Virus record (IMG/VR): IMGVR_UViG_3300027668_000008
Span: 242,715 to 306,714 of that record
Direction: 5' to 3' (one strand)
Length of the DNA stretch: 64,000 nt
Part shown: in pieces, positions 1-64,000 of the stretch
How positions within the stretch are numbered: the stretch's first letter is position 1
Layout: the number at the start of each line of letters is the position of its first letter
Notes under the pieces: generated by a model
What the model was told of the DNA's origin: nothing
The model's input: the letters and a program-made list of their open reading frames with translations, nothing else
Databases searched by the model: none
Position numbers and translations under genes: made by a program

Positions 1-310
1 AAATGCCTTCATGTGAGTTCGCCACAGCCCGACTATTGGAAGTAAGTATTTTATCGCAACTCTATGGGTTCTAGTCTTTCCCACACTTACACTGATCCTA
101 CTTTCGTAGTCTATTTCCTCGTTCCGATTGAAATAGTTTTTAAGAGTTATATGCGTTTGTCATACGTTAGCAATCGTACTATACTAACCGGTGAGCCCAA
201 TTTGTTTGATGGCTTCCACACTCTGGTGTGTTGATCGGTATGTTGCGTGTGTCCCTTTACGGGTACTTTTTCCACAGTGGATAGTTAAACTGGCCCACTA
301 ACCTTATGTG
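1..310 (-). ncRNA. Candidate large structured non-coding RNA, truncated at window edge; family not identified
   Basis: No ORF in the track, richer in GC than its flanks. About 10 stems on the minus strand, including CTAC-GAAA-GTAG (98-109), CTATTTC/GAAATAG (111-117/130-136), 42-49/83-90 and 166-172/182-188 (G-U pairs only on the minus strand), plus two crossing pairings. Confidence 0.55.
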
Positions 311-346
311 CTAATTGATTTGCCATAATGATTGCTGATTTTGTGC

Positions 347-856
347 CTATGCACACAGAGTCTTAACTCTGTCTGCGTTTCTTTGAAAGAATTCTTCGAA
401 GCCTGTGATATGCCATGTTTTGTGTTTTGGGGAATTGTATGTGAATTGCCGTGATGTGATGAGTTGATGTGCGCCTGGGGTTGCTATAAATTTGCCTTTG
501 TTATTAAACTTCATTATTAAAATATTGAAGTCGCCATCATCTGCCGCGTCCATTAATTGGTCCAGCCAGTCCTCCAGCATACGAACCTTGTCGTGTGTGA
601 GCAGTTGATGAAATGGAAAGTCTTTATACGATTTACATTCCGCATTAAATTTTGGAAACGATTGTCCAGGAATAATATCTCCTTTAAATCCACGTATTTG
701 ACCTTCGTGTAATACTTCTTTACGAACAGTATTTTGTCCGCCTACATAAGCGCCTGAGCCCGGAGCTCTAATAAAAGATTCGTTGTATAAATCGGATAAG
801 AAACGTGCAACGTCTCTTTCCCAATTACTTCCTTTTGCTTTTTGCTTGTTTGGCAT
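347..856 (-). CDS. Holliday junction resolvase, Hjc-type PD-(D/E)XK nuclease
   Basis: KAKGSNWERDVA, RAPGSGA, GDI and ECK motifs; lies in the recombination gene block. Confidence 0.8.
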   Translation of the reverse strand: MPNKQKAKGSNWERDVARFLSDLYNESFIRAPGSGAYVGGQNTVRKEVLHEGQIRGFKGDIIPGQSFPKFNAECKSYKDFPFHQLLTHDKVRMLEDWLDQLMDAADDGDFNILIMKFNNKGKFIATPGAHQLITSRQFTYNSPKHKTWHITGFEEFFQRNADRVKTLCA

Positions 857-1070
857 TCTTCTTCCTATGTATGTTTAATAGTAACACCTTTTGGTGGTAC
901 TCGTCAATCTTTTTTTCTGCATAGAAAGGAAATAATGTTGGAACAAAACCGTGTATGATGCTAATGATACCTGTAAGTATCAAATCCAATCCTGCCACGA
1001 CGGCAAACTTGGTATGCTCATAATAGGTCTTTCCGGCTTCTTTTAGATGTGCCTTAATTGCCCTTTTCAT
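825..1070 (-). CDS. Small membrane-associated protein (DUF6356-like)
   Basis: HL..AG.TY.EH..FA...G......IIHG..P.LF pattern with a hydrophobic core. Confidence 0.55.
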   Translation of the reverse strand: MKRAIKAHLKEAGKTYYEHTKFAVVAGLDLILTGIISIIHGFVPTLFPFYAEKKIDEYHQKVLLLNIHRKKNAKQAKSKRK

Positions 1071-2412
1071 AGATTCCCTTTAACTTATTGATGTTCGGCT
1101 TTCCTAGAACGTTAAGCTCGATGTGTGTAACTAATTTATCCACCGATATACCGTTGTCAGCCAACTTCTGAACTAACTGTTTTACATTCACGTCTTTATG
1201 TTGCATAACCACTACAACGTGTGTCTGAGATATGCTAAACACACAACAGTATCCTTCTAACCAATTTGGTACAAGTTGTTGTGGATTGATTAGTTGGTCG
1301 TCAATTCTTATTAAGTCGCTATTGCGTTTTTCAAAATAAAATGTATCTGCGTCAGCACTTACAATATCTTGAGTAACAAATATATCTATAGATTCATCAT
1401 TAATGCTTTTGCACATATGACTACTACCTTCGATTGTAAGTATCTCATTTTCGTTAATATCGTAACTGCCTGTGTTGTCGACTATACTTCCCATTTCTTT
1501 ACTATTATACAAGTCTAAGTTGTGCTTGTCAACGACTTTATGTATTAAAGGTGGTAAACATTCAGTAAGTCCATATATTACTGCAACTTTTTCTACGCCT
1601 TGATTCTTAACCAACCTTCTAATAAACGAATTGTCTATTACACTACCGCCAGTTAAAACCCATTTAACATAATCAAAGTTACGCAAGTGTATTCCTTGCT
1701 TTGCATATGATTGAAAATGCACCGGAAAAATTAACATCATATCCGGTTTGTACTTGTCTAAATCTTCTGCGTTATAAGGATTGTCTAGTCTAGGTAGTAC
1801 AATCCGTTTACTTGAAAACAATGCAGGAAAAAAGTAAACACTGCTCACACCTAAGTGAACAATATTATGGAAAAACCAACTTGTGTTTGCTTCTTTCCAA
1901 TAAAGTCTTATACTGTCGTCTGTTGCACTCTCTACACTTTTATGAGTGTGTTGTATGCACTTAGGTACTCCAGTACTTCCACTTGTTAATGCTTCTATTA
2001 AAACTTCCGAATGATCGATGATATAAGTTTCAACACCTTCGAACATATCTTCAGTAACACTTATGTCGTCTAAATCTAAGTGAGTACAATTATCAGCATG
2101 AATAGTACATGGGTGTATACCACGTGTTATCATTGCTTTAATATTTCTACTAGATGTGTATTCATTTGTTATTTCGTGTTCTCCACTTATAACAATAATA
2201 AGTCCATAATCAATAGCCGCAAAAACACAGGCAAGGTGATGAAAGTCTTCTTGCATTGCAAGTCCAACTCTATCGCCCTTGACTAGGTTATTGTTCAAGA
2301 ACAGTTGTTGGTACCCAGAAGCAAATCGAGATAAACTCTCTTTAGTCAACTGGGTACCGTTAATTAGATCAACTATTTCAAAATTATTAGATAACTTTGT
2401 AATAGATATCAC
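1054..2412 (-). CDS. ANL-superfamily adenylate-forming enzyme (acyl-CoA synthetase/AMP-binding-like)
   Basis: P-loop TSGSTGVPK, YGLTE, TQD, KRNSDLIRIDDQLINP and C-terminal GKP; GTG start. Confidence 0.8.
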   Translation of the reverse strand: MISITKLSNNFEIVDLINGTQLTKESLSRFASGYQQLFLNNNLVKGDRVGLAMQEDFHHLACVFAAIDYGLIIVISGEHEITNEYTSSRNIKAMITRGIHPCTIHADNCTHLDLDDISVTEDMFEGVETYIIDHSEVLIEALTSGSTGVPKCIQHTHKSVESATDDSIRLYWKEANTSWFFHNIVHLGVSSVYFFPALFSSKRIVLPRLDNPYNAEDLDKYKPDMMLIFPVHFQSYAKQGIHLRNFDYVKWVLTGGSVIDNSFIRRLVKNQGVEKVAVIYGLTECLPPLIHKVVDKHNLDLYNSKEMGSIVDNTGSYDINENEILTIEGSSHMCKSINDESIDIFVTQDIVSADADTFYFEKRNSDLIRIDDQLINPQQLVPNWLEGYCCVFSISQTHVVVVMQHKDVNVKQLVQKLADNGISVDKLVTHIELNVLGKPNINKLKGIYEKGN

Positions 2413-2415
2413 AAT

Positions 2416-2592
2416 TTACATACCGTTCTTTTTTTCTTGGATCTCGGCACGTCTTGCTTTCGCAAGTTTGCCCATTTCACCTAAAGACTTACGAGCTCTT
2501 GCCGCCGCGGCTTTTACGCCTTTGGTTTCAAATGCTTCGTTTTCTTTAAGGTACGTTTCGTAGTGTACTACGATGTCATCATGTATTGCCAT
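2416..2592 (-). CDS. 58-aa basic protein, histone H1-like Hc1 family (not in ORF track)
   Basis: Hand translation MAIHDDIVVHYETYLKENEAFETKGVKAAAARARKSLGEMGKLAKARRAEIQEKKNGM; GGAG RBS upstream; KG.KAAA.RARK motif. Confidence 0.75.
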   Translation of the reverse strand: MAIHDDIVVHYETYLKENEAFETKGVKAAAARARKSLGEMGKLAKARRAEIQEKKNGM

Positions 2593-2601
2593 TTTTTTCT
2601 C

Positions 2602-4371
2602 CTATACAACGTCAATGTCGTTGTTATAACTTGTAAATCCGTTTTCTTTAATAACGGACAATATATTATTAACACGACCAGCGAGTTCGTCTCTGTGTGA
2701 TACTAACCATACAGACTTTTTTCGTTCCCTACTGATTTTTTTAAGAATAGCCAGACTGTTTTCAACACCCGAACTATCCATACCAGAATCAACTAGTTCA
2801 TCAATGAACAATAAGTTAATTGGCTGGTATAAGTTTTCCCAAACATCTCTGAACGCCCAACTTAACGAAAGTATAAGTCTGTTACGTTCACCTCTGCTTA
2901 GGTTGTCAAAATCTAAATCTCTACCATGTTCCTCTATTATTACTGTTAAATCGTTTTGGAATACAACACTGTGTGGTAATCCAATACGTTCTAAATAATA
3001 AGCAAGTCGTTTGTTTAGAAATGCTAGATTCTGATCAATTATACGTTTACGAATAAACGAATCTTTACTAGTTAAAAGTTTCATTAAAAAGTCTTGATGA
3101 TCCTTAACCCTAGTTAACTCGTTTACTGTATCGTACTTAACCTCCTCAATGCCATGTTCTTCCATTTCTTGAATTTGTTCTAGATATGGATCTTCCTGGA
3201 CTTTAAGGCTCGTTAATTCGCTTTGTAACTTGTCTAAACTAGACCTGTGGTTGTATGCATCATCTATTTTGTCATAGAATACAGTAGGTTTTGCACCTAA
3301 CTCGCCCATACTTGCTAGTTCAGATAGTAGTTCTTTCTCAGTTTTTCCATTAGTTTCTAAGACAGATACTGCTTCAGTTAATAATTCTTTTTTATCTTTA
3401 AGTATGTCTTCATGTGTATTATCGTGTAATTCCTGCCCACAAGCATAACACTTGTGTTCTTCTAAAGACTTTACTTCTTTTTCTAATTTTACTTGATTGT
3501 TAGCATAACGTGTAGACTCTGTTACAAGTCTATCTAGTTTATCCTGTAAGTCTGTAAACTTTCTTGCTTTTTCTGAATACGTTGTTATTAAGTTGTGTGC
3601 TTCTATTTCTTTTTCAATATCAACATGACTTAGTGATTCAAATGCAGATTCAATTTGCTCAACGTCCTGCGTCTTCTTGTTAATCCACATTGTGCTTCTA
3701 CGTTTGATAGCATCAATCTGTTCTCTAATCTTGTGGTTTGCATCACCGGTTGCTTTAATTCTGTATTCTTCTTGTGTGATTAAATCTTTATTAATACGCA
3801 ACTGTTCTTTTAAGGTGTCAGCCTTATCACTTAATAATGTAATACCTAACAACTGTTCAATAATAACTCGTTGTTCATTGTGCTTTAAACTTAAGAACGG
3901 TTGTGTGTAAGTATTCAGTGCAACAATATGTTTAAACATATCGTGACTCATACCTAACAAACGTTCTACTTCTTTTTGTGTTTCTCTACTGTCGCCTTGT
4001 GCAGTGTCTGATGCTTCTTGTTCAGTACCATCTACATAAAATTTTAATAAGTTAGGCTTCCTGCCACGTTCGATACGATATGATTTACCGCCTAATTCGA
4101 AGCCAACTGTAACTAGCATACTTTTGCCGTTAGTTTTGTTTACTAAATTATCTTTACGAATGTTAGTAAGTGCATTACCGTATAATGCGAAACTTAAAGC
4201 ATTGATAATAGTAGTCTTACCAGTACCATTTCTGGATCCATGGTCTCCGCCACCTGTGTCCAAGTTCTCACCTAGTACAAGTGTTAAGTCACTTCTATTA
4301 AAGTCAAGTGCTTGAGTACTGTTTCCAACACTCATGAAATTCTTAACAGTTAAGTTGTTTAGTTTAAACAT
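2602..4371 (-). CDS. gp46: Recombination nuclease ATPase subunit, T4 gp46/SbcC/Rad50-like
   Basis: Walker A NGTGKTT, coiled coil with zinc-hook CYAC, signature LSRGE, Walker B LLFIDE, H-loop VSH. Confidence 0.95.
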   Translation of the reverse strand: MFKLNNLTVKNFMSVGNSTQALDFNRSDLTLVLGENLDTGGGDHGSRNGTGKTTIINALSFALYGNALTNIRKDNLVNKTNGKSMLVTVGFELGGKSYRIERGRKPNLLKFYVDGTEQEASDTAQGDSRETQKEVERLLGMSHDMFKHIVALNTYTQPFLSLKHNEQRVIIEQLLGITLLSDKADTLKEQLRINKDLITQEEYRIKATGDANHKIREQIDAIKRRSTMWINKKTQDVEQIESAFESLSHVDIEKEIEAHNLITTYSEKARKFTDLQDKLDRLVTESTRYANNQVKLEKEVKSLEEHKCYACGQELHDNTHEDILKDKKELLTEAVSVLETNGKTEKELLSELASMGELGAKPTVFYDKIDDAYNHRSSLDKLQSELTSLKVQEDPYLEQIQEMEEHGIEEVKYDTVNELTRVKDHQDFLMKLLTSKDSFIRKRIIDQNLAFLNKRLAYYLERIGLPHSVVFQNDLTVIIEEHGRDLDFDNLSRGERNRLILSLSWAFRDVWENLYQPINLLFIDELVDSGMDSSGVENSLAILKKISRERKKSVWLVSHRDELAGRVNNILSVIKENGFTSYNNDIDVV

Positions 4372-4374
4372 TAA

Positions 4375-5388
4375 TTAAAGGTTCCTGTATATTTCCATTA
4401 AAAGATTTGGATCATATAAATCTGATTCAACTGAAGTGAGCTGAGTCATAACAATACTGTCTACACTTTCAAAGTTTATTTCTGCTTTTTCATCAAATGC
4501 TACATCAACTTCTTTTTGTTGTATAAGTGCTATTTCTCTAACATCATATTGTTCGTAAAAAGTTTCTTTAATAAAGTTTGCTTCCTCGTAACTAATGTTA
4601 ATATCTAAATTAACTCTTAGATAAGACTTAGGAAGAAGTATTCCTTGTGGGTTATCAAGTAACTGACTTAACTTTAATACTTTATACTTGGGTGCATCTT
4701 CCCACTTAACATAGTAGTGTGGAACACCCCATTCTAGTATCATTGCTCCACGATCATCATCCCAAGAGTCAGAGTAGTTATGTGGGAAAGCATTTCCGAT
4801 GTATGTAATATTACCTACTTCTTGACGCTTGTGGAAGTGACCGGTAAACATTCGTTCAATACCTTGAAAGTCTGAATGTTTAATTTCTCCATGGTCTGGC
4901 ATTTGTACCATTGCATTCATATAAAAGTTAGGAAGTTCAAAATGTCCTAACATATACTTTGCATTTAGTTTTTTAAGCGACTTATATTCGTCACCTACTA
5001 GCCATGGAACTATTGCGACATCACCTTCTGTAGTGATCTCGTCAAAAAGTCGTACATTTGGTATATGTTTTGCCCAAGTGATACTATTAAAATCTCGTTT
5101 GTCTTTGAAGTACTCGTCGTGGTTACCTGGTATGAAGATTACTTGATCAAATGCTTGACTCAGTAAAGTAATGGCTTCTACACTGTGATTCAGTGTGGCT
5201 ACATTAATACTGGCTCGTTGGTGATGCCAATCACCTAAGAACAAACAGGTTTCACAGTTTTTCTCTTTTCCTTGTTCAATTACCCACCTCACAAAGTTAA
5301 CACAATCTTCATTGTGTGTTAGACTGTTGCTTTTGTTTCCGAAGTGAATATCTGTAAAGGCAATGGCTTTCTTAAATAGATTACTCAT
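4375..5388 (-). CDS. gp47: Recombination nuclease subunit, T4 gp47/SbcD/Mre11-like
   Basis: Metallophosphoesterase motifs DIHFG, GD, GNHD and GHFH; adjacent to gp46. Confidence 0.95.
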   Translation of the reverse strand: MSNLFKKAIAFTDIHFGNKSNSLTHNEDCVNFVRWVIEQGKEKNCETCLFLGDWHHQRASINVATLNHSVEAITLLSQAFDQVIFIPGNHDEYFKDKRDFNSITWAKHIPNVRLFDEITTEGDVAIVPWLVGDEYKSLKKLNAKYMLGHFELPNFYMNAMVQMPDHGEIKHSDFQGIERMFTGHFHKRQEVGNITYIGNAFPHNYSDSWDDDRGAMILEWGVPHYYVKWEDAPKYKVLKLSQLLDNPQGILLPKSYLRVNLDINISYEEANFIKETFYEQYDVREIALIQQKEVDVAFDEKAEINFESVDSIVMTQLTSVESDLYDPNLLMEIYRNL

Positions 5389-5420
5389 GCTTTTCCTAGA
5401 TTTAAGTTACATACATTACT

Positions 5421-5449
5421 ATAATACTGTATTCTGAGAACAATGTCAA
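5421..5449 (-). promoter_or_regulatory. Sigma70-type promoter for the gp47/gp46 operon
   Basis: TTGACA (5449-5444), 17-nt spacer, TATTAT (5426-5421). Confidence 0.7.
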
Positions 5450-6294
5450 CCTTTTTTGGCGGCTTTCACTTTAGTGTTTTCATTAAACTTATCAACACGT
5501 TTTTGTTCTGCTACTGTGTCATTGGCATTTTGTCTAGTAAAACTAGGTGCTAAGTCATTCATTTCCAATATATCATCTCTAATGTTTTGGTTACGTTTTT
5601 CAATGTTTAGTACTCTTGTAAAACTATTTGTTATTGCCGCAGTATAATATGCAAACGGATTGTCTGATTTACTTTCGTCAAACTGTAGTCCTATTTGTGC
5701 TAACTGTAATAATGCTTGTCCACGCATTTCATCTACATATGTGTAACCACGCCAGTTGTATCTGTGACTGTAACGTTCACATAACATCATATACATATGT
5801 GCTAACTTGTTTGTTACTTTACCACCTGATAAACTAAAGTTGCCGTTTTCCATTCCGCCTTCCCAATGAGACTTGCCACAAATAACTAATTCGCCAGTTG
5901 CATTAAATCGCCAATGTTGGAACGGAGGAAAATTACATTTAGTGTGATGATCTGCAACTGTCTTAGGATTCTTTTTACGTTCACTGTCTGTTGGAACGTG
6001 TTCAAAAGTCATAACTCTAAAAATCAGTTCTGTTTTTTCGAATGATTTAGGATCAACATGGAAGTCTGCCATCTTTTTTCCTTTAATAGTATTATTCTTA
6101 TATCCGTTTTTTGCTATCCTATCTGCTCTATTTTGCCGAGCTTGAAGAATTGTTGCTTTTTTAATTTCCTTTTCCGAATGTAAAATAATATCGAAAATCT
6201 TTGCGTCATCATCTAAGAACGACCCAAAAGTGCTTTTAGATGTATGTATTTCTGCTAATAGGTCTCTATTGTTGAGGTAATTTCGTACTGCCAT
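5446..6294 (-). CDS. gp55: Late transcription sigma factor, T4 gp55-like
   Basis: NYLNNRDLL N-terminus; YVDEMRGQALLQL...FDESKSDNPFAYYT...NSF; T4-like position next to gp47/gp46. Confidence 0.85.
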   Translation of the reverse strand: MAVRNYLNNRDLLAEIHTSKSTFGSFLDDDAKIFDIILHSEKEIKKATILQARQNRADRIAKNGYKNNTIKGKKMADFHVDPKSFEKTELIFRVMTFEHVPTDSERKKNPKTVADHHTKCNFPPFQHWRFNATGELVICGKSHWEGGMENGNFSLSGGKVTNKLAHMYMMLCERYSHRYNWRGYTYVDEMRGQALLQLAQIGLQFDESKSDNPFAYYTAAITNSFTRVLNIEKRNQNIRDDILEMNDLAPSFTRQNANDTVAEQKRVDKFNENTKVKAAKKG

Positions 6295-6323
6295 ATTTTT
6301 GACTCCTTAAATTATATACTCAT

Positions 6324-6352
6324 ATTATACACTCGATAAATACTAATATCAA
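6324..6352 (-). promoter_or_regulatory. Sigma70-type promoter for gp55
   Basis: TTGATA (6352-6347), 17-nt spacer, TATAAT (6329-6324); GGAG RBS before the ATG. Confidence 0.65.
6336..6342 (+). promoter_or_regulatory. Late promoter box ATAAATA (T4 TATAAATA-like)
   Basis: Upstream of the first structural gene; the same box recurs before other structural genes. Confidence 0.6.
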
Positions 6353-6371
6353 GAGGAAAGATTAAATAATT

Positions 6372-7337
6372 ATGACAACTTTTAAAGACGGTATTATTTC
6401 GAGGAATGGAGTGAACTTAGGCATTCCAGACCCCACAAACACTGCTTCTGCATCAGGTACTACTCAAACTGCCCAAACCGGCAAGTTTAGTATTGCGGGT
6501 GCAACCAAGGCTTTTTCCGATAACATAGAGCAATTTGGTGCAGACTTTAAGGATATATTAGAAGATCCTAAAGGTGCACTTACAGAAATGCTTAATGGAG
6601 ATCCTGTTACTGCTAGGTTAAAAGGTGCTGGTATTGACAAAGGTGCTAATCCTAATGATAAGTTGGCAGAAATTGCGGCTTCAAGTTCGACAGTTGGCAA
6701 GAATAAAGATGATCACAGAGTAAGACTGTCTTTACCACCTGCGGCTAAAATACATTATCAAAAAGCAACAGTTCCTTATTTACTACAGCCGCTAGTTAAT
6801 ACTAATGGCGTTATCTTTCCTTATACTCCACAACTTATATTCCAGCATAATGCTGATTATAGTCGTAGCAGTCCTACACATAGTAATTATCCTCTTAATT
6901 ATTACAGTGCAAGTAATGTGAGTGACATCTCCATGTTTGGAGAGTTTGTTAGTGAGAATGGACAAGATGCAAGATATGTACTTGCAGTTATAACTTTTTT
7001 AAGAGCCGTTACTAAAATGTTTAGTAACAGTGACGACCTGGCAGGTAATCCACCACCAATCCTAAGATTAAGTGGACACGGACAATACTTACTACCAAAT
7101 GTCCCAGTAGTAGTAAACACAGTTTCGATTACTATGCCTAATAATGTTGATTATATTACTATCCCATCAGGTGGATTAAATTCACAAGGCAGAGCAATGA
7201 CAACAAGAGTACCTAAAAGTTTAGATATTAACGTTGGCTTAACACCAGTATACAGTAGAGCTCAAATGAGAACATTTGGTGTAGATAGGTTAACAAGCGG
7301 ACAATTAATTAATAGTAAAACAGGAGGATTTATTTAA
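6372..7337 (+). CDS. Baseplate/tail-tube initiator-like structural protein (gp48/gp54-like)
   Basis: GVIFPYTP and GNPPPILRLSG..LPNVPVVV motifs; directly upstream of the gp53-like gene. Confidence 0.55.
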   Translation: MTTFKDGIISRNGVNLGIPDPTNTASASGTTQTAQTGKFSIAGATKAFSDNIEQFGADFKDILEDPKGALTEMLNGDPVTARLKGAGIDKGANPNDKLAEIAASSSTVGKNKDDHRVRLSLPPAAKIHYQKATVPYLLQPLVNTNGVIFPYTPQLIFQHNADYSRSSPTHSNYPLNYYSASNVSDISMFGEFVSENGQDARYVLAVITFLRAVTKMFSNSDDLAGNPPPILRLSGHGQYLLPNVPVVVNTVSITMPNNVDYITIPSGGLNSQGRAMTTRVPKSLDINVGLTPVYSRAQMRTFGVDRLTSGQLINSKTGGFI

Positions 7338-7636
7338 TGGCTGATTACAGTGCAGATAGTCCTTACTATAAAACAGAAATGTTTGGCAATTATTTAGATG
7401 TGTTAAACCGAAGACCAATTAGTGCAAACCCACAAGACCAGCAACTAATTATAAACGCAACTTATGAATTTAGACCAGATCTGTTAGCAAGTGACTTATA
7501 CGACAATCCAAAATTGTGGTGGGTATTTGCCGCACGAAATCCAAATACAATTAAAGATCCTATATGGGATATGAAAAAAGGTTTAAGAATCTTCCTTCCA
7601 AAACAAGACAGACTGTTCAACGAACTAGGAATATAA
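7337..7636 (+). CDS. Baseplate wedge protein, gp53/LysM-like
   Basis: RPDLLASDLYDNPKLWWVFAARNP motif. Confidence 0.8.
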   Translation: MADYSADSPYYKTEMFGNYLDVLNRRPISANPQDQQLIINATYEFRPDLLASDLYDNPKLWWVFAARNPNTIKDPIWDMKKGLRIFLPKQDRLFNELGI

Positions 7637-7637
7637 T

Positions 7638-10313
7638 ATGGCGTTTCAAGACGACTTAGATAAGTTAAAGAATTTCTCCGGTGGACTGCCAACAGGCCCG
7701 TTAAAAGATTTAGCGGCTAATGGTGTAGGCTTTGCAGAAAAACTTGGCCCAGTTGTTAAGAAGATTGAAGATAGAGGAATACAAGGTATTGGTCTTGATA
7801 GTAACTTAACAGATGTTATTGAAAAAACAAAAGAACAGTTTGCGAACTCTGACGATGCAGTTTTAAACAGCGGAGCAATAAGAGAAGAAGACGGCACGGC
7901 TATTCTCGAAGCAATAAATGAGAAAGCAACAGACACATCTGTAAACAACGCAAAATCAAAACCATTACGAATTAAAGTTACTAACGGATTTTACGAACGT
8001 AAAAATGTGATGCACAGTTTAGCATCGTATACTTACAATTTTGAATTGTATATACTAACATACGAAGATTATAATCAGTTTGTAAATGATCCAACTTTTA
8101 ATATTGAAAATTCCCCACAGCGTTTATTAATTAAATCGGGTGGCGGCAATTATGCTAACAGAAATCCATTTTTTCAAACAGATTTCTTTATGGACGATTT
8201 AGAAATTGATAGTATCATTAGTCCAGGAGGCTCTAACAAAGGTGCAATTAATACAGGAGTAAGTTTTAAGATTTCAGAACCATACGGTATGACATTGTTA
8301 AACAGTTTAGTACTAGCGGCAAATCACTTTGGTGCTTACAACTATATTGAACAACCTTATTTGTTAAAAGTAATGCTAACGGGATTTGATGCCGAAGGTA
8401 GACACGTTGGTAATGCGTTTGCTGGCAAACGTACTAGATATATTCCTATTAGATTTACAGATTTTAAATTTGGTACTAGTGAACAAGGAACTACATACGA
8501 CATAACAGCAATTCCTTATCACAGTATAGGATTACAATCGATTGCGTCTACTATTCCTGTTGATATGCAAATTGAAGCAAAGACAGTGCATGACTTTTTT
8601 AACGTAGCATTAACACTTGATACAGGTAAAGAAGAACGAATACCTGCAGGACCTCCGGGTCAAACTATTATGGTACCTATAAAGCAATTAGAAAAAGGCT
8701 TGACTGGATACTTGAATAAATTAGAAGACGATCATGTAAAGTCAAAACTAAAAGCAGTACCAGACATTTATAATTTTGAAATAGATCCTGACATACTAAA
8801 GTCTAAGATTGTTTTACAAGATGTAATGGATTTAAGTAAAACAGCAAATACAAAAGATGTGGCTAAACAAGCACAACAAAGGTTTACAGATTCGTTTGTA
8901 TTTGACGAAACAACTAAAACATATAGTATAAGAGCAGGTACTAGTATTGTTAATACAATACATAGTATATTACGTTCGTGCGAATATATGACAAACCAAG
9001 TTGTAAGTGCTGACTTAAAAATTGAAGGTATGAGTTTCGAAGAATACCAAGAAGTTGCAAACAAACCTATTGACTTTTATAGAATTGTTCCTAGAATAAC
9101 ATTAGGCCCATTTGATAAAATTAGAAATCAGTATGCCAAACTTATTACATTTGTTATTAAGAAATACCAAATGCATGGTAAAGATTATGAAAACCTAGGA
9201 CAAAAACCAGTTGAATATATTTCAAAATATTATGATTATTTTTACACAGGAAACAATACAGATATTTTAAGTTTTGATATCGAGTTTAATGCGGCTTACT
9301 TCCAAACGTACACTTATAATCAAATGCAAAAAGCAGGATCATTTCCAACACCGTTAGCACAAACAAAACTTGAAGCATTACACGAAGGACAAACTGCTAA
9401 AGCAGGTAACGATCCTATAACAAAATGGACACCTTATATAAGACACGTTGTTACACAATCAGGAACAAGTAACGATATTAACGATCCACAAGTAAGTCAT
9501 AAAGCAACAACTATTGATAACTTTATGCAAAATGTATTTGATCAAGGTGCCGACTTACTACAAATGAATATGCGTATTGTAGGCGATCCAAGTTTTATAC
9601 AAAGTAAAGATTTAAGAAGTGTGTTAGTAGGAGATAGTGACGATTATTATTTGCCAGATGGAAGTTTAAATACAGATAAAGAATGGCACATATATGTTAA
9701 GTTTAGAAACCCAACCGATGTTGACGCTAGTACAGGCTTAATGAAAGGTTTTAATGTAGACGAAACAGGTAAAACTAGTGTTAGTGTGCCCAGTATTAAT
9801 GGACAATATAAAGTATACAAAGTTACTAGCAACTTTTCAGGCGGAACATTCACACAGAATTTAGAATGCGTTAGGGAACGTAAGCAAGAACTCAATGTTA
9901 TTAAAAAGAAAGATGATAACACATCTAGTAACAGAGTAGATAATTTAGAAAGTAACAACACAAATACCACACGACTAATAGGTAAAGTAGATACTAAAGG
10001 CAACAAGATAACAGAAGCTCAACGTAATATGAATATGTCTGCAGATGATTTTGAATATACACCTGACAAGTATTTGTCATCTGATGCAAGGGGCCAACTT
10101 GAAAATGGAAACGTTGATGAATTCTCAAATGTTGGACCACAAGGAATTGGCACTGAAAGCCTAACTTCGAGAGTTAAAAAAATTACGCCAGACATAGTAA
10201 AACCAGGAACAGCAGATAACTTCCAAGGTGAACACCCATTCGGAATACAAGGTGGTGACATCACACAAGAAGAATTAGACTTAGGCTGGACACAAGAGGA
10301 TTTAAGCGACTAG
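7638..10313 (+). CDS. Putative baseplate hub protein (gp27/gpD-like)
   Basis: Lies between gp53 and gp5; C-terminal part has MRIVGDP...GQYKVYKVTSNFSGGTFTQNLECVR, typical of hub proteins. Confidence 0.55.
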   Translation: MAFQDDLDKLKNFSGGLPTGPLKDLAANGVGFAEKLGPVVKKIEDRGIQGIGLDSNLTDVIEKTKEQFANSDDAVLNSGAIREEDGTAILEAINEKATDTSVNNAKSKPLRIKVTNGFYERKNVMHSLASYTYNFELYILTYEDYNQFVNDPTFNIENSPQRLLIKSGGGNYANRNPFFQTDFFMDDLEIDSIISPGGSNKGAINTGVSFKISEPYGMTLLNSLVLAANHFGAYNYIEQPYLLKVMLTGFDAEGRHVGNAFAGKRTRYIPIRFTDFKFGTSEQGTTYDITAIPYHSIGLQSIASTIPVDMQIEAKTVHDFFNVALTLDTGKEERIPAGPPGQTIMVPIKQLEKGLTGYLNKLEDDHVKSKLKAVPDIYNFEIDPDILKSKIVLQDVMDLSKTANTKDVAKQAQQRFTDSFVFDETTKTYSIRAGTSIVNTIHSILRSCEYMTNQVVSADLKIEGMSFEEYQEVANKPIDFYRIVPRITLGPFDKIRNQYAKLITFVIKKYQMHGKDYENLGQKPVEYISKYYDYFYTGNNTDILSFDIEFNAAYFQTYTYNQMQKAGSFPTPLAQTKLEALHEGQTAKAGNDPITKWTPYIRHVVTQSGTSNDINDPQVSHKATTIDNFMQNVFDQGADLLQMNMRIVGDPSFIQSKDLRSVLVGDSDDYYLPDGSLNTDKEWHIYVKFRNPTDVDASTGLMKGFNVDETGKTSVSVPSINGQYKVYKVTSNFSGGTFTQNLECVRERKQELNVIKKKDDNTSSNRVDNLESNNTNTTRLIGKVDTKGNKITEAQRNMNMSADDFEYTPDKYLSSDARGQLENGNVDEFSNVGPQGIGTESLTSRVKKITPDIVKPGTADNFQGEHPFGIQGGDITQEELDLGWTQEDLSD

Positions 10314-10314
10314 T

Positions 10315-11673
10315 ATGCCAACATTTCAACAATATATTAATAAAATCAACCCAGACTTAGATGTCAATAAAAAAGGCTCTATAGTTGACCCCGGACCGTA
10401 TGAAGCCATTATTAAAAACAACAATGACTCGAGACGTACTGGGCGTATGGATGTTTACATTGCTTCACTAGGCGGTATACCTGATGATCCGAGAAGTTGG
10501 ATACCTGTAAAGTATATGAGTCCGTTTTTAGGAACAACTGATCAAGGTTTATTAGATAAGCAAGAACAAACTGCAATGTATAGTTATGGTATGTGGTTAA
10601 CACTGCCTGATCCTGGAAGTAAAGTAGTTGTTGTCTTTTTAGAAGGACAGAGAAACAACGGAGTTATAATTGGTTCAGTAGTAGATGATGTTGCTAATCA
10701 TATGACACCTGGATTGGCTAGTAGTAAGAAGTGGCTTAAAACAGAAGAAGTAACAACATTATTTCCTACTCTAGAACCAGATACAGACTTTTTACCAGTA
10801 ACAGAATTTAATACTAAAGTTGTTAGAGATTCGAGACAAACAAATACAATTTATCGTCCTGTGAATATCGAACTTGCTAAAATTTTAAAAGCACAAGGTC
10901 TTATTGGAGATAATATCAGAGGGCAAAGTTTTAGTACTCCTCAAAGAGAAAACAATAGTCAAGTGTTCGGACTTTCAACACCGGGTAGAGGCGATAAAGA
11001 TCCAGCATCAGATCCAGCATTAAAAACAAAAATGCAAAACGGAGAAGCAACTGCTGAAGATTTACAAATTAGAAAACGTTTCCCAGGACACAGTCTTGTT
11101 TTAGATGATGGTGATTCAGAGGGTGCAAGTAAATTAGTTCGCTTACGCACAAGTACTGGACATCAGATATTAATGGACGACACAAATAACTTAATTTATA
11201 TTGCAACAAACAACGGTAATGCTTGGATAGAAATGTCTGAGCATGGTAAAATAGATATACATAGTGAAGATAGTATTAGTATACATACTGCAAAAAATAT
11301 TAATATGACTGCGGAGAAAAGTATTAACTTAGAAGCAGGCGAGAAAGTAAACATTAAATCTATGGTTGATATAAACTTGGATACAAACAACATTAATACA
11401 ATGGCACAAGGAGATACAAAAATTACTTCGGGTGCAACATCACATATTAACTCGGGCACTTCGCATTTAGAAACTGCAACTGCTATTCATATGAATGGTG
11501 GAACAGCGGCAAGTCAAGCGGCAAGGATACCAACAAACAATGTACCAACTGTTAAATTAGAAGAAAAAGAATGGATCGCAGGACCACCTAAGACTTATAT
11601 TTCAAAACGTGTACCACAACACGAGCCATGGACAGTACACGAGGACACAACCCCTGGAGCAGATGACTCATGA
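10315..11673 (+). CDS. Baseplate central spike, gp5/VgrG-like (OB fold plus beta-helix, no lysozyme domain)
   Basis: D..RTGRMDVYI, YGMW...PDPGSKVVVVF OB-fold; GHQILMDD; beta-helix repeats SIHTAKNINMTA. Confidence 0.85.
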   Translation: MPTFQQYINKINPDLDVNKKGSIVDPGPYEAIIKNNNDSRRTGRMDVYIASLGGIPDDPRSWIPVKYMSPFLGTTDQGLLDKQEQTAMYSYGMWLTLPDPGSKVVVVFLEGQRNNGVIIGSVVDDVANHMTPGLASSKKWLKTEEVTTLFPTLEPDTDFLPVTEFNTKVVRDSRQTNTIYRPVNIELAKILKAQGLIGDNIRGQSFSTPQRENNSQVFGLSTPGRGDKDPASDPALKTKMQNGEATAEDLQIRKRFPGHSLVLDDGDSEGASKLVRLRTSTGHQILMDDTNNLIYIATNNGNAWIEMSEHGKIDIHSEDSISIHTAKNINMTAEKSINLEAGEKVNIKSMVDINLDTNNINTMAQGDTKITSGATSHINSGTSHLETATAIHMNGGTAASQAARIPTNNVPTVKLEEKEWIAGPPKTYISKRVPQHEPWTVHEDTTPGADDS

Positions 11674-11786
11674 TGGGTAAATTCATCATAACAGCATTTG
11701 TTCTTGGTTTTATAATTGGGTGGATAGCCGGTGGGTTAGATACAAACATTGACCCTAATATGTTTGGTAAAGGGATAGTAGGATAA
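11670..11786 (+). CDS. 38-aa hydrophobic micro-protein (not in ORF track)
   Basis: MMGKFIITAFVLGFIIGWIAGGLDTNIDPNMFGKGIVG; ATGA overlap with the gp5 stop and TAATG overlap with the next start. Confidence 0.55.
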   Translation: MMGKFIITAFVLGFIIGWIAGGLDTNIDPNMFGKGIVG

Positions 11787-12868
11787 TGGGTATAGCCATT
11801 CACAGACACGGTGATGACAGAAGTTGTGGAGCAACAACAGTTGTTTCAAATCAAAGTACAGTTACAGCCGATGGCTCATTAGTATCTGTACAACCAGATG
11901 AAAACTCACATGGTGGCGGTCCTTTAACTTCACAAGCAAACGGTGTGTTTATTAATGACAAGTTAGTTATTAGGAACGGAGACCCAGGAGGTGCTGATCC
12001 TGTACCTGGACACGTTGCCACACCAGCATCAAGTGGAAGCGGAACTGTATTTGTTGGCTTTCCAACTGCAAGGGCATTAAGTCCTACAACTATTGCTTTT
12101 GAAATAGAAGACCAACCAACACAAACACCTATTACTGATCAACCAGACAGAGCAGAATCAAACACACCAGGTGGCGGCGCTATTGCTCCAAGAGTAGATG
12201 GTGGTCCATTTGTTAATGCAGGTGTAGAGTTTACTCCAGGCGAACCGAGTCTTTGCACAAGAACAGATATCGGAACGTTATCTGAAAGGTATGAGAGTAA
12301 TGGAGACCCTGCCGCAATAGGCAGAGATAGAACAGGTGGTTATAGTTATGGAACATATCAAATTGCAACAAAAGTAGGAACTATGAATAGTTTTATTTCT
12401 TATATGAATCAGTATCCAGATATGTATAGTCAATTACAAAGTGCAGGCGGCAACGCAGGTGCAACTAGTGGAACAACGGCATTTAAAAATACTTGGATAT
12501 CGTTAGCCGCAGATCCCCAATTTAAACAAGCACAACACGACTTCATACAAGTAACACACTATGATAAATTAGTTAAAAAAATTAAAAACGACACTGGCAT
12601 AGACATATGTGATGGAACGCATTGTAACGGGCTACAAGACGCAGTATGGAGTATAAGTGTACAACATGGTCCTGGTAGTAGAATATGTACAATAGGCATA
12701 GGTGCCGCTGGAGCAGATCCATCAGATGACGATATAATTAATGCAATTTATAACGAACGAGACAATGTTGGCAAGTATTTTCGAAGTTCGACAGCAAAAG
12801 TAAAACAAAGTGTGGCAAACAGATTTACATATGAGCGCCAAGGTGCTCTGCAAATGTGTGGAATTTAA
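11786..12868 (+). CDS. PAAR spike-tip protein fused to a C-terminal lysozyme-like peptidoglycan hydrolase
   Basis: N-terminal HRHGD..SCG...VFIND..VIRNGD...GSGTVFVG PAAR fold; Pro/Thr/Gly linker; C-terminal LSERYES.G...GGYSYGTYQI...AQHDFI...VWSISVQHG. Confidence 0.75.
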   Translation: MGIAIHRHGDDRSCGATTVVSNQSTVTADGSLVSVQPDENSHGGGPLTSQANGVFINDKLVIRNGDPGGADPVPGHVATPASSGSGTVFVGFPTARALSPTTIAFEIEDQPTQTPITDQPDRAESNTPGGGAIAPRVDGGPFVNAGVEFTPGEPSLCTRTDIGTLSERYESNGDPAAIGRDRTGGYSYGTYQIATKVGTMNSFISYMNQYPDMYSQLQSAGGNAGATSGTTAFKNTWISLAADPQFKQAQHDFIQVTHYDKLVKKIKNDTGIDICDGTHCNGLQDAVWSISVQHGPGSRICTIGIGAAGADPSDDDIINAIYNERDNVGKYFRSSTAKVKQSVANRFTYERQGALQMCGI

Positions 12869-12885
12869 AGTAGGTAAATACTAGT

Positions 12886-13263
12886 ATGGCAATATATAAA
12901 GGTTATTCATCAGTAGGTAGGAATTTTGAAGGAACTGAAATGACAGATTCTTCACTAGTTCGTGCTGATTTGTTAAATCATCTCAATACAAGACCCGGCG
13001 AACGTCTAATGCATCCAGATTTTGGTTGTTTAGTTTGGCAGTATCTTTTCGACCCATTCACTGATGGTGCTAAATTTAACATAATTGAAAACCTTCAAGA
13101 TATTGTTAAAGCAGATCCTAGAGTAGTACTCCGGGATATAGAAGTTGCTGAATTCGAACATGGTTTATCCGTATCACTAGACTTGGTATATGCAGAAACG
13201 AACGAAGTAGAGACGATGAAGGTCAATTTTGACCAACGTAACTCTTCTGCCGTTCAAGTATAA
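12886..13263 (+). CDS. gp25: Baseplate wedge/sheath initiator gp25
   Basis: DLLNHLNTRPGERLMHPDFGC...DPRV; TAAATA at 12875-12880 upstream. Confidence 0.9.
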   Translation: MAIYKGYSSVGRNFEGTEMTDSSLVRADLLNHLNTRPGERLMHPDFGCLVWQYLFDPFTDGAKFNIIENLQDIVKADPRVVLRDIEVAEFEHGLSVSLDLVYAETNEVETMKVNFDQRNSSAVQV

Positions 13264-13284
13264 TATACCCAGTTTAAAATACGA

Positions 13285-13291
13285 ATAAATA
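13285..13291 (+). promoter_or_regulatory. Late promoter box ATAAATA
   Basis: TTAAAA-NNN-GAATAAATACA context shared with 32237. Confidence 0.6.
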
Positions 13292-13318
13292 CATATAATA
13301 GAGCGTGGATATTAAATA

Positions 13319-16300
13319 ATGAGCACCAGTAAAAGACAAAATAGCCTTTTTGTATCTGAAGATTGGACTAAGATCTATCAGACATTCCGTGACGCGGACT
13401 TCCAGTCGTATGACTATGAGACGTTGCGTTCAACGATGGTTCAGTACCTACGCAATAATTACCCAGAAGATTTTAACGATTATATTGAAAGTTCAGAGTT
13501 TGTAGCTCTTATGGACTTGATTGCTTACTTTGGACAAAGTTTGGCATTTAGAGCAGATTTAAATGCAAGAGAAAACTTCTTAGAAACAGCACAAAGAAGA
13601 GACAGTGTATTACGTTTGGCAAAACTTTTAAGTTACCAACCTAAAAGAAACCAGCCAGCAAGAGGTATGTTAAAGATTGCTAACATACAAACAACTGAAG
13701 ATGTTTATGACAGTTCAGGACGTAACTTGTCAGGAAGTTTCATTGTATACAATGATAACACTAATCCAGATTATCTAGAACATTTTGCAACAATATTAAA
13801 TGCAAGTATGGCAAGTGCTCAGAGTTTTGGTAATCCTGCATTATCAAAAACATTAAGCAGTATTAAAACAGAATTATACGAACTTAACACATTACCTGAT
13901 ACTTTACCAGTATTACCATTCACAGCAGATGTGGCAGGCGAAAGTATGACCTTTGAAGTTGTTAACGGAACATTTCAAAACAAAGAATATATTTACGAGA
14001 AAAGTCCTAAACCGGGCAACACATTTAATATGTTCTATAGACAAGACGGCAAAGGTGCAAGTTCGAGCAACACAGGTTTCTTTGTATACTTTAAACAAGG
14101 TTCACTGGAATCAGTAGAATTTAATTTAGAATCTGCATTAAGCAACCGTATTGTTAGTGTAGACAAAGATGGAATTAACAATGATGACATTTGGTTATAC
14201 AATATTGATAACCTAGGAAACGTTGCTGACGAATGGACTAAAGTTCCAGCAATAACAGGTGCTAACGTAATTTACAATAGTTTAAGTGAAAACGTTCGTT
14301 CTCTTTATGCAGTTAACAGCAAACAAAATGACCAAGTAGACTTACTATTCGGTGATGGAGTATTTTCAAATATTCCAGTAGGTAACTTTAGAAGTTATCA
14401 AAGAGTTAGTAATGGTAGAACTTACAGAGTTAAGCCCAACGACATTAAAGGAATTAAACTAGATATTCCTTATGTAAGCAGAACAGGTGGCGTAGAAACT
14501 TTAACAATTGGTTTAAGTTTGCAATACACTATTGATAATGCAACTGCAAGAGATAGTATCGAAGATATTAAACTAAAAGCACCACAACAATACTACACAC
14601 AAAACAGAATGGTTAACGGAGAAGATTACAATATTTTCCCTTTAACTAACTTTAATAACATTATTAAAAGTAAATCTGTTAACAGAACAAGTAGTGGTAT
14701 TAGTAGATTCTTAGATATCAAAGATGTTACTGGAAAGTATTCTAGTACAAACATCTTTGCTAACGACGGTGCAATTTATAAAAACGAATTCTTAAACAAC
14801 AAAACTTTTAATTGGATTAATGATAACGATATCTATAATGCAATTAGAAATACTGTTGAACCAGTTTTACGAAGTAAAGAGATGGAACACTTTTACTTTA
14901 AAAACTTCTCAAAAGTTGACTTATCTTCTCTTAACAGTTCATGGACAAGAGTAAGTGTTGGATCAAATAAAAGTACAGGTTACTTTAAAGACTCGACAGG
15001 TGATGTTGCACAAGTTGGAAGTGTAAGTAGTAACAATTTACAGTATGTAAAACATAGTGGACTTGTTACATTTACTGCTCCTACCGGAAAACACTTTATG
15101 GAAAACGGCACGTTAATGACAGGAGCCGCAAGTCATCCAGGAAGTACAGATAAAACATATGCCGGTATTATTAGTATTAATAATAACGGACTGGGTTCTA
15201 ATGCAGGTAAAGTAACAGCATACACAGGTGCAGTTAGTTTAAATGAAAATATACCAACAGGTGCTATACTTAAAAATGTATTACCAAGTTTTGTATCAGA
15301 TCTACCTTCAGCAATGGAAAGTGAAATATTTACAAATATTAAACAGTATAAAAACTTTGCATTAGGATTTGATCATTTACTAGGAACATGGTACATTATT
15401 GCTAATAGAGACATCAGCACATCAAATGTATTCAACAACGGTAATGCAAAAAATACAACAAATTCAAACTTAGATGCAAGTTGGTTAGTTAAATTTACAA
15501 CTGACGGTGCAACTTATAATATTGCATACAGAGGTTTAGAATATTTCTTTAGTAGTGTAGAAGAAACACGTTTTTACTTTGATACTACAAGTAAAATATT
15601 TGACCCAGTAACAGGTTTAAGTAAAAAAGATAACATCGAAGTATTGGGTATTAACACAAAGCCAGATACAAATGATGCACTAGTAAAAACTATTCCGTTT
15701 AATGTTTATAACATTGTTACAGACACAGATGGTTATAGTGACAACACAAAGATTTTAGTTACGTTCGCTGACAACGACGACGACGGTGTTATTGACAATC
15801 CAAATGCGTTTGACGAAGTAGTAGGTGATGAGTCTGTTACACTAGCAAACAATTTAAGAAAGTTTGTATTCCAAAAACGTCAAGCAGACTATGACAACTT
15901 TAACAAATATGTAACAGTTGCAGGTTCACTTGTTAATCACGACTACAACACTAAAACAGATATTAATACTATTATTAACAGTTTAGTTACTAACACAGTA
16001 TTATATACAACCGAAGATAAAAAGTTTTATGTAGTAAAAGAAAACAACAATGTTAAATCATTAGTTGAAAGTTTAGACTACAAAGTGTACACAGGACGAG
16101 ATGGACTTAAATTCCACTATACACATAATGCACCAAACGATAGACGTATTGACCCAAGTCCAGGAAACATTATTGACATTTTTGTATTAACTAAAAATTA
16201 TAGTGATGCATATGTTCAGTATATTACTGACGCAACAGGCACAGTAGTAGAACCTACTAAACCAACAGTTAATAGTTTACGTTCGCAGTTTGGTACATTA

Positions 16301-16804
16301 GAAGGTTACAAAACATTAAGTGATGCACTTGTTTTACATAGTGCAAAGTTTAAACCATTGTTTGGTACAAAAGCAAACTCGCAACTACAAGCAGTATTTA
16401 AAGTAGTCAAGAATCCAGGCTTTAGTATTAGTGATAGTGAAATCAAAACAAAACTAGTAACAGCATTGAATGAATACTTTGCAGTTTCTAACTGGGACTT
16501 TGGAGAAACGTTTTACTTCTCAGAGTTAAGTGCATATTTGCATACTTCTCTTACACCATACTTAAACAGTGTGGTATTAGTACCTAGCGACAGTTCACAA
16601 GGATTTGGTAGTTTATATCAAGTAAGTTGTGAACACGATGAAATATTTGCCAATGCGGCAACTGTTAATGATGTACAAATTATTGACGCAATTACAGCCG
16701 CAGGTATCAAAGCAACTGGTACAGTTAACACAGGCACATCTACAACGTCAAGTATCTCACAAAGTTCAACTAATACAACTAGCTCTGGAGGCTCCGGCTA
16801 TTAA
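13319..16804 (+). CDS. Baseplate wedge protein gp6-like
   Basis: DFQSYDYETLR, FNDYIESSE..AL.D.IAY, ENFLETAQRRDSVLRLAKLLSY, FGDG, TQNRMVNGEDY; follows gp25. Confidence 0.85.
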   Translation: MSTSKRQNSLFVSEDWTKIYQTFRDADFQSYDYETLRSTMVQYLRNNYPEDFNDYIESSEFVALMDLIAYFGQSLAFRADLNARENFLETAQRRDSVLRLAKLLSYQPKRNQPARGMLKIANIQTTEDVYDSSGRNLSGSFIVYNDNTNPDYLEHFATILNASMASAQSFGNPALSKTLSSIKTELYELNTLPDTLPVLPFTADVAGESMTFEVVNGTFQNKEYIYEKSPKPGNTFNMFYRQDGKGASSSNTGFFVYFKQGSLESVEFNLESALSNRIVSVDKDGINNDDIWLYNIDNLGNVADEWTKVPAITGANVIYNSLSENVRSLYAVNSKQNDQVDLLFGDGVFSNIPVGNFRSYQRVSNGRTYRVKPNDIKGIKLDIPYVSRTGGVETLTIGLSLQYTIDNATARDSIEDIKLKAPQQYYTQNRMVNGEDYNIFPLTNFNNIIKSKSVNRTSSGISRFLDIKDVTGKYSSTNIFANDGAIYKNEFLNNKTFNWINDNDIYNAIRNTVEPVLRSKEMEHFYFKNFSKVDLSSLNSSWTRVSVGSNKSTGYFKDSTGDVAQVGSVSSNNLQYVKHSGLVTFTAPTGKHFMENGTLMTGAASHPGSTDKTYAGIISINNNGLGSNAGKVTAYTGAVSLNENIPTGAILKNVLPSFVSDLPSAMESEIFTNIKQYKNFALGFDHLLGTWYIIANRDISTSNVFNNGNAKNTTNSNLDASWLVKFTTDGATYNIAYRGLEYFFSSVEETRFYFDTTSKIFDPVTGLSKKDNIEVLGINTKPDTNDALVKTIPFNVYNIVTDTDGYSDNTKILVTFADNDDDGVIDNPNAFDEVVGDESVTLANNLRKFVFQKRQADYDNFNKYVTVAGSLVNHDYNTKTDINTIINSLVTNTVLYTTEDKKFYVVKENNNVKSLVESLDYKVYTGRDGLKFHYTHNAPNDRRIDPSPGNIIDIFVLTKNYSDAYVQYITDATGTVVEPTKPTVNSLRSQFGTLEGYKTLSDALVLHSAKFKPLFGTKANSQLQAVFKVVKNPGFSISDSEIKTKLVTALNEYFAVSNWDFGETFYFSELSAYLHTSLTPYLNSVVLVPSDSSQGFGSLYQVSCEHDEIFANAATVNDVQIIDAITAAGIKATGTVNTGTSTTSSISQSSTNTTSSGGSGY

Positions 16805-19800
16805 TGGCAAAACGTAAAACCTCAACCTTTCTCCCCAAGTGGCTACAAACAGATAAGAACAAAAAGTTCTTACATTCAACACTTGACCAGTTACTTAATT
16901 CTAAGAGTTTAGAAAGAGTAGATGGTTATGTGGGTCGTCGCTTTGGACCAAGTTACAGTATTCAAGATCCTTACTTGTCCACTGTTGGTCAGTTTAGAAA
17001 TTCGTATCAGCTCGAACCAAGTATTGTATATAAAAATATAGATGGTGAAGTACAAACACTTATAACATATGATGACTTACTTAACGGCATTAAAGACAAT
17101 GGCGGAAGAAATACTAAACATAGTAGATTGTTCGAACAAGAGTATTATAATTGGGAAGGCTTTGTTGACTATGATAAGTTAATTAACTTTGGCGAGTACT
17201 ATTGGTTACCAGCAGGTCCTGGTACTGCTAACATTTCAGCAAGTGAAGTTCCAACAACACAAGACTTTACTGTAAAAAGTAATGCAACAAATTATACACT
17301 AACACCTACATACGGTGTTACAAAGAATCCAACTATCTATTTGGTACGTGGCGGTAGTTATACTTTTGCAGTTGACCAAACTAATCCTCTATGGATTCAA
17401 ACAGAATTAGGCACAACAGGCAAAAGTGCAATTAGTTTTAATAGAAGCACAAGAGATGTTTACGGAGTTACGAACAATGGTACTTCTGATGGAACAATTA
17501 CATTCTCTATACCACGCTCAACAGACCAGGAGTTTTTTACTAAAACAGTTACTAATGTTGCTAACGTTGACTTACGTTGTACAAAATACACATACGAAAG
17601 TTTAAATGGAGCAAGTGAAGAAACAGTTAGACTAGCAGGTGGAGTTGACGGGCAGTTATATATAGAAAACAAAACTATAATATTTAATGCACCTACTACA
17701 TCTTCAACTGCATGGCCCAGCACATACAGTGACGACGACAAGTTTCAAGTATTTAGAATACTTGTAAGTGGCGGAGTAATTAGTTTACAAGGTGTTACAA
17801 GTATTGCAACAAATAACAAAGTACAAGTACAAGAAGGTAGTTTGTATAGTACTATGGAATTCTACAGAACTAGTGACGGTACATCTTTAACACAAGTACC
17901 AGCCGTAACTGCACCATTAAGCACATTTTATTATGTAGATGCTAATGACAGTAGTAAGTATGGCGAGATTAAAATACTAGATGCAACTACAAAAATTATT
18001 GATGTTACTACTGACATCATTGGTAAAAAGAATTACACTGCACCAAACGGTGTTGTACTTACTAATGGTATGCACATACAAACTGACACAACAGTAAGTC
18101 CTGTAGCATATCAAAATACAAAATATATTGTCGACGGAGTTGGAGACGGTATTATTTTAATACCACAAACTGACCACGTTGCATACGAATTAAAAACAAG
18201 CACAACAAAAGATTATATCATTAGTGGTAGAGGCAGTGCTGATAAAAATGCTTGGGCAAGAAATAATAACTGGTATCATAAAGATGTTATTATGACTACT
18301 GCAAAGTACAATAAAGAAAATGCAGTAATTGATCAAAACAATAGAGCAAAACGTCCTATTATAGAATTCAAACGCAACCTAGCAATGTTTAATTCAGGAA
18401 ACACAAATGCAGGTGGAGTTGACTTAATTGATACAACTATTACTGACGCATTAAGCAATATTAATAACGGACCTACATTTAGTATTGACGGTACAACGGT
18501 AACTAACGGGATGAAAGTTATTTTTACTGCCGACACAGATGTAGAAGTTAGAAATAAAATTTACACAGTTGAGATTGTTGACTTTCAAGAAGACAGTATT
18601 AACGAAGTTAGACTAGTGCCAAGCACAACAAATATTATTAGTAATGACCAAGTTGTTGCTAAAAATGGTGTTACACGCAAAGGTAAAACTTACTGGTTCG
18701 ACGGTGACATATGGACTTTAGCACAACAAAAAACATTTGTCAACCAAGCACCACTATTTGATGTATTTGACAGCAACGGTAAAAGTTACGGAGCAAGTAC
18801 AACTTACAAATCTTCAAACTTTGTAGGTAGTAAATTATTTGCTTACGGTTTAGGTACAGGCTCAACACTTGACACTGAACTAGGCTTTGCACTAAAGTAT
18901 AAAAACTTTAGCAACATTGGTGACATTGTTTTTGATAACAATTATAGTACTGATACGTTTACACATACATTGACTACTGGAAGTGTATCTAAAGATGTAA
19001 GTACAGGATTTGCTAAACTTACTAACAGTAGTAAAACAGTGAGTTATATCGATGGATGGACAAAGGTATTAAATGCAAGTACACAATACCAAGTTATAAC
19101 ATACATTGCTAACGGCACTGCTAAACAATTTGAAATTGGCGTTGCTCCTAAAATAGGAACACTGCCTGGTAATATTGTTTTCACAGGTAGTACAGAAATT
19201 AAAACAGGTTGGGAATATAAATTAAAAGACGGTAGACACGTTATCGAGTTTACTACTGCTCCTACATTACAAACACAGTTAACACTTAAAGTATTATCCG
19301 ATGATGCAACAGAGTTTGGTTACTACGAAGTTCCAACTAATTTAAGTAACAATGCATTTAATAAAAACTTTACTGACATTACATTAGGACAAGTTCGTAA
19401 TCATGTTAGTGAAATTATTAAAACTGTTACTGACTTCACTGGTGTATATCCAGGAACAAGTAACCTAAGAGACGTGGGTAGTGTTGGCAAATTTGCAGGT
19501 AATATTTTGCACCACTCGAGTGGATTAGTACTTCCAGGATTGTTCCTACAAGAAGATCATTTAAATATTACTAGTGCAATTAAGTATTCGTCGAGTGAGT
19601 ACACAAAGTTTAAACAGAAATTTGCATCAGCGGCTGAGACATTAGACTTAGATTTTAGTGATATTCCAACAGATGTTGATAAAATTTTAGCAAGTATTAA
19701 TAATACAAAAAGTAGTGTGTTTGCATTTTACACCAGTGACATGGTTGGACACGGTACTAATAAAAAGAATTACACTTACACTGTAATTGATAACCGAATT

Positions 19801-22800
19801 AAAAGTTATCAAATGGGAACAATATTTAATCCAACGGCTAACACTAGTCGTTCGGTACTTGTTTACATTAATGGTGTACAAGCAGTACTAGGCAAAGACT
19901 ATACGTTCAACGCAACAAGACCTGCGATTGAAATGGTCAACGAGCCAGCACTGAACACAATAATTAAAATTGTTGACTACACAAGCACAGTTGGAAATTA
20001 TATTCCAACTACTCCAAGTAAGATGGGTATGTATCCTAAGTATGAACCAATTAAGTTCACAGACGGTACTTACGCAACTGACCAAGTTATGATACAAGGA
20101 CATGATGGTAGTTTAACAAAAGCATACGGCAATGTATTAGATGATGTTATTTTAGAACTTGAAAAAAGAATATACAATAATATTAAAGCAACATACAAGC
20201 CAGATGTATTTGACGTCAATTCAGTAGTACCTGGAAAATGGCGTGATACTGGATATTCAAGAACAGAGCACCAAGTGGTGTTAAGTAGACACTTTTTACA
20301 GTGGTCAATCAAAAATAGAATTGACTGGAGTACACATACTGGTTACGACAGAGGTAACGAGTTCACGTGGAACTACAACAAGATGGCAGACAAAATAACT
20401 AAAGAAATTTTGCCAGGCGGTTGGAGAAGCATTTATAAACATTATTACGACACAGATAGACCACATACTCATCCGTGGGAGATGTTGGGCATTACTGTTA
20501 AACCAACATGGTGGGAAACATTATACGGCCCTGCTCCTTACACAAGTGGCAATACTGTATTATGGGAAGACCTACGTGACGGTAAAATTTATAACCCAAC
20601 TACAAAAACATATACTGTAAACGCAACTTACAAAAGAGCAGATTTACTAGAAATGATTCCTGTTAGTGAGAACGGTGCTTTACTCAGCCCGTGGAAGTCA
20701 CTAGCAACAGGAAGTACAGTTTACGAATTAAACGACAAATGGGCAGTAGGTGATGGCGGATCGGCTCAGCAGGCTTGGGAAAAGTCGAGTGAGTATCCGT
20801 TTGCATTACAAATTTCCAATGCAGTAATGAGACCCGGTAAATGGTTCAGTTTAACATATGACACTGATGTTGTAAAAAGAACAACAATTACAAACAACAT
20901 TGTAAGTATTAATACTAACAAGCAATTACAACGAAGCGACTTTAAAACTCCTTTAGTAGACCGAGACATTGTTAATGGATACAGTTTTTATATTGCTAAC
21001 CACTTAATATTCTTAGGTGTTGCACCAAGTGTACTACAAGATGTTATAGCAAAGGTTGATATTAATTTAGCAGTAAAGTTAAGTGGATACACAGATAAGA
21101 AATTTTTAAAGATACTTGCAGAACAAGTTAGTCCAAATGCAGTTAGTGAAAACGTTATGATCCCAGACGAGGATTATGATTTAGTTGTTACTAAAACAAG
21201 TCCAATTATTAGTGCTCCTTATAGTGGTGTAATTGTACAATCAACTGATAATGGCTTTGCAATATACGGATACAATATGAATGATCCGGTGTTTAATGTT
21301 ATCCCAAGTAGACAATCTAAAAACATTAACATACACGAAGTTTTAACTGAACGCTTTATTGAATACAAAGACATCGAAGAGGAAGTACTAACTGTCCCAT
21401 ATGGAACAGAATTAAGTACACCACAACAAGTATTTGACTTCTTGGTAAGTTATGGCAGATACTTAACATCACAAGGTTATGACTTTGATAATAATAGTGA
21501 ACAATTGGCTAGTGGTGTTGAAGTTGCTAACTGGACAATGGCTGGTAAAGAATTTGGTTATTGGGCACAACAGCAATGGGGAACAGATGCAGTTATTACA
21601 TTAAGTCCTGGTGCAAACAGATTGACCTTTAACAGAGAAGATAGTATGGTTGACAGTTTAGTTAATCACTACAATGGCAAATCAGTAATGAACCAAAGTT
21701 TTGAAAACTTAACTATTGATAAGTTTAAAACAAAACGTGAAGATGGACAATTTGAACTTATACCCGAAGCAACAGTTGGTGGTATTTTCTTTGCTAATCT
21801 TAAAACAGTACAATACGAACACACACTTGTTCTTAACAACACTACTATCTTTAATGATGTTGTATACCAGCCAGAGCTTGGTAACAGACAAAACAGATTG
21901 AAACTAGTTGGTTGGAGAACAGGAGATTGGGACGGAAGTTTAACAGCACAAGGCTTTATTCTTAACCAAGGTAAAGTTGACCTTTGGATACAAAATACAG
22001 ATTACGCAAAAGGCGAAATCATTAAAAACAACGATAAGTTGTATACTGCAAGTGAAAGTCACACAAGTGGACTATTATTTGAATATGAAAAGTGGACACC
22101 TACTGATAGTTTCAAATTAGGATTACTTCCTAACTGGGACACCTTAGGCGGATCATTTGAAACATTCTATGATACTGACACAGTGAACTTAGAAGGTGAC
22201 CAAGACAGATTTGGCAAGAGTTTAATTGGATATCAAAGTAGAGATTATTTACAGAACCTTGGACTTGATGATACTTCACAAGTAAAATTCTATCAAGGTA
22301 TGATTAAAGAAAAAGGTACAAGCAATGCTATTAATAAATTGCTTCGTGCTAAACTAGACAACACTACTTCAGATATTAATATGTACGAAGAGTGGGCAGT
22401 GCGTGTTGGTGAATACGGTGGACTTGATATTAACAAGCGGGTTGAAATGAACCTTGTTGGTGACGACATCACAGGCAATCCAACAGTAGTACACACTGTT
22501 AACAGTATTGAAGATAAAATAGAAGGCGTTAAAAACTTATTAACAACCGAGTTTCACAAAGCACCTCCGGCTATCGAAAGTACTTGGGTACCCACAAATG
22601 ATGTTGTAGGTCTTCAAGGAGAAGTATTACCTTACACAGGTTATGCTAAAATAACTGATGCAGATGCTACGTTGTTTAATATTACACAGTACGCAAACTT
22701 AGACAGCAACTTAACTTCGATGAAGATTGGTTACCACTTATACGTTGCTAATGATGACAATTTAGATTGGAATTTCTATTATTTAGATATTACAAAAGAT

Positions 22801-25800
22801 GTTGTATTAACTGCACAAGCAAGTGACAACAACACAATACTTTGGACAACTAAAGAACACCACAGTGTGTTAAAAGATGATATACTTGTTATTAAAGGCA
22901 TGGGTAATGCAAACGGTGTACACAGAGTATTGAGAACAACGGGATTAAAAAGTTTTGAAACTAACGAAACAAAAGCAGATTTAGATGCAACTGGCGAAGT
23001 AAGTGTTTTAAAATTTAGAAGTATTAGATATGCAACAAGTACAGACTTGTTAGGATATACACCTGCTAATGGTTGGAAACTTAACGACAAAGTGTTTATT
23101 GATAAAATAAGCAATGCTGGTTGGAGCGTATTCCAAAAGTCAAACGAATTTAAAAATACTAGAAACTTAATACCAAATAACTATGCTTATGTAGATGGCA
23201 AGATGGGTACTAGTATTGCAGTTAACGAAACTAAAGCACTAGGTGTATTTGGATATCCAGACTACGGAACGTATGGTGCGTTTGTTGCCTACATACCAAA
23301 CACTGAAGGATCATTAGCAGAAGCAAAAGTAATTGCTCCTCCACAAGATAACAGGTTTGCAGGTTTTGGACACAGCATAGATATTATTAACGAAGACTTT
23401 GCAGTTGCAAGTAAAACAAGTGTAGGTTGTCCAGAAGGTAACATACACATTTACAACCAAGACGGTGCAACGTACAATGTAATTTTTGCATGGTCACCTC
23501 CGAGTATAACAGGTACTTCAGACTTAAACGTTAAGTTTAGTGATGATGGAAATACATTAGTTGCAGGTGCTCCGGGTATCAGTAAAGTCTATGTCTTTAA
23601 CAAAACAACTAATACAAGTGTACTTACAACCACAGATACATTTACAGGTGATAATAGTACAGTAGCATTTACAACAGCACTAGCACAAGATGACAGTGTT
23701 GTATCAGTTGCAGGTGTTGTAAAAATACAACACGAAGATTATACACTTGCAGGAACAACATTAACATTTGTTAATGCTCCGGCAACTGATGCAGAAATAC
23801 TTGTTAAGTCAGGTCCACAATGGACATTAAAAGCGACTATAACAGGAACAGCAAGTACAGAATTTGGATTTGCACTAGATGTTGATAATACTGGATCAAA
23901 CATCATTATTGGTGCTCCAGCAGAAAACACTACATATACAAACGAAGGTGCAGTATATGTTTACAGTAAATATTCAACGACAGGATATGCACAAACACAA
24001 AAGTTTACTACTACACTTGCTAACGTAGACGGACGTTACGGTGAAAGTGTTGCTTGTAGTAAAGACTTTACAAAACTATTTGCAGGTGCTCCGGGTTGTA
24101 ATAGATTCGAAAGAGCAAGTGGGCTAGTTACTAAACATGGACTCTTAAGCACCCCAACAAGCTCACACACTGGGCCCGAGCATACAACTACTACAACTGG
24201 GTCCATTAGTATAAACGGAACAACTGTTAATATTAGTGGTATTACAGTAGATGCTATTGCTACACAAATTACAAATGCAAACATTACAAACATTACTGCA
24301 TCTGCTACTTCTAATAGATTAACTATTAAAAGTTCAGACAAAGTTAATCAACTTATTATCGTTAATATATCAGGTAATGCATTTAGTGATGTAATTGGAG
24401 ATCAATTTGGATCAGTACAAAACATTGTACAAAATGCTAAAACTGATGGACAAGAGTTTGGTAAAACTATTGCTATTAATACAACCGGTACATTACTAGT
24501 TGTAGGTGCTCCTAAGAGTATGTACAATGCGACAATGTCGTTTGATACAACGGGTACAAACTTTGATAGTAGCAGTACATTATTTGAAGATGCTACAAGC
24601 AGAGGTGGTAACGTTTATTCTTACCAAGAATTAGATAGCAGTTACATACAAACACAGAAATTTACAAATAATAACATTGATGCTGATGACCAATTTGGTA
24701 CAGCAATACAAGTACTAGACTCAAACGATATCTTTATTGGTATGCCAAATGACGACAAGTCGGGCAGTGTTACTAACACAGGTAGAGTTGTAAACTATAG
24801 TTCTTCAGAAAACGTATTTACAATCCACGAGAAAGAAGATGCGTTAGTAGACACAACAAAAATTAATCGTGTGTTTAGTTACGATAAGATTAAAAACGAA
24901 GTTATTAATTACTACGATTGGATTGATCCTATTAAAGGAAAGATATCAGGAGTAGCAGATGAAAACATTGATTACAAAACATTATGGGATCCATCTACAT
25001 ACGCAAGTGAAAACGCAACAACTTGGGGACCGGATCAAGTAGGCAAAGTATGGTGGGATTTATCCACTGTCAAATATGTTTATGCAGAACAAGGTGACTG
25101 GGCATATAGAAGTGCGTTCTGGGGAAGTGTATTTCCTGGAAGTAGTATAGATGTTTACCAATGGATCGAAAGTGATAAACTACCAAGTGCATATGATGGC
25201 ACTGGGCGAGTATATAATACTGCATTGTACACAACTGTTTCTAAAATACAAGGAACAGTAGTTAAGAATAGATACTTCTATTGGGTTAAAGGTGTACTAG
25301 ATATAGCAGAAAACAAAACTAAAAGTATTAAAGATGTTACAGACATCTTAATAGACCCACAAACGTTTGGACTAAAGTATGTAGCATTCACAGGTAAATC
25401 TGATGTTGCATTATTTAACTTTGCTTCTGACATAAAGAATTCAGGAACAATTCTTGTCGTTGACTATGATAAAACTAAAAACGATAAAATCATTCATAAC
25501 GAATGGGTGTTGTTAAAAGAGAATGTTGCAGATGCAACTCTTCCTCAAAACTTTAAGAGGAAGTTACTAGATAGTTTAGTCGGTGCTGATAGTCAAGGCA
25601 ATGCCGTTCCTGATAACTCATTAAACGCAAGTGAAAAATATGGTATACAGTTTAGACCTAGACAAAGTTTATTCATTAACAGAATGGCGGCTTTAAAGGA
25701 ATTCTTAACAACTGTTAACACAGTAATGCAAAAACAAACTGTTGCATTAACTAGAGATATTAGCGACTTGTTATTAAAAGACCCAGAACCAAAACTGGCG

Positions 25801-28800
25801 ACTGGCGACTGGAATCAAAAAGTTGCAAATAATACAGAACTAGGATTTGTTCGTGTTAAAGAAAAACAAACAGGATATAAAGTATTAGTAAGCATAGATT
25901 CAACTGTACAAAACAGATGGGCTATCTACACTTTAAAAGCAGACAACACTTGGGTACTAGATAAGTTACAAGGCTATGACGTTAGTAACTACTGGACATA
26001 TAGTGATTGGTATGCAACTAATTTTAATGCAAAAACATACATTGATTACAGTGTTGCACTTAAAAAAGATTTAGTAGACATTGTTCCGCTTACCGGGCAG
26101 ACAGTCAAAATTGAAAATGGTGGTAACTGGGAGTTATTATACTGGAGCGGAACTGAATACACAACAGTGGGTATTAAGAATGCTACAATACAAATTAACG
26201 AAGGCATTTGGAATTACCAATCAACACGTTATGGTTTCTCAACAGAAGTTTATGACTTCCAACTATTTGACCAAGAGCCACAAATTGAAACTAGAAAAAT
26301 TGTTGAAACAATACTAAACAAAATATTAATTGGTGATCTATCTCTAGCGTCTAACCAAACAGTGTTTGCAATGATATACTTTATATTAGATGAACAACCT
26401 TTTGTAGATTGGTTATTTAAAACTTCGTTCATCGGAGTTAATCATAAGATTAGAGCACTTGATGCCTTGCCATACTATCGTAAAGATAACCAAACGTATG
26501 TTAGTGACTTCATTGCTGAAGCAAAGCCTTACAGAACAAAAATTAGAGAGTATATCTTAAACTATAACAATACTGATCCTTGGACAGGAGATGTAACTGA
26601 CTTTGATGTAAGTAGTCATTACGATACAGAACTTGGTTATTACAGGAAGCCAGATGGTAATGTAGAAGGAGATAGTGACAAGTTGTCTAAGGGATTTAAC
26701 AAGCCTTGGAACGATAATCACACACATGAGATTGGTAGTATATCAGTTAACAATGGCGGATCAGGATACAACTTTGTACCAACTGTAACTATTACAGGCG
26801 GCAGTGGGTCAGGTGCTAAAGCAACTGCAACTGTTGAAAGTGGTGTTATTACTGCTATTAATGTTACTAATCAAGGTACAGGATATATTACTACACCTAA
26901 TGTTAGTATTGCTACAAGCACAGGTACAACAGCAAGTGCATACGCACAATTACGAAATTTAAAAGCACGTTCGTTTGATACTACTGTAAAGTTTGATAGA
27001 CTTGCATATACATCAAACATTAAAGAATGGGTAGCAAATACGGCATTTACTTCCGGAGATAAGATTACATATCAAGGAGAAGCATATACAGTCAATGAAG
27101 ACTTTACAAGTAGTGCAACATTTACTAGTGACAGTTTAACTGTTATATTAGATGAAACGTTTGCAAACGCAATGGATAGAACTATTGCATTCTATATGCC
27201 TACTGACAAACAACCTGCAAAAGAATTAGAAAACATTTTCTACGGAATCGATTATCCGGGTAACAGAGTTTTAGGACCAGGCTTTAATTTAAATCCAGGA
27301 ATGGATAGAGCCGGATTTGACCAAGCACCGTTTGACAACTTTGAGATAGGTGCAGAAGGTATTCCAATGGTTAGTGGAGTTGCTGACAGTCATATTAGTA
27401 GCAGGTTCGGAGATTCGTTACTAGGTACACGACCAGAAGATATTGATATTGTAGGTGGTAAGTTTGTTGACCAATACAACTCACACGCACCAGAAGAATT
27501 TATACCAGGCAGAGTATTTGATAGTTTGGATATGGAAATTTATCAAACACCTACAAGTGAGTTTGGTGGCACTGATGGATTAAGTCCAAGAATAGATGTT
27601 ATTAAACATACAGCAGATGGCACAAAAACAAGATTTAGTTTCTTAACAAGTGATGGAAAACACAATGTAAACTTATTAGTGTATACGTCACAGACAGGTA
27701 AAGTACAACCAGACGAATATGCACTTGACTTTGCAACATTTGAAATTGTATTTACAAGTGCTCCAGCAAACGGAGACATCATTGATATCATTAGTATGGG
27801 TAACAGTGGTGAGAATATGATTTTAGATTATATACTAATAGGAGACGGTGTTGATGCAAAATACAATCTTCCAATTAGTGCCAGCATTGCTCAACAGGCA
27901 TTAGTACTAGTTAATGGTGTTAAAAAAGCAAATCAAATTAACAATGTTAACTTAAGAGCAGAATTAGAATTCACAGGCGGCTATAAGCCGGCAGTGGGTG
28001 ACCACATACATATATTTGTATTCAACTTAAACCCAAGTACAAGGATTGCTTATTCACATATAGGGCAAGAGATCTTTACTATGGATGGTAGTACTAGGAC
28101 ATTTACCCTAGCGAATGAGCCTTTATACGAAGGTCCTGTTGATGCTAAAATTTATGTAGAACTAGCAGAGGAACGTCTACGTCCTGCGGTATACACATAC
28201 GCAACTGGTGACGGGACAAAGACAAACTTTGCTTTAACAGAGAATGCAGATATTGACCACGCATCGATATCGCAATCAGATGTTACAGTGTTCAGTAATG
28301 GAGCGGGAGTCGTTAGCGGCTGGACGCTTGTAGATAATGCAGGTGTCAAGGAAGTACAATTTTCTGTCGCTCCATTAAGTGGTTACAAATTAGCATTTGG
28401 TGATACTACAAATGCAGAGTACACAGTGTCGAGTACACAGATTACATTAGCAAGTGGATTAACTATTACAAGTGGAATTAAATTAAACGTAACAACGTTT
28501 AGTAGCCATAATGTTTTAGACATGACATCACAAACGTTTAAAGGTGCAACTGCTTCAGCAGTAGTATTAGCAAGTGGTTATGATAGTTCACCATTTGATG
28601 GCTCTGTGGCATTTGATACACCAACTACACAAATTATTAATACACCAACATATACATTATATAGAACACCTACAAATGCAAACTATCTGTGGGTTAGTAA
28701 AAATGGAATACGTTTAAGTGTAGGGCAAGACTTTGAAATTGAAAACGGACAACTTAAATTAATTGCAACGATTGCCGAAACAGATATTATTGTAATATCA

Positions 28801-29340
28801 CAGTTTAGTGAAAATATTATTAAACAAAGAGTTTCTTGGAAGGTATGGCAAGACATACTTGGACAAGTAAGATACTACAGATTGTGCGAAGACAATACAA
28901 CTTCATTAGCAATCGATTTAGCAAAAACAGATAAAGTTATTAATGTAGTAGACGGTAGCAAACTGGCAACACCAAACTTAAATGCTAATATTCCAGGCGT
29001 TATTTGGGTAGGTGGAGAACGTATTGTTTACTGGGAAATTGATGGAAACACTTTAAAGAATATCCACAGAGGTACAATGGGTACTGCGAGAGCATATAAA
29101 CACTATATCACAGACCAAGTAATTGACGGCAGTGAACGTCAAGAGATACTGGATGCACATAATAAGGTATGGTACACATATGGTGATACTAACACGATAC
29201 AGGATCAAACGTCTAATCAGGCTAAGTTCTTGAACGAATGCCAGGGTACAGCACCACTTGTAGCAGTAACTTTTGACCAAAGTGGAAGATATGTAGCATC
29301 TGGGTACGTTGATGAAAACTTCGTTCAAATTAACGAATAA
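16804..29340 (+). CDS. Giant (4178 aa) baseplate wedge/adsorption protein, gp7-like position
   Basis: Follows gp6; N-terminal FLPKWLQTDKNKKFL; FG-GAP-like repeats (FG....D......GAP); CBM5/12-like W.....Y..G.......LY motifs; repeated GDG...F modules. Confidence 0.7.
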   Translation: MAKRKTSTFLPKWLQTDKNKKFLHSTLDQLLNSKSLERVDGYVGRRFGPSYSIQDPYLSTVGQFRNSYQLEPSIVYKNIDGEVQTLITYDDLLNGIKDNGGRNTKHSRLFEQEYYNWEGFVDYDKLINFGEYYWLPAGPGTANISASEVPTTQDFTVKSNATNYTLTPTYGVTKNPTIYLVRGGSYTFAVDQTNPLWIQTELGTTGKSAISFNRSTRDVYGVTNNGTSDGTITFSIPRSTDQEFFTKTVTNVANVDLRCTKYTYESLNGASEETVRLAGGVDGQLYIENKTIIFNAPTTSSTAWPSTYSDDDKFQVFRILVSGGVISLQGVTSIATNNKVQVQEGSLYSTMEFYRTSDGTSLTQVPAVTAPLSTFYYVDANDSSKYGEIKILDATTKIIDVTTDIIGKKNYTAPNGVVLTNGMHIQTDTTVSPVAYQNTKYIVDGVGDGIILIPQTDHVAYELKTSTTKDYIISGRGSADKNAWARNNNWYHKDVIMTTAKYNKENAVIDQNNRAKRPIIEFKRNLAMFNSGNTNAGGVDLIDTTITDALSNINNGPTFSIDGTTVTNGMKVIFTADTDVEVRNKIYTVEIVDFQEDSINEVRLVPSTTNIISNDQVVAKNGVTRKGKTYWFDGDIWTLAQQKTFVNQAPLFDVFDSNGKSYGASTTYKSSNFVGSKLFAYGLGTGSTLDTELGFALKYKNFSNIGDIVFDNNYSTDTFTHTLTTGSVSKDVSTGFAKLTNSSKTVSYIDGWTKVLNASTQYQVITYIANGTAKQFEIGVAPKIGTLPGNIVFTGSTEIKTGWEYKLKDGRHVIEFTTAPTLQTQLTLKVLSDDATEFGYYEVPTNLSNNAFNKNFTDITLGQVRNHVSEIIKTVTDFTGVYPGTSNLRDVGSVGKFAGNILHHSSGLVLPGLFLQEDHLNITSAIKYSSSEYTKFKQKFASAAETLDLDFSDIPTDVDKILASINNTKSSVFAFYTSDMVGHGTNKKNYTYTVIDNRIKSYQMGTIFNPTANTSRSVLVYINGVQAVLGKDYTFNATRPAIEMVNEPALNTIIKIVDYTSTVGNYIPTTPSKMGMYPKYEPIKFTDGTYATDQVMIQGHDGSLTKAYGNVLDDVILELEKRIYNNIKATYKPDVFDVNSVVPGKWRDTGYSRTEHQVVLSRHFLQWSIKNRIDWSTHTGYDRGNEFTWNYNKMADKITKEILPGGWRSIYKHYYDTDRPHTHPWEMLGITVKPTWWETLYGPAPYTSGNTVLWEDLRDGKIYNPTTKTYTVNATYKRADLLEMIPVSENGALLSPWKSLATGSTVYELNDKWAVGDGGSAQQAWEKSSEYPFALQISNAVMRPGKWFSLTYDTDVVKRTTITNNIVSINTNKQLQRSDFKTPLVDRDIVNGYSFYIANHLIFLGVAPSVLQDVIAKVDINLAVKLSGYTDKKFLKILAEQVSPNAVSENVMIPDEDYDLVVTKTSPIISAPYSGVIVQSTDNGFAIYGYNMNDPVFNVIPSRQSKNINIHEVLTERFIEYKDIEEEVLTVPYGTELSTPQQVFDFLVSYGRYLTSQGYDFDNNSEQLASGVEVANWTMAGKEFGYWAQQQWGTDAVITLSPGANRLTFNREDSMVDSLVNHYNGKSVMNQSFENLTIDKFKTKREDGQFELIPEATVGGIFFANLKTVQYEHTLVLNNTTIFNDVVYQPELGNRQNRLKLVGWRTGDWDGSLTAQGFILNQGKVDLWIQNTDYAKGEIIKNNDKLYTASESHTSGLLFEYEKWTPTDSFKLGLLPNWDTLGGSFETFYDTDTVNLEGDQDRFGKSLIGYQSRDYLQNLGLDDTSQVKFYQGMIKEKGTSNAINKLLRAKLDNTTSDINMYEEWAVRVGEYGGLDINKRVEMNLVGDDITGNPTVVHTVNSIEDKIEGVKNLLTTEFHKAPPAIESTWVPTNDVVGLQGEVLPYTGYAKITDADATLFNITQYANLDSNLTSMKIGYHLYVANDDNLDWNFYYLDITKDVVLTAQASDNNTILWTTKEHHSVLKDDILVIKGMGNANGVHRVLRTTGLKSFETNETKADLDATGEVSVLKFRSIRYATSTDLLGYTPANGWKLNDKVFIDKISNAGWSVFQKSNEFKNTRNLIPNNYAYVDGKMGTSIAVNETKALGVFGYPDYGTYGAFVAYIPNTEGSLAEAKVIAPPQDNRFAGFGHSIDIINEDFAVASKTSVGCPEGNIHIYNQDGATYNVIFAWSPPSITGTSDLNVKFSDDGNTLVAGAPGISKVYVFNKTTNTSVLTTTDTFTGDNSTVAFTTALAQDDSVVSVAGVVKIQHEDYTLAGTTLTFVNAPATDAEILVKSGPQWTLKATITGTASTEFGFALDVDNTGSNIIIGAPAENTTYTNEGAVYVYSKYSTTGYAQTQKFTTTLANVDGRYGESVACSKDFTKLFAGAPGCNRFERASGLVTKHGLLSTPTSSHTGPEHTTTTTGSISINGTTVNISGITVDAIATQITNANITNITASATSNRLTIKSSDKVNQLIIVNISGNAFSDVIGDQFGSVQNIVQNAKTDGQEFGKTIAINTTGTLLVVGAPKSMYNATMSFDTTGTNFDSSSTLFEDATSRGGNVYSYQELDSSYIQTQKFTNNNIDADDQFGTAIQVLDSNDIFIGMPNDDKSGSVTNTGRVVNYSSSENVFTIHEKEDALVDTTKINRVFSYDKIKNEVINYYDWIDPIKGKISGVADENIDYKTLWDPSTYASENATTWGPDQVGKVWWDLSTVKYVYAEQGDWAYRSAFWGSVFPGSSIDVYQWIESDKLPSAYDGTGRVYNTALYTTVSKIQGTVVKNRYFYWVKGVLDIAENKTKSIKDVTDILIDPQTFGLKYVAFTGKSDVALFNFASDIKNSGTILVVDYDKTKNDKIIHNEWVLLKENVADATLPQNFKRKLLDSLVGADSQGNAVPDNSLNASEKYGIQFRPRQSLFINRMAALKEFLTTVNTVMQKQTVALTRDISDLLLKDPEPKLATGDWNQKVANNTELGFVRVKEKQTGYKVLVSIDSTVQNRWAIYTLKADNTWVLDKLQGYDVSNYWTYSDWYATNFNAKTYIDYSVALKKDLVDIVPLTGQTVKIENGGNWELLYWSGTEYTTVGIKNATIQINEGIWNYQSTRYGFSTEVYDFQLFDQEPQIETRKIVETILNKILIGDLSLASNQTVFAMIYFILDEQPFVDWLFKTSFIGVNHKIRALDALPYYRKDNQTYVSDFIAEAKPYRTKIREYILNYNNTDPWTGDVTDFDVSSHYDTELGYYRKPDGNVEGDSDKLSKGFNKPWNDNHTHEIGSISVNNGGSGYNFVPTVTITGGSGSGAKATATVESGVITAINVTNQGTGYITTPNVSIATSTGTTASAYAQLRNLKARSFDTTVKFDRLAYTSNIKEWVANTAFTSGDKITYQGEAYTVNEDFTSSATFTSDSLTVILDETFANAMDRTIAFYMPTDKQPAKELENIFYGIDYPGNRVLGPGFNLNPGMDRAGFDQAPFDNFEIGAEGIPMVSGVADSHISSRFGDSLLGTRPEDIDIVGGKFVDQYNSHAPEEFIPGRVFDSLDMEIYQTPTSEFGGTDGLSPRIDVIKHTADGTKTRFSFLTSDGKHNVNLLVYTSQTGKVQPDEYALDFATFEIVFTSAPANGDIIDIISMGNSGENMILDYILIGDGVDAKYNLPISASIAQQALVLVNGVKKANQINNVNLRAELEFTGGYKPAVGDHIHIFVFNLNPSTRIAYSHIGQEIFTMDGSTRTFTLANEPLYEGPVDAKIYVELAEERLRPAVYTYATGDGTKTNFALTENADIDHASISQSDVTVFSNGAGVVSGWTLVDNAGVKEVQFSVAPLSGYKLAFGDTTNAEYTVSSTQITLASGLTITSGIKLNVTTFSSHNVLDMTSQTFKGATASAVVLASGYDSSPFDGSVAFDTPTTQIINTPTYTLYRTPTNANYLWVSKNGIRLSVGQDFEIENGQLKLIATIAETDIIVISQFSENIIKQRVSWKVWQDILGQVRYYRLCEDNTTSLAIDLAKTDKVINVVDGSKLATPNLNANIPGVIWVGGERIVYWEIDGNTLKNIHRGTMGTARAYKHYITDQVIDGSERQEILDAHNKVWYTYGDTNTIQDQTSNQAKFLNECQGTAPLVAVTFDQSGRYVASGYVDENFVQINE

Positions 29341-29343
29341 ATA
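29337..29343 (+). promoter_or_regulatory. Late promoter box ATAAATA
   Basis: GAATAAATA overlapping the upstream stop, ahead of the fibre gene. Confidence 0.55.
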
Positions 29344-29371
29344 AACATATAAGTAGGATAACAGAAACAAA

Positions 29372-31549
29372 ATGGCAATAAAACTTCGTAGCAATAAAGC
29401 ACTACCACTAACCTTTACAGAGTTGGATGGTAACTTTACGGATCTTGATTCGAGACTGACTACTGTAGAGACGACAAACGTTACTGCGGTTAATGGGTTA
29501 TCTGGTAATATAACTATAACAACTAGTAATATTGCAGAAGGTACACACTTATATTATACTGATGCACGTTTTGATACACGACTTACTGCAAAGACAACTG
29601 ACAACTTAACTGAAGGAAGTACTAACTTGTACTTCTCAAATTCATTAGTTGATACTAGACTTGCTACAAAGTCAATTGATGCATTAACAGACGTTGACAC
29701 AACTACTGTGGCACCGACATCTTCTCAAGTATTAACTTGGGACGGATCACGATGGAAGCCAGCAACTCCTCCAGGAGCAAGTGGTGGAGAAGCAAACACA
29801 GTTTCAAATATTGGAACTGGTAAAAACTTATTCAAACAGAAGGTTGGTATTGACTTAGAGTTTAATACAATACGTTCTACAGATACTATTATTGGTATTT
29901 CACAAAACACAGGTAACAACACAGTTGACGTAGTATTTTTACCAACTAGTGATGTAAGTGTTAATACACAAAAAATTACAAACGTTGTTGATCCTACTGC
30001 GGCTCAACACGCGGCTACTAAAGCCTATGTTGATTCAGCAACAGCAGGTATTGTTACTACACAAGCAATCGCCGGCGACACTGGAACTGACAATGTTACA
30101 TTAGGCACTGACACTTTAACGTTTACTGGAACAGCAAACGAAATTGAAACTGCCGTTACTGATAATGTAGTAACTTTTGGATTACCAAATAATGTTACTA
30201 TTGGATCAAACTTAACTTTAACTGGTGCGGCTAACAATGTTAACTGGACAAATGCAAGTAACAGATTATCATTTGATGATAGTGCTCAAGCAACATTTGG
30301 TAATGCACAAGATTTATTAATTCAGCACAATGGCACACATAGTTTTATTACACACAGTGGAACAGGCAGTTTAAGAGTTCAAGCAAATACATTAACATTA
30401 GAAAATGGCACAGGCAACAATTACTTAAAAACTTACAACGGCGCACAAATTGAATTGTATCATAATGCAATTAAGAAATTTGAAACAACAGCAACAGGTG
30501 TAAAAACTGTTGGTGGAATTAATGTTAATAGTGCATACACGTTACCAACAGCAGACGGTACAGCAGGACAAGTTTTAGTAACAGACGGAGCAGGTGCAAT
30601 TACTTTCGCTACTGATTCGACAACATTATCAGGCTTAGGCATATCTGCTTCTACTACAGAAGTTAATTACACAACAGGTGTAACAAGTGCAATACAAACA
30701 CAACTTACAGCATTATCAACTAGTAAACTTGCATTAGCAGGTGGTACAATGACTGGTGCTATTGCAATGGGTACTAGCAAAATTACAGGCTTAGGTGATC
30801 CAACTGCGGCACAAGATAGTGCAACTAAAAGTTATGTTGATGCACAAGTTTCAGGACTTAGCACAACTTTAACAGTTAGTGATGGTTCAACAACAGACAC
30901 AGTTACAGTTGGAACAGATACATTAGCATTTGTAGGCGGTACAAATATTAGTACTAATACAACTGATAATACAATTACTATGGCAGTTACAGGCACAGTA
31001 GCCAATAGTACAAATGCCGTAAATGCAACAAAGATAAATATACAAGCAAGTAGTACAAACGCTAATCATTATGTGACATTCGTTAATGCTACTAGTGGAA
31101 ATTTAGATGAATACGTTGATACTAACTTAATGTATAATCCAAATTCAAATATTTTAACTGGTGGTACATTTAGTGGTACTTCAACACAGGCACAATATGC
31201 TGACTTGGCAGAGGTTTATAAACCAAATGCTATATTGTTACCTGGAACTGTAGTTGTAGTTGGCGGCGATGAAGAAGTTAGAAAATATCAACCAGGCGAT
31301 GATTATATCGCAGGGGTCATTTCAACTGCTCCGGCATATTTAATGAACAAAGATGCAGATGGTCAACCAGTTGCATTAATAGGTCGTGTACCTTGTATTT
31401 GTTCAGGAACAGTTACTAAAGGCAGTCCAGTACTTGCGATTGCAGATGGCAAAGTAAGTATGAATGGATCAGGACCTGTAGTTGGTATTGCATTAGAGAG
31501 TAGTACAGACAATGGTGATTCGTTAGTAGAAATTATGTTGAAAATATAA
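29372..31549 (+). CDS. Tail fibre protein with C-terminal intramolecular-chaperone-like domain
   Basis: LRSNK..PLTFTELDGNF N-terminus; two KIT...DPTAAQ..ATK.YVD motifs; C-terminal QYADLAE...GVIST.PAYLMN...GRVP. Confidence 0.75.
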   Translation: MAIKLRSNKALPLTFTELDGNFTDLDSRLTTVETTNVTAVNGLSGNITITTSNIAEGTHLYYTDARFDTRLTAKTTDNLTEGSTNLYFSNSLVDTRLATKSIDALTDVDTTTVAPTSSQVLTWDGSRWKPATPPGASGGEANTVSNIGTGKNLFKQKVGIDLEFNTIRSTDTIIGISQNTGNNTVDVVFLPTSDVSVNTQKITNVVDPTAAQHAATKAYVDSATAGIVTTQAIAGDTGTDNVTLGTDTLTFTGTANEIETAVTDNVVTFGLPNNVTIGSNLTLTGAANNVNWTNASNRLSFDDSAQATFGNAQDLLIQHNGTHSFITHSGTGSLRVQANTLTLENGTGNNYLKTYNGAQIELYHNAIKKFETTATGVKTVGGINVNSAYTLPTADGTAGQVLVTDGAGAITFATDSTTLSGLGISASTTEVNYTTGVTSAIQTQLTALSTSKLALAGGTMTGAIAMGTSKITGLGDPTAAQDSATKSYVDAQVSGLSTTLTVSDGSTTDTVTVGTDTLAFVGGTNISTNTTDNTITMAVTGTVANSTNAVNATKINIQASSTNANHYVTFVNATSGNLDEYVDTNLMYNPNSNILTGGTFSGTSTQAQYADLAEVYKPNAILLPGTVVVVGGDEEVRKYQPGDDYIAGVISTAPAYLMNKDADGQPVALIGRVPCICSGTVTKGSPVLAIADGKVSMNGSGPVVGIALESSTDNGDSLVEIMLKI

Positions 31550-31550
31550 T

Positions 31551-32213
31551 ATGACAAAAGATATAAAAAACAAAAAAGAAAATGAGAGTAAACAAATGAA
31601 TAAACCAGATGAAAATAGTGGAGTTCAAGTACAAGGACATATTAAAATCTTTGATCCTGAATCAGGTGAAGTATTTGTAAACAAACGTAACGCCATTCAT
31701 TATGAAAATATGAGTGAAGCATTAGCAATGAGTTTAGCGAATAAAACTAACGGTTTTGTTCACGAAATGCATTTTGGTAATGGCGGTACTAGTGTAGATC
31801 CAACAGGAGTTATAACTTATTTGCCAGCAAACAATACTGGACAAAGTGCAAATTTATATAACCCAACTTATTACAAAGTTGTGGACGATACTAGTAGTTT
31901 AAACACAGATCCAGTTAGAAACAAAATTCAAGTAAGCCATACAAGTAGTTTGGTTTACACTGATATCGTTGTAAGTTGCCTACTAGATTATGGTGAACCT
32001 AGTGGACAAGCCGCTTTCGACAACGCAAGTAACTTTGAAAGCACATATGTATTCGACGAATTAGGACTTAAATCGTGGAATGGAACAGTGGGTACGGGTA
32101 ATTTATTAACCCATGTAGTATTCCACCCAGTACAGAAGTCGTTAAACAGGTTGATTCAAATTGATTATACAGTTAGAATCCAGACTTTAACCAACCTAAG
32201 CACTATTAGTTAA
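31551..32213 (+). CDS. Conserved virion structural protein (baseplate/fibre associated)
   Basis: In the late operon; GHIKIFDP, NAIHYEN, FGNGG, FDELGL, HPVQKSLNR pattern; start may be at 31596. Confidence 0.55.
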   Translation: MTKDIKNKKENESKQMNKPDENSGVQVQGHIKIFDPESGEVFVNKRNAIHYENMSEALAMSLANKTNGFVHEMHFGNGGTSVDPTGVITYLPANNTGQSANLYNPTYYKVVDDTSSLNTDPVRNKIQVSHTSSLVYTDIVVSCLLDYGEPSGQAAFDNASNFESTYVFDELGLKSWNGTVGTGNLLTHVVFHPVQKSLNRLIQIDYTVRIQTLTNLSTIS

Positions 32214-32236
32214 TATGTGGATATATTAAAAATTGA

Positions 32237-32243
32237 ATAAATA
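32237..32243 (+). promoter_or_regulatory. Late promoter box ATAAATA
   Basis: GAATAAATACA followed by GGAG RBS and ATG. Confidence 0.6.
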
Positions 32244-32266
32244 CAATAAATTGGAGCAAAGATAAA

Positions 32267-33739
32267 ATGGCCTATACAATTAATAAAACAAGCGGAACAG
32301 TACTTGCCAGCGTGGCTGACGGTACTATTGACGGCTCAACTGCTGATTTAACGCTTATTGGAAAAAATTACAGTGGCTACGGAGATGCTTTAAACGAGAA
32401 CTTCGTTAAACTGTTAGAGAACTTTTCAAACACAACTGCTCCTAGTTCACCGCTGGCAGGTCAACTTTGGTGGGATTCAACAAACAACTTATTAAAAGTC
32501 TACACAGGTAGTACTTTTAAAACTGTTTCAAGTTCTACTGCAAGTGCGTCTGCTCCGGCGTCAGGTGTAGTAGGAGATTTATGGTGGGACACTGGCAACA
32601 GTCAGTTAAAAATTTACAATGGTGCAAGTTGGACTTTAGTCGGACCTGCATTTAGTTCAGGTGCTGGACAAAGTGGACCAGTAATTGAAAGCATTAATGA
32701 CAGCGGTGGAGATGCACATATTATCGTAAAGATAATGATAGCAGATTCTATCGTAGCAATAGTAAATAAGGACACGGCATTTACGCCAAGTCCAAGTATT
32801 GCAGGATTTACAAGTATTGCGCCAGGATATAACCTGAGCACAGGTGTAGCAAATAATAAAATTAACGGAACAGCAACAGATTCAGATGCATTAGGTGGTC
32901 AAGCGGCTACTAGTTATCTACGTTCAGATGCTAATGATACCTCTTCGGGTACATTGGGTATTTTAAACGACAGTGGAATCAGTGTTGGTATTGACAGCGA
33001 TTTAACGTTGACAGTAAGTGGAAATGATGTTACAATTAAAAATATAACTTCCGATGGAGATTTAATTCTCGGTGTTAATGATGGTGGTACGCCTAAAGCG
33101 GCTGTTACTATTGATGGCGCAACAGGAGAAGTTTTATTGTTAGCAGTTCCAACAAGTGCATTAGGAGTTGCAACTAAAGGCTATGTTGACAGTGTCCTAA
33201 GTGGCTCTGGAACATTAGCAAGTGATGGTAGTACTGCATTAGCAGGCGACTTATTACCTGATGCGAATAACACAAGAGATTTAGGTTCTTCAGGAACCAA
33301 ATTTGCACAAGTACACGCAACGACCTTCCACGGAGAAAGTACATCGGCACAGTATGCGGATTTGGCGGAGCGTTTTGCTTCTGATAATTCATATGCCCCA
33401 GGTACAGTTGTCGAACTTGGAGGAGCTCAAGAGATTACACGAGTAAGTGAAGAACGCTCAAGTAAGGTGTTTGGTGTTATCTCAACAAGACCAGCGTACT
33501 TAATGAACGCAGGTGCAGGTGATGAACATACACACCCAGCAGTTGCTATTCAAGGTCGTGTGCCAGTTACTGTAATAGGTACAGTTACAAAAGGCGATAG
33601 ACTAGTAAGTGCAGGAAACGGAATCGCAAGAGCAGGTTCTTCGAGTGAAATTAGTGCGTTTAATACCATTGGTAGAGCACTTGAAAATAAATATACTGAA
33701 GACGAGGGAACTGTAATGGCCTTTGTTAAAGTAAACTAA
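32267..33739 (+). CDS. Tail fibre/baseplate fibre-like protein with C-terminal chaperone-like domain
   Basis: LIGKNYSGYG..LNENFVKLLENF; two GQ/DLWWD...LK.Y.G..W/F repeats; C-terminal QYADLAE domain paralogous to 29372. Confidence 0.7.
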   Translation: MAYTINKTSGTVLASVADGTIDGSTADLTLIGKNYSGYGDALNENFVKLLENFSNTTAPSSPLAGQLWWDSTNNLLKVYTGSTFKTVSSSTASASAPASGVVGDLWWDTGNSQLKIYNGASWTLVGPAFSSGAGQSGPVIESINDSGGDAHIIVKIMIADSIVAIVNKDTAFTPSPSIAGFTSIAPGYNLSTGVANNKINGTATDSDALGGQAATSYLRSDANDTSSGTLGILNDSGISVGIDSDLTLTVSGNDVTIKNITSDGDLILGVNDGGTPKAAVTIDGATGEVLLLAVPTSALGVATKGYVDSVLSGSGTLASDGSTALAGDLLPDANNTRDLGSSGTKFAQVHATTFHGESTSAQYADLAERFASDNSYAPGTVVELGGAQEITRVSEERSSKVFGVISTRPAYLMNAGAGDEHTHPAVAIQGRVPVTVIGTVTKGDRLVSAGNGIARAGSSSEISAFNTIGRALENKYTEDEGTVMAFVKVN

Positions 33740-33765
33740 TTAACTATAATTTAGGGGATATATAA

Positions 33766-34683
33766 ATGACATATAGTTCAGGCAATACAATTTTAGCCGC
33801 AGACTACAACTCTTTCGTAAGTACAATTAATACCGTGATCGGTAACAGTGCATCTTATAAAAGTGGTTCAGGCTACGGACAAAGTTCAATTGCAACAGTA
33901 AGTGCGTCAGCAACTATTGGTGCAAGTGAATGGGGAACATTAATGACAGCGGTAACAAACGCCGCAACACACCAGGGAACATCAATTAATATTGGTAGTA
34001 ACCCAAGTACAAGTGATACTATTGAAGCATTAGATGGTTCAACATCAGGTTCAGGAACACTTAATTTAAGTACAGCAGTTTCTAACGTTAGTTCAAATGC
34101 TAACAACGTAGATGCTTCACAACAAACTACAGTAGCAGGCGCGGCAGTTTCATCAAGATCAGGTACATGGGGTAACCCATCCGTTGAAACTATCAACGCA
34201 GAAGTTTATTCACAATTTTCTTCACAGGCGGCTTTAGATGCTTTCTTTAATACTGGTGGAGAAATTCACTTAACTTTCCAACACGCAACTGGATCAAGTG
34301 CTCAAGACGTTGACTGGAGAGCAATTTTCTCTACTAAAGTAGGAACATTGAAATTACAAAAAACTTCAATGGCTCGTACTGGTTCAGGTGGAACTTTTGC
34401 GGCATTTGGTTATACTTCATTAACTAGTTCTTACCAAAACATATTTACTGGTACTAACATTGGTGGCGGCGCATATGCGGCGAACGATATGACAGTAACA
34501 GCAAAATTAGACGAAACTAACCACAGAATATACTTTGTTATTACACTAGTTGACCAAGCAACAGCGGTTGCTCCAAGTAATGCAGATACAGTTCAGGCAG
34601 GAACAGCAGTTTCTATAGGTTATAGAAAGAGTACAGTATATTCTCCGGCTACTCCAACGAACGTACAAGTAGACTCATTTTAA
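33766..34683 (+). CDS. Ser/Thr-rich virion structural protein
   Basis: Y..G..I.A.DYN, GYGQ and FFNTGGEI motifs; last gene of the late block; highly biased codon usage. Confidence 0.55.
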   Translation: MTYSSGNTILAADYNSFVSTINTVIGNSASYKSGSGYGQSSIATVSASATIGASEWGTLMTAVTNAATHQGTSINIGSNPSTSDTIEALDGSTSGSGTLNLSTAVSNVSSNANNVDASQQTTVAGAAVSSRSGTWGNPSVETINAEVYSQFSSQAALDAFFNTGGEIHLTFQHATGSSAQDVDWRAIFSTKVGTLKLQKTSMARTGSGGTFAAFGYTSLTSSYQNIFTGTNIGGGAYAANDMTVTAKLDETNHRIYFVITLVDQATAVAPSNADTVQAGTAVSIGYRKSTVYSPATPTNVQVDSF

Positions 34684-34712
34684 TTATTAGGTAAAAAAAC
34701 TTAATAATTAGA

Positions 34713-34741
34713 TTGACATTCGATCCCCTATCATATAAAAT
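34713..34741 (+). promoter_or_regulatory. Sigma70-type promoter heading the biosynthetic cluster
   Basis: TTGACA (34713-34718), 17-nt spacer, TAAAAT (34736-34741). Confidence 0.7.
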
Positions 34742-34781
34742 AGTAGAGTAGTTAGTAAAACAATTACTCTACTATTTTTTA
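34737..34781 (+). terminator. Long hairpin plus T-run, probable terminator of the structural operon
   Basis: AAAATAGTAGAGTAGTT / AATTACTCTACTATTTT inverted repeat ending in a T tract; a second AT-rich inverted repeat at 34681-34710. Confidence 0.55.
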
Positions 34782-34793
34782 ATAGGAAACACA

Positions 34794-35156
34794 ATGAATA
34801 ATCTAGACACAATTTTCGATAAATCAAAGTATATCGCAGTTCAGCAAAACCAACTGCAACTTCTAAAAGAACTTATCAAAGAGAAGCTCACCGTTGGTCA
34901 CCATGGCGGACTGTTTTATATTAACAGTGAGCTTTTAAACTTTTTAGACTTACTAGAACGTTCAGACTATGACTCAGCAGTTGTAGACGACATGAACGGC
35001 AATCCCACTGAAATTCCAAACGTAAAAGAATTTAAAGCAACCTGCATGGAAAAGTATGCTCAAGAGCAGAACAATGCACTAGCAGAAATAAGACGACTAC
35101 GAAAAGCAAGGACAGTTCAAGAGTTAGTACAGTATGACTTCAACGAAGAAAACTAA
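34794..35156 (+). CDS. Hypothetical protein
   Basis: AGGA RBS; GGLFYIN.EL and DD.NGNP motifs; first gene after the promoter. Confidence 0.6.
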   Translation: MNNLDTIFDKSKYIAVQQNQLQLLKELIKEKLTVGHHGGLFYINSELLNFLDLLERSDYDSAVVDDMNGNPTEIPNVKEFKATCMEKYAQEQNNALAEIRRLRKARTVQELVQYDFNEEN

Positions 35157-35970
35157 TGGAATTCTTCTCTTTGCAAAAAACAATAAAGACTTTAATTATA
35201 TAAAACAAGCACAAGTCTCGGCTATGTTAGCCAAGCATTATCTAAATGTTCCTGTAGCAATAGTAACAAGTGTAGATGAATGTTCAGAAGACCTTTCGAT
35301 GTTTGATGTCGTTATTGATTGGAAAGCAAAAGTAGAAGAAATAAACCTCAGACCAATGTACGTGGACGGTAAGTTCAAGCCCGTGCAATGGCATAATCTC
35401 GATAGACTAACTGCATATGAGTTATCTCCTTTCGACGAAACAATCCTAATAGACACAGACTACTTAATACAAAATGATGTGTTAAACGCAGTATGGGGTA
35501 ATATAGAACCTATGCTAATGAATACGCATACACGGATACCTGCTAAACATCAACAACACGTTTACGAACTTGTTGTACAAGACGGTTTCCCTAAAGTACA
35601 TTGGTTTACAGTTATGTACTTTCGTAAGTGTCAAGCAACTGAAGATTGGTTTAATGTTGCAAAGTATGTTAGAGAGAACTACGACTTTTATAAAAATACA
35701 TTTAGAATTCCGTATCAATACTTTCGTAATGATATAACTGCCGCGATTGCAAGTCATTTAATTGGCGGCTTTAGAGATGACTATATTAAACCTTTGCCTA
35801 TTAGACAGATCAATAGTTTTAATATGGAAAAGATATTGCAGGTTAAAAAAGATTCAATACTAATAGAAACAGAAACAATACCAGTACTAATGAAGAATAC
35901 AAATGTACATATGCTGAATAAACAATCCATTGAAGAACACTACGATACATTTATGGAGATATATTCATGA
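35134..35970 (+). CDS. Glycosyltransferase-like protein (GT-A fold)
   Basis: SPFDETILIDTDY DxD motif; W.TVMYFRK; RND. Confidence 0.65.
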   Translation: MTSTKKTNGILLFAKNNKDFNYIKQAQVSAMLAKHYLNVPVAIVTSVDECSEDLSMFDVVIDWKAKVEEINLRPMYVDGKFKPVQWHNLDRLTAYELSPFDETILIDTDYLIQNDVLNAVWGNIEPMLMNTHTRIPAKHQQHVYELVVQDGFPKVHWFTVMYFRKCQATEDWFNVAKYVRENYDFYKNTFRIPYQYFRNDITAAIASHLIGGFRDDYIKPLPIRQINSFNMEKILQVKKDSILIETETIPVLMKNTNVHMLNKQSIEEHYDTFMEIYS

Positions 35971-36830
35971 GCAGAGGTTATTTTACATTCGCACAGTATA
36001 GTGAAAAGTTTGGGGACTATCCCCGAATGGCATATGCATTAGCATTAAGCCTTAAAGCAAGTCAAACAAAAGGGCCCAGTGACTTAACTGTCGGTATGAC
36101 AGAGGACGATTTGAAAAAGTTACCTAAGCATTATCTCGATGTTTTTAACGTAGAGATTATCCCCTGGACAGACGAAGCAATAATGCACAACTGGAAGTTG
36201 CAAAATGAGTGGAAGGCTTATCATATGACCCCGTATGATGAAACTATTAAACTCGATGCAGATATGCTCTTTACTGTTGACGTGGACTACTATTGGGAAA
36301 TAGCGAAAGCAAGAAACTTTCCGATAGCAGTCTGCGACACTATACATACTTTTAGAGATGTTGTAGGAGATGATTCATATTATAGACAAGGGTTTAAAGA
36401 TAATCAATTCTATAATGCCTACAGTGCTTTAACTTACTTTGCTAAAAGTAACGAAGCATTAACGTTCTTTAATCAAGTAGAAGACATTTATAGACATTGG
36501 GACAAATACGCAAACAACTTTATGCGAATTAATCCCAATGAAGTTGCATACACTGATGAAGTGTATGGCATGGCTATTAGATTACTAGGGTGGCAAGACA
36601 AAGTCAGACCACCAAAGTCATTTAGTTTTGTACATATGAAAAGTAAATGTCAAGGACTATTGGATTATTCAATAAGAGATGAGAACTGGACAGATTATTT
36701 AGACGGACAATATAATGAAGAAGGTATGTGGATTAATAACTATTACCAAACAAAGCCAGTGCATTATGTAATGAAGTCTTGGTGTACAGATGAATTAATT
36801 AAAACACTAGAAAAACAAGCAGGAGTATAA
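35967..36830 (+). CDS. Glycosyltransferase-like protein (GT-A fold), paralogue of the upstream gene
   Basis: TPYDETIKLDADM DxD motif; YSALTYF; TD; FVHMK. Confidence 0.65.
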   Translation: MSRGYFTFAQYSEKFGDYPRMAYALALSLKASQTKGPSDLTVGMTEDDLKKLPKHYLDVFNVEIIPWTDEAIMHNWKLQNEWKAYHMTPYDETIKLDADMLFTVDVDYYWEIAKARNFPIAVCDTIHTFRDVVGDDSYYRQGFKDNQFYNAYSALTYFAKSNEALTFFNQVEDIYRHWDKYANNFMRINPNEVAYTDEVYGMAIRLLGWQDKVRPPKSFSFVHMKSKCQGLLDYSIRDENWTDYLDGQYNEEGMWINNYYQTKPVHYVMKSWCTDELIKTLEKQAGV

Positions 36831-37399
36831 TGTCAGACTTTACAGATTTATCATTTAACCAGTTAATGGAAGAACACTTTGGTGCATTAAAACCGCAACA
36901 GCCTGAGACTAAGTTTTATCTATGGTTTGATTTGTTTGGTAAGATATTAACTATGTCTAATCAAACACAAGAGGAAATGAAGGACGAATCCTTTATTAAC
37001 ATTAGTAAAGAACAGTTTTTAGAGTTGCAAGATGTAAACTTAAATAACTTTATTGTAGATAAAGAAACAGAAACAATAGTCGATATCAGTGCCTCGTTTG
37101 CTAATAATAATTCTAAGTTAAATAAAATCGACCCTACGTTATGGAACAAAGATCGTTTAGTAACACTACAGTTTAATAAAGAAACAAGAACATTAAAAGT
37201 TAAAGTTAATACTATGTTACCTGCTAAAAGAAAATTATGGGTTGTTCCAAAAGGTAATTATATGATTATACTTGCTGAACTTGAATTGCATTCTGCAGTT
37301 GAAGAAGATATACACATTAAAGAATATAAAAACATTGATAGTATTGAGATTGTCACAGAGTCGGACTTGAATATCTTTACTGCTTTTAAGGAACTATAA
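36830..37399 (+). CDS. Hypothetical protein
   Basis: TAATG coupling with the upstream gene; no recognised motif. Confidence 0.6.
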   Translation: MSDFTDLSFNQLMEEHFGALKPQQPETKFYLWFDLFGKILTMSNQTQEEMKDESFINISKEQFLELQDVNLNNFIVDKETETIVDISASFANNNSKLNKIDPTLWNKDRLVTLQFNKETRTLKVKVNTMLPAKRKLWVVPKGNYMIILAELELHSAVEEDIHIKEYKNIDSIEIVTESDLNIFTAFKEL

Positions 37400-37400
37400 T

Positions 37401-38336
37401 ATGAAACAAACTTATCCAATGAGTGACTTCGACGTTGTATACATTAGTTATGACGAACCTAACGCAGAGAAGAACTGGGCAGACTTGTTAAGCAAGTGTC
37501 CATGGGCAAAACGTGTACAAGGTGTTAAAGGCTTTGATGCGGCACATAACGAAGCAGGCAGAATTGCAACCAAACGTCGACTAGTTACAGTAGACGGTGA
37601 CAATATAGTACACGCAGACTTCTTTAAACAAACTATTGAGATTGACGAAGAAGAACAAGCAGACTATATCTTTAGTTGGTGTGGACATAATATTATTAAT
37701 AGTTTAGCATACGGTAACGGCGGACTTAAACTATGGCCCAAGCACATTATTGAAAACATGAACAGTCATGAGAATGATGCAAGTGAAGACGGTGCTCATA
37801 GTGTAGACTTTTGTTGGATGCTAACGTATTACCAGATGGCAGATACATTTAGTGATGTATGTATTAACGCAACGCCTGAACAAGCATACAGAGGCGGCTT
37901 TAGAGAAGGTGTCAAGATGAGTTTAGATAAAGGTATACTTCCTCCACGTAACAAATTCCTAACACAAAATCATATAAAGAACTTACAACGTTTAAGTGTT
38001 TGGTGTAGTGTTGGTGCTGATGTGGACAACGGTGATTGGGCCTTACTAGGGGCCAGAGAAGCCGTATGCTTAACGAACTTAGATGATTGGGATCATACTC
38101 ACATCGCGGACTATGAATATATGCAACCGTTTGTTAAAGATAAATTAATTGCATATGCTGATACAGATAAACGTCAACAAGCATTTAAACACTTTGGTGA
38201 CAGATTAAGAAATGAACTACACTTTAGAGTTGCTGACTTGGATGCAGATGCAAGTATATGGTTTAAAAGTGTTTATCAAAACCCAAAACGTTTTGGCGTA
38301 ATGATAACAGAACAAGAAGCAGATAAAAAGAAATGA
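37401..38336 (+). CDS. Glycosyltransferase-like protein (GT-A fold)
   Basis: DVVYISYDEPNA, GVKGFDAAH, VDGDN (DxD), YGNGGLKL, GFREG.K; paralogue of 55208. Confidence 0.6.
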   Translation: MKQTYPMSDFDVVYISYDEPNAEKNWADLLSKCPWAKRVQGVKGFDAAHNEAGRIATKRRLVTVDGDNIVHADFFKQTIEIDEEEQADYIFSWCGHNIINSLAYGNGGLKLWPKHIIENMNSHENDASEDGAHSVDFCWMLTYYQMADTFSDVCINATPEQAYRGGFREGVKMSLDKGILPPRNKFLTQNHIKNLQRLSVWCSVGADVDNGDWALLGAREAVCLTNLDDWDHTHIADYEYMQPFVKDKLIAYADTDKRQQAFKHFGDRLRNELHFRVADLDADASIWFKSVYQNPKRFGVMITEQEADKKK

Positions 38337-38788
38337 TTCGTATAGCACACAGAGGTAACACAACAGGTCCTAATCCGTTAATGGAAAACAAACCTGAGTA
38401 CTTGCTACAAGCAGTTAACGATGGGTACGACTGTGAAGTTGATGTATGGCTTATAGATAATGAGATTTGGTTAGGGCATGACAGACCGGATTACAAAGTT
38501 GACAAAGAGTTTATCAGCAATCCAAGATTTTGGAATCATGCAAAGAATTTAAATGCATTACACTATATGTTAGAAAACAACATACATTGTTTTTGGCACG
38601 AGGGCGATGAGAGAACTCTAACTAGTAAAGGATACATATGGACGTACCCTTATAAAGAAGTAACTGAGAAAAGTATTATTTGTTTACAGCACGAGTTAGA
38701 TGTTGCTCCACAAGGGTGTTTAGGTATATGCTCCGATTGGCCTAACGATCAAAATGACGTTCACAACATCGAAGGATACCCTGTATGA
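38333..38788 (+). CDS. Short glycerophosphodiester phosphodiesterase (PLC-like) family protein
   Basis: IAHRGN, EN, EVDVW, LGHD and ICSD motifs. Confidence 0.75.
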   Translation: MIRIAHRGNTTGPNPLMENKPEYLLQAVNDGYDCEVDVWLIDNEIWLGHDRPDYKVDKEFISNPRFWNHAKNLNALHYMLENNIHCFWHEGDERTLTSKGYIWTYPYKEVTEKSIICLQHELDVAPQGCLGICSDWPNDQNDVHNIEGYPV

Positions 38789-39033
38789 AAATAAGATACT
38801 ACAAAGATATAGATGGTTTCAGATGGATAGGGTTTCTACTTGCAATGGCAAGTGCGTTTATACTATCCGGAGGTGATGCACATTTACAATGGGCTGGCTG
38901 GGGAATTGCTTTAGTTAGTTGTAGTATATGGGTATACATTGGATACCAGGATAGAGACACACCGAGAACATTAATGGAACTCATGTATTTAATATTAGCA
39001 ATACGTGGAGTTTGGAATTGGATTGGAGTATAA
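38785..39033 (+). CDS. Small three-helix membrane protein
   Basis: Three hydrophobic segments; ATGA coupling. Confidence 0.6.
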   Translation: MKIRYYKDIDGFRWIGFLLAMASAFILSGGDAHLQWAGWGIALVSCSIWVYIGYQDRDTPRTLMELMYLILAIRGVWNWIGV

Positions 39034-39034
39034 A

Positions 39035-39772
39035 ATGAAAATAGCAATCTGCCTAAGCGGACAATTAAGATCAAGTTGGAGAAAATGTATTCCAACATTT
39101 AAAGATATATTTAAAGAACATGAGGTACATTATTTTGGACACACATGGAAAACTAGAAGTGCTCCTAATTTTGTTAAAGTAACAAAAGGGATTAGTGACG
39201 TCGAAGAAGTTACAAACAATGAAGTACAAGAACTTCGTAGAGAACTTCCTGGTATTAATTTACTTGTACAAAAAGATATCGAATTTGAAGCAGGGCTTGA
39301 CCAAGCATTACATGATGTAAATTACCAAAGTCAATTCTATGGTGTAAAGGTAGCGGCACACTTAAAAAAGAGATACGAAATAGAAAACAATAGTAACTTT
39401 GATTTAGTTGTTAGATTACGTTGGGACACCATGTTTGATGAAGATTGGCAAGTACCTGAACCTAAGAAAGATACACTACAAGTTATACACTTAGGTTTCG
39501 AACAAGGTAATCACAGAAGTCGTTGTGGAGACTTATACTGGCAAGGACCAACAGATGTATATGATATTGCTTGTGATTTTTACAGTCACTTTCACAGACA
39601 TCCTAAAGAGTTTTTTGAAATGCCAGAGATGTTACACTACGGACCTGAACACGTTTTTATGTATTACTTAAAAGAATGTAACTTAAACTTGGAACAAATA
39701 TTTCCACCAATTAAGTTAGTTAGACCTAAACAAGAGCATATGACAGGCGGAGGCGATTATGAAACACTTTAA
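39035..39772 (+). CDS. Putative glycosyltransferase-like protein (KIAICLSGQ.R family)
   Basis: MKIAICLSGQLR, F.HTW, FDLVVRLRWD; start corrected to ATG 39035. Confidence 0.55.
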   Translation: MKIAICLSGQLRSSWRKCIPTFKDIFKEHEVHYFGHTWKTRSAPNFVKVTKGISDVEEVTNNEVQELRRELPGINLLVQKDIEFEAGLDQALHDVNYQSQFYGVKVAAHLKKRYEIENNSNFDLVVRLRWDTMFDEDWQVPEPKKDTLQVIHLGFEQGNHRSRCGDLYWQGPTDVYDIACDFYSHFHRHPKEFFEMPEMLHYGPEHVFMYYLKECNLNLEQIFPPIKLVRPKQEHMTGGGDYETL

Positions 39773-40523
39773 TACAGATACCGAACGTACTGCAATATGT
39801 TTTAGTGGCGAACTTAGAACTTTTAAAGTTGCGATGCCACGTATACTTGATTACTTTAGAGATACACCTGCAGACATTTATTGCCACACATGGACAACTT
39901 CCGGTGATAAACTTCATAAGAAACAAGACTTTGATTTACTAGAGGAAATGATTGATAACAGTGTACATAACTTTGTTGATATGGAATATCAAACATCTAT
40001 TAATCATGCAGGACCGTTTGGCAATATGCTTTACAGCATACAAAAGGCTAATTTTAATAAGTGTAAAACAGAAGTACGCAATAACTTTAGATACGACAAA
40101 GTAATTAAATGTAGGTACGATATGCTAGTGCCAAGTGGAAAAACATTCGGCAATAGACAAATAGAAGATAGAAGTATATACTACAGTATTGGCAACAGAG
40201 GATTAGTACCTAACGACTTTGGCAAGCATGGATTAAGTGATATTATATTCTGGGGCGACAGTCCTAGTATGGATATTGCTTGTGATACATATCGTTATTA
40301 TAATTGGGAAACATTCCCTCTAGCACTTAAACTGCAAAGTGGTTACACAATAGATCCAGGTGATAGTATGTTAAGTCCGGGTACATTAATATACCAACAA
40401 GCATTGAAACGAAATATTAAAATGGTACAAATTGTTCCACAGTTAATGGAAACACTTTGGAGAACCAATGTAGAAGATTTAGATCCAGATATACAATTTA
40501 ATGAAATAAAGGCGGCTTATTAA
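39759..40523 (+). CDS. Putative glycosyltransferase-like protein, paralogue of the upstream gene
   Basis: TAICFSGELR, YCHTW, YDKVIKCRYD, DIIFWG. Confidence 0.55.
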   Translation: MKHFNTDTERTAICFSGELRTFKVAMPRILDYFRDTPADIYCHTWTTSGDKLHKKQDFDLLEEMIDNSVHNFVDMEYQTSINHAGPFGNMLYSIQKANFNKCKTEVRNNFRYDKVIKCRYDMLVPSGKTFGNRQIEDRSIYYSIGNRGLVPNDFGKHGLSDIIFWGDSPSMDIACDTYRYYNWETFPLALKLQSGYTIDPGDSMLSPGTLIYQQALKRNIKMVQIVPQLMETLWRTNVEDLDPDIQFNEIKAAY

Positions 40524-41395
40524 TGCACCTATTAACAACAGGAGACAGTTGGACATTCGGAAGTGAGATACGTGACCCTGCTTTACCAGACACCGTAAGT
40601 GATTGGGATCCAGAGAATAATGAATACCGTATTCCTAAAATATGGCCTACTATGTTAAAAGATATGATTAAGGCAGATGACCTTACTAACATATCTTATC
40701 CAGCGGCAAGTAATGACAGGATCGTAAGAACAACAATGAGTTGGATTACTGAAAACTATATTAAGCCAGGATTAAAACCGGAAGGTGAACTATTTGTTGT
40801 AGTAGGATTAACAAGTCCTGAACGTAAAGACTTTTATTACAAAGATCCAGTAGATGAACATAACGGGTCTGGTTGGACTACTATATGGCCCAATCAAACT
40901 AACCACCCATATATGCAAAGAGGTATGCAACCTTTCTTTGATAACTACCGGATGTATTTGTGGAACGAAGAAGAATACATTAATCGTTATGTACAGCAAG
41001 TACTACAACTAGAAAACTTTTTTAAAGTACACAACATTGACTATATGTTCTTTCAAGCATTTTATAATGTAGACGACACGCAAATATCACAATGGGAAGA
41101 TAAAAACTACGTTAATAGTGAAACAGAAAAGATGACTGTTGGTAATGCTGACCCTCGTTGGAACTTTCATTACAACGGACAAAATGATGGCTGGTTGTGG
41201 GAACAAGTAGACAGTAAGAGATTCTACGGAAAAGATACTGCTCCGCATAGTTTCCATAGTTACATCACTGCACAGGATGTAACAGAATATAATACAAAAG
41301 TTATAACTGGTATGCACCCCAATCAGTATGGGCATATGTTATGGGCTAGAGAACTTAATAGATTCATAAGAGAGAATAAAGTATGCGAAATTTAA
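40523..41395 (+). CDS. SGNH/GDSL-fold protein
   Basis: GDSWTFG block I, ASNDRI, HPNQYGH block V. Confidence 0.7.
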   Translation: MHLLTTGDSWTFGSEIRDPALPDTVSDWDPENNEYRIPKIWPTMLKDMIKADDLTNISYPAASNDRIVRTTMSWITENYIKPGLKPEGELFVVVGLTSPERKDFYYKDPVDEHNGSGWTTIWPNQTNHPYMQRGMQPFFDNYRMYLWNEEEYINRYVQQVLQLENFFKVHNIDYMFFQAFYNVDDTQISQWEDKNYVNSETEKMTVGNADPRWNFHYNGQNDGWLWEQVDSKRFYGKDTAPHSFHSYITAQDVTEYNTKVITGMHPNQYGHMLWARELNRFIRENKVCEI

Positions 41396-42171
41396 TTATA
41401 ACTTGTGGAGATAGTTTTAGTAACGGCAGTGGGTTACCTGACCATGATTCATTTGAGAAGAGTTTCGGTGGACTAACTGCTGAGTATAAAAATGTAGAGC
41501 AAAAGGTATTAGGCAGAAGTGGTTGTTGTAACTTTACTATTTGGTTACAAGTTAAACACGCAGTTGAGCGAATGACTGTGGGCAACAACAAACCTTTTGT
41601 TATTATTAGCATGACTAATGCGGCTAGGACAATTTGGTTTAAGCCTGGGCAACAAAAGCCTATGGGAACAGAACCAACAATACAACATTTAAATTATGAA
41701 GACTATCCGCCATACGACAGGTACACACCTGCAGAATATAGAAGACCTATTCCTGTTACAACTGATAATAGTATGCAAAGTGAAACACTACAAAACTTAG
41801 ATAGTTTTTTTGATAGAGATGTTAAGGCAAAATGGGCACAATTTGAAAGACATGAACCAGATGCACGTCTAAGAGTATTAAGGGATTGGGTAGCAGACTT
41901 TTTTAGTTTTGATGTTAAGAATGAATACGACATTGGTATACTTGCACAAGCACATTTGTTAATGCGTACTAACGGCATACCACACGTTTTTATGGGACAC
42001 CAACCAGACTTCGAAAGACTTGTACCTGAAGAGAATTATGCAAACGTTGACTGGGGATATTTTAGTCAAACATACCCTGACACAAGAAACACAGGACATT
42101 GCGATTACGAAGGACATAGACAAGTATTTGAAATAATAAAACCCAAAGTAGACTTTCAATGGCATCGCTAG
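41383..42171 (+). CDS. SGNH/GDSL-fold protein
   Basis: GDSFSNG, GCCN, GHCDYEGH. Confidence 0.65.
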   Translation: MRNLIITCGDSFSNGSGLPDHDSFEKSFGGLTAEYKNVEQKVLGRSGCCNFTIWLQVKHAVERMTVGNNKPFVIISMTNAARTIWFKPGQQKPMGTEPTIQHLNYEDYPPYDRYTPAEYRRPIPVTTDNSMQSETLQNLDSFFDRDVKAKWAQFERHEPDARLRVLRDWVADFFSFDVKNEYDIGILAQAHLLMRTNGIPHVFMGHQPDFERLVPEENYANVDWGYFSQTYPDTRNTGHCDYEGHRQVFEIIKPKVDFQWHR

Positions 42172-42920
42172 TATATAATAAAAATAATCCACAACTGCTA
42201 GAAGACGAAGACGCAGGACAAACTGTTAAGTATCACAGTAGTGATAGTGAGGAATTATATAACAAAAGTGTTGCAGACAATTGGCGTTGGAAAGATGTAA
42301 ACATTGATTACACATTTAATAGTCTTGGTTACAGAACAAAAGAACTTGCAGAATTAGACAAAGACTTTTTACTAACCTTTGGTTGTAGTTACACTGAAGG
42401 TATTGGATTACCTAACAAAAGTATATGGCCCACCAGGCTTGCAAAAGAATTAAATTTAGATTTATACAATGCCGGTAAAGCCGGAAGTGGATTAGACATT
42501 TGTTATTATAATGCATTACTATGGAAGCAACACAAGTTACCATTACCAACACAGGTTGTATTACAGTTACCCGAGCCAACAAGAAAGAGTTGGGGTACTA
42601 CTGAAGACAATGGCATTAGATTAGATGTTAGCAACGGCAGACAAGATGATTGGTGGAAACTTTATCTAACATCAAACGGAGAAATGAATATTAATAATAT
42701 AGCATGGTACCTAGGCTTTAACAATATATGGCAAGCACTAGGTGTTCCTGTTTTAAATATCACTTGGTCACCTTTTCCACATTTAGAGAACTTAGAGTTT
42801 CCATTGCACTATGCCAATATTAAAAGTGATGACTCATTACTGGCTAGAGATAATATGCACAGTGGACCAGAGTGGCATATAAATATTACCAAACGATGCA
42901 AGGAACTATTATGTCAATAA
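42159..42920 (+). CDS. SGNH/GDSL-fold protein
   Basis: FNSLGYR, FGCSYTEG, NAGKAGSG, ARDNMHSG. Confidence 0.7.
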   Translation: MASLVYNKNNPQLLEDEDAGQTVKYHSSDSEELYNKSVADNWRWKDVNIDYTFNSLGYRTKELAELDKDFLLTFGCSYTEGIGLPNKSIWPTRLAKELNLDLYNAGKAGSGLDICYYNALLWKQHKLPLPTQVVLQLPEPTRKSWGTTEDNGIRLDVSNGRQDDWWKLYLTSNGEMNINNIAWYLGFNNIWQALGVPVLNITWSPFPHLENLEFPLHYANIKSDDSLLARDNMHSGPEWHINITKRCKELLCQ

Positions 42921-43666
42921 AAACATTATATGCCAACGGAGATAGTTGGACATTTGGACAAGAACTTAAAGATGACATAGCAGATCATTTAGATTACAAG
43001 TTTTATAATACTTGGCCCTGGCACGTTGCACAAGAATTAAACATACCTCAGGTTGTAAATGAAGGACTAGGTGGCGGAAGTAATGACAGAATATTCCGTA
43101 AAACAATAGATTTTGTTAGAAACTATACAGGTAATCCAAAAGAACTATTAGTTATAGTTGCTTGGACAACATATGAACGTGTTGAAATTCCTATTAATGT
43201 TAAACGTAAACACGACAATGGTTATACACAATGGGAAGACGATAGCAACGAGTATGTTAGTGTACTACTGAATAGTCCTATTACAACTAAAACCGGCAAC
43301 AACGACACTGACAGGTTGTTACAAGATTATCATAAGAATCTTACAGTGCTGAATTCAAGTAAGGTAAATAGTATTAAGTTCTTTAACTTACAATGGTTGT
43401 TAAAACAAGTTTGCGAAAACTTAGGTGTTCATTTACAACAAGTATATGCACTAGACAATCCTGAATTTGTAGTAGGTAGTCCCGAAGCAAATAACAAATG
43501 GTTGGATGCAATATCCCCATACCCAGTTAGTTTCAACAGACAACTGATGCAATATGAACATCTTAAGGATGTAAGAGCTCCTGGCAGACACCCCAATGAA
43601 CTAGGACACAAAGAACTTGCAAACACCCTTGTTGCATATTTGCAACATCACATAAACATAAATTAA
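42911..43666 (+). CDS. SGNH/GDSL-fold protein
   Basis: NGDSWTFG, GGSNDRI, HPNELGH; start corrected to ATG 42911. Confidence 0.7.
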   Translation: MSIKTLYANGDSWTFGQELKDDIADHLDYKFYNTWPWHVAQELNIPQVVNEGLGGGSNDRIFRKTIDFVRNYTGNPKELLVIVAWTTYERVEIPINVKRKHDNGYTQWEDDSNEYVSVLLNSPITTKTGNNDTDRLLQDYHKNLTVLNSSKVNSIKFFNLQWLLKQVCENLGVHLQQVYALDNPEFVVGSPEANNKWLDAISPYPVSFNRQLMQYEHLKDVRAPGRHPNELGHKELANTLVAYLQHHININ

Positions 43667-43679
43667 CGGAATTCATAAC

Positions 43680-43802
43680 ATGAAACTTTTAAAGAAAATT
43701 AAACGATGGTTTAATGACATAGTGTATCGAATTAAACTTGAACGTGCTTATCGTAAAAAACTAAAAGAAATAAAGAAAAAAGATCCATACATATACAAGT
43801 AG
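43680..43802 (+). CDS. 40-aa basic micro-protein ending DPYIYK (not in ORF track)
   Basis: MKLLKKIKRWFNDIVYRIKLERAYRKKLKEIKKKDPYIYK fills the gap between two coupled genes. Confidence 0.65.
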   Translation: MKLLKKIKRWFNDIVYRIKLERAYRKKLKEIKKKDPYIYK

Positions 43803-43809
43803 GAAATCA

Positions 43810-44532
43810 ATGAACATTATAATCGGAATGGCAGGCGCAGGTAGTAGATTTACTAAAGCCGGTTACTCAGTACCAAAGCCGTTAGTTAGAGTTGGTAGTA
43901 CTACAATGATACAAAGCTCAGTAGAGAGTTTAGGTATCGATGGTAACTATACCTTTGTAGTTCAAGAAGAACACATGAACGATTATCCTTGGCTCGAAGC
44001 ACATTTAAAAAGTTTAGCAAACACTGTTAACATAGTTACACTAGACCATGTTACAGAAGGAGCCGCTTGTAGTTTACTACACGCAAAAGAATTTATAGAC
44101 AATGACGAACCTTTAATTAGTATCAATAGTGATCAAGTAACACATTGGGACAGTTCATTGTTCTTAGAAAAATGTCGACTCGAGCCCCACGTGAGCTGGG
44201 TAATGACCTACCCACATGACCATATCAAACATAGTTTTGTTAAAGTCAATGACGAAGGGCACATAATAAAAGCCGCAGAGAAAGTTGCAATTAGTAACGA
44301 AGCAACTGTTGGCTTATATCATTGGAGTAAAGGAAGTTTATTTGTTCAAGGTGCGGAACAAATGATAGAAAACAATGAGAGACATAATAACGAATTTTAC
44401 ATAGCACCAATATACAATTATACTTGTAAAGACAATGTGGTTAAACCATATAAAGTATCAGCAGAAAACTTTAGCCCTGTCGGCACTCCAGAAGACTTGA
44501 CTGCCTATCATAACAAGTGGTGGAAGAAATGA
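43810..44532 (+). CDS. Sugar-phosphate nucleotidyltransferase
   Basis: MAGAGSRF...PKPL, TEGAA, NSDQ, AEK, EFYIAP, GTPEDL. Confidence 0.85.
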   Translation: MNIIIGMAGAGSRFTKAGYSVPKPLVRVGSTTMIQSSVESLGIDGNYTFVVQEEHMNDYPWLEAHLKSLANTVNIVTLDHVTEGAACSLLHAKEFIDNDEPLISINSDQVTHWDSSLFLEKCRLEPHVSWVMTYPHDHIKHSFVKVNDEGHIIKAAEKVAISNEATVGLYHWSKGSLFVQGAEQMIENNERHNNEFYIAPIYNYTCKDNVVKPYKVSAENFSPVGTPEDLTAYHNKWWKK

Positions 44533-45224
44533 TTAATTGTTTATATGCAAATGGCGACAGTTGGACTGAAGGAGACGAACTAGGTTTACCTTATAGTGAT
44601 AACACACCTACATACAGATTACAAAACAGTTGGCCCAAGTTACTTGCAGATAAGTTACAAGTACCAGCAGTTGTAAATGAAGCAATCCGTGGAACAAGCG
44701 GAAGTAGAATAGCAAGACGCACTACACGTTTTATGCGTGAGTGGTGTAACAAGCACCCAGGTGCTGAATTACTTGTAGTTGTTTGTTGGACTACATTTGA
44801 ACGTGACGAACTACCGATTGATTGGCAAGGCGCAAAGTACATTCCCTATCATAACGTATGTTATAACATACCAGGTCATATACCAGGTAAGGACGAATTA
44901 AATGTTGATCCATTGTTAGTTGATACAATTAATAAAATGCATAAGCAGTATACAACAACACTAGGAAGCGAAAGTAGAAAGCAAATGCAATTCGAACGTA
45001 TGTGGAACTTGCAACAAATTGCAAAAAGTTTAAACGTAAAGTTAGTACAAACGTTTGCATTAGACGAACCTGGTGAAGATTGGAATAAAGATGTTAATTA
45101 CATTACACCAAGTTTCATTGATATGACCAAGAGTCAAGGTTGGACTTGTGGCACAGGTGGACATACATTAGAGGAAGGACATAAAGGATGGGCAAACTAT
45201 CTGTATCAAACGATAAATGGTTAG
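44529..45224 (+). CDS. SGNH/GDSL-fold protein
   Basis: NGDSWTEG and GHTLEEGH; start corrected to ATG 44529. Confidence 0.65.
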   Translation: MINCLYANGDSWTEGDELGLPYSDNTPTYRLQNSWPKLLADKLQVPAVVNEAIRGTSGSRIARRTTRFMREWCNKHPGAELLVVVCWTTFERDELPIDWQGAKYIPYHNVCYNIPGHIPGKDELNVDPLLVDTINKMHKQYTTTLGSESRKQMQFERMWNLQQIAKSLNVKLVQTFALDEPGEDWNKDVNYITPSFIDMTKSQGWTCGTGGHTLEEGHKGWANYLYQTING

Positions 45225-45472
45225 GGTGGGATTACCCAATCGCACTTGTTGCCTGTAATGGTAGAACTATATTACAGAGAACACTTGAAGTGGGAAACTT
45301 CGATACTGTAATATTAGATAACGAATTAGTACTTGATTATCCTGAACTAACCGATATGTGTAAAGTTTACGTTAATGAAGTTAAGTTTATGGATGTACAC
45401 GATCCCGATATGCTTATAGTTAATACACCAAAAGAGTTATATGAATATAACTTGTTAGAGGAACATAAATGA
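45188..45472 (+). CDS. Hypothetical protein resembling a miniaturised nucleotidyltransferase
   Basis: PIALVACNGRTILQRTLE and VNTPKEL resemble the two ends of NTP-transferases. Confidence 0.4.
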   Translation: MGKLSVSNDKWLGWDYPIALVACNGRTILQRTLEVGNFDTVILDNELVLDYPELTDMCKVYVNEVKFMDVHDPDMLIVNTPKELYEYNLLEEHK

Positions 45473-45798
45473 AGAAATTTAAACTAGATGATATGAAAGG
45501 TGGCTGGTTCGTAGGAGACTTTGAACCCACTGCTTTTAAGGCAAACTTTGAAGTAGGTATCCATCGCCATAAGAAAGGTGAGTTCCATCAGGATCACTTT
45601 CATAAAAAAGGTACAGAAATTAACTGTATGAGAAAAGGTAAAGTAAAAATTAACGGAGAAGTATTCAGCGAAGGGGATATTTTTATTCTGTATCCTTACG
45701 AAGTTAGTCAAGTGGAATACTTAACAGACGTGGAATTAACAGTAGTTAGAGATATTTGTGACACAGATGACAAATATATGTTTGACATTAAACAATAA
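45469..45798 (+). CDS. Cupin-fold protein
   Basis: GWFVGDFEP, HFHKKGTEIN, GDIFILYP. Confidence 0.7.
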   Translation: MKKFKLDDMKGGWFVGDFEPTAFKANFEVGIHRHKKGEFHQDHFHKKGTEINCMRKGKVKINGEVFSEGDIFILYPYEVSQVEYLTDVELTVVRDICDTDDKYMFDIKQ

Positions 45799-45815
45799 AG
45801 AAGGTACAATACATT

Positions 45816-46952
45816 ATGCTTGATATATACGTGGACGGAGTAGATCCTAAGGAATACTTCACAGTAACATACAAACTAGAAGGTAACGACTTAAACAAGG
45901 CGGCATTTGGATTAGCAGTCGGGCAAAGTGTAGGTAACCCTAGTGTGAGAAATGAATATGAAACTCCGGAATTGATTAGTCAATACTCGGCGAAGATTAT
46001 TGGACAGCCGGCAGACTTCATAGGCAAGAGTGCAGGCATTGTAAAAATTGCATGGCCATATAGAATTATCGATTGGGAAACTGATGGTATATCACAATTA
46101 CTGTGTGTGCTAATGGGTGGACAAATGGACATTGATTATATTCACAGATGTGAATTGTTAGACTTGGATATCGACTTTGCATTATGTGATGCAGTAGCAC
46201 CACGTTACGGATTGTCAGGTATGAGAGAACTAACAGGTAATTACAACAAGCCACTGCTAGGCAGTATTGTTAAACCTAAAACAGGACTAACAGAGAAGGC
46301 ATTAGTAGAAATTGTTACTGCTTTTGTTGAAGGCGGAGTTGACTTTATTAAGGAAGATGAGATAATGGCAAACCCGGCTTGTTTGCCCCTTAAGACACGC
46401 ATAGACGTCATACAACGGGTTCTAGCAGGAACAAACATTGTATACTGCTATTGTATCAATAGTGATCCTTTACATTTATTAGATAGAGCTAAAATGGTTG
46501 CAGATGGCGGCGGCAATGGTGTACACGTTAACTTCTGGAGTGGACATGGATCATATAAAAGTATTAACAAGTTAAACTTACCTTTGTACATACATTATCA
46601 AAAGTCAGGCGATAAAGTAATAACTAGTACAAAGAATGCATACCGTATTAGTTGGTATGTGTTATGTAAGTTGGCAAGTATCTGTGGAGTGGATACAATC
46701 CATACAGGTATGTGGGGCGGGTATTTAAGTGATGATGAAAACGAACTAAAGAGCACAATGCATATGTTAAGTGGTAACAATGTAGTGCCTGCTTTAAGTT
46801 GCGGTATGACAGCAGAACTTATACCAGAAATAACAAGACGCTTCGGTGTCGACTATATGGCAAACGTTGGTGGAGCAATTCACGAACACCCAGATGGTAT
46901 GAAAGCCGGAGCTCATAAATTAAGAAAAGCAATAGATAGTGTAACTAGATGA
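45816..46952 (+). CDS. RuBisCO-like protein (form IV)
   Basis: GQSVG, KPKTGL, GGVDFIKEDE, GVDTIHTG, SCG, GGAIHEHPDG..AGA. Confidence 0.9.
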   Translation: MLDIYVDGVDPKEYFTVTYKLEGNDLNKAAFGLAVGQSVGNPSVRNEYETPELISQYSAKIIGQPADFIGKSAGIVKIAWPYRIIDWETDGISQLLCVLMGGQMDIDYIHRCELLDLDIDFALCDAVAPRYGLSGMRELTGNYNKPLLGSIVKPKTGLTEKALVEIVTAFVEGGVDFIKEDEIMANPACLPLKTRIDVIQRVLAGTNIVYCYCINSDPLHLLDRAKMVADGGGNGVHVNFWSGHGSYKSINKLNLPLYIHYQKSGDKVITSTKNAYRISWYVLCKLASICGVDTIHTGMWGGYLSDDENELKSTMHMLSGNNVVPALSCGMTAELIPEITRRFGVDYMANVGGAIHEHPDGMKAGAHKLRKAIDSVTR

Positions 46953-47116
46953 TTATAGATAAAAAAGATAAGAAAGATTATACAGCACCGACACCAGCAG
47001 AGCTTCAACGAAAACTCGACGAGCGAATGAAAAAGTTCTTAGACAAGGGAGGCAAAGTTGAAAAACTTGACCCAATGAAACCTACAAAGGAACAAATCAA
47101 GAGTTGGACAGTGTAG
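46949..47116 (+). CDS. 55-aa protein with SutA-like RNAP-binding motif (not in ORF track)
   Basis: MIIDKKDKKDYTAPTPAELQRKLDERMKKFLDKGGKVEKLDPMKPTKEQIKSWTV; overlaps both neighbours. Confidence 0.55.
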   Translation: MIIDKKDKKDYTAPTPAELQRKLDERMKKFLDKGGKVEKLDPMKPTKEQIKSWTV

Positions 47117-47814
47117 TGATTAACTATGTGTTTGATGTAGACGGCACACTTTCATACAGTAGAGAAGTTATGCCTCCTCATTTTAGGATCTGGTTTTTAA
47201 ACTGGATGAAAGGCAAGAATGTCTTTATTGTTACAGGTAGTGATAGACCTAAAACAATAGAACAGATTGGACACGAGATTGTAGACAACTGTGCTATGGT
47301 ATTCCAATGTGCTGGTAACAGTGTATGGCGTAATGGTATCGAAGTTGCTACTAGTAGTTTAAACGCTCCTGCAGATATGGACACATGGTTAGAAGCACAA
47401 GTAGACTTTAGTAAGTATCCACACAAGTACGGACACCACATTGAAAAGAGAGCAGGGCTAATAAACTTTAGTACTGTAGGACGTAATGCAGTAGGACCTG
47501 AACGTGACCATTACTTTAATTGGGATTGTAAAGAACAAGAACGTGTTAGTATATGTGAACACTTTAATAAAACTTTCCCAGGCTTTGAAGCAGAGCTAGG
47601 TGGGAACACAAGTATCGATATACATTTAAAAGGCAAGAACAAAGCACAGGTGTATGACATTATAGGATCGCCTATGGTGTTCTTTGGAGACAGAATTCAT
47701 GTTAATGGTAACGATAAACCACTAGCGGATAAAATGATACACCCACAGGATAAGTGGCATCAAGTCGATGGACCTTATACAACAGAAGACATACTTAAAA
47801 AAGATTATTCCTAA
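47116..47814 (+). CDS. HAD IIB phosphomannomutase-like enzyme
   Basis: FDVDGTL, VTGSD, IEKRAGLINFS..GRNA, GG..SIDI...GKNK, FFGD....GND; probable GTG start at 47116. Confidence 0.8.
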   Translation: MINYVFDVDGTLSYSREVMPPHFRIWFLNWMKGKNVFIVTGSDRPKTIEQIGHEIVDNCAMVFQCAGNSVWRNGIEVATSSLNAPADMDTWLEAQVDFSKYPHKYGHHIEKRAGLINFSTVGRNAVGPERDHYFNWDCKEQERVSICEHFNKTFPGFEAELGGNTSIDIHLKGKNKAQVYDIIGSPMVFFGDRIHVNGNDKPLADKMIHPQDKWHQVDGPYTTEDILKKDYS

Positions 47815-49172
47815 TGGACTTTATTGGCGCGAACCCACATGAGATGAAAGCAAAACTGAATGCAGTAGGACCTGGATTCTGTTTAGCCAAGTGGACACAA
47901 CTTACACTTAACTTACAAAATGGAACTGCACACAGTTGCCACCACCCACCAGTACATCAAGTACCTGTAAACGAAATTAAACTAGACCCTAGTTCATTAC
48001 ATAACTCCATTTATAAAAAACAACAACGTAAAGAAATGCTCGAAGGTGGTAGACCTAAAGAGTGTGATTACTGTTGGAGAGTTGAAGATGCAGATCCAAA
48101 TGCGTTAAGTGACAGACATTTAAAGAGTGCATTTAGTTGGAGCAACAAACACTTTGATACAATTAAAAACAATGATTGGAGTACAAACTTTCAGCCTAGT
48201 TATGTAGAAGTAAGTTTTGGATATGCTTGTAATTTTAAATGTATGTATTGCAGTCCTGCTATTAGTAGTTCATGGATGAAAGAAGTAAAACAACATGGCG
48301 GCTTTGGAACATCGGACAATTACAATGATATTAAATGGACTGAACGTCAAGGCAGAATGCCTATACCAGAACGAGAACATAATCCATATGTAGAAGCATT
48401 TTGGGAATGGTGGCCCGACTTGTATCCAGCCTTACATACATTCCGTGTTACAGGTGGCGAGCCACTTATGAATAAGAACACATTCAAGATGATGGATTGG
48501 ATTATTAATACTGAAACACCAAACACAAATTTGTTGTTAGGTATTAACAGTAACTTCTGTGTAGAGGATAAACTGTTTGACAGATTTATAGATAGATCAA
48601 AGCAAGTATTAGCAAGTGGCAAAGTTCGTAAACTAGAAGTGTACACAAGTGCAGAAGCATTTGGTAACAAAGCAGAATACATTAGAACTGGATTAGATTA
48701 TAAAAAGTTTATGAAGAATGTAGACTTTGTTTTAAATGAATTTAAAGACGAGCCCAATTTTAGTATTACATTTATGTGTACTTACAATGCATTAAGTGTT
48801 ACAACATTCAAAGACTTCTTAATAGACTTAATTGAATTAAGAAAAACATACGGTAGAGATTGTATGTATATCGATATACCTTTTCTTAGGTATCCAGAGA
48901 TGATGGATGTTAAAGTGCTTGACGATAGTTTCGAAAAGTACATGACCGACACTGTAACATATATGGAACAAAATGAATCTGAAGGATTGATGCATAGTAG
49001 TGAAACAGATAAACTAAAGCGTATTATAGAATACTGGCGTAGTCAACGTACAGTAGATCACACTAATCATAGGAAGAACTTTAAAGTATACACTGCAGAA
49101 CTAGATACACGCAGAAATACAGTGTTCGCTGATGTTTTCCCCGAATATATGCAGTGGTTCGATGCAATTTAA
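47814..49172 (+). CDS. Radical SAM enzyme with N-terminal twitch-like auxiliary Fe-S domain
   Basis: CNFKCMYC, TGGEP; N-terminal FCLAKW...SC...CDYC. Confidence 0.85.
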   Translation: MDFIGANPHEMKAKLNAVGPGFCLAKWTQLTLNLQNGTAHSCHHPPVHQVPVNEIKLDPSSLHNSIYKKQQRKEMLEGGRPKECDYCWRVEDADPNALSDRHLKSAFSWSNKHFDTIKNNDWSTNFQPSYVEVSFGYACNFKCMYCSPAISSSWMKEVKQHGGFGTSDNYNDIKWTERQGRMPIPEREHNPYVEAFWEWWPDLYPALHTFRVTGGEPLMNKNTFKMMDWIINTETPNTNLLLGINSNFCVEDKLFDRFIDRSKQVLASGKVRKLEVYTSAEAFGNKAEYIRTGLDYKKFMKNVDFVLNEFKDEPNFSITFMCTYNALSVTTFKDFLIDLIELRKTYGRDCMYIDIPFLRYPEMMDVKVLDDSFEKYMTDTVTYMEQNESEGLMHSSETDKLKRIIEYWRSQRTVDHTNHRKNFKVYTAELDTRRNTVFADVFPEYMQWFDAI

Positions 49173-50379
49173 CACAATTTATATAAATAACATTAGTAAA
49201 GAAATAGATCAGAGTATTGTTGATGCAATATCAACTACAAGCCTGTTAGATCAATCTAACAACTCTGACACAATCCCAGACAGAGTACATTCTCTAATCA
49301 CAAACACTGGGACAAAAAATCCGTATTTTATATTAAATGGACCTTGTAAATGGTTCGCATCTTGGTCGGATACACGGATTAACTTCTCTCGTCATACAGA
49401 GGTATACTTCTTTTTATACGAAGTATTAACAGTATGGCAAAATCACTCCAGATATAATTGTCCAGTGGGTAGTATAGAAAAAGACTGTATAATCAATGAA
49501 TTCGAAATGATCGATACATGGTGCAAGAAGCACAACGTTAGTAAGTATAAAATATTTACAAATGAGTATCGCATGAAAGAACAATTACAGCAAACGAAAT
49601 ACGCCAACTGGGCAATATATCCTTTAGACACATTCTCATTAAGTTATAGTTCTCATAAAAAGCAACCTAGTCAAGGTGCTCCTGAGGAAATCAAACACAA
49701 ATTAAATTGCTTTACATACCGCTGGGATCAACATAGACATTCTGCAGTAGCAATTCTTCACGACATTATGCCTGAGGATAGTGTCATGACACACTTTCAC
49801 AATACAGATGATTGTGTATTAAAATATCCTTTAGACAACAGCAAGTACTTCGAATCTTATACTAGAGGTTGTAACGACCTTATGAACCATTTACCTTTAG
49901 TAGTTGATGAACCAATTGAAACAAAAGTAGTTAGTATGAGAGATTGGCTTAACCCAAGTACAGGAACAATAAATAATATAGGTACAGTTGATCCACTAGA
50001 AAACTTATACTGGAATTCATTTGCTAGTGTAGTGTGTGAAACAAACTATGAATATCCTTGGGGTCAGATTAGTGAGAAGACTATTAACCCAATGAAACAG
50101 GGATCGCCTGTACTACTGTTAGCAGGTCCACACAGTTTAGAACTATTGCAACAATGGGGACTGAAAACATTCCACGAATTTTGGGACGAAGGTTATGACA
50201 ATGAACTGGATCCTGTCAAACGTATGGATAAGGTATTTGATATCGTAACAGACATCAGTAACTTATCATACCATGAGTTAGAAGTAATAAAGAAACATAT
50301 GAAACCCTTACTTGTACACAACCGTAATTTAATACGAACAGGTGAGATGCGAAATAATATTATAAAGGCACTACAATGA
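49162..50379 (+). CDS. Hypothetical protein with glycosyltransferase-like C-terminus
   Basis: VVCET...ISEKT..P...P......L..L...G.KTF..FWDEGYD; start probably ATG 49162. Confidence 0.45.
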   Translation: MQFNTIYINNISKEIDQSIVDAISTTSLLDQSNNSDTIPDRVHSLITNTGTKNPYFILNGPCKWFASWSDTRINFSRHTEVYFFLYEVLTVWQNHSRYNCPVGSIEKDCIINEFEMIDTWCKKHNVSKYKIFTNEYRMKEQLQQTKYANWAIYPLDTFSLSYSSHKKQPSQGAPEEIKHKLNCFTYRWDQHRHSAVAILHDIMPEDSVMTHFHNTDDCVLKYPLDNSKYFESYTRGCNDLMNHLPLVVDEPIETKVVSMRDWLNPSTGTINNIGTVDPLENLYWNSFASVVCETNYEYPWGQISEKTINPMKQGSPVLLLAGPHSLELLQQWGLKTFHEFWDEGYDNELDPVKRMDKVFDIVTDISNLSYHELEVIKKHMKPLLVHNRNLIRTGEMRNNIIKALQ

Positions 50380-51518
50380 ATATAGGTTGGTTTGGATTAG
50401 GAAAACTTGGAATGATCAGTTCCGAGATGCTAGTTAGTAAAGGACATACAGTTACAGGGTATGACACAAAAGAACGCACTAGTGAGCTTGTACGAGTGTC
50501 TAAGACACCGGAAGAAGCAGTTGTAGGACAGGACTTTGTTTTTGTTGCAGTACAAACTCCACACGATAAAGACTATGGTGGAGAGAAGCCTATAACACAT
50601 TTACCAAACAAAGACTTTGGTTTAGATCCTGTTAAAGAATGCTTAAAAGAAATTAACAAATATGCAACAGAAGATACTATTGTTGTATTAATTAGTACAG
50701 TGTTACCTGGTACTACACGCAGAGAGTTTGCGAACTTGTTAGACAAAGCAAGATTAATTTATAACCCGTACTTAATTGCTATGGGTACAGTTGCATACGA
50801 TATGGTAAATCCAGATATGGTTATCGTAGGAGGCAACAGACCTAACGATACTGATGCACAAGCATTAGTAAACTTTTATAAAACAGTAATGGAGAATGAT
50901 CCACATTATAATATTGGAACATGGGAAGAAGCAGAAGCAACAAAGATATTTTATAACACCTTTATTAGTGCGAGGTTGAGTCTAGTTAATATGATTCAAG
51001 ACGTTGCCCAAAGTGTAGGTAATATGAATGTCGATGTTGTAACTAATAGTCTGAGTAACGCAGGACAACGTATAACCAGTGCCGCTTATATGAAAGCAGG
51101 CATGGGCGATGGCGGTCCTTGTCACCCTAGAGATAATATTGCATTAAGACATCTTGCAGAAAGATTGGATCTAGGTTACGACTTGTTTGACGCCATTGCT
51201 AAAAGTAGAGAAGTACAAGCCGAACGTATGGCAAAAGATATATTAAGGTATGGAAATGAAATTGCATTTACGAGCGATACATATAAGCCAGGAGTAGAAT
51301 ACACTGACGGATCCTATGCTCTACTAGTACAACATTATATTAAAAACATGGGTGGGACTATTACTAATGGACCAGCAAAGGTTCTAGTAATAACTCACCC
51401 TGTTGATACAATTGAGTTACCAAGACAAACAGAAATAGTATTTGATCCATGGAGACAGTTTATGACCATTGGACACCACGGAGTGAAAGTTATTCATTAT
51501 GGAAACACACGAGCTTAG
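50376..51518 (+). CDS. UDP-glucose/GDP-mannose dehydrogenase family protein
   Basis: GLGKLG, VAVQTP, STVLPGTT, YNP, K..YN, GDGGPCHPRD, DPW. Confidence 0.85.
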   Translation: MNIGWFGLGKLGMISSEMLVSKGHTVTGYDTKERTSELVRVSKTPEEAVVGQDFVFVAVQTPHDKDYGGEKPITHLPNKDFGLDPVKECLKEINKYATEDTIVVLISTVLPGTTRREFANLLDKARLIYNPYLIAMGTVAYDMVNPDMVIVGGNRPNDTDAQALVNFYKTVMENDPHYNIGTWEEAEATKIFYNTFISARLSLVNMIQDVAQSVGNMNVDVVTNSLSNAGQRITSAAYMKAGMGDGGPCHPRDNIALRHLAERLDLGYDLFDAIAKSREVQAERMAKDILRYGNEIAFTSDTYKPGVEYTDGSYALLVQHYIKNMGGTITNGPAKVLVITHPVDTIELPRQTEIVFDPWRQFMTIGHHGVKVIHYGNTRA

Positions 51519-52023
51519 TCCTCTAGAGTATCATACTATAGAACTTGATCCTGTTTGGGAGACAAGTGACTTCGATCAATTTGAATATAAACGAAATGAA
51601 TACGGAGACATGGAGCAACTAGCGAAATGGAAGACTGCTGGACATACACATAATAACTTTACTGGTATGATGTTTAATGATCAGTTAGCAATTCCACAAT
51701 GGGCAAAAGACATTGGTAAAATATTAGATTGGAAAGACTGCGGTTTTACATTCTACAAGATGACAACGGGCGACATACTGCCGCCACACGCAGACCATTA
51801 CAACAAGTATAAAGAACTTTTTGGTATTGAGTCTAGCGATGATGTGTTACGTTGTTTAGTATTCTTGGAAGACAAAAAACAAGGGCACATATTTGAAATA
51901 GACCAGTACAGTATGAACTGGCACAAAGGAGGTGCCGTACTATGGAGAGGAAGAGTTCCACATAGTGCAGGTAACATAGGTTATGAATCAAGATACACAT
52001 TACAAATTACAGGACATTATTAA
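51499..52023 (+). CDS. 2OG-Fe(II) oxygenase-like protein
   Basis: LPPHAD (HxD), PHSAGN and RYTLQITG. Confidence 0.7.
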   Translation: METHELSPLEYHTIELDPVWETSDFDQFEYKRNEYGDMEQLAKWKTAGHTHNNFTGMMFNDQLAIPQWAKDIGKILDWKDCGFTFYKMTTGDILPPHADHYNKYKELFGIESSDDVLRCLVFLEDKKQGHIFEIDQYSMNWHKGGAVLWRGRVPHSAGNIGYESRYTLQITGHY

Positions 52024-52681
52024 ACTCGACACACTAGAGTTGTTGCGTGAATATGGTGTTAGTTGGAATAGTCCATACGACATTATACTAGAATTTGAAA
52101 GACGTTTAGCAACGTTCACAGGATCACCGTATGTAGTAACAACAGACTGTTGCACTCATGCACTTGAGTTATGCATACGTTGGTACAGACAACGACATCC
52201 AAGTCGTGTTCCGTCTATTACTATACCGGATCAAACATACCTTAGTGTTCCAATGATGTTGCAAAAGGTTGGAGCATCATTTACTATATCTGATAAAGAA
52301 TGGATAGGTGAATACCAACTAGGACAGTTGCCTATATATGATAGTGCAAGACGATTACAACACAATATGTATGAAGAAGATACCTTTAAATGCTTGAGTT
52401 TCGGACACGGAAAACCGTTGACAATCGGCAAAGGAGGTGCTATAATATTAGATAATAGAGAAGCCTACGACTGGATGATTCGTGCTAGATACGATGGTAG
52501 AGACCTTAACGTGTCTCCCTGGGATAAAGAGCAATATGAAACAGTAGGTTACCATTACTATATGTCGCCAGAACAAGCGGCAGTTGGTATTGTAAAATTA
52601 GATGAGTACAAAGATACTGCACCAATAAAAGTAAAGTATCCGAGTATTACAAAATGTTTTAAGATGGGGAATAATACATGA
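51983..52681 (+). CDS. DegT/DnrJ/StrS PLP-dependent sugar aminotransferase (short form)
   Basis: FERRLATFTG...DCCTHALEL, TY.S, DSA, CLSFGHGKPL..GKGG. Confidence 0.8.
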   Translation: MNQDTHYKLQDIIKLDTLELLREYGVSWNSPYDIILEFERRLATFTGSPYVVTTDCCTHALELCIRWYRQRHPSRVPSITIPDQTYLSVPMMLQKVGASFTISDKEWIGEYQLGQLPIYDSARRLQHNMYEEDTFKCLSFGHGKPLTIGKGGAIILDNREAYDWMIRARYDGRDLNVSPWDKEQYETVGYHYYMSPEQAAVGIVKLDEYKDTAPIKVKYPSITKCFKMGNNT

Positions 52682-53682
52682 TTATAGAATCGCATAATGA
52701 ATGGGATCCATTAAAGAAGGTTGTACTAGGTGATGTGCATGGAGCAAGATTCCCAAAGTATGATGACGTATTTAATGAAGTTGCAAAACACAGTAAGTGG
52801 ACAGAGTCGGCACAGCCACTAGGACCAATTAATCAAGACGTACTAGACTTAACAGACCATGAACTCAGAGAGTTTGAAAATGTGTTAACAGAGTTAGGTG
52901 TCGAAGTGTTACGTCCGAGGCAGTTAGACTTTCAACAAACAGTACACGGTTATAGATACTTTGCAGATGGTATGTATAATTATTGCCCACGTGACATTAT
53001 ACTTGTTGTAGGTAATACAGTAATTGAAACTCCTGTATTGTTTCACAGTAGGTTTCACGAAACAGAAGCATATAGAGATATTAAAAACAAGGCTATGGCT
53101 TCAGGAGTTAAATGGATTAGTGCTCCAAGACACGCACTACCAGTACACGAAGTATTTGAGAATGGAAAACTTACAGAGAAGACTCCAATCTTTGATGCGG
53201 CTAACGTAATGCGTTTTGGTAATGACTTGTTGTACTTAAAAAGTCAAACAGGTAATGCCGCGGGTGCTCAATGGTTAAGTACAGTGCTTGGTTCAGAATA
53301 TACAGTTCACATATGGGAAGATGTTTATGCGTTTGCACACATTGATAGTACTATTGCGGCACTGAATGAATCGACATTATTAATTAACAAACAACGAGTT
53401 AAGCCTTCACAGTTACCAACGTTTTTGAAAAAGCACAAACGTATCTGGGTTGACAGTGTAGAGGACATGGAGTTTCATAAATATCCATATGCTAGTAACT
53501 GGATTGGAATGAATGTGTTAAGCATTGATCCTAAAACAGTTGTCGTCGATCCTAGACAAAGAAAATTAATTAAAAAGTTAGAGAAAGCAAAGTTCGAAGT
53601 AGTACCTGTACAACTTACACACAGTCGTACACTAGGCGGCGGACATCATTGCGTTACATTAGATTTGGAGAGGCGAGCATAA
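52678..53682 (+). CDS. Amidinotransferase (glycine/inosamine-phosphate amidinotransferase family)
   Basis: SHNEWDPLK.V, CPRD, FDAAN, TGN..G..W, HIDST, GGGHHCVTLDL; Asp-His-Cys triad present. Confidence 0.9.
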   Translation: MIIESHNEWDPLKKVVLGDVHGARFPKYDDVFNEVAKHSKWTESAQPLGPINQDVLDLTDHELREFENVLTELGVEVLRPRQLDFQQTVHGYRYFADGMYNYCPRDIILVVGNTVIETPVLFHSRFHETEAYRDIKNKAMASGVKWISAPRHALPVHEVFENGKLTEKTPIFDAANVMRFGNDLLYLKSQTGNAAGAQWLSTVLGSEYTVHIWEDVYAFAHIDSTIAALNESTLLINKQRVKPSQLPTFLKKHKRIWVDSVEDMEFHKYPYASNWIGMNVLSIDPKTVVVDPRQRKLIKKLEKAKFEVVPVQLTHSRTLGGGHHCVTLDLERRA

Positions 53683-55208
53683 TGTTAACACTTGGAGTAG
53701 CGGCTGGCTTCCATGATGCAGGATTGGCAGTTGTAGATGATGGTGAGATTGTTTTTGCTGGACACAGTGAACGTTACAGTAAACAAAAACACGACAAAGA
53801 TTTACATATCGACATTGTTAAAAAAGGTTTAAGTTATGGAACACCAGACGTTATAGGTTATTACGAAACACCTTGGCTTAAAAAGACAAGAGAATTATAT
53901 GCAGGACAAGGATTCTTTGGAGACCGAAGTAGTGCATGGACAACTAAAGGTGCTCTTAAGAATCAATTTACTTTTTTGAAAACAGGATTAGCGTCCGGAC
54001 AAGAAACAAAGTTGTTACCTAACACAAAAATTGAAACATACAGACACCACCACAGTCATGCGGCGGCAGGATTTCAAACAAGTCCATTCGATGATGCAAC
54101 AGTTGTTGTTATAGATGCTATAGGTGAATGGGAAACTATTACTATATGGCACGCCGAGTATGATAGTAATATGAAAGCAACGTATAAGAAGTTGTGGAGT
54201 CAAAAGTATCCACACAGTATTGGATTATATTACAGTGCTATGACACATCGACTAGGCTTACGTCCATTAGATGAAGAATATATTATGATGGGTATGGCTG
54301 GTTGGGGAGAACCTAAACACCACGACGAGATTTATGATGCACTACTGCACGATGACGCAACAGGCAGACTTGCACACAACTTACACATTGGTGTCGACGA
54401 AGACTTTCTTAAAGATGCAAATGAATATGACATAGCCGCAAGTGCTCAGTCAGTTGTAGAGAAAATGATCGACAACGTTATGGCAAGAGCAAGAGGATTT
54501 AATAAGAGTCGCAATCTAGTTTACATGGGCGGCGTTGCTCTTAACTGTTTATACAACCGTAACTTAGGTAAGTTCTTTGATGACATTTGGATTATGCCCA
54601 ACCCAGGAGACTGCGGAAGTGCATTAGGTGCCGCGGCATTGGCATACGGAGGCAAACTTCGTTGGGAGACTCCATTCTTAGGTACGCCTATTGTTGGTGC
54701 GTATCCAGTTGATGACCTTATTGATGAACTACAAACTAATAAGATTGTAGGAGTAGCAAGTGGTAAAGCAGAGTTTGGCCCACGTGCATTAGGTAACAGA
54801 AGTTTATTAGCAGATCCACGTGGTCCTGAGATTAAAGATAAAGTAAATGATATTAAACGTAGACAAAAGTTTAGACCATTTGCTCCGTTAATATTAGAAG
54901 AACACGTTAATGAATATTTTGAAATGCCAGAAAACTTACCTACTAGTCCTTATATGCAAGTAGTTGCAAAGTGTAAGAGACCAGAAGACTTTCCGGCAAT
55001 CATACACGTTGATGGAACTAGTCGTGTACAAACCGTAAGCAAAGACTTCCCAAGTGGTATTAGAGACCTTTTAGAAAGATGGTATGTACTTACAGGTTGT
55101 CCTATATTATTAAACACAAGTTTAAACATCAGAGGCGAGCCTATGGTAGACACTAGATTAGATGCAGACAGGTTCGAAGCAATGTACGGCGTTAAGGTGT
55201 GTAGTTAA
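53682..55208 (+). CDS. O-carbamoyltransferase (NodU/CmcH/TobZ family)
   Basis: HDAG, ERY, HHHSHAA, DAIGE, GGVALN, EFGPRALGNRS, FRPFAP, LNTSLN; start ATG 53682. Confidence 0.92.
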   Translation: MLTLGVAAGFHDAGLAVVDDGEIVFAGHSERYSKQKHDKDLHIDIVKKGLSYGTPDVIGYYETPWLKKTRELYAGQGFFGDRSSAWTTKGALKNQFTFLKTGLASGQETKLLPNTKIETYRHHHSHAAAGFQTSPFDDATVVVIDAIGEWETITIWHAEYDSNMKATYKKLWSQKYPHSIGLYYSAMTHRLGLRPLDEEYIMMGMAGWGEPKHHDEIYDALLHDDATGRLAHNLHIGVDEDFLKDANEYDIAASAQSVVEKMIDNVMARARGFNKSRNLVYMGGVALNCLYNRNLGKFFDDIWIMPNPGDCGSALGAAALAYGGKLRWETPFLGTPIVGAYPVDDLIDELQTNKIVGVASGKAEFGPRALGNRSLLADPRGPEIKDKVNDIKRRQKFRPFAPLILEEHVNEYFEMPENLPTSPYMQVVAKCKRPEDFPAIIHVDGTSRVQTVSKDFPSGIRDLLERWYVLTGCPILLNTSLNIRGEPMVDTRLDADRFEAMYGVKVCS

Positions 55209-55879
55209 TGTTTGATATTATTTTTATGAGTTATGAAGAACCTAATGCAGATAAGCATTGGGATTTAGTTAAGAAGAAGTTTCCGTGGGCAAGACGAAGC
55301 CACGGAGTAAAAGGATTACCAACTGCACACCAGGCGTGTGCAAAGATGGCTCGTACTGAAATGTATTATGTTGTCGAAGGTGACAATCATATTACAGAAG
55401 ACTTCGATCCAAGTTTTAAACCAGACAAGTACGGCAAGGATGCAGTATATGTATACCGAGCTCGTAACAGTGTTAATGACTTAGTTTATGGTTACAGTGG
55501 TATTAAATTATTCCCTACACAAAAGGTATTAGACGTTGATGTAGAAACAGTAGTAGACTTTACAACTGCTATTAGTACAAAGTTTGTACCTTACCCTGTT
55601 GTAGGAAGTATAGTACATTACGATACTGATCCTTTCAATACATGGAAGGCGGCATTTAGAGAGTGTACTAAACTAACAAGTAAGATTATACCTGGACAAA
55701 AGAACGACGAAGACGATGCCAGACTCAAGGTATGGACTACTGTTGGCAACGGACTATACGGTGACTACAGTACTGCTGGTGCAAGAGCAGGAGCAGAGTA
55801 TGGTAAGAACAATAACGATTACACAAACATTAATAATTGGGAATGGTTAAAGGAAAGATTTGAACAAAAAACAAATTAA
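55208..55879 (+). CDS. Glycosyltransferase-like protein, paralogue of 37401
   Basis: DIIFMSYEEPNA, GVKG...AH, VEGDN, YGYSGIKL, AFREC.KL. Confidence 0.6.
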   Translation: MFDIIFMSYEEPNADKHWDLVKKKFPWARRSHGVKGLPTAHQACAKMARTEMYYVVEGDNHITEDFDPSFKPDKYGKDAVYVYRARNSVNDLVYGYSGIKLFPTQKVLDVDVETVVDFTTAISTKFVPYPVVGSIVHYDTDPFNTWKAAFRECTKLTSKIIPGQKNDEDDARLKVWTTVGNGLYGDYSTAGARAGAEYGKNNNDYTNINNWEWLKERFEQKTN

Positions 55880-56567
55880 CTTTGTAGACGATAATGATTT
55901 ATTTGGTCGTATCGGTTTACTTACAGGCGATACATTATTCAACGACTTGCGTAAAGCGAGTGATAACTTAAACGCAGACTTTACCGATGCGTTAAGTTGG
56001 GGACAATTAAAAAGCAAACGTTGGTTAGTAGACGAGCTAGTTCGTACAGGTGAAGAATTAAGAACTGTATTTGTCTTAGGAGGATGGTACGGTACGTTAA
56101 GTGCTATGTTGTTTAATACTAATATGGTTATTCATTACATAAGAAGTTTTGATATAGACGAAGGATGTCAACCTATTGCTGATGCAGTTAATAATACCCA
56201 TGTACAAAACAACTGGAGATTCAAAGCAGTTATAGAAGATATGCATAATATAAACTATGACGCACACACTTGGAGTTGTTGGAGTACTAAAAATAATCGT
56301 TTAAGTTTTCCAACTACAGATAGACCCAATACAATTATCAATACCAGTTGTGAGCATATAGAAAACTTTAGTGAATGGTATGCAAAAATGCCTAAAGGTA
56401 AATTACTTGTATTGCAAAATAATAATTACAGTGAATTAGAAGAACACATTAATTGTGTTAACAGTGTAGAAGAGTTTGCTGAACAAACACCTATGAAGAA
56501 TGTTTTATTCTCAGGTGAACTAGACGTAGGCAAATACAAAAGGTATATGCGAATTGGAATTAGATAA
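55860..56567 (+). CDS. Class I SAM-dependent methyltransferase-like protein
   Basis: VFVLGGWYG motif I, SFDID motif II, INTSCEH. Confidence 0.65.
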   Translation: MNKKQINFVDDNDLFGRIGLLTGDTLFNDLRKASDNLNADFTDALSWGQLKSKRWLVDELVRTGEELRTVFVLGGWYGTLSAMLFNTNMVIHYIRSFDIDEGCQPIADAVNNTHVQNNWRFKAVIEDMHNINYDAHTWSCWSTKNNRLSFPTTDRPNTIINTSCEHIENFSEWYAKMPKGKLLVLQNNNYSELEEHINCVNSVEEFAEQTPMKNVLFSGELDVGKYKRYMRIGIR

Positions 56568-56775
56568 ATTATCTATTAGAGAACTACAGACAGAATCCGC
56601 TAGGGCTCTGGCTACTATGGATGCTACAAGTGTAAACATTCATCAGTTCAATAAACAAGCACATCATAATAGTTGGAACTGGTACAAAGCAGTTATCAAT
56701 TGGTATGTAGAACAATACGGCGACTTGCCTAGCAAGGTTGGCCCGGGTATGAAAGTCGAACTTAAATGTCAATAA
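56554..56775 (+). CDS. Hypothetical protein
   Basis: Overlaps both neighbours; TTG start. Confidence 0.5.
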   Translation: MELDKLSIRELQTESARALATMDATSVNIHQFNKQAHHNSWNWYKAVINWYVEQYGDLPSKVGPGMKVELKCQ

Positions 56776-56993
56776 AAATAATAAAATATGCTAGTGCCTG
56801 TTTTATTTTATTAGCAATGGTATTTCATGTTGCAGGTATTACACCTTGGAACAGTATACTACAAATGATAGGAGCAAGTGGTTGGATATATGTAGGCTAC
56901 AAATGGAAAGAGAAGGCTCTTATACTTAACTTCCTTCCACAATTTTTTATAATTATTCCAATGTTAATTTGGATATACTGGATAGCACAATGA
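56766..56993 (+). CDS. Small membrane protein
   Basis: Three hydrophobic segments; W.YVG..W pattern resembling 38785. Confidence 0.6.
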   Translation: MSIKIIKYASACFILLAMVFHVAGITPWNSILQMIGASGWIYVGYKWKEKALILNFLPQFFIIIPMLIWIYWIAQ

Positions 56994-57736
56994 AGATAAC
57001 AATAGCAGGATTTGGATATGTAGGTAAAGCAGTTGATATGTTCTTAAAACAATATCATACAACTCATGTAGTAGACCCAGCATTTAGATTAGATAAGTTG
57101 ACAGACATTAAACCAGATGCTATAATAATATGTGTAAGTACACCCCAAGGTGAAGATGGTAGTTGTGATGTTAGTAACGTATTAGATGTTTTAAATGACG
57201 TAAACAAACACACTCCTGTTTTAATTAAGAGTACAATTAGTCACGAAGGGTGGCTAACAATTAAAGAAGCACACCCGGACAAACAGATATGTTTTAGTCC
57301 AGAGTTTTTAAGAGCCAAGACTGCAAATCAAGACTTCGCAGGCATGGACATAATGTATCTAAGTAACGAACACTCTGTGTTCTGGTGTAACTTATTTTAT
57401 GCAATAAGACCTGACTTAACTTTTAAAGTTGGAACAGTAGAAGAATTAATAATTACAAAGTATATGCGTAATAGTTTCCTAGCAACTAAGGTTAACTTCT
57501 TTAATCAAGCATTTGATTTATGCCAGGCACTAGGCATTAACTTTGAAACTGTCAGACAATTTGTAACTGACGATAGTCGTATTGGAAGTGGACACACCAA
57601 AGTAACTGAAGACAGAGGATTCGGTGGGCATTGTTTTCCTAAAGATACAAACGCAATAATCAAAACTGCACAATTCAAAGGAGTTGATTTAAGTATCATC
57701 AGAGAAGCAGTAGAGTACAACAATAGGATCAAGTAA
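56990..57736 (+). CDS. UDP-glucose 6-dehydrogenase family protein lacking the C-terminal domain
   Basis: GFGYVG, CVSTP, IKST, SPEFLR, KY.RN.FLA.KV.FFN, D.RIG, GFGGHCFPKD; start ATG 56990. Confidence 0.85.
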   Translation: MKITIAGFGYVGKAVDMFLKQYHTTHVVDPAFRLDKLTDIKPDAIIICVSTPQGEDGSCDVSNVLDVLNDVNKHTPVLIKSTISHEGWLTIKEAHPDKQICFSPEFLRAKTANQDFAGMDIMYLSNEHSVFWCNLFYAIRPDLTFKVGTVEELIITKYMRNSFLATKVNFFNQAFDLCQALGINFETVRQFVTDDSRIGSGHTKVTEDRGFGGHCFPKDTNAIIKTAQFKGVDLSIIREAVEYNNRIK

Positions 57737-57737
57737 T

Positions 57738-58064
57738 ATGCTAGTAAATATAAATGACATTGGTGGATTAGTTATTAAAGACAATGAAACTTATACACTA
57801 AAAGACAATACTACATTAAATAATTTAGTTGTTAGTTCAACTGACTTAAAGCCTTATAAAAGCACTAACGGACATAGCCATGCAGGACAAGAAGAAGTAT
57901 ATTACTTTGTAAAAGGTTCGGGCACTATGTTCTTAAACAATGTACCTCGCTTTGTAACTGCAGGTGACGTTGTATTAATTGAAGATGGAGTACATCACAG
58001 AGTAACTTGCGGTCCTGAAGGACTATACTTTGTTTGTGTGTTCGACGGAAAGCGAAACCACTAA
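57738..58064 (+). CDS. Cupin-fold protein (sugar isomerase-like)
   Basis: GHSHAGQEEVYYFVKGSG...GDVVLIEDGVHH. Confidence 0.8.
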   Translation: MLVNINDIGGLVIKDNETYTLKDNTTLNNLVVSSTDLKPYKSTNGHSHAGQEEVYYFVKGSGTMFLNNVPRFVTAGDVVLIEDGVHHRVTCGPEGLYFVCVFDGKRNH

Positions 58065-58228
58065 TGTTTAAATGGTACGACTACTTGAGCATTTACTGGC
58101 ACAGTAAATTATTACACACAGGAATAGTAATGTGGATGCATGGTAGTTGGTCAGGTTTGCCTATAGTGATTAGTACATGGTGGACTTGGAGAGTATACGA
58201 AGAAGTAAGAAGGAAATCACTATTATGA
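58064..58228 (+). CDS. Small Trp-rich hydrophobic protein
   Basis: TAATG and ATGA coupling on either side. Confidence 0.5.
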   Translation: MFKWYDYLSIYWHSKLLHTGIVMWMHGSWSGLPIVISTWWTWRVYEEVRRKSLL

Positions 58229-58668
58229 AAACAGGAATAACATTTAGTACATTTGATTTACTACACGCAGGTCATGTTGCAATGCTTCGTGATGCTAAAC
58301 AGCAATGCGATTATCTTATTGTAGGCTTACAAAGTGATCCAACACTTGATAGATTTACTAAAAACAAACCTACACAAACAATGTTTGAAAGATACCTACA
58401 ACTTAAATCAGTTAAATATATTGACGAAGTAATTCCGTATCAAACTGAACAAGACGTAGAAGACATTCTCGAAACATTAACACCCAACATACGAATTATT
58501 GGCGAAGAGTATAAAGAAATGGACTTCACTGGTAGAGATATTTGCAAACGGTTGGACATTATGTTATACTTTAATAAACGAGAACACAGGTTCAGTACAA
58601 CTGACTTGCGTGATAGAGTATGCACGGCACAACAACAACGGGAAGAATACCCTTTCGATATTAAATAG
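58225..58668 (+). CDS. Cytidylyltransferase, glycerol-3-phosphate cytidylyltransferase (TagD)-like
   Basis: FDLLHAGH (HxGH), ER, R.HRFSTT; start ATG 58225. Confidence 0.85.
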   Translation: MKTGITFSTFDLLHAGHVAMLRDAKQQCDYLIVGLQSDPTLDRFTKNKPTQTMFERYLQLKSVKYIDEVIPYQTEQDVEDILETLTPNIRIIGEEYKEMDFTGRDICKRLDIMLYFNKREHRFSTTDLRDRVCTAQQQREEYPFDIK

Positions 58669-58677
58669 GAAACATAA

Positions 58678-59763
58678 GTGTATAAGATAACAGACATAGA
58701 CACAGTGCATTTAGAGATTACGCAGAAGTGTCAAGCGGCTTGTCCTATGTGTGACCGTAACATGAACGGAGAAGGCATTAACCCTCATATTAATTTAGAT
58801 GAGTTAACACTAGAAGATGTTAAAAAGATATTTACTATTGATTTTGTTAAGCAACTAAAGTCAATGTTTATGTGTGGCAACTTAGGTGATCCTATTGTTG
58901 CTACTGATACACTTGAAGTATTTAAATACTTTAGAGAACACAATCCAGACATTTGGTTAAGTATGAATACAAATGCAGGAGCACAAAAGGAACAATGGTG
59001 GCAGGAGTTAGCACAAGTGTTTGCTAATAAAGGTCATGTTATCTTTAGTGTGGACGGATTAAAAGACACAAACCATTTATACAGACAAGGTGTTAGTTGG
59101 AATATTGTTGAACGCAGTATGAGAAGTTTCATTAGTGCAGGCGGTAAAGCACGTTGGGACTTTTTAATATTCGAACATAACCAACATCAAGTAGACGAAG
59201 CACGGGCCATGGCAGAGAGTATTGGCTTTGAAAGTTTTGTTAGTAAGAAGACAGGACGATTTGTAACTGCAACTACTGAAAAGAAAGACGAACACCAAGC
59301 AAAGAATCGAAAGGGCGAAGACAGTACAGCACTAAAGAAACCTGACGATAAATATTTGAACAACGCATTAAAACAACAAGACGACTTAGTCAACAAACAC
59401 GGTAGTATGGATCAGTATTATGATACTGCAAAGATTATTTGTAAGGTTTCAAATAAGACTACCCGAAGTTTATATATTAGTGCCGAAGGGCTGGCACTTC
59501 CTTGTTGCTGGACTGCTGGACGTATGTACAAGTGGTGGCATAAAGATCCTAAAAAGGAAGAACCTATTTGGGACTTCATTGAACGTGCAGGTGGCAAAGA
59601 TAAAGTAGATGCCAGGCACGGGTTAAGCAAAGTGTTTGACACAGGTATATTCAACGACATCGCTAACAGTTGGAGTAAGCCAAGTTGCAAAGATGGGAAG
59701 TTAAAAGTTTGTGCTATGAAGTGCGGAGCAGAGTTCGATCCATTTGCGGAGCAGTTTAAGTAA
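58678..59763 (+). CDS. Radical SAM enzyme with C-terminal SPASM/twitch-like domain
   Basis: CQAACPMC, CGNLGDP, FSVDG; C-terminal C..PCC...C...C. Confidence 0.85.
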   Translation: MYKITDIDTVHLEITQKCQAACPMCDRNMNGEGINPHINLDELTLEDVKKIFTIDFVKQLKSMFMCGNLGDPIVATDTLEVFKYFREHNPDIWLSMNTNAGAQKEQWWQELAQVFANKGHVIFSVDGLKDTNHLYRQGVSWNIVERSMRSFISAGGKARWDFLIFEHNQHQVDEARAMAESIGFESFVSKKTGRFVTATTEKKDEHQAKNRKGEDSTALKKPDDKYLNNALKQQDDLVNKHGSMDQYYDTAKIICKVSNKTTRSLYISAEGLALPCCWTAGRMYKWWHKDPKKEEPIWDFIERAGGKDKVDARHGLSKVFDTGIFNDIANSWSKPSCKDGKLKVCAMKCGAEFDPFAEQFK

Positions 59764-60920
59764 TGAAAAAATTTGTTTATGTAGAAGATATTAAACGTAT
59801 TGAGTTTGGTATTACTAGTCTGTGTAATGCAGGTTGTCCAATGTGTGCAAGACATATTGATGGAACTAGTATTGTTAAACCAGACTTACCTATGCGAAGT
59901 ATATCAATCGATGACTTTATAAAAATTACAGAAGACATAGGTCCACATACAAGAAAGATCAACTGTAACCTTTGTGGTACAATTGGTGATCCTATAGCAC
60001 ACCCGCAGATAGAAAAGATAATTAACTACGGTGCAGAGAACTATAAAGTTGTTACTCTTGACACTAACGGTAGTTTAAGAGATACAAAATTTTGGACTCG
60101 GTTAGGTGAAAAACATCAACAGGTTATTAAACAAGGTAATGGCAGACGAGGTATAGAAGTTAACTTTAGTATAGATGGTTTAGAAGATACTAATCAACTA
60201 TATCGTATTAACACAGACTACAATAAGATTATAGAGAACGCAACAGCATTTATTAACGCAGGTGGCAAGGCTATATGGAAGTTTATTATATTTGAACACA
60301 ATCAACACCAAGTTAACGAAGCAAAACAAAGAGCTGATGATATGGGCTTTACAGAATTCTCGACACTAGTAAGTAGCAGGTTTAGATTAAACACAGGCGA
60401 AGCAGTTAGTGTAGATAGTTATAAGAAGAAAGTGAATGCACCAAGTCGTGAGAAAGTAGAACAAACTCAAGACAAGCAATTCAACCTTAAAGCAAGTGAT
60501 AAGTACAGTAACAAAGAAGTTGCAGACTGGTATATCAAATTTGCTAAACCAGGCAATCAAGAGAAAGAACTAGCAGAAGCAACATATGACATTAACTGTA
60601 AGAGTATTGATAAAGGTTACTTGTACATAGACGAAGTTGCTAGGCTCTGGCCTTGTTGTCACTTTCACGGTGGACTAACAGGACACACGTTTAGAAGGTT
60701 CTGGGCAGACATTGAAAAGCAGTATGGTAAAGACTTTAACAGTTTACGAACAAGCACAATAAACGAACTATTAGATCACGAGTACTTTAAAGAGTATCTT
60801 CCTAATAGTTGGACCAATCCACAAGAATACAAACTTTGTAAGAAGTGTGTTCAAGTGTGTGACAAAAACAAAGGCATGAATAAAGATGCACAACAAAAGG
60901 CATATACGGAACTAAGATGA
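59763..60920 (+). CDS. Radical SAM enzyme with C-terminal SPASM/twitch-like domain, tandem paralogue
   Basis: CNAGCPMC, CGTIGDP, FSIDG, FEHNQHQV shared with the upstream gene, PCC...CVQVC. Confidence 0.85.
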   Translation: MKKFVYVEDIKRIEFGITSLCNAGCPMCARHIDGTSIVKPDLPMRSISIDDFIKITEDIGPHTRKINCNLCGTIGDPIAHPQIEKIINYGAENYKVVTLDTNGSLRDTKFWTRLGEKHQQVIKQGNGRRGIEVNFSIDGLEDTNQLYRINTDYNKIIENATAFINAGGKAIWKFIIFEHNQHQVNEAKQRADDMGFTEFSTLVSSRFRLNTGEAVSVDSYKKKVNAPSREKVEQTQDKQFNLKASDKYSNKEVADWYIKFAKPGNQEKELAEATYDINCKSIDKGYLYIDEVARLWPCCHFHGGLTGHTFRRFWADIEKQYGKDFNSLRTSTINELLDHEYFKEYLPNSWTNPQEYKLCKKCVQVCDKNKGMNKDAQQKAYTELR

Positions 60921-62338
60921 AAAATAAATTACCAAGTAAAACATTTTGTGCTCTACCATGGATGCACTTGTCAAGTAGACCTAACGGACATATGAGAGTA
61001 TGTTGTACTGCTAATGCTAGTAGTGTGCAAAGTGCAGACTCGAGTATTAAAGCAGGAGGTGGCGAAGTTGGCGTACTAAAGAACGACGATGGTAAACCAG
61101 CAAACTTTAATACCACAAGTTTAAAGGAAGCATGGAACAATAGTTATATGCGTAATGTAAGACTGCAAATGCTTGCCGGTGAAAAGCCTGCTAGTTGTTT
61201 AAAATGTTTTAAGGAAGAAGATGCCGGACACGCCAGCAAACGTATGTGGGAAACAGAGTACTGGGGTAATAGATTTAACCTAGAAGAGATTGTTGCAGAG
61301 ACAACAGCAGATGGTAGTGTACCTCCTAAGATTCGTTACATTGATTTGCGTATGGGTAGCAAGTGTCAACTTGGTTGTGTTATGTGTAGTCCACATGATA
61401 GTAGTGGCTGGGTTAAGGATTGGAAGAAGATGTATCCTACACTAGAGAATGCTAAACTTAAAAACAGTATGCAATGGGATAGTAAAGGACAAGTAGACGG
61501 TGCTACATACAATTGGCATATGAAGAACCCAAAGTTTTGGGAAGAGTTGTATGAACAAATTCCACATATGTATCAGTTATACTTCGCAGGCGGTGAAAGT
61601 ACTGTTATCGAAGAACACTACACACTGTTAGAAGAAGTTGTACGCAGAGGATACGCACATAAAATTGAATTACGTTACAACAGTAACGGAGTAGAGATGC
61701 CACAAAGACTATTTGACTTATGGGACAAGTTTAAACGTGTTCGTTTTCATTATAGTATTGATGCGGCAGGTGAACAAAATGATTATATTCGTTACCCTAG
61801 TGTATGGGAACACCAAGTAAAACAATTTCATTTACTAGATAACACTGGACCTAATGTAGAAGTTACTACTGCTACAACTATAATGGCATTAAACATTTAT
61901 TATATTCCAGAGTTTCTTAAATGGAAACTAGCACAAAACTTTAAAAAGATTAATATATGGCCCTTAGGAGCAGGAGGTATTAATATGCACTTTGCTTATT
62001 GGCCACCACAACTAAATGTTAAAGTATTACCACTCGAGTTTAAAGCAGAAGTTACACGCAAGTATAAAGAAGAGTTTATTCCTTGGATGAAAGAAAACTG
62101 GCAACAGTTTACTGGAGTTGAACAAGCAGGTGTTGATTATGATACTTGGTTAGACAGTACATACGGAGTTAAACGTTTTGAGAATCTAGTTAACTTTATG
62201 AATGCAGAGGACTGGAGTGAACGTTTACCTGAGATGAAAGAATGGGTAGAGAAACTAGAACAGCATCGTGGACAAGACTTTGCTAAAGCATTTCCTGATA
62301 TGGTTAACATATTCGACAGCATAGAACATAAGGAGTAA
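60917..62338 (+). CDS. Radical SAM enzyme with N-terminal twitch-like domain
   Basis: FCALPW..VCC...CLKC, CQLGCVMC, AGGE, SID, YIRYP. Confidence 0.85.
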   Translation: MKNKLPSKTFCALPWMHLSSRPNGHMRVCCTANASSVQSADSSIKAGGGEVGVLKNDDGKPANFNTTSLKEAWNNSYMRNVRLQMLAGEKPASCLKCFKEEDAGHASKRMWETEYWGNRFNLEEIVAETTADGSVPPKIRYIDLRMGSKCQLGCVMCSPHDSSGWVKDWKKMYPTLENAKLKNSMQWDSKGQVDGATYNWHMKNPKFWEELYEQIPHMYQLYFAGGESTVIEEHYTLLEEVVRRGYAHKIELRYNSNGVEMPQRLFDLWDKFKRVRFHYSIDAAGEQNDYIRYPSVWEHQVKQFHLLDNTGPNVEVTTATTIMALNIYYIPEFLKWKLAQNFKKINIWPLGAGGINMHFAYWPPQLNVKVLPLEFKAEVTRKYKEEFIPWMKENWQQFTGVEQAGVDYDTWLDSTYGVKRFENLVNFMNAEDWSERLPEMKEWVEKLEQHRGQDFAKAFPDMVNIFDSIEHKE

Positions 62339-62544
62339 TCTAAGTTGATAAAACAAGGATTCATTAAGGCAATAGTAGTACTAGTACCAACGTACTTAAC
62401 AGCCTACATAACTGACAAAATGATATATGTTATACCAATGTTAGCCGCAGTATCTTTTATTGCCGCTGGTTTATTTCCAATTACAGATAAACGAAGAATA
62501 GACGACGACAGTTATTCAAAAGACATAGAACATAAAGAGTAATC
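62320..62544 (+). repeat. 21-bp direct repeat (62320-62340 and 62524-62544)
   Basis: CATAGAACATAAGGAGTAATC vs CATAGAACATAAAGAGTAATC, one mismatch. Confidence 0.85.
62345..62542 (+). CDS. Small two-helix membrane protein
   Basis: Two hydrophobic segments; GGAG RBS supplied by the first repeat copy; TTG start. Confidence 0.55.
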   Translation: MIKQGFIKAIVVLVPTYLTAYITDKMIYVIPMLAAVSFIAAGLFPITDKRRIDDDSYSKDIEHKE

Positions 62545-62548
62545 CAAC

Positions 62549-62668
62549 ATGAAAGAAATAGATTTAATTGCAGTGGGCATTGCTATGGCAATTATAGTTA
62601 TAGTACTAGTAATGGGTATAGCAAGTTTTGTACAGGATATAATATCATATTCGGATATAATGCTATGA
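62549..62668 (+). CDS. 39-aa single-helix membrane micro-protein (not in ORF track)
   Basis: MKEIDLIAVGIAMAIIVIVLVMGIASFVQDIISYSDIML; ATGA overlap with the next gene. Confidence 0.5.
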   Translation: MKEIDLIAVGIAMAIIVIVLVMGIASFVQDIISYSDIML

Positions 62669-62886
62669 AAACACAAGACGATATTGATGCATTTAACAAA
62701 CGCAACAATCCAATAGCAGATAGACGCATACGAGATAAACGTATTAATAGATTTGAAGTAATTGATGAAACAGGTAGAGTTATAGTCAAGCATGGAGTAA
62801 GTGTTGAACTGAACTATCAAGACGATGGGCAAACATTAAAAGTGTTTCTAAAGGATATTAAACTTAGAGGTCATCATGAAAGTTAA
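62665..62886 (+). CDS. Hypothetical phage protein
   Basis: RFEVIDETGR...QDDGQTLKVF; coupled to neighbours. Confidence 0.6.
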   Translation: MKTQDDIDAFNKRNNPIADRRIRDKRINRFEVIDETGRVIVKHGVSVELNYQDDGQTLKVFLKDIKLRGHHES

Positions 62887-63403
62887 AATAGGCACATACC
62901 CAACACACAGGTTTTATCATAACTGGTTGTACAACTTGTTTGGTTACAGTACACAACAACATATTAAAGTTAAAATAGATCCATGGGACACATGGAGTAT
63001 GGATCATACCCTTGCTCCTATCATTCACCCTATGTTGGTTCAATTAAAAGAAACTAAACATGGTGCTCCAAATGTAGACACTGCTGATGTACCCAAAGAA
63101 CTTCGTGCTACTAAAAAACAACTAGACGCATATGGTAAAAAGGGTGATGTTGATCCTCATTACTTTAAGCGTTGGGATTGGGTATTAGACGAAATGATCT
63201 GGGCGTTTGAACAGAAGTGTCGTGATGATTGGGCAGGTGACTATTACGAGTATAGAGAACTAGGTCCGGAAGAAGACAAAGGCGACAATCTATTTGGATT
63301 GAAACTTGTATGGGAAGACCGTGAAGGACAACAAGCACATCAACTACGAATGACCAACGGGTTTAAACTATTTGGAAAGTACTATCAGAACCTATGGGAT
63401 TAA
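62876..63403 (+). CDS. Conserved hypothetical phage protein
   Basis: IDPWDTWSMDHTLA.II.PML.QLK..KHG...W.WVLDEMIWAF...GF.LFGKYY..LWD. Confidence 0.7.
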   Translation: MKVKIGTYPTHRFYHNWLYNLFGYSTQQHIKVKIDPWDTWSMDHTLAPIIHPMLVQLKETKHGAPNVDTADVPKELRATKKQLDAYGKKGDVDPHYFKRWDWVLDEMIWAFEQKCRDDWAGDYYEYRELGPEEDKGDNLFGLKLVWEDREGQQAHQLRMTNGFKLFGKYYQNLWD

Positions 63404-63509
63404 ATTGGGGCGGAGTACACTGCTGGTCTGTCTGACGAAGACGTCGGTAAAGCCATTTTTAACGAATGTAATACAACCATTTAAAACACTTTAAACAAAG
63501 GAGAAAGAT

Positions 63510-63692
63510 ATGAAACTGAGAACAACAAAAATAATTGAAACTACTAGTTATGCTGTAGAGCTGTGGGAAAATGGTGTACTACTTGAAACTCGCAGTTGTA
63601 CTAACCACAGTCGTGCTTATGCTGAAAGTATTGAGGAAAACTTTATTAATGGTGTAATTAATCCTGAGCAACTACAACTCCAATTTGATTAA
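63510..63692 (+). CDS. Hypothetical protein
   Basis: AGGAG RBS, 60 aa. Confidence 0.55.
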   Translation: MKLRTTKIIETTSYAVELWENGVLLETRSCTNHSRAYAESIEENFINGVINPEQLQLQFD

Positions 63693-63877
63693 CAAGCATC
63701 AAGGGTGTAGTAAAAACCCATAAAAATTCTGTAGCAAATTTTTTAAAAAGCCCAAGTATAAATTGTATGAAAGTTTTACTAGTGTATGCAGTACTAGAGT
63801 TGTAGTGCAGTATTACATAAACATATTGAAAGTGTTGCTTATAGTATACATTGTACATTATAAGTAACATTCCAAAT

Positions 63878-63926
63878 TATATACAATACTATATAAACAC
63901 AGTATGATATATGCAATACTATATAA
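63878..63926 (+). repeat. 19-bp direct repeat in AT-rich non-coding region
   Basis: TATATACAATACTATATAA (63878-63896) and TATATGCAATACTATATAA (63908-63926). Confidence 0.7.
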
Positions 63927-64000
63927 TCATATTGTACTCGAAAGAGTGCATACTGTAGTAGTGACTACGTCTACTATAGTACAGGTTTAATACGTTACTA

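What the first reader, a model, noticed from the sequence alone, without database searches (positions are those of the whole stretch)
1..310. Candidate large pseudoknotted non-coding RNA downstream of the resolvase
Seen (plus coordinates, RNA on the minus strand): stems 276-280/295-299, 253-255/261-263, 217-221/226-230, 166-172/182-188, 111-117/130-136, 98-109 (GAAA tetraloop), 42-49/83-90, 65-68/80-83 and 12-15/23-26. Two crossing pairings are possible: 58-63 with 143-148, and 31-35 (GACTA) with hairpin loop 72-76 (TAGTC). Wobble pairs work only on the minus strand, matching operon direction, and the region is ORF-free in an otherwise gene-dense genome. Known: phages carry large ornate RNAs of unclear function (GOLLD, ROOL). 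Inference: a large structured RNA or ribozyme that I cannot assign, continuing beyond the window.
Basis: partly seen in the sequence, partly recalled or inferred. Interest (0 to 1): 0.7.

Follow-up and report, generated by a model that had tools for sequence, protein, structure and literature searches.

The report
Large pseudoknotted phage RNA, Polynucleobacter-1 relative
The flagged stretch is a real, transcribed, roughly 370-base folded non-coding RNA of an uncultured marine giant phage; it belongs to a large, almost undescribed family of phage RNAs and carries two short sequences that always mutate together, so far without explanation.

Summary
Window 1-323 (minus strand) plus 47 nt beyond the window start (L002 5954-6323) encodes a ~370-nt RNA directly after the PD-(D/E)XK "resolvase" gene.

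- **Structure:** 73 relatives (58 distinct) support the fold: 88.6% of cells paired against 75.7% shuffled and 34-41% slid, and 42 of 75 pairs show compensatory change. G-U patterns fix the strand. Two pseudoknots are supported.
- **Databases:** Rfam 15 has no hit for this RNA. A model of the 3' domain built only from other subfamilies finds it at the right place and strand. One of those subfamilies carries Rfam RF01718 (Polynucleobacter-1, a 2010 orphan motif) as its 5' third.
- **Distribution:** I found none in GenBank phages.
- **Expression:** Six metatranscriptomes hold pieces running from the resolvase gene into the RNA. In the two libraries that reach furthest, coverage stops just before the terminal hairpin.
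- **Unexplained:** Two exposed motifs flanking that hairpin share an identical core across at least 10 alleles, with no complementary partner found.

Function is unknown. My tentative reading is that the two motifs form a base-pairing "address", possibly to the RNA's own DNA. I class it as a new variant of a known orphan family.

The parts
1..323 (-). Window-resident part (RNA nt 1-323 of about 370) of the structured RNA. RNA nt 1 is window 323. The last 47 nt (terminal hairpin H9 at L002 5976-5999 and motif m2 at L002 5954-5965) lie just before the window start.
   Evidence: R1 covariance-model hit at L002 5954-6323 minus strand, 424 bits. Covariation statistics.
347..856 (-). Upstream gene: 169-aa PD-(D/E)XK 'resolvase' (T5 D14-like). 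The RNA starts 23 nt after its stop codon here, and directly after the stop codon in relatives L006-L012.
   Evidence: Pfam PF24608 at 81.5 bits. tblastn hits to PA5oct and SCTP-2 proteins, some annotated as resolvase. Positions.
309..314 (-). 5' leader UUAGCA, one strand of pseudoknot PK1; it pairs with window 167-172.
   Evidence: Python count on alignment A6: covarying pairs CG:20/UA:14 and AU:21/GC:16.
167..172 (-). UGCUAA in the loop of the helix-8 hairpin (stem 175-179/162-166), the partner strand of PK1.
   Evidence: (helix 8, 94% paired, 4 of 5 pairs compensatory).
276..299 (-). Hairpin H1 (stem 276-281/294-299) with a conserved GCCAG... loop. It sits where the first hairpin of the Polynucleobacter-1 motif sits.
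   Evidence: Helix 4 (5 of 6 pairs compensatory). Rfam consensus.
270..274 (-). UGGAA, 5' strand of the long-range helix that closes the central domain; it pairs with window 37-41 (UUCCA).
   Evidence: Helix 5: 92.9% paired, 2 pairs compensatory.
37..41 (-). UUCCA, 3' strand of the long-range closing helix.
   Evidence: helix 5.
251..266 (-). Hairpin H3 (GUACC...GGGAC).
   Evidence: Helix 6: all 5 pairs compensatory. Visible (GUACC/GGGAC versus CUUAU/AUAAG versus CUCGG/CCGAG).
181..241 (-). Sub-domain closed by helix 7 (236-241/181-186). In this phage it encloses two variable hairpins, one of them at 217-230.
   Evidence: Helix 7: 96% paired, 6 of 6 pairs compensatory. The inner hairpin's covariation is visible.
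55..155 (-). Domain closed by helices 9 (152-155/55-58) and 10 (143-147/59-63). It contains hairpins 11 (130-136/111-117, conserved loop AAUCGGAACGAG), 12 (98-109, GAAA loop) and 13 (80-82/66-68).
   Evidence: helix 10 is 100% paired with 5 of 5 pairs compensatory; helix 11 has 5 of 7 compensatory; helix 12 has 3 of 4.
85..90 (-). GUAAGU, the inner strand of pseudoknot PK2; it pairs with window 42-47 (ACUUAC) across helices 9 and 10.
   Evidence: 56-58 of 58 sequences paired. Compensatory A-U versus G-C at two positions.
42..47 (-). ACUUAC, the outer strand of pseudoknot PK2.
7..19 (-). Motif m1 (AACUCACAUGAAG). In the better-sampled subfamilies it sits in a hairpin loop. Its core ACAUGA is identical to the core of m2 (AAUCUACAUGAUG, L002 5954-5966, outside the window).

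Best explanation
It is a genuine, independently folding non-coding RNA of about 370 nt. It lies on the window's minus strand and extends 47 nt beyond the window start. It is encoded at the 3' end of the phage's nuclease and recombination gene block, convergent with the baseplate-hub genes.

It is the marine 'group A' form of a large family of RNAs found in uncultured large T4-like phages. All forms share a 3' domain laid out as follows: motif m1 in a hairpin loop, then a G+C-rich terminal hairpin, then motif m2. In a sister form, the 5' third is the Rfam orphan motif Polynucleobacter-1 (RF01718).

The RNA appears to be made by read-through from the resolvase gene. It appears to end at or just after the terminal hairpin.

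Mechanism (inferred, not shown): the ornate core holds m1 exposed, and m1 and m2 act as a base-pairing 'address'. Their cores are always identical, and no complementary RNA partner co-varies with them. The most economical partner is therefore the template DNA strand of the RNA's own gene under m2. That would tether the RNA or seed an R-loop just behind the terminal hairpin. An unidentified trans target bound at two sites is nearly as likely.

My odds: real structured RNA, about 0.97. Same family as the Polynucleobacter-1-bearing RNAs, about 0.85. Nucleic-acid 'address' mechanism of any kind, about 0.5. Own-locus DNA pairing specifically, about 0.25-0.3.
For: **Structure.** RNAalifold on 7 sequences gives 21 of 75 pairs compensatory. 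On 58 distinct sequences, 88.6% of cells pair, against 75.7% for shuffles (0 of 500 reach it) and 34-41% for slid controls. 42 pairs show double-sided change, and there are 534 compensatory cells against 165. Two pseudoknots are supported.

**Strand.** Changes in H9 and helix 3 are only of the G-U/A-U and U-G/C-G type.

**Single copy.** One hit in the 306-kb genome.

**Family link.**
- The 3' module was found in 46 of 80 resolvase loci, always on the resolvase strand.
- Model R3, built from groups B and C only, hits every group-A locus tested at the expected place, with E from 2.5e-4 to 0.06. The window RNA scores 21.7 bits and is the top hit in its genome.
- In a 1.24-Mb search, all 46 hits at E of 0.05 or less lay on the resolvase strand shortly downstream of that gene.
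- The group-C full-length model finds L011 at 8.9e-4.
- RF01718 hits of 101-118 bits lie in group-C loci downstream of the orthologous resolvase.
- The 2010 description places the motif 'downstream of' a conserved phage-like gene and says its 3' half is poorly detected (PMC2864571 supplement).

**Expression.** RNA-library contigs run from the resolvase gene into the RNA (X15 record 2, X18 record 9). In the two libraries that reach furthest they stop at L002 6002-6007. No RNA library laid over L002 5284-5993 shows coverage there: X16 and X20 over the whole stretch, X15, X17, X18 and X19 from 5700. DNA runs span it.

**m1/m2.** The cores are identical in 95 of 101 B/C sequences and 58 of 58 group-A sequences, over at least 10 alleles. 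Mutual information is 0.82-0.97 bit between the two motifs only. No complement was found in the RNA, within 1.5 kb either side, or genome-wide.

**DNA context.** The lowest-GC 200-nt window of the whole genome abuts the RNA's 3' end. T4 oriF and oriG are R-loop origins made of a promoter plus an AT-rich unwinding element, and the more active T4 origins lie near regions where transcription switches strand (PMC3016281).
Against: - No experiment or strand-specific read shows a discrete RNA, its ends or its abundance. Logan contigs show presence only, and depths are low (2-25).
- The window RNA is not detected by Rfam RF01718. It is only weakly detected by the group-C full-length model: 5.9 bits, E 0.18. 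The family link for this very sequence is therefore transitive (window to L011 to groups B and C) and rests on the 3' domain and synteny.
- Its 5' domain lacks the second Polynucleobacter-1 hairpin.
- The AT-rich stretch is not conserved in relatives: mean GC is 0.33-0.37 over 150 nt against a 0.39-0.41 background, and the spacer is often only 10-40 nt.
- The GC-skew minimum lies 6 kb away and follows the switch in gene orientation.
- A 7-nt RNA:DNA match is short.
- The three bases before each core are fixed and differ between the motifs (CUC versus UCU). The pairing idea does not explain this.
- A 370-nt ornate fold is more than a simple R-loop primer needs.
Confidence: 0.6

Rival explanations
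1. It is a cis-acting 3'-UTR element of the nuclease and recombination operon. On this reading the fold protects the polycistronic mRNA from 3' exonucleases, or terminates or insulates transcription at the boundary with the convergently transcribed baseplate genes. It has no function as a free RNA.
For: The RNA always lies at the end of the transcription unit, convergent with the small ORF and the gp26-like gene. Metatranscriptome contigs are continuous with the resolvase gene, and in the two libraries that reach furthest, coverage ends near the terminal hairpin. No promoter-like site lies between the resolvase stop codon and the RNA. Further small hairpins and a U-tract follow downstream.
Against: About 370 nt with at least 13 helices, two pseudoknots and many invariant unpaired bases is far more than stabilisers or terminators need. 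The RNA is kept when other ORFs, including a SegE-like homing endonuclease gene, are inserted between the resolvase and the RNA. The m1/m2 identity has no role in this model.
Confidence: 0.2
2. It is a replication-origin primer RNA. On this reading the structured transcript forms a persistent R-loop at m2 and the adjacent AT-rich DNA, and primes leading-strand synthesis. This would be like ColE1 RNA II or the T4 oriF/oriG transcripts. It is a specific version of the own-locus DNA pairing proposed in the best explanation.
For: The m1/m2 identity needs only two co-evolving elements if m1 RNA pairs with the template DNA under m2. The genome's most AT-rich 200 nt lies directly downstream. The locus is a region where transcription switches strand, beside recombination genes and the baseplate-hub cluster. 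T4 oriF (in uvsY) is a promoter plus AT-rich unwinding element R-loop origin, and the more active T4 origins lie near strand-switch regions (PMC3016281). That T4 uvsY borders the baseplate genes 25, 26 and 51, and that ColE1 RNA II needs an upstream RNA segment to contact template DNA near the origin, are from my own knowledge and were not checked here.
Against: The AT-rich spacer is not conserved across the family. The GC-skew minimum is 6 kb away and is explained by gene orientation. T4 R-loop origins need no elaborate RNA fold.
Confidence: 0.12
3. It is a ribozyme or self-processing RNA. For example, it might cut at the two identical motifs to release the terminal hairpin as a small RNA.
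For: Its size, pseudoknots and invariant single-stranded bases resemble those of catalytic RNAs. Two identical motifs could be two identical cleavage sites.
Against: Rfam reports no ribozyme or intron family over the RNA, even at E up to 10, and ARAGORN finds no tRNA or tmRNA. No internal guide co-varies with the motifs. No joints or sharp molecule ends appear in the laid contigs, although contigs are a poor test.
Confidence: 0.06
4. It is not an RNA at all. On this reading it is a chance fold, a short conserved ORF, or a DNA-level element such as a recombination or cruciform site flanked by direct repeats.
For: Single-sequence folding is only z = -1.81. Direct repeats flanking an inverted repeat could be a DNA feature. 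The neighbouring genes are nucleases.
Against: Strand-specific G-U covariation and compensatory changes occur across 13 helices. Frame-breaking indels separate relatives. No ORF of 60 aa or more is present. The region is present in six RNA libraries, none of which covers the adjacent DNA wherever it was laid on it.
Confidence: 0.02

Closest known systems
Polynucleobacter-1 RNA motif (Rfam RF01718; Weinberg et al. 2010, PMC2864571)
   Same: - It has the same genomic slot: directly downstream of a conserved phage nuclease gene. Group-C loci with RF01718 hits of 101-118 bits carry the orthologous resolvase.
- The full RNAs around those hits are also about 370 nt and share the m1-hairpin-m2 3' domain with the window RNA.
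- The order of elements in the 5' domain is similar: a first hairpin with a GGCCA-type loop, a GGAA junction, a small hairpin, then a closed sub-domain with inner hairpins.
- Its function is also unknown.
   Different: - The Rfam model covers only 141 nt, the 5' third.
- The window RNA gives no hit at E up to 10, and neither do eight divergent group-A loci at E up to 1.
- It lacks the second hairpin (CCUGG...CAGG).
- The central domain differs. Group A has a GGAACGAG-loop hairpin and the GUAAGU/ACUUAC pseudoknot. Groups B and C have a GGUACCGGACAACCGCC H-type pseudoknot.
- The window form is marine rather than freshwater.
Large ornate bacterial and phage RNAs of unknown function (GOLLD, ROOL, OLE, raiA)
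   Same: It is a large, multi-domain, pseudoknotted RNA with many invariant unpaired bases. It is phage-borne, as some GOLLD and ROOL copies are, and it is known only from comparative genomics.
   Different: There is no Rfam match to any of them. It is smaller than GOLLD and ROOL. It has a fixed position after a nuclease gene. The identity-covarying motif pair has no counterpart that I know of in those RNAs (own knowledge).
R-loop primer transcripts: ColE1 RNA II and T4 oriF/oriG origin RNAs
   Same: It is a transcript that runs toward AT-rich DNA at a strand-switch region (PMC3016281). An upstream RNA segment identical to a downstream one is what pairing of RNA to downstream template DNA would produce. 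The ColE1 precedent is from my own knowledge.
   Different: No origin activity or R-loop is shown. The AT-rich element is not conserved in the family. T4 origin RNAs are not elaborately folded.
Nuclease-associated guide or scaffold RNAs (HEARO/IscB omega RNA, TnpB omega RNA)
   Same: It is a large structured RNA next to a small nuclease gene, with a short lineage-variable segment near its 3' end.
   Different: The adjacent gene varies: a PD-(D/E)XK resolvase, a SegE-like GIY-YIG endonuclease, or unrelated ORFs. There is no IscB, TnpB or HEARO match. The variable core is only 6-7 nt and is present twice.

Membership tests
Rfam RF01718 Polynucleobacter-1 RNA | Score at or above the curated gathering threshold (37 bits) with the Rfam covariance model | tested here: not met
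   No hit over the RNA at gathering threshold or at E up to 10 or 1. No hit in eight divergent group-A loci. Positive control: group-C loci L024, L066 and L053 score 101-118 bits.
Rfam RF01718 Polynucleobacter-1 RNA | First hairpin with a conserved GGCCAAUAUCU-type loop near the 5' end | tested here: inconclusive
   H1 (window 276-299) is a covarying hairpin at the same relative place. Its loop GCCAGUUUAACUAU resembles the Rfam consensus only at its start.
Rfam RF01718 Polynucleobacter-1 RNA | Second hairpin CCUGGacc...ggucaCAGG followed by GGGAUGGAA | tested here: not met
   No such hairpin. H1 is followed directly by CUGUGGAAAAA (compared with the consensus).
Rfam RF01718 Polynucleobacter-1 RNA | Small hairpin, then a closed sub-domain enclosing two hairpins | tested here: inconclusive
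   H3 and the helix-7 sub-domain with inner hairpins are present and covary. Sequence homology to the Rfam columns is not demonstrable.
Rfam RF01718 Polynucleobacter-1 RNA | Location downstream of a conserved phage-like gene (GOS11034 family in the 2010 description) | tested here: met
   The window RNA and the RF01718 hits both follow orthologues of the same PD-(D/E)XK gene, 54-58% identical. The 2010 wording is. I did not test whether GOS11034 is this gene.
Extended phage RNA family defined here (groups A, B and C) | 3' domain: GUGAC-spacer-m1 in a hairpin loop, a G+C-rich terminal hairpin, then GUGAC-spacer-m2 with the same core as m1 | tested here: met
   Model R3, built without any group-A sequence, hits L002 5952-6045 on the minus strand at 21.7 bits. 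This is the top hit in the 306-kb genome. R3 also hits 12 other group-A loci at E from 2.5e-4 to 0.06. All 46 hits at E of 0.05 or less in 1.24 Mb lie on the resolvase strand shortly downstream of that gene. The m1 and m2 cores are both ACAUGA.
Extended phage RNA family defined here (groups A, B and C) | Full-length similarity detectable by a structure-aware model of another subfamily | tested here: inconclusive
   R2 (group C) finds group B at 1e-19 to 1e-7, L011 at 8.9e-4 and L012 at 0.09. With filters off, it gives the window RNA only 5.9 bits, E 0.18, though at the right place and strand.
Known large RNAs and ribozymes (RNase P, tmRNA, group I/II introns, GOLLD, ROOL, HEARO, OLE, raiA, riboswitches) | Match to the family's Rfam model or to ARAGORN | tested here: not met
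   No Rfam match at E up to 1-10 over the locus. ARAGORN finds nothing in L002.
R-loop replication origin (T4 oriF/oriG type) | Transcript entering an A+T-rich DNA unwinding element | tested here: inconclusive
   This is present in this genome: the lowest-GC 200-nt window lies at 242,440-242,640, directly downstream. It is not conserved in relatives.
R-loop replication origin (T4 oriF/oriG type) | Persistent RNA-DNA hybrid and initiation of DNA synthesis at the site | not testable with these tools
   This needs DRIP or S1 mapping and replication-intermediate analysis in an infected host.

The most novel reading that the evidence does not exclude
The RNA is a self-addressing origin or primer RNA. 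Its ornate core presents loop m1 so that it invades the template DNA strand under the identical motif m2, just behind the terminal hairpin. This seeds a persistent R-loop that marks a replication or recombination start site in a widespread clade of large T4-like phages. The sign that only two elements co-evolve would then be a general, searchable signature of RNA-to-own-gene pairing.
Probability: 0.13. Interest if true: 0.85.

Novelty: new variant of a known kind. Interest (0 to 1): 0.68.

Why it matters
- **It enlarges an orphan motif.** A 141-nt Rfam motif from 2010 turns out to be one corner of a family of roughly 370-nt, multi-pseudoknotted RNAs.
- **The family is common.** The contigs are marine and freshwater viral contigs.
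- **It is invisible to standard resources.** Rfam misses two of the three subfamilies. The representative sequences I searched found nothing among GenBank phages.
- **It holds a fixed slot.** The RNA sits at the boundary between the recombination and nuclease genes and the baseplate genes of large T4-like phages. That argues for a core role in the phage life cycle.
- **The paired motifs give a testable handle.** Two motifs that co-vary by identity rather than by complementarity are unusual. The experiment is simple: change one, then both.
- **A possible new mechanism.** If the partner is the RNA's own DNA, this would be a new way for a phage RNA to act on its own locus.

Tried and rejected
- **Known RNA families.** Rfam at gathering threshold and at permissive E-values found nothing over the locus or in group-A relatives. 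ARAGORN found nothing.
- **Cultured phages.** megablast and blastn against GenBank phages with the window locus and with group-A and group-C representatives gave no match. No isolate or host can be named.
- **Bacterial genomes.** A pattern scan gave 120 hits, all chance: 0 of 120 carry the 3' module. RF01718 was not found in the 3 genomes searched by handle or in the 151 of one bacterial family searched. The named controls also did not ring, so this says little.
- **5'/3' closing helix.** RNAalifold's helix pairing the 5' end with m2 is weak, at 65-72% paired. It is displaced by the better-supported pairing of the leader with the helix-8 loop.
- **First CM alignment of short 'group B' hits.** It mapped their GGUAC hairpin onto H1. 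I later judged this wrong: the families are colinear, and the short hits were 3' domains only.
- **Complementary partner for m1/m2.** I looked in the RNA, within 1.5 kb either side and in the whole genome. Nothing exceeded chance.
- **Template-jumping reverse transcription.** No RVT_1 gene is in the genome, which is 87% complete.
- **m-core as a genome-wide motif.** It is not one.
- **Palindromic self-pairing of m2.** It holds for the AG and GG alleles only, not for ACAUGA and others (by inspection).
- **CsrA-type GGA sites.** About half of the sequences have AGA instead.
- **GC-skew minimum as an origin marker.** It lies at 248.5 kb and tracks the switch in gene orientation.
- **Promoter and terminator scans.** Nothing above shuffled expectation at the RNA's ends.
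- **Tool limits.** mafft-qinsi was unavailable. I did not pass hand-made dot-bracket strings to the tools, so pseudoknot counts come from my own script on A6.
Full report
**Where it is.** The window is bases 242,715-306,714 of a 306,714-bp IMG/VR virus record, estimated 87% complete. I fetched the flank as L002, where L002 coordinate = window coordinate + 6000. The flagged stretch lies in a 601-nt gap between convergent genes.
- On the minus strand, a 169-aa PD-(D/E)XK 'resolvase' ends at window 347 (Pfam PF24608). Its distant relatives are in Salicola phage SCTP-2, PA5oct-like and Atu_ph07-like jumbo phages.
- On the plus strand, a T4 gp26-like baseplate gene (PF12322) and a small conserved reading frame end at L002 about 5745.
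- Further into the window lie an AMP-binding enzyme gene and a 589-aa and a 337-aa ORF that look like the SbcC/SbcD-type (gp46/gp47) nuclease pair (that reading is by eye).

- The resolvase protein retrieved 80 IMG/VR loci. DNA homology downstream of the gene appears in the ten closest.
- A plain MAFFT alignment already shows textbook compensatory changes, such as GUACC/GGGAC versus CUUAU/AUAAG versus CUCGG/CCGAG.
- RNAalifold on 7 sequences gives 75 pairs, 21 of them compensatory.
- On that alignment, 88.6% of cells pair, against 75.7% in column shuffles (0 of 500 reach it) and 34-41% when partners are slid by 1-3 columns. 42 of 75 pairs show changes on both sides, and there are 534 compensatory cells against 165. 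The alignment was fitted to the model, which favours the structure. The slid controls and the raw MAFFT view argue that this bias is not the explanation.
- In the terminal hairpin and helix 3, only A-U/G-U and C-G/U-G changes occur. These are mismatches on the other strand, so the RNA is on the window's minus strand.
- The conserved core is L002 6323 down to 5954, 370 nt. Window 323-1 holds RNA nt 1-323.
- Relatives differ by indels of 1, 2, 5 and 27 nt, and no ORF of 60 aa or more exists. It is not coding.

- Eight of the eleven proposed pairings match covarying helices (details are in the observation check).
- The stem 42-49/83-90 is real: 56-58 of 58 sequences pair, with A-U to G-C compensation. 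The RNA is therefore truly pseudoknotted.
- The stem 166-172/182-188 is displaced by two covarying helices.
- 12-15/23-26 and the GACUA/UAGUC pairing are not supported.
- New features are a long-range UGGAA/UUCCA helix (270-274/37-41) and a second pseudoknot between the 5' leader UUAGCA (309-314) and the helix-8 loop UGCUAA (167-172). The second pseudoknot has two strongly covarying positions.
- RNAalifold's closing helix between the 5' end and the 3' tail is weak, at 65-72% paired.

**What it is related to.** Rfam 15 gives nothing for the window or L002, even at E up to 10. ARAGORN gives nothing either.
- An HMM of the 3' 80 nt, iterated, found the same module in 46 of 80 resolvase loci. It was always on the resolvase strand, and ended about 300-390 nt after the stop codon or after an inserted ORF.
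- The sequences fall into three groups: A (window type), B and C.
- Scanning eight of these loci with Rfam at E up to 1 gave hits in three group-C loci to RF01718, Polynucleobacter-1 RNA, at 101-118 bits against a gathering score of 37. The hits cover only the first 140 nt or so of the conserved region.
- The 2010 paper that defined that motif says it lies 'downstream of' a conserved gene with possible cyanophage homology. It also says its 3' half is not always detected, and that it was seen in no purified phage (PMC2864571 supplement).
- Full-length group-C RNAs are 350-400 nt. Their order of elements parallels the window RNA.

**How strong is the link for this sequence?**
- Direct tests are weak. 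A group-C-only sequence HMM misses the window. The group-C covariance model R2 finds group B at 1e-19 to 1e-7, but L011 only at 8.9e-4, L012 at 0.09, and the window at 5.9 bits with filters off.
- The 3' domain gives a clean answer. Model R3, built from 47 B and C sequences and no A sequence, puts its best hit in the 306-kb genome exactly on L002 5952-6045, minus strand, at 21.7 bits.
- R3 also hits all 13 group-A loci tested at the expected place, with E from 2.5e-4 to 0.06.
- In a 1.24-Mb search of the 80 resolvase loci, all 46 hits at E of 0.05 or less lie on the resolvase strand shortly downstream of that gene. They include L006-L012.
- Taken with the shared synteny, size and motif layout, I put common ancestry at about 0.85.
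- The window RNA fails the Rfam membership test and lacks one defining hairpin. I therefore file it as a new variant, not a member of RF01718 as currently defined.

**Distribution.**
- Groups A and B/C each have about 120 or more IMG/VR contigs.
- The runs that hold the window sequence are marine. The 2010 paper lists the Polynucleobacter-1 motif for fresh water and estuary.
- There is no match in 50,697 GenBank phage records.
- There are no true matches among 120 bacterial-genome pattern hits.
- RF01718 was not found in the 3 genomes searched by handle or in the 151 of one bacterial family searched. The controls did not ring either, so this is weak evidence.
- There is one copy per genome.

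**Expression.**
- Six marine metatranscriptome libraries hold parts of the locus.
- Laid contigs run from the resolvase gene into the RNA: X15 record 2 covers L002 6179-7100, X18 record 9 covers 6228-6397 and X16 record 9 covers 6225-6405.
- In the two libraries that reach furthest, the contigs extend to L002 6002-6007 (X16 record 5, X20 record 13).
- No RNA library laid over L002 5284-5993 shows coverage there: X16 and X20 over the whole stretch, X15, X17, X18 and X19 from 5700. That stretch comprises the spacer, the downstream hairpins, the small ORF and the end of the baseplate gene. DNA runs cover it in one contig.
- The silent stretch argues against DNA carry-over. It suggests transcripts that read through from the resolvase gene and end near the terminal hairpin (5976-5999).
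- Depths are low, contigs carry no direction and they cannot define ends. This is supporting evidence, not proof.

**The strange part.** In all three groups the 3' domain has this layout:
- GUGAC, a 6-8-nt spacer, then A(C)UC plus a core. This is m1, in the loop of hairpin H8.
- The terminal hairpin H9.
- GUGAC(C/U), a spacer, then AUCU plus a core. This is m2.

The 6-7-nt cores are the same in m1 and m2 in 95 of 101 distinct B/C sequences and in all 58 group-A sequences.
- At least ten alleles occur: AGAUGA, GGAUGA, AGAUAA, GGAUAA, ACAUGA (the window's), GUCGGA, GAAUGA, AGCUGA, ACAGAG and AAAGAA.
- Close relatives often differ in allele.
- Mutual information between matching positions is 0.82-0.97 bit, and at most 0.3 bit with any other column.
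- The three bases before each core are fixed and differ between the motifs (CUC versus UCU). Simple gene conversion is therefore unlikely.
- I found no complementary, co-varying partner in the RNA, within 1.5 kb either side or in the genome.
- I found no reverse transcriptase gene that could use a repeat-flanked template.

Identity, rather than complementarity, between two exposed strands points to a shared complementary partner. The partner that needs no third co-evolving element is the template DNA strand of the RNA's own gene.

**Mechanism.**
- Shown: a conserved, transcribed, pseudoknotted RNA with two co-varying identical motifs around a terminal hairpin.
- Inferred: the fold presents m1, and m1 and m2 act by base pairing. 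My preferred version is that m1 RNA pairs with the template strand under m2, tethering the RNA or seeding an R-loop.
- In favour: this genome's most AT-rich 200-nt window abuts the RNA's 3' end. T4's oriF and oriG are promoter-plus-AT-rich-element R-loop origins, and the more active T4 origins lie near strand-switch regions (PMC3016281).
- Against: the AT-rich spacer is not conserved. The skew minimum is 6 kb away and follows gene orientation. T4 origins need no ornate RNA.
- I give any nucleic-acid 'address' mechanism about 0.5, and the own-DNA version 0.25-0.3.
- The main rival is a purely cis-acting 3'-UTR element, at 0.2.

**Novelty and verdict.** This is a real feature, not in Rfam as such. 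It is a distant variant of an orphan motif whose true size, pseudoknots, phage host range and paired motifs have not, to my knowledge, been described: a full-text search for the motif's name found only the 2010 paper. Its function is unknown. Interest 0.68.

Noticed in passing
L002 5803-5850, minus strand (just outside the window, 150 nt downstream of the RNA); also L040, L023, L071 and many other loci: Further conserved small hairpins follow the RNA in most family members. The first is a short hairpin right after m2 (UCGCU..AGCGA; in this phage AUCGCUUCGCUC). The second has a conserved loop, UGAGCGNNAGCGAA, which reads GAACGAUAGUGAA here with a compensatory change in its GC-GNNA-GC mini-stem. 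The third is a 7-8-bp hairpin followed by U's. None matches Rfam.
   Followed up: partly
Genome 242,440-242,640 (L002 about 5726-5925), just before the window start: This is the lowest-GC 200-nt window (0.21) of the whole 306-kb genome. It lies between the RNA core and the downstream hairpins. Relatives have a much shorter spacer here.
   Followed up: partly
L174 499-927 and about 54 other group B/C loci: In many relatives the gene directly upstream of the RNA is a 141-aa SegE-like GIY-YIG endonuclease (PF19835, 114 bits in L174). This looks like a free-standing homing endonuclease inserted at the RNA's 5' border. Other loci carry unrelated ORFs of 213-406 aa between the resolvase and the RNA. 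The border appears to be an insertion hot spot.
   Followed up: partly
L002 about 5543-5745 plus strand; L174 1377-1595 minus strand and others: A small conserved reading frame (..WYMRG...TGLPFF) always lies between the gp26-like baseplate gene and the RNA. It has no Pfam match. In this genome it has no clean ATG-initiated frame of 50 aa or more.
   Followed up: no
window 1054-2412 (minus strand): A 452-aa AMP-binding (adenylate-forming) enzyme gene (PF00501, 83 bits) sits inside the recombination-gene block, between the resolvase and what look like the SbcC/SbcD-type (gp46/gp47) genes. That is an unusual neighbour.
   Followed up: no
L002 5956-5984 and 6179-6217 (run X1, record 2): A DNA-run contig about three times deeper than the main contig shares the RNA's 3' end and a 5' piece, but carries 241 different letters in between. 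A more abundant co-occurring strain seems to have a replaced central domain. Several RNA and DNA runs also share the island 6191-6231 with unlike flanks.
   Followed up: no
Genome about 248,500 (window about 5,800) and about 21,000: The cumulative GC skew has its minimum at 248.5 kb and its maximum at 21 kb. Both coincide with the switches between minus-strand and plus-strand gene blocks.
   Followed up: partly
Group B/C RNAs, e.g. L023 4750-4800, L040 5650-5740: The conserved GAGG-UACCGGACAACCG-CCUC hairpin forms an H-type pseudoknot. Its loop CAACCG pairs with an upstream CCGUUG, with compensatory extensions (GUUGCG/CGCAAC, GUUGAC/GUCAAC). The loop of the preceding long hairpin (UUAGCGU) pairs with ACGCUAA downstream (CG:45/UA:11 and GC:38/AU:15). 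Neither is in the Rfam model.
   Followed up: partly

Follow-up and report, generated by a model that had tools for sequence, protein, structure and literature searches.

A composite 27.5-kb glycan-biosynthesis island beside the tail-fibre genes of an uncultured T4-like jumbo phage, with the fibres as inferred target

Introduction

We found that an uncultured 307-kb T4-like jumbo phage carries a 27.5-kb block of about 39 sugar-activating, sugar-tailoring and sugar-transferring genes, built around an old module that sits after the tail-fibre genes across its clade, which points to, although it does not demonstrate, decoration of the phage's own fibres. The window analyzed is a 64,000-nucleotide stretch (positions 242,715 to 306,714) of IMG/VR record IMGVR_UViG_3300027668_000008, and the block occupies positions 34794-62338 of it. 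A sequence-only reading had described roughly 40 co-oriented genes at this place, listed their enzyme classes, and proposed that the phage builds an unusual glycan in the cytoplasm, most simply to coat virion proteins such as the adjacent Ser/Thr-rich fibres. The observation itself held, and nearly every enzyme class on that list was recovered, whereas the interpretation was only partly supported. What is new here is the composite structure of the island, the association of its RuBisCO-like protein (RLP) with a recurrent cassette, and a conserved sigma-70-type promoter element fused to a terminator hairpin at its start.

Results

The block comprises 37 plus-strand ORFs of at least 60 aa, to which independent public gene calls add a 40-aa and a 55-aa ORF in the two gaps. 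Of 36 junctions, 30 overlap (7 ATGA-type and 5 TAATG-type), only two gaps exceed 20 nt (143 and 151 nt), and GC content is even at 0.34-0.39 with no break. The block follows T4-like gp5, gp25 and gp6, a 4178-aa virion protein, and four fibre-like genes at 29372-34683 (725, 220, 490 and 305 aa), which have PHROGs tail-fibre-like C-termini, a match to phrog_11259, and a Ser plus Thr content of 18-29%; the gene at 31551 is the conserved anchor of the clade. An assembly artefact is excluded, because the identical RLP is on 24 contigs from independent ENA and JGI assemblies, and the three loci compared carry the same gene order. The right boundary is uncertain, however, because the window (offset 242714 between window and contig) ends at the contig end.

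A composite element at 34713-34786 marks the start of the island: TTGACA-17-TAAAAT (11/12 in a promoter scan) is followed at once by a hairpin with a 17-bp stem and a U run, resembling a PeSL (fold z-score -6.9). The same arrangement, with different hairpin sequences, occurs in relatives, and this is the only such element in the 64 kb on either strand. In contrast, four structural genes carry a T4-late-like GAATAAATA motif, which lies 30-36 nt upstream of 29372 and 32267.

The first genes belong to what we call module A. A 120-aa protein (34794-35156) has no family hit but has syntenic homologues in distant loci and in the cultured Ralstonia phage RsoM2USA (ORF354). It is followed by two paralogous GT8-like GT-A glycosyltransferases with DxD (35134-35970, with DTD at residue 107, and 35967-36830), whose family profile matches glycogenin at E 2.9e-7 across the DxD region; the second also has a weak Mannosyl_trans3 hit and is 41% identical to RsoM2USA ORF352. 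A 189-aa protein (36830-37399) has no family hit, although its position is conserved in close relatives. The protein at 37401-38336 is a predicted GT-A-fold transferase with a conserved DGD motif and invariant D65/D67; its AF2 model has pLDDT 90, but its Foldseek PDB matches to GT-A enzymes (TarP, SunS, TarS and PBCV-1 A64R) are weak (E 3e-4, TM 0.3-0.45), and its BFVD hits are mostly viral glycosyltransferases.

Next comes a mini GDPD-like protein of 151 aa (38333-38788), often a member of the RLP cassette, with invariant H6, R7, E18, N19, E35, D37 and H49, whose profile matches GDPD 7e0v at E 8.6e-5 over the N-terminal 55 aa only and which is found in at least 7696 metagenomic clusters. A small hydrophobic 82-aa protein (38785-39033) has only a sub-threshold PnuC/NMN_transporter hit (E 0.0013). 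Two paralogous GT6-like GT-A-fold transferases follow (39005-39772 and 39759-40523; paralogue E 5e-11, same family alignment), and the model of the first (pLDDT 86) matches BoGT6a and ABO GTA/GTB at E 4.5e-7 and TM 0.5-0.56, with 222 hits at E <= 1e-3. Of the five SGNH-like proteins, three are DUF6071 members, at 40523-41395 (Pfam E 3e-24, GDS at residue 7), 42872-43666 (E 1.5e-10, with public gene calls starting at 42896 or 42911) and 44517-45224 (weak GDSL_2 hit, GDS at residue 13). The fourth (41383-42171) has an invariant block I GDSF and two invariant histidines near the C-terminus in its family alignment, without a strict DxxH motif, and the fifth (42159-42920) is a GCS variant with invariant FGCS..G and RDxMH.

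The sugar-1-phosphate nucleotidyltransferase at 43810-44532 (Pfam NTP_transferase; PDB 4evw at 2.6e-10; GAGSR motif) is the obligate partner of the RLP, lying next to it in 53 of 53 viral and 27 of 28 cellular loci, and it is fused to the cupin in two loci (L056 and L061). A 94-aa protein without hits (45188-45472) is found only in close relatives. The small cupin of the cassette (45469-45798; invariant H43, H45 and E50), whose profile hits cupins including a 113-aa mannose-6-phosphate isomerase, is present in 38 of 53 viral loci. The RLP (45816-46952), of a form IV-like phage clade and found in 194 viral stretches, matches Pfam RuBisCO_large at E 4e-35 and PDB 2cwx at 4e-33; K175/K177, K201/D203/E204, S379 and G403/G404 are kept, while H294 is replaced by Q and K334 by Y.

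Downstream lie a PMM-like HAD phosphomutase or phosphatase (47104-47814; Pfam PMM E 9e-20, DVDGT motif) and an N-terminal-twitch radical SAM enzyme (47814-49172; NCBIfam NF033640 E 7e-98, CNFKCMYC), 39% identical to RsoM2USA ORF349. An orphan 415-aa protein (49132-50379) gave no Pfam, PDB, PHROG or NCBIfam hit and has only 41 environmental homologues, none annotated. A 380-aa nucleotide-sugar dehydrogenase family protein (50376-51518) has the UDPG_MGDP_dh N and central domains, with TIGR03026 at 139 bits, below the cutoff. The protein at 51499-52023, read earlier as a 2OG oxygenase, is more weakly supported than the other classes: this cupin-fold oxygenase-like assignment rests on a sub-threshold Asp_Arg_Hydrox hit (E 0.002) and an HxD...H pattern, of which PPHAD and a distal H are conserved in a distant homologue. 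The DegT-family aminotransferase-like protein (51983-52681; Pfam E 2.7e-18) is short (232 aa) but has an SF...K....G.GG Lys motif, and because its short length is conserved down to 53% identity it is not a recent pseudogene. The StrB1-like amidinotransferase (52678-53682) matches PDB 1bwd at E 1.4e-82 over its full length, its C-terminal GGGHHC segment aligning with GGGFHC of StrB1, and is followed by a NodU/CmcH-type carbamoyltransferase (53649-55208; Pfam Carbam_trans_N and _C, phrog_1601).

Module A then resumes with a GT-A-fold paralogue of 37401 (55208-55879; BLASTP E 4e-26), which is 40% identical to RsoM2USA ORF348 and elsewhere adjacent or fused to homologues of 37401 and 55860. The protein at 55860-56567 has a predicted class-I SAM-dependent methyl- or aminopropyl-transferase fold (profile match to spermidine synthase and methyltransferases, E 7.5e-4; conserved GGWYG and DID motifs). 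A 73-aa protein without family hits (56554-56775) is the best conserved of the module in distant loci, at 60-80% identity where its neighbours are at 30-50%. Next come a small membrane protein with two hydrophobic segments (56766-56993; DUF6552, E 3.4e-8), a short, 255-aa nucleotide-sugar dehydrogenase family protein (56969-57736; Pfam, TIGR03026 at 129 bits), a Cupin_2 protein (57738-58064; E 1.8e-9), and a Trp-rich 64-aa ORF of uncertain coding status without homologues in the loci compared (58034-58228). A cytidylyl/adenylyl-transferase resembling RfaE domain II or TagD (58177-58668; CTP_transf_like E 4e-15, HAGH motif) has NCBIfam hits that are all below equivalog cutoffs. The island closes with three radical SAM enzymes, two of them paralogues recognized by Pfam (58678-59763, with CQAACPMC and a module A member in distant loci, and 59763-60920) and one of the N-terminal-twitch type (60917-62338; NF033640 E 9e-127, CQLGCVMC); all four such enzymes of the island have CxxxCxxC.

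Within the block there is no large membrane protein, transmembrane enzyme, priming transferase, flippase, polymerase or ABC domain, only four small (64-82 aa) hydrophobic proteins, and seven proteins gave no fold or family assignment (34794, 36830, 38785, 45188, 49132, 56554 and 58034).

Discussion

The sequence-only reading named two computational findings that would have refuted it, failure of the GT-like proteins to model as GT folds and lack of conserved co-occurrence in relatives, and neither was borne out: these proteins model or align as GT-A folds, and co-occurrence is strong. The whole block is conserved at 50-96% amino-acid identity in the relatives' loci L004-L006 and L046, and largely at 24-77% in L008, L009 and L038. 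One could envision a loose collection of unrelated auxiliary genes, as module content varies among relatives and a PeSL-like element suggests cassette shuffling (PMC4122927). However, junctions overlap, order is conserved over wide divergence, components are fused elsewhere (NTP-transferase with cupin; GT-A with GT-A and the methyltransferase fold), and the activation, tailoring and transfer functions complement one another, so this possibility is very remote. We thus conclude that the block is a dedicated, conserved glycan or glycoconjugate pathway run by soluble enzymes.

The earlier reading treated the block as one unit, but it is a composite. Module A comprises 34794-37401, 55208-56775, the radical SAM genes 58678-62338, and 47814, whose homologue is the module A radical SAM in RsoM2USA. 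It is contiguous and follows the fibre genes in distant loci (26-47% identity). In a scan anchored on fibre-region gene 31551 (at least 585 viral stretches), 43 of 46 informative loci have the GT8 pair a median 1.3 kb after 1-5 fibre paralogues, whatever the fibre copy number. The same eight-gene module (ORFs 354-347) sits after gp5, gp25, gp6, the giant protein and structural genes in RsoM2USA (PMC8504454), and thus tracks the virion genes rather than one host. In the present phage, about 17 kb of donor-supply genes are inserted inside module A, including the RLP/nucleotidyltransferase/cupin/GDPD-like cassette, its GT6-like transferases, and the amino-amidino-carbamoyl branch.

Conservation across phages of very different hosts argues, by inference, for a phage-intrinsic acceptor. 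The best relatives of the GT8 profile are glycogenins, which glycosylate protein, and hits of the 37401 model include PBCV-1 A64R and a mycobacteriophage Che8 glycosyltransferase. This support for the fibres is indirect: synteny is circumstantial and could reflect a stable insertion site in a conserved structural region, and the high Ser/Thr content invoked earlier is ordinary for fibres and not evidence by itself. Simple co-regulation with the fibres is also disfavoured, because the island is separated from the fibre operon by a strong hairpin with a U run and has its own sigma-70-type promoter rather than the late-type motif, which fits early expression as well as, or better than, co-expression with fibres.

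Alternatively, the phage could make unusual NDP-sugars and soluble GT-A enzymes that act on the host's own lipid-linked LPS, CPS or teichoic intermediates, with host flippases and ligases exporting the product, altering the cell surface during infection, for example for superinfection exclusion or grazing avoidance. In cellular genomes the RLP cassette lies within a heptose/Kdo LPS-core cluster (Pelagibacter), next to LicD (Legionella), or next to GT2 (Nonomuraea and Turneriella), and a census of 136 neighbours shows Bac_transf, Wzy_C and Polysacc_synt_2. These surroundings suggest that its product is a glycan building block, but they fit host-surface remodelling as well, as do the promoter and the four small membrane proteins, and LPS and cell-wall gene clusters of the cyanomyoviruses P-SSM2, S-SCSM1 and S-SCSM2R are interpreted in this way (PMC12801897). 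However, the window has no priming transferase, flippase, polymerase or ligase, and the constant place of module A in phages as far apart as a Ralstonia phage and aquatic phages is hard to reconcile with host-specific acceptor glycans. We therefore consider this reading unlikely but still open.

Less likely still is DNA hypermodification, in which a tailored, partly cationic sugar would be attached to modified bases to protect against restriction or aid packaging, as T4-type phages do with glucose or arabinose. The T4-like lineage, a start of the island that looks like an early-type promoter, the positive charge that amidino groups would bring, and the diversity of virus GTs that hypermodify DNA (Pyle et al. 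2024, as cited in PMC12619734) are compatible with it, but within the 64-kb window there is no base-hydroxymethylase or other base-modifying gene and no match to T4-type DNA glucosyltransferase families, and the island is tied to the fibre genes rather than to replication or nucleotide-metabolism genes.

Similarly doubtful is a free or peptide-bound specialized metabolite, made during infection and acting on the host or on competitors, either an aminoglycoside-like pseudo-oligosaccharide or a glycosylated, radical-SAM-modified small protein with 56554 as substrate. The aminoglycoside-like flavour noted earlier is real, given the StrB1-like amidinotransferase, accompanied by the DegT-like protein, the NodU-type carbamoyltransferase and the twitch-domain radical SAM enzymes; the 37401 model also hits the S-glycosyltransferases SunS and ThuS among others, and 56554 is unusually conserved and lies next to radical SAM genes. 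However, we found in the block no cyclitol synthase domain (no DHQ_synthase-like or inositol-phosphate synthase hit), exporter or self-resistance gene; the transferases are GT-A rather than the GT-B type known from aminoglycoside pathways; 56554 has one Cys and no leader/core-like features; and the amidino branch is present only in the closest relatives, so it is an add-on and not the core function.

What the analysis establishes is thus the presence of at least three activating enzymes (nucleotidyltransferase, cytidylyl/adenylyl-transferase and PMM-like mutase), the tailoring set, six GT-A-fold transferases, the absence of membrane export or polymerization machinery from the block, and the ancestral place of module A directly after the fibre array throughout a large jumbo-phage clade, with donor-supply genes inserted in it in the present phage. 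The chemistry, the transcription of the island from its own promoter, and the acceptor are inferred. In this view the RLP would isomerize or enolize a ketose monophosphate, the cupin and nucleotidyltransferase would convert the product to an NDP-activated donor, and the amidino and carbamoyl branch would add cationic and carbamate groups. Our best reading, to which we assign a probability of only about 0.45, is that the phage synthesizes nucleotide-activated, heavily tailored sugars in the cytoplasm and transfers them to an acceptor of its own, probably the fibre proteins encoded just upstream, on which the GT8-like and GT-A enzymes would build the glycan before or during assembly.

Results

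Genomic context and gene content

The stretch analysed is the last 64 kb of the 306,714-bp IMG/VR contig IMGVR_UViG_3300027668_000008, such that window position x equals contig position x + 242714; genes are named here by their start positions in the window. Comparison with PHROGs identified T4-type gp46/gp47, the gp55 late sigma factor, gp5, gp25 and gp6, but gp6 is at most 37% identical to that of any cultured phage, the best matches being the jumbo phages Phosso, Atu_ph07, SCTP-2, RaK2 and PA5oct. Between gp6 and the fibre genes lies a single ORF of 4178 aa (16804-29340) that matches virion structural protein phrog_10938 (E 5e-301); the Ralstonia phage RsoM2USA has a 2541-aa counterpart, ORF361, that was detected in virions. 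The genes that follow it encode fibre-like proteins by comparison with PHROGs. A megablast search with 20 kb of the sequence against 50,697 GenBank phage records gave no match. This clade may or may not correspond to the "moraphage" lineage, described as aquatic jumbo phages of up to 307 kb with four core GT orthogroups (PMC12619734).

The sequence-only reading had described a block of roughly 40 co-oriented, mostly overlapping genes at 34794-62338 without a recognisable flippase, polymerase or ABC exporter, and that description held. We found 37 ORFs of at least 60 aa on the + strand, of whose 36 junctions 30 overlap and only two leave gaps exceeding 20 nt; these two gaps hold small ORFs of 40 and 55 aa (43681-43803 and 46949-47116) annotated by public gene callers, the first of which is very basic (Lys/Arg-rich). 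GC content shows no break, and searches for tRNAs and Rfam families returned nothing. The identical RuBisCO-like protein (RLP) occurs on 24 contigs read from independent ENA and JGI assemblies, and the three loci compared have the same gene order, so the block is not a chimera. Its right border is less certain, as the window ends at the contig end: a 175-aa protein of unknown function (phrog_11543) at 62876-63403 has homologues of 40-48% identity near RLP cassettes in two other phage loci and in a Sphingobacteriales MAG (L031:17600, L049:18768, L164:8315), so the island may extend to at least 63403.

Direct family hits were obtained for an NTP_transferase (43810), RuBisCO_large (45816), PMM (47104), two nucleotide-sugar dehydrogenases (50376 and the short 56969), DegT (51983; E 2.7e-18), a carbamoyltransferase (53649), Cupin_2 (57738), CTP_transf_like (58177), radical SAM enzymes (58678, 59763 and 60917) and three DUF6071 proteins. 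The products of 47814 and 60917 are N-terminal-twitch radical SAM proteins (NF033640; E 7e-98 and 9e-127, respectively), and all four radical SAM enzymes carry CxxxCxxC. We considered that the short DegT (232 aa) and the short dehydrogenase (255 aa) were broken genes; for DegT, which has its lysine motif, this was rejected because the length is conserved in relatives down to 53% identity. No in-frame stop or split gene was found in the block.

In contrast, searches of the first 9 kb with Pfam, PHROGs and NCBIfam gave almost nothing, and family alignments built from related loci, together with structure prediction, were needed. Proteins 35134 and 35967 match glycogenin (GT8) across the DxD region (E 2.9e-7). 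The 37401/55208 family has a conserved DGD motif, and its AF2 model (pLDDT 90) hits only GT-A enzymes, albeit weakly (TM 0.3-0.45), whereas the model of the 39005/39759 family (pLDDT 86) matches GT6 enzymes at TM 0.5-0.56; profile searches of the 37401 and 39005 families against PDB sequences gave no hit. Proteins 41383 and 42159 carry SGNH block motifs, which makes five SGNH-like proteins in all, 55860 has a predicted class-I methyltransferase/spermidine-synthase fold, and 51499 keeps an HxD...H triad. No fold or family assignment was obtained for seven ORFs (34794, 36830, 38785, 45188, 49132, 56554 and 58034), of which 38785 and 58034 are small and hydrophobic and 49132 remained an orphan after dedicated searches.

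No enzyme of the island has a transmembrane segment. Of the features expected of a Wzx/Wzy- or ABC-dependent surface polysaccharide locus, nucleotide-sugar synthesis genes and glycosyltransferases are present, but no initiating polyprenyl-phosphate sugar transferase (Bac_transf or Glycos_transf_4), no multi-TM protein and no flippase, ABC exporter, polymerase or ligase was found among the ORFs searched. The only hydrophobic proteins are four of 64-82 aa scattered through the island (38785-39033, 56766-56993, 58034-58228 and 62345-62542), for which transport, anchoring or holin-like roles could be considered; one has a sub-threshold PnuC-like hit and one is DUF6552. Because 38785 and 56766 share only a short WxYxGY-like stretch, a SemiSWEET/PnuC-like transporter is unsupported.

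The product of 52678 is a full-length relative of the streptomycin enzyme StrB1 (PDB 1bwd, E 1.4e-82), its C-terminal GGGHHC segment aligning with GGGFHC of StrB1, and, as in the streptidine branch of streptomycin biosynthesis, a DegT-family aminotransferase and a dehydrogenase lie next door. It also matches SxtG and glycine amidinotransferases, but at E-values 34-39 orders of magnitude weaker, and as no other component of such pathways is present that reading was dropped. A specialised metabolite of the streptomycin or butirosin type, or a modified peptide, is not excluded but appears improbable: none of the 37 ORFs has a domain of a cyclitol-forming enzyme (2-deoxy-scyllo-inosose synthase or inositol-phosphate synthase), although the orphan 49132 is without assignment, and no kinase or phosphatase set and no self-resistance or export genes were recognised.

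A composite island

In close relatives the whole block is conserved (50-96% identity), but in distant relatives (26-47%) the order is fibre genes, 34794, 35134, 35967, 37401, 55208, 55860, 56554, 58678, (59763), 60917, so in the window the stretch 38333-55208 (about 17 kb) is an insertion inside an older module, which we call module A. Homologues of 37401, 55208 and 55860 are even fused elsewhere, giving proteins of up to 864 aa. The 73-aa product of 56554-56775, which belongs to no known family, is 60-80% identical across loci where neighbouring enzymes are only 30-50% identical, and it always sits just before radical SAM gene 58678.

We next anchored a scan on the conserved fibre-region gene 31551, which has at least 585 viral stretches. 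In 43 of 46 informative loci, the GT8 pair lies a median 1.3 kb after the last of 1-5 fibre paralogues, and in most of these it is followed by the GT-A gene, often with twitch radical SAM genes. The cultured Ralstonia phage RsoM2USA (MG752970; PMC8504454) has the same eight genes (ORFs 354-347) in the same order and place, downstream of gp5, gp25, gp6, a giant protein and structural genes, at 32-41% identity. It lacks the RLP cassette and the amidino and carbamoyl branch; all eight genes are annotated as hypothetical, and no glycan analysis of this phage has been published.

The RuBisCO-like protein cassette

The RLP (45816) has 194 relatives in IMG/VR, whereas a tblastn search of the same 50,697 phage records gave no match. 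Among viral loci with at least 5 kb on both sides, the nucleotidyltransferase is adjacent in 53 of 53, the GDPD-like protein is present in 43 of 53 and the cupin in 38 of 53. In two phage loci (L056:8414-9472 (-) and L061:8850-9962 (-)) the nucleotidyltransferase and the cupin are fused into one protein of 353-371 aa, a Rosetta-stone hint that they act on the same substrate. An apparent RLP-cupin-NTP-transferase fusion in Azospirillum (locus L170) was rejected as a spurious long ORF in another frame after the frames were checked by hand.

The RLP is homologous to the RuBisCO large-subunit catalytic domain (Pfam E 4e-35) and keeps K175/K177, the P1 phosphate site and the Mg site K201/D203/E204, with K179, D181 and E182 invariant in 31 sequences. 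Because H294->Q and K334->Y, losses of residues needed for carboxylation read from the alignment to 2cwx, are both invariant, it is not a carboxylase. In comparison with characterised RLP subgroups (MtnW, DeepYkr and apiose-pathway types), the best PDB match is a form III enzyme (4e-33), while the RLPs 4nas, 3nwr and 2oek score 1e-26 to 2e-25. Jaffe et al. (2018, PMC6389311), who reported divergent, form-IV-like RLPs of this kind on large myovirus contigs from many environments, placed the phage RLPs as a separate clade and left their function open.

The mini GDPD-like protein (38333) keeps all catalytic motifs of the glycerophosphodiester phosphodiesterase superfamily (HR...EN...ExD...H), invariant in 40 sequences, and its profile matches that superfamily at E 8.6e-5. 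However, it is only about 150 aa long, the family spans 137-197 aa rather than the about 240 aa of a complete TIM-barrel, and only the first 55 aa or so align. The family is very abundant in metagenomes, with at least 7696 clusters at 90% identity; among the 120 listed hits none has a Pfam assignment, and one source names a member as a glycerophosphoryl diester phosphodiesterase.

A genome scan found the same RLP clade in cellular genomes, including a Candidatus Beckwithbacteria MAG (L137), the cellular lineage reported by Jaffe et al., and the nucleotidyltransferase is again adjacent in 27 of 28 loci. In cultured or complete genomes the pair lies inside a heptose/Kdo LPS-core cluster (Pelagibacter sp. 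Uisw_094, L265), next to LicD (Legionella nautarum, L264), in a run with GT2 (Nonomuraea rosea, L266) or next to GT2, radical SAM, PMT_2 and UbiA genes (Turneriella, L267), and a census of 136 neighbours points the same way. In Nonomuraea it lies among integrase and transposase genes, which suggests mobility. We infer that the cassette makes an NDP-activated glycan building block from a ketose phosphate, although this chemistry rests on sequence and gene context alone. These cellular contexts would also fit remodelling of the host surface during infection.

Regulatory signals

The 110-nt spacer before 34794 holds TTGACA-17-TAAAAT (11 of 12 matches), and a 17-bp-stem hairpin with a U run starts inside the -10 hexamer. 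The arrangement recurs in seven distinct upstream sequences from relatives, with several different hairpin sequences, and at the same border in 8 of 42 distant loci, but is unique in the window. In arrangement it resembles the PeSL elements of T4-like phages (PMC2839356, PMC4122927), in which a sigma-70-type early promoter is joined to a stem-loop at the edge of a variable cassette; however, there is one copy in 64 kb rather than many similar copies mediating recombination. By inference, a transcript started at this promoter would lack most of the 5' arm of the hairpin and should read through, whereas upstream transcripts should stop there. The promoter consensus conserved here (34713-34741) is of the TTGACA/TATAAT type, which suggests a proteobacterial-type host RNA polymerase rather than a Bacteroidota one; this bears on membership of the moraphage lineage, which is predicted to infect Bacteroidota (PMC12619734).

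Four structural genes (6372, 13319, 29372 and 32267) instead carry a (C/T)GAATAAATA(C/A) motif 30-36 nt upstream (at 6336, 13285, 29337 and 32237, + strand), which is probably the gp55-dependent late promoter of this phage; all 11 ATAAATA sites in the window are on the + strand. The T4 late promoter TATAAATA itself is not enriched (2 found, 8.8 expected), while the looser NATAAATA lies before four structural genes. The island therefore looks like a separate, probably early, transcription unit, which again would suit host-surface remodelling. However, one perfect TATAAATA at 42878 lies 17-32 nt before the publicly called starts of gene 42872, so late transcription of distal parts cannot be excluded.

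Discussion

The evidence firmly supports a dedicated glycan pathway of soluble enzymes, but the proposal of the sequence-only reading that the product coats the adjacent fibres is only partly supported. Gene content, recognisable GT folds, the composite architecture, the linkage of module A to the fibre genes and the partnership of the RLP with its nucleotidyltransferase were established by the sequence and structure comparisons, whereas the acceptor, covalent attachment of any glycan to capsid, tail or fibre proteins, the chemistry of the RLP cassette and the behaviour of the promoter are inferred. We favour a phage-intrinsic acceptor, most simply the fibres, because module A tracks the fibre genes across phages with very different hosts, although we hold this only tentatively (probability about 0.45). 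Host-surface remodelling is a less likely alternative, with support from the cellular contexts of the RLP cassette and from the early-type promoter. DNA hypermodification seems improbable but is not excluded; no base hydroxymethylase pathway or DNA glycosyltransferase was found within the 64-kb window, which leaves out the other 243 kb of the genome.

Large phages are known to carry glycan gene clusters, but their targets are almost never established. The LPS and cell-wall gene clusters of the marine T4-like cyanophages P-SSM2, S-SCSM1 and S-SCSM2R (PMC12801897) likewise comprise tens of clustered glycosyltransferase and nucleotide-sugar genes in large T4-like phages, and their target too has not been shown by experiment. 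The present island differs from them in its enzyme set (an RLP cassette, a StrB1-like amidinotransferase, four radical SAM enzymes, five SGNH-like proteins and only GT-A folds) and in its position after the fibre genes, which is fixed across a clade. Virion glycosylation by virus-encoded GTs is reported in mycobacteriophages (Freeman et al. 2023, cited in PMC12619734), and the chlorovirus PBCV-1 enzyme A64R (PDB 2p6w) and the mimivirus fibril clusters are further examples. As in those systems, soluble virus-encoded GT-A enzymes lie next to structural genes, and the hits of the 37401 model include A64R and a Che8 GT, but the similarity is at fold level only (about 10-13% identity). Moreover, mycobacteriophages use one or two GTs and host sugars, whereas here a full predicted donor-supply pathway is present; the glycoprotein itself remains hypothetical here.

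What is new, then, is the composite architecture, the fibre-locked core module, the RLP cassette and the StrB1-type amidino branch. One could go further and envision that the RLP, its obligate nucleotidyltransferase partner, the small cupin and the mini GDPD-like protein form a previously unrecognised, very widespread route to an NDP-activated sugar or polyol-phosphate unit for glycans, which would be a new biochemical role for the RuBisCO superfamily, and that this phage plugs the route into an ancestral fibre-glycosylation module to make a cationic, carbamoylated coat on its own fibres. The evidence does not rule this out, but we consider it unlikely as it stands.

These results nevertheless make the question testable. 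A GT8/GT-A/radical SAM module is a near-universal neighbour of the fibre genes in a big clade of environmental jumbo phages and is also present in a cultured phage, RsoM2USA. The phage RLPs, whose function has been open since 2018, can now be placed in a specific hypothesis, a nucleotide-sugar cassette with defined partner enzymes and cellular counterparts in Pelagibacter and Legionella glycan loci that lends itself to assay in vitro. A StrB1-type amidinotransferase in a phage glycan pathway points to guanidino-sugars on a virus or on an infected cell, which have not, to our knowledge, been described. If the fibres are the target, glycan coats could shape host range, stability and recognition of abundant aquatic phages.

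What the first reader, a model, noticed from the sequence alone, without database searches (positions are those of the whole stretch)
43810..47814. Form IV RuBisCO-like protein in an apparent NDP-sugar biosynthesis module
Seen: the protein keeps the K175/K177 equivalents (KPK), the carbamylated Lys and Mg ligands (KEDE for KDDE), H327 and the phosphate-binding S.G/GG loops. It has HYQK in place of HxHR (H294 to Q) and no loop-6 K334 (GGYL), so it is not a carboxylase. Its neighbours are a nucleotidyltransferase, a cupin and a HAD phosphomutase. Known: characterised RLPs do enolisation, isomerisation or (trans/de)carboxylation on sugar-phosphate-like substrates in methionine salvage and in apiose/hamamelose catabolism. 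Inference: here an RLP acts anabolically, making a rare or branched sugar phosphate that is mutated, nucleotide-activated and epimerised. That would be a new RLP role, and in a virus.
Basis: partly seen in the sequence, partly recalled or inferred. Interest (0 to 1): 0.82.

Follow-up and report, generated by a model that had tools for sequence, protein, structure and literature searches.

The report
Phage RuBisCO-like protein tied to nucleotidyltransferase
A large T4-like marine phage carries a non-carboxylating RuBisCO relative that, across hundreds of phages, bacteria and archaea, sits next to (and is sometimes fused to) a sugar-activating nucleotidyltransferase inside glycan-building gene islands, which points to an untested biosynthetic role for this enzyme superfamily.

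Summary
ORF 45816-46952 (+) is a 378-aa RuBisCO-like protein (Pfam 4.2e-35). It keeps KPK, the carbamate Lys and both Mg ligands, H327 and the phosphate loops. It has H294->Q and K334->Y, so it is not a carboxylase. It reaches no NCBIfam cutoff (form III, MtnW, OiaX). It belongs to a well-supported separate clade, very probably the "Form IV-like" phage RLP clade of Jaffe et al. 2019, so an RLP in a virus is not new.

What appears unreported is the context. A PF00483 nucleotidyltransferase lies within three genes of the RLP in 46/48 viral and 32/35 cellular sequence groups. One 667-aa protein fuses the two. A 109-aa monocupin and a ~150-aa GDPD-like protein are frequent partners. The PMM-type HAD is restricted to a phage subset (7/48 viral, 0/35 cellular). 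Cellular copies (SAR11, DPANN, CPR, Verrucomicrobia, Nonomuraea, Azospirillum) sit in LPS or polysaccharide loci. dN/dS is 0.05-0.10.

Best reading: the RLP enolises or isomerises a ketose phosphate whose product is nucleotide-activated for a glycan. The substrate and the acceptor are unknown.

The parts
45816..46952 (+). RuBisCO-like protein (378 aa), member of the phage/'Form IV-like' RLP clade. It keeps the enolisation core and lacks the carboxylase residues.
   Evidence: Pfam PF00016 4.2e-35. No NCBIfam cutoff is reached. Active-site map. Clade support SH-aLRT 100. dN/dS 0.05-0.10.
43810..44532 (+). Nucleotidyltransferase (240 aa; PF00483, MurU/GlmU-N/RmlA-like). This is the near-universal partner of the RLP.
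   Evidence: Pfam 2.3e-10. NCBIfam Arch_glmU 4e-12 and MurU 3.5e-7, both below cutoff. PDB 4evw 2.6e-10. Within 3 genes of the RLP in 46/48 viral and 32/35 cellular groups. 35% identical to the partner gene in L005. RLP-NTase fusion P0122.
45469..45798 (+). 109-aa monocupin with the metal motif G-x5-HxH-x4-E-x6-G. A frequent partner, immediately upstream of the RLP.
   Evidence: Family Pfam hits Cupin_7 and Cupin_2. AF2 pLDDT 96.7. Foldseek finds cupins, including mini phosphomannose isomerases 7zvy/7zvm. 38% identical to the L005 partner. dN/dS 0.02.
47104..47814 (+). PMM-type HAD-IIB phosphomutase (236 aa, TTG start, DVDGT motif). An accessory gene found only in a phage subset.
   Evidence: Pfam PMM 8.7e-20. 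Sequence. Present in 7/48 viral and 0/35 cellular groups.
38333..38788 (+). ~150-aa GDPD-like mini-protein (cluster c4). A frequent fourth partner of the cassette; in this phage it lies 7 kb upstream.
   Evidence: Invariant H6 R7 N19 E35 D37 H49. Profile against PDB GDPD 7e0v gives 5.5e-5 over the N-terminal 52 residues. AF2 pLDDT 92. The top Foldseek hits are GDPDs but weak: E 0.017, TM 0.38-0.48. A full-length Pfam GDPD stands in the equivalent archaeal locus L038.
44517..45224 (+). DUF6071 / GDSL-like (SGNH) protein. One of several paralogues in the island (also 40523-41395 and 42872-43666).
   Evidence: Pfam DUF6071 5.7e-10, 3.3e-24 and 1.5e-10. The family is restricted to viral loci.
45188..45472 (+). 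94-aa ORF of unknown function between the DUF6071 gene and the cupin gene. Its stop overlaps the cupin start.
   Evidence: No Pfam or NCBIfam hit. Conserved only in 7 close loci.
39005..40523 (+). Two tandem DUF7796 paralogues (255 and 254 aa). They often co-occur with the cassette in phages.
   Evidence: 15/28 family members hit PF25072. Present in 28/48 viral groups. No PDB relative by sequence.
47814..55208 (+). Downstream sugar-tailoring genes of the same + strand island: twitch radical SAM, a 415-aa unknown, NDP-sugar dehydrogenase, a 2OG-oxygenase-like ORF, a short DegT aminotransferase, an ADI-like ORF and a carbamoyltransferase.
   Evidence: NCBIfam N_Twi_rSAM 6.8e-98 and NDP-sugDHase 1.6e-40. 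Pfam DegT and Carbam_trans.

Best explanation
The gene encodes a catalytically competent, non-carboxylating RuBisCO-like protein. It is one part of a conserved cassette: nucleotidyltransferase, usually a small cupin, the RLP, and often a GDPD-like mini-protein. The cassette is embedded in glycan-biosynthesis islands.

Shown here: clade membership, the residue pattern, purifying selection, conserved synteny, one gene fusion, and the glycan context of cellular copies.

Inferred: the RLP uses its retained carbamyl-Lys/Mg2+ site (K201, D203, E204, with K175, K177 and H327) and one retained phosphate cradle (S379, G381, G403, G404) to enolise a ketose phosphate taken from central metabolism. The result would be an isomerised or epimerised sugar phosphate. 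A pentulose phosphate such as Ru5P or Xu5P is the best guess. The cupin would act as an aldose-ketose isomerase on that product or on the substrate. In this phage lineage the PMM-type mutase would move the phosphate to C1. The MurU/GlmU-like nucleotidyltransferase would then make an NDP- (or CDP-) activated donor. That donor would be tailored and transferred by the surrounding enzymes (dehydrogenase, aminotransferase, carbamoyltransferase, radical SAM, DUF7796, SGNH).

The acceptor is unknown. It could be the virion, the host envelope or DNA.
For: The RLP is real and under selection: Pfam 4.2e-35 and dN/dS 0.05-0.10. The enolisation core is invariant in 83/83 family members while H294 and K334 are replaced in 83/83. 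The NTase is within 3 genes of the RLP in 46/48 viral and 32/35 cellular 85%-identity groups; the cupin in 35/48 and 10/35 (gene orders). The partner genes are true orthologues in distant loci: NTase 35% identity, E 2e-51; cupin 38%, E 9e-26. P0122 is a 667-aa RLP+NTP_transferase fusion that scores 509.7 bits on the family profile. The ESM Atlas lists 82 such fusions. In the complete Pelagibacter genome the cassette lies among GmhA, a PfkB kinase, a heptosyltransferase, a HAD-NTase and a KdsB-like gene. In another bacterium it lies among GT1/GT2, WavE, RmlC and the priming Bac_transf. The sister RLP P0137 has a cupin-type sugar-phosphate isomerase (PF06560) directly upstream, and the cupin model resembles mini phosphomannose isomerases. 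Atlas look-alikes of the NTase in viruses are fused to RpiB, DHBP synthase and HAD mutases, all of which use Ru5P or R5P. There is a precedent: T4-like phages make NDP-arabinose from Ru5P with an isomerase plus a MurU-like NTase (PMC13326640). Fragments of the NTase, cupin, RLP and PMM genes occur in four marine metatranscriptome runs.
Against: There is no biochemical evidence, and no substrate can be deduced from the sequence. NTases normally take sugar-1-phosphates, and no mutase or kinase is conserved with the cassette. Either host enzymes fill that step, or the NTase activates a non-anomeric phosphate. The role of the GDPD-like partner is unexplained by a simple NDP-sugar route. The pentulose guess rests on Atlas look-alikes (no alignment, no E-value) and on analogy. 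RNA-library fragments may be DNA carry-over. The position of the clade among RLPs is unresolved: a sister relation to MtnW is not rejected (p-AU 0.31).
Confidence: 0.6

Rival explanations
1. Phosphodiester head-group route, a variant of the best explanation. The RLP product keeps a non-anomeric phosphate. An IspD/LicC/TarI-like NTase activates it as CDP-X. It is then installed as an X-phosphate (teichoic-acid-like) decoration. The GDPD-like protein would make, trim or recycle the phosphodiester.
For: No mutase is conserved with the cassette (PMM 7/48 viral, 0/35 cellular). A GDPD-like protein is in the locus in 34/48 viral and 14/35 cellular groups, and a full Pfam GDPD stands in archaeal L038. 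The NTase also hits NTP_transf_3 weakly, as well as inositol-1-P cytidylyltransferase models. Atlas neighbours include IspD- and phosphocholine-cytidylyltransferase-labelled clusters.
Against: The GDPD assignment of the 150-aa protein is weak: only 52 residues match by sequence, and Foldseek gives E 0.017. No LicD, TagF or CDP-alcohol transferase was seen next to the cassette. This phage does carry a PMM.
Confidence: 0.2
2. Methionine, MTA or 5'-deoxyadenosine salvage. The RLP, HAD and cupin would mimic MtnW, MtnX and MtnD (or the R. rubrum RLP/cupin shunt). They would dispose of the ribose by-products of the many radical-SAM enzymes in the island.
For: There are four radical-SAM genes in the window. 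Related phages carry a PNP_UDP_1 phosphorylase, a phosphoribosyltransferase and MetK near the RLP. MtnW models are among the RLP's best sub-threshold hits. A sister relation of the whole family to MtnW is not rejected (p-AU 0.31).
Against: The scores of 126 and 102 bits are far below the MtnW cutoffs of 409 and 513.6. Placing the window RLP with true MtnW is rejected (p-AU 0.005). The HAD is PMM-type, not MtnX-type, and is absent from most loci. The cupin family hits no ARD model. No MtnA, MtnB or MtnK is in the window. The universal partner is an NTase, and cellular contexts are LPS or polysaccharide loci.
Confidence: 0.07
3. Catabolic auxiliary gene. Like OiaX/OiaT or the sister RLP P0137, it would help the infected host degrade an uncommon sugar or sugar acid.
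For: All characterised RLPs are catabolic or salvage enzymes (general knowledge). The sister P0137 lies in a kinase/transketolase/aldolase/ABC-transporter/glycosidase cluster.
Against: OiaX scores 118 bits against a cutoff of 700. There is no four-carbon-acid kinase, transporter or aldolase beside any family member. The OiaX-type RLPs form a separate clade (SH-aLRT 100). The NTase fusion and the glycosyltransferase context point the other way.
Confidence: 0.06
4. Non-catalytic or decayed RuBisCO homologue, for example a structural or regulatory protein.
For: Several RuBisCO catalytic residues are lost: E60, N123, H294 and K334.
Against: The Mg/carbamate site and the phosphate loops are invariant in 83/83 sequences spanning less than 40% identity. 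dN/dS is 0.05-0.10. The replacements themselves (Q262, Y303, C329) are invariant, as expected for a re-tooled active site.
Confidence: 0.03

Closest known systems
'Form IV-like' phage RuBisCO-like proteins (Jaffe, Castelle, Dupont, Banfield 2019, Mol Biol Evol; PMC6389311)
   Same: They are divergent RLPs on Myoviridae-type and unusually large phage contigs from many environments. They group with Beckwithbacteria sequences and branch outside the other RLP clades. Here the window is a T4-like myovirus, a Beckwithbacteria sequence (L022) lies in the family, and the clade is separate from the rest.
   Different: That paper left the function open. It does not mention a nucleotidyltransferase, cupin or glycan context. 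It knew only about 80 phage and 2 CPR sequences. Here the family also holds SAR11, DPANN, Verrucomicrobia, Nonomuraea and Azospirillum. Identity with their sequence set could not be checked directly.
MtnW / YkrW 2,3-diketo-5-methylthiopentyl-1-phosphate enolase (methionine salvage)
   Same: Same fold, with a carbamyl-Lys/Mg2+ enolisation site. It works with a HAD (MtnX) and a cupin (MtnD) in Bacillus (textbook knowledge).
   Different: Scores are far below both MtnW model cutoffs. It is not inside the MtnW clade. K177 is kept here. The HAD and cupin are of other subfamilies. The NTase partner has no counterpart in salvage.
Rhodospirillum rubrum DeepYkr RLP (MTRu-1-P 1,3-isomerase) with its cupin MTXu-5-P methylsulfurylase (recalled from memory, not tested)
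   Same: An RLP that isomerises a ketose phosphate, followed by a small cupin enzyme. The product (DXP) is later cytidylylated via IspD.
   Different: No reference sequence was available here. The context there is MTA salvage and isoprenoids, not glycan loci.
OiaX / OiaT RLPs of D-apiose catabolism
   Same: Non-carboxylating RLPs. OiaX also has Tyr at the K334 position.
   Different: They form a separate clade. OiaX scores 118 bits against a cutoff of 700. They are always next to a four-carbon acid sugar kinase, which is absent here. K177 is lost in them and kept here.
Form III RuBisCO of the archaeal/CPR AMP pathway (including e2b2-RuBisCO fusions)
   Same: Best-scoring model (152 bits) and best-scoring structure (2cwx). 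The KPK motif is kept. Both are found in DPANN and CPR.
   Different: The score is below the cutoff of 497. H294, K334, E60 and N123 are lost. There is no AMP phosphorylase or R15P isomerase partner.
Phage Ru5P -> NDP-arabinose pathway for arabinosyl-5-hydroxycytosine DNA (RB69, DLP3; PMC13326640), and the ManA/ManB/ManC logic of GDP-mannose synthesis
   Same: A T4-like phage diverts a ketose phosphate through an isomerase, a phosphate shift and a MurU-like NTase to an NDP-sugar. The trio of cupin isomerase, PMM and NTase is the GDP-mannose logic.
   Different: Those pathways use a SIS-type isomerase and a kinase domain, and no RLP. No DNA-modification genes were identified in this window.

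Membership tests
RuBisCO large-subunit superfamily (PF00016) | Significant match to the catalytic TIM-barrel domain above the curated cutoff | tested here: met
   121.9 bits against a cutoff of 30.1, E 4.2e-35.
RuBisCO large-subunit superfamily (PF00016) | Carbamylatable Lys (K201) and Mg2+ ligands D203 and E204 | tested here: met
   K179, D181 and E182 are invariant in 83/83 family members.
Bona fide RuBisCO carboxylase (forms I-III) | Loop-6 K334 and H294, plus E60 and N123 | tested here: not met
   K334->Y and H294->Q in 83/83. E60 and N123 are replaced.
Bona fide RuBisCO carboxylase (forms I-III) | NCBIfam equivalog or subfamily cutoffs (form III 497, PRK04208 438, form II 489) | tested here: not met
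   152, 150 and 90 bits.
MtnW (DK-MTP-1-P enolase) | Score above the curated equivalog cutoffs | tested here: not met
   126 bits against 409, and 102 against 513.6. A true MtnW control, P0251, scores 652 and 641.
MtnW (DK-MTP-1-P enolase) | Phylogenetic placement inside the MtnW clade | tested here: not met
   The family is its own clade (SH-aLRT 100). Holding window+L001 with true MtnW costs 148.9 lnL (p-AU 0.005). A sister relation of the whole family to MtnW is not rejected (p-AU 0.31).
MtnW (DK-MTP-1-P enolase) | Methionine-salvage neighbours (MtnA, MtnB, MtnK, MtnX, MtnD) | tested here: not met
   None were found among the ORFs scanned from 33.7 to 62.3 kb. The cupin family hits no ARD model. 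The HAD is PMM-type.
MtnW (DK-MTP-1-P enolase) | Enolase activity on DK-MTP-1-P | not testable with these tools
   Needs an enzyme assay.
OiaX/OiaT apiose-pathway RLPs | Equivalog cutoff and an adjacent four-carbon acid sugar kinase | tested here: not met
   118 bits against a cutoff of 700. No such kinase is near any family member, whereas the plasmid references all have one.
'Form IV-like' phage RLP clade (Jaffe et al. 2019) | Encoded on myovirus or large phage contigs; clusters with Beckwithbacteria; outside the other RLP clades | tested here: met
   T4-like structural genes. 306.7-kb IMG/VR contig. Beckwithbacteria L022 lies in the family. The clade is separate. No direct sequence comparison with their set was possible.
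Sugar-phosphate nucleotidyltransferase (PF00483), ORF 43810-44532 | Pfam match above cutoff and an N-terminal G-x-G-x-R ... PKPL signature | tested here: met
   40.9 bits against a cutoff of 21.2. The sequence reads GMAGAGSRF...PKPL. Substrate and nucleotide specificity are not testable here.
Cupin superfamily, ORF 45469-45798 | Double-stranded beta-helix fold with the HxH...E metal motif | tested here: met
   AF2 pLDDT 96.7. Foldseek finds cupins with probability 1.0. H43, H45 and E50 are conserved. The family hits Cupin_7 and Cupin_2.
PMM / HAD-IIB phosphomutase, ORF 47104-47814 | Pfam PMM match and the DxDxT nucleophile motif | tested here: met
   71.9 bits against a cutoff of 22.4. DVDGT lies at residues 11-15.
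GDPD (glycerophosphodiester phosphodiesterase), ORF 38333-38788 | Full TIM barrel with the HR...EN...ExD...HD catalytic set | tested here: inconclusive
   The motif residues are invariant, and the N-terminal 52 residues match PDB GDPD at 5.5e-5. But the protein is only about 150 aa, only 1/40 members hit Pfam GDPD (at E 0.098), and Foldseek is weak.

The most novel reading that the evidence does not exclude
This RLP family would be the first anabolic branch of the RuBisCO superfamily. It would be a ketose-phosphate isomerase or epimerase (or C-C rearranging enzyme), functionally coupled and in at least one protein fused to a nucleotidyltransferase. It would make an undescribed nucleotide-activated sugar or sugar-phosphate head group. 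That group would decorate the LPS or capsules of SAR11, DPANN archaea and CPR bacteria, and the virions, host envelope or DNA of large aquatic phages.
Probability: 0.45. Interest if true: 0.85.

Novelty: new variant of a known kind. Interest (0 to 1): 0.68.

Why it matters
All RuBisCO-like proteins characterised so far work in salvage or catabolism. A clade wired to nucleotide activation inside glycan loci would add a biosynthetic function to the most studied enzyme superfamily. It would also give a function to the 'Form IV-like' phage RLPs, left open since 2019. The cassette occurs in very abundant ocean bacteria (SAR11), in minimal-genome DPANN and CPR organisms, and in at least 387 IMG/VR viral contigs. 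Its product could therefore be a widespread, still unknown surface or DNA decoration that bears on phage-host recognition. The hypothesis is directly testable, because cultured carriers exist (Azospirillum oleiclasticum, Nonomuraea rosea, Pelagibacter) and the four proteins are small.

Tried and rejected
- megablast and tblastn of the region and the RLP against 50,697 GenBank phage records gave no match. Isolated phages give no help.
- No tRNA genes in the window.
- Sequence search of the cupin against the PDB gave only noise. A structure prediction was needed instead.
- Pfam on the 150-aa partner family gave essentially nothing. The DUF7796 profile has no PDB relative.
- The 232-aa gene upstream of the NTase in freshwater phages is unrelated to the PMM.
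- The contig of the RLP-NTase fusion P0122 is only 2.5 kb with no DNA served, so it gives no context.
- The apparent 706-aa 'fusion' ORF in Azospirillum L054 is an over-called high-GC frame. The genes there are separate: GDPD-like, RLP, cupin, NTase.
- The Atlas 'RLP+Cupin_2' fusion cluster could not be verified by sequence and may belong to another RLP clade. The long hits P0196, P0205 and P0229 have no cupin domain.
- The 108-aa ORF after the short dehydrogenase is not its missing C-terminus.
- The deep branching order of RLP clades could not be resolved (p-AU 0.31 for family+MtnW).
- No labelled IV-Photo, DeepYkr or IV-GOS reference sequences could be obtained. A link to Tabita's IV-GOS clade is only a recollection.
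- Literature searches combining RLP with nucleotidyltransferase, cupin, nucleotide sugar, polysaccharide or Pelagibacter found nothing relevant beyond Jaffe et al..
- The carboxylase reading is rejected on residues. The pseudo-enzyme reading is rejected on conservation and dN/dS.

Full report
WHAT IS THERE. The window is part of a large T4-like myovirus. It carries SbcC/SbcD homologues (2602-5388, minus strand), a baseplate hub, a PAAR-like protein, a baseplate wedge, tail-fibre-like proteins and a 4178-aa ORF. GC content is about 36% and it has no tRNA genes. Over the RLP it is 100% identical to IMG/VR contig 3300027668_000008, which is 306,714 bp long. From about 33.7 kb to the end of the window, all genes lie on the + strand and form a sugar-tailoring and radical-SAM island. 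The finding's interval holds six ORFs. These are a nucleotidyltransferase (43810-44532), a DUF6071/GDSL-like protein (44517-45224), a 94-aa ORF (45188-45472), a 109-aa cupin (45469-45798), the RLP (45816-46952) and a PMM-type HAD (47104-47814). Their starts and stops overlap or nearly abut, as in an operon.

The 378-aa protein matches the RuBisCO large-chain catalytic domain at E 4.2e-35. Its best solved relative is form III RuBisCO 2cwx, E 4e-33. I aligned it with a form I reference and 83 dereplicated relatives.
- Invariant in 83/83: K175, K177, K201, D203, E204, S379, G381 and G403. H327 is kept in 77/83 and G404 in 80/83.
- Replaced in 83/83: H294->Q, K334->Y, G380->C, and the E60, T65, W66 and N123 positions.
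- Replaced in most: R295->K (77/83) and H298->D (75/83).
This is a re-tooled active site rather than a decayed one. dN/dS against three phage relatives is 0.05-0.10. It cannot be a carboxylase.

WHICH RLP IT IS. No NCBIfam model reaches its cutoff: form III 152 bits against 497, MtnW 126 against 409 and 102 against 513.6, OiaX 118 against 700. An exhaustive profile search of 1.84 billion representatives shows a score gap. Family members score at least about 340 bits, and everything else scores 213 or less. I built a 148-row tree. Its references were labelled by NCBIfam or by plasmid annotation: true MtnW P0251, true form III P0199, form III-like e2b2 fusions, OiaX-type RLPs, form I and form II. 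In that tree the family is one clade (SH-aLRT 100) with a single sister, P0137. Forcing the window's RLP to group with true MtnW is rejected (p-AU 0.005). The deep order of RLP clades is not resolved, however: the whole family as sister of MtnW is not rejected (p-AU 0.31). The clade matches the 'Form IV-like' phage RLPs of Jaffe et al. 2019 (PMC6389311). That paper described about 80 sequences on Myoviridae-type contigs and a ~200-kb phage, grouped with Beckwithbacteria, and left the function open. A Beckwithbacteria sequence (L022) lies in my family. So 'an RLP in a virus' is already known.

DISTRIBUTION. IMG/VR holds 387 viral contigs that encode a relative. GTDB genomes with the family include a complete Pelagibacter chromosome and many SAR11 single-cell genomes. 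They also include Woese-, Nano-, Pace- and Micrarchaeota, Patescibacteria (Beckwithbacteria, Saccharibacteria), a Verrucomicrobiae chromosome, Elusimicrobia, Bacteroidota, and the isolates Nonomuraea rosea and Azospirillum oleiclasticum. Rooted on P0137, the basal branches are cellular. All viral sequences nest in one 65-row clade together with CPR, Verrucomicrobia and SAR11 sequences, and at least 8 virus/cell switches are forced. The freshwater relatives that first looked bacterial (ClpA-like, PDF, DnaJ, L33, IF1-like, PhoH) are IMG/VR huge-phage contigs of up to 518 kb.

THE APPARENTLY UNREPORTED PART: A CONSERVED CASSETTE. I called ORFs in 137 fetched loci and searched them with HMMs built from the window's proteins.
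- The nucleotidyltransferase is within three genes of the RLP in 46/48 viral and 32/35 cellular 85%-identity groups.
- The usual viral order is NTase-cupin-RLP. SAR11 and DPANN have NTase-RLP(-NTase) or RLP-NTase.
- The partners are orthologous across distant loci: NTase 35% identity, E 2e-51; cupin 38%, E 9e-26.
- P0122 is a 667-aa protein with RuBisCO_large followed by NTP_transferase, and it scores 509.7 bits on the family profile. The ESM Atlas lists a cluster of 82 such fusions.
- The cupin is within three genes in 35/48 viral and 10/35 cellular groups.
- A fourth partner, about 150 aa (window 38333-38788), is in the locus in 34/48 viral and 14/35 cellular groups, often directly beside the RLP or NTase. 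It carries an invariant HR...N...ExD...H set, and its first 52 residues match GDPD at 5.5e-5. The fold evidence is weak, though. A full-length Pfam GDPD sits in the equivalent archaeal locus.

CONTEXT. In the complete Pelagibacter genome the cassette lies among GmhA, a PfkB kinase, an HldE-type adenylyltransferase, a HAD-NTase fusion, a GT9 heptosyltransferase and a KdsB-like gene. That is an LPS-core region. In a 372-kb bacterial contig it lies among GT1/GT2, WavE, RmlC, an IMPase-family phosphatase and the priming Bac_transf. Other frequent neighbours are extended-SDR epimerases/dehydratases, sugar O-methyltransferases, DegT aminotransferases and NDP-sugar dehydrogenases. In one phage group an APH-type kinase plus a DHQ-synthase-like sugar-phosphate cyclase also occur. 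None of the loci shows methionine-salvage genes or four-carbon-acid kinases.

MECHANISM (INFERENCE). The retained carbamyl-Lys/Mg2+ site, K175, K177, H327 and one phosphate cradle fit the reaction common to the superfamily, which is enolisation of a keto-sugar phosphate. The loss of K334, H294 and E60 removes CO2 chemistry. The most economical reading of the synteny and the fusion is that the RLP makes a sugar phosphate that the NTase activates. Three observations bear on the cupin and the substrate.
- The cupin is a minimal monocupin (pLDDT 96.7) whose best characterised fold matches include ~100-aa archaeal phosphomannose isomerases.
- The sister RLP P0137 has a cupin-type sugar-phosphate isomerase directly upstream. 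An aldose-ketose isomerase role for the cupin is therefore plausible but unproven.
- Atlas look-alikes of the NTase in viruses are fused to RpiB, DHBP synthase and HAD mutases. T4-like phages are known to turn Ru5P into NDP-arabinose with an isomerase and a MurU-like NTase (PMC13326640).
For these reasons I favour a pentulose-phosphate substrate, with low confidence. The missing conserved mutase and the GDPD-like partner keep a CDP-X / phosphodiester variant alive. The acceptor in the phage (virion, host envelope or DNA) is unknown.

EXPRESSION. Contigs 97-100% identical to parts of the NTase, DUF6071, cupin, RLP and PMM genes occur in four marine metatranscriptome runs. This is compatible with transcription, but DNA carry-over is not excluded.

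VERDICT. The HAD is not core, the cupin-as-epimerase and branched-sugar ideas are unsupported, and viral RLPs are not new. I found no paper in the searched library that connects RLPs with nucleotide activation or glycan synthesis. This is a new functional variant of a known kind, with a directly testable hypothesis.

Noticed in passing
window 16804-29340 (+): A single 4178-aa ORF directly after the baseplate wedge gene. It is presumably a giant virion or fibre protein and could be a glycosylation target.
   Followed up: no
window 47814-49172, 58678-59763, 59763-60920, 60917-62338 (+): Four radical-SAM genes lie in the same island. Two are of the 'twitch' N_Twi_rSAM type (328 and 423 bits). A related 291-kb phage contig (L008) also carries a SAM synthetase.
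   Followed up: partly
window 56969-57736 and 57738-58064 (+): A second, short NDP-sugar dehydrogenase homologue (255 aa, no C-terminal domain) is followed by a 108-aa ORF. That ORF carries a cupin metal motif (HSHAGQEEVYYFVKG) and is not the missing C-terminus, so it looks like a second mini-cupin.
   Followed up: partly
window 51983-52681 (+): The DegT/DnrJ-type aminotransferase homologue is only 232 aa, against about 360 aa for typical members. It may be truncated or a split gene.
   Followed up: no
window 40523-41395, 42872-43666, 44517-45224; 39005-40523: The island has multiple paralogues of DUF6071 (SGNH/GDSL-like) and two tandem DUF7796 genes. DUF6071 was seen only in viral loci of this data set.
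   Followed up: partly
P0207, P0154, P0161: Other unusual RuBisCO-superfamily fusions turned up. One is a TIR-domain + RuBisCO-like protein (583 aa). Two are IF-2B/e2b2 (ribose-1,5-bisphosphate isomerase-like) + form III-like RuBisCO fusions (726 and 742 aa).
   Followed up: partly
ESM Atlas clusters: Look-alikes of the phage nucleotidyltransferase form large, almost purely viral clusters. They are fused to RpiB/LacAB (289 members), DHBP synthase (229 members) or HAD phosphatase/mutase domains. This suggests a wider family of phage pentose-phosphate-to-nucleotide-sugar modules.
   Followed up: no
L083:2073-4108 (also L121, L128, L130, L132): In one phage group an APH/fructosamine-kinase-like protein and a DHQ-synthase-like sugar-phosphate cyclase follow the RLP directly. 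This is reminiscent of cyclitol pathways.
   Followed up: partly
L005, L011/L070, L014, L072: Freshwater RLP-bearing contigs of up to 518 kb encode ribosomal protein L33, an IF1-like protein, a ClpA-like ATPase, peptide deformylase, DnaJ, PhoH and collagen-like proteins. IMG/VR lists them as viral, so they are huge phages.
   Followed up: partly
L144:7393-9287: The closest outgroup RLP (P0137, 428 aa) sits behind a cupin-type glucose-6-phosphate isomerase. Its cluster has an FGGY kinase, a split transketolase, FBP aldolase, an ABC transporter and glycosidases. This is an uncharacterised catabolic RLP context.
   Followed up: no
window 46949-47116 (+): A 55-aa ORF bridges the 150-bp gap between the RLP and the TTG-started PMM gene. 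It recurs in the near-identical contigs L058-L060. Its coding status is unknown.
   Followed up: no
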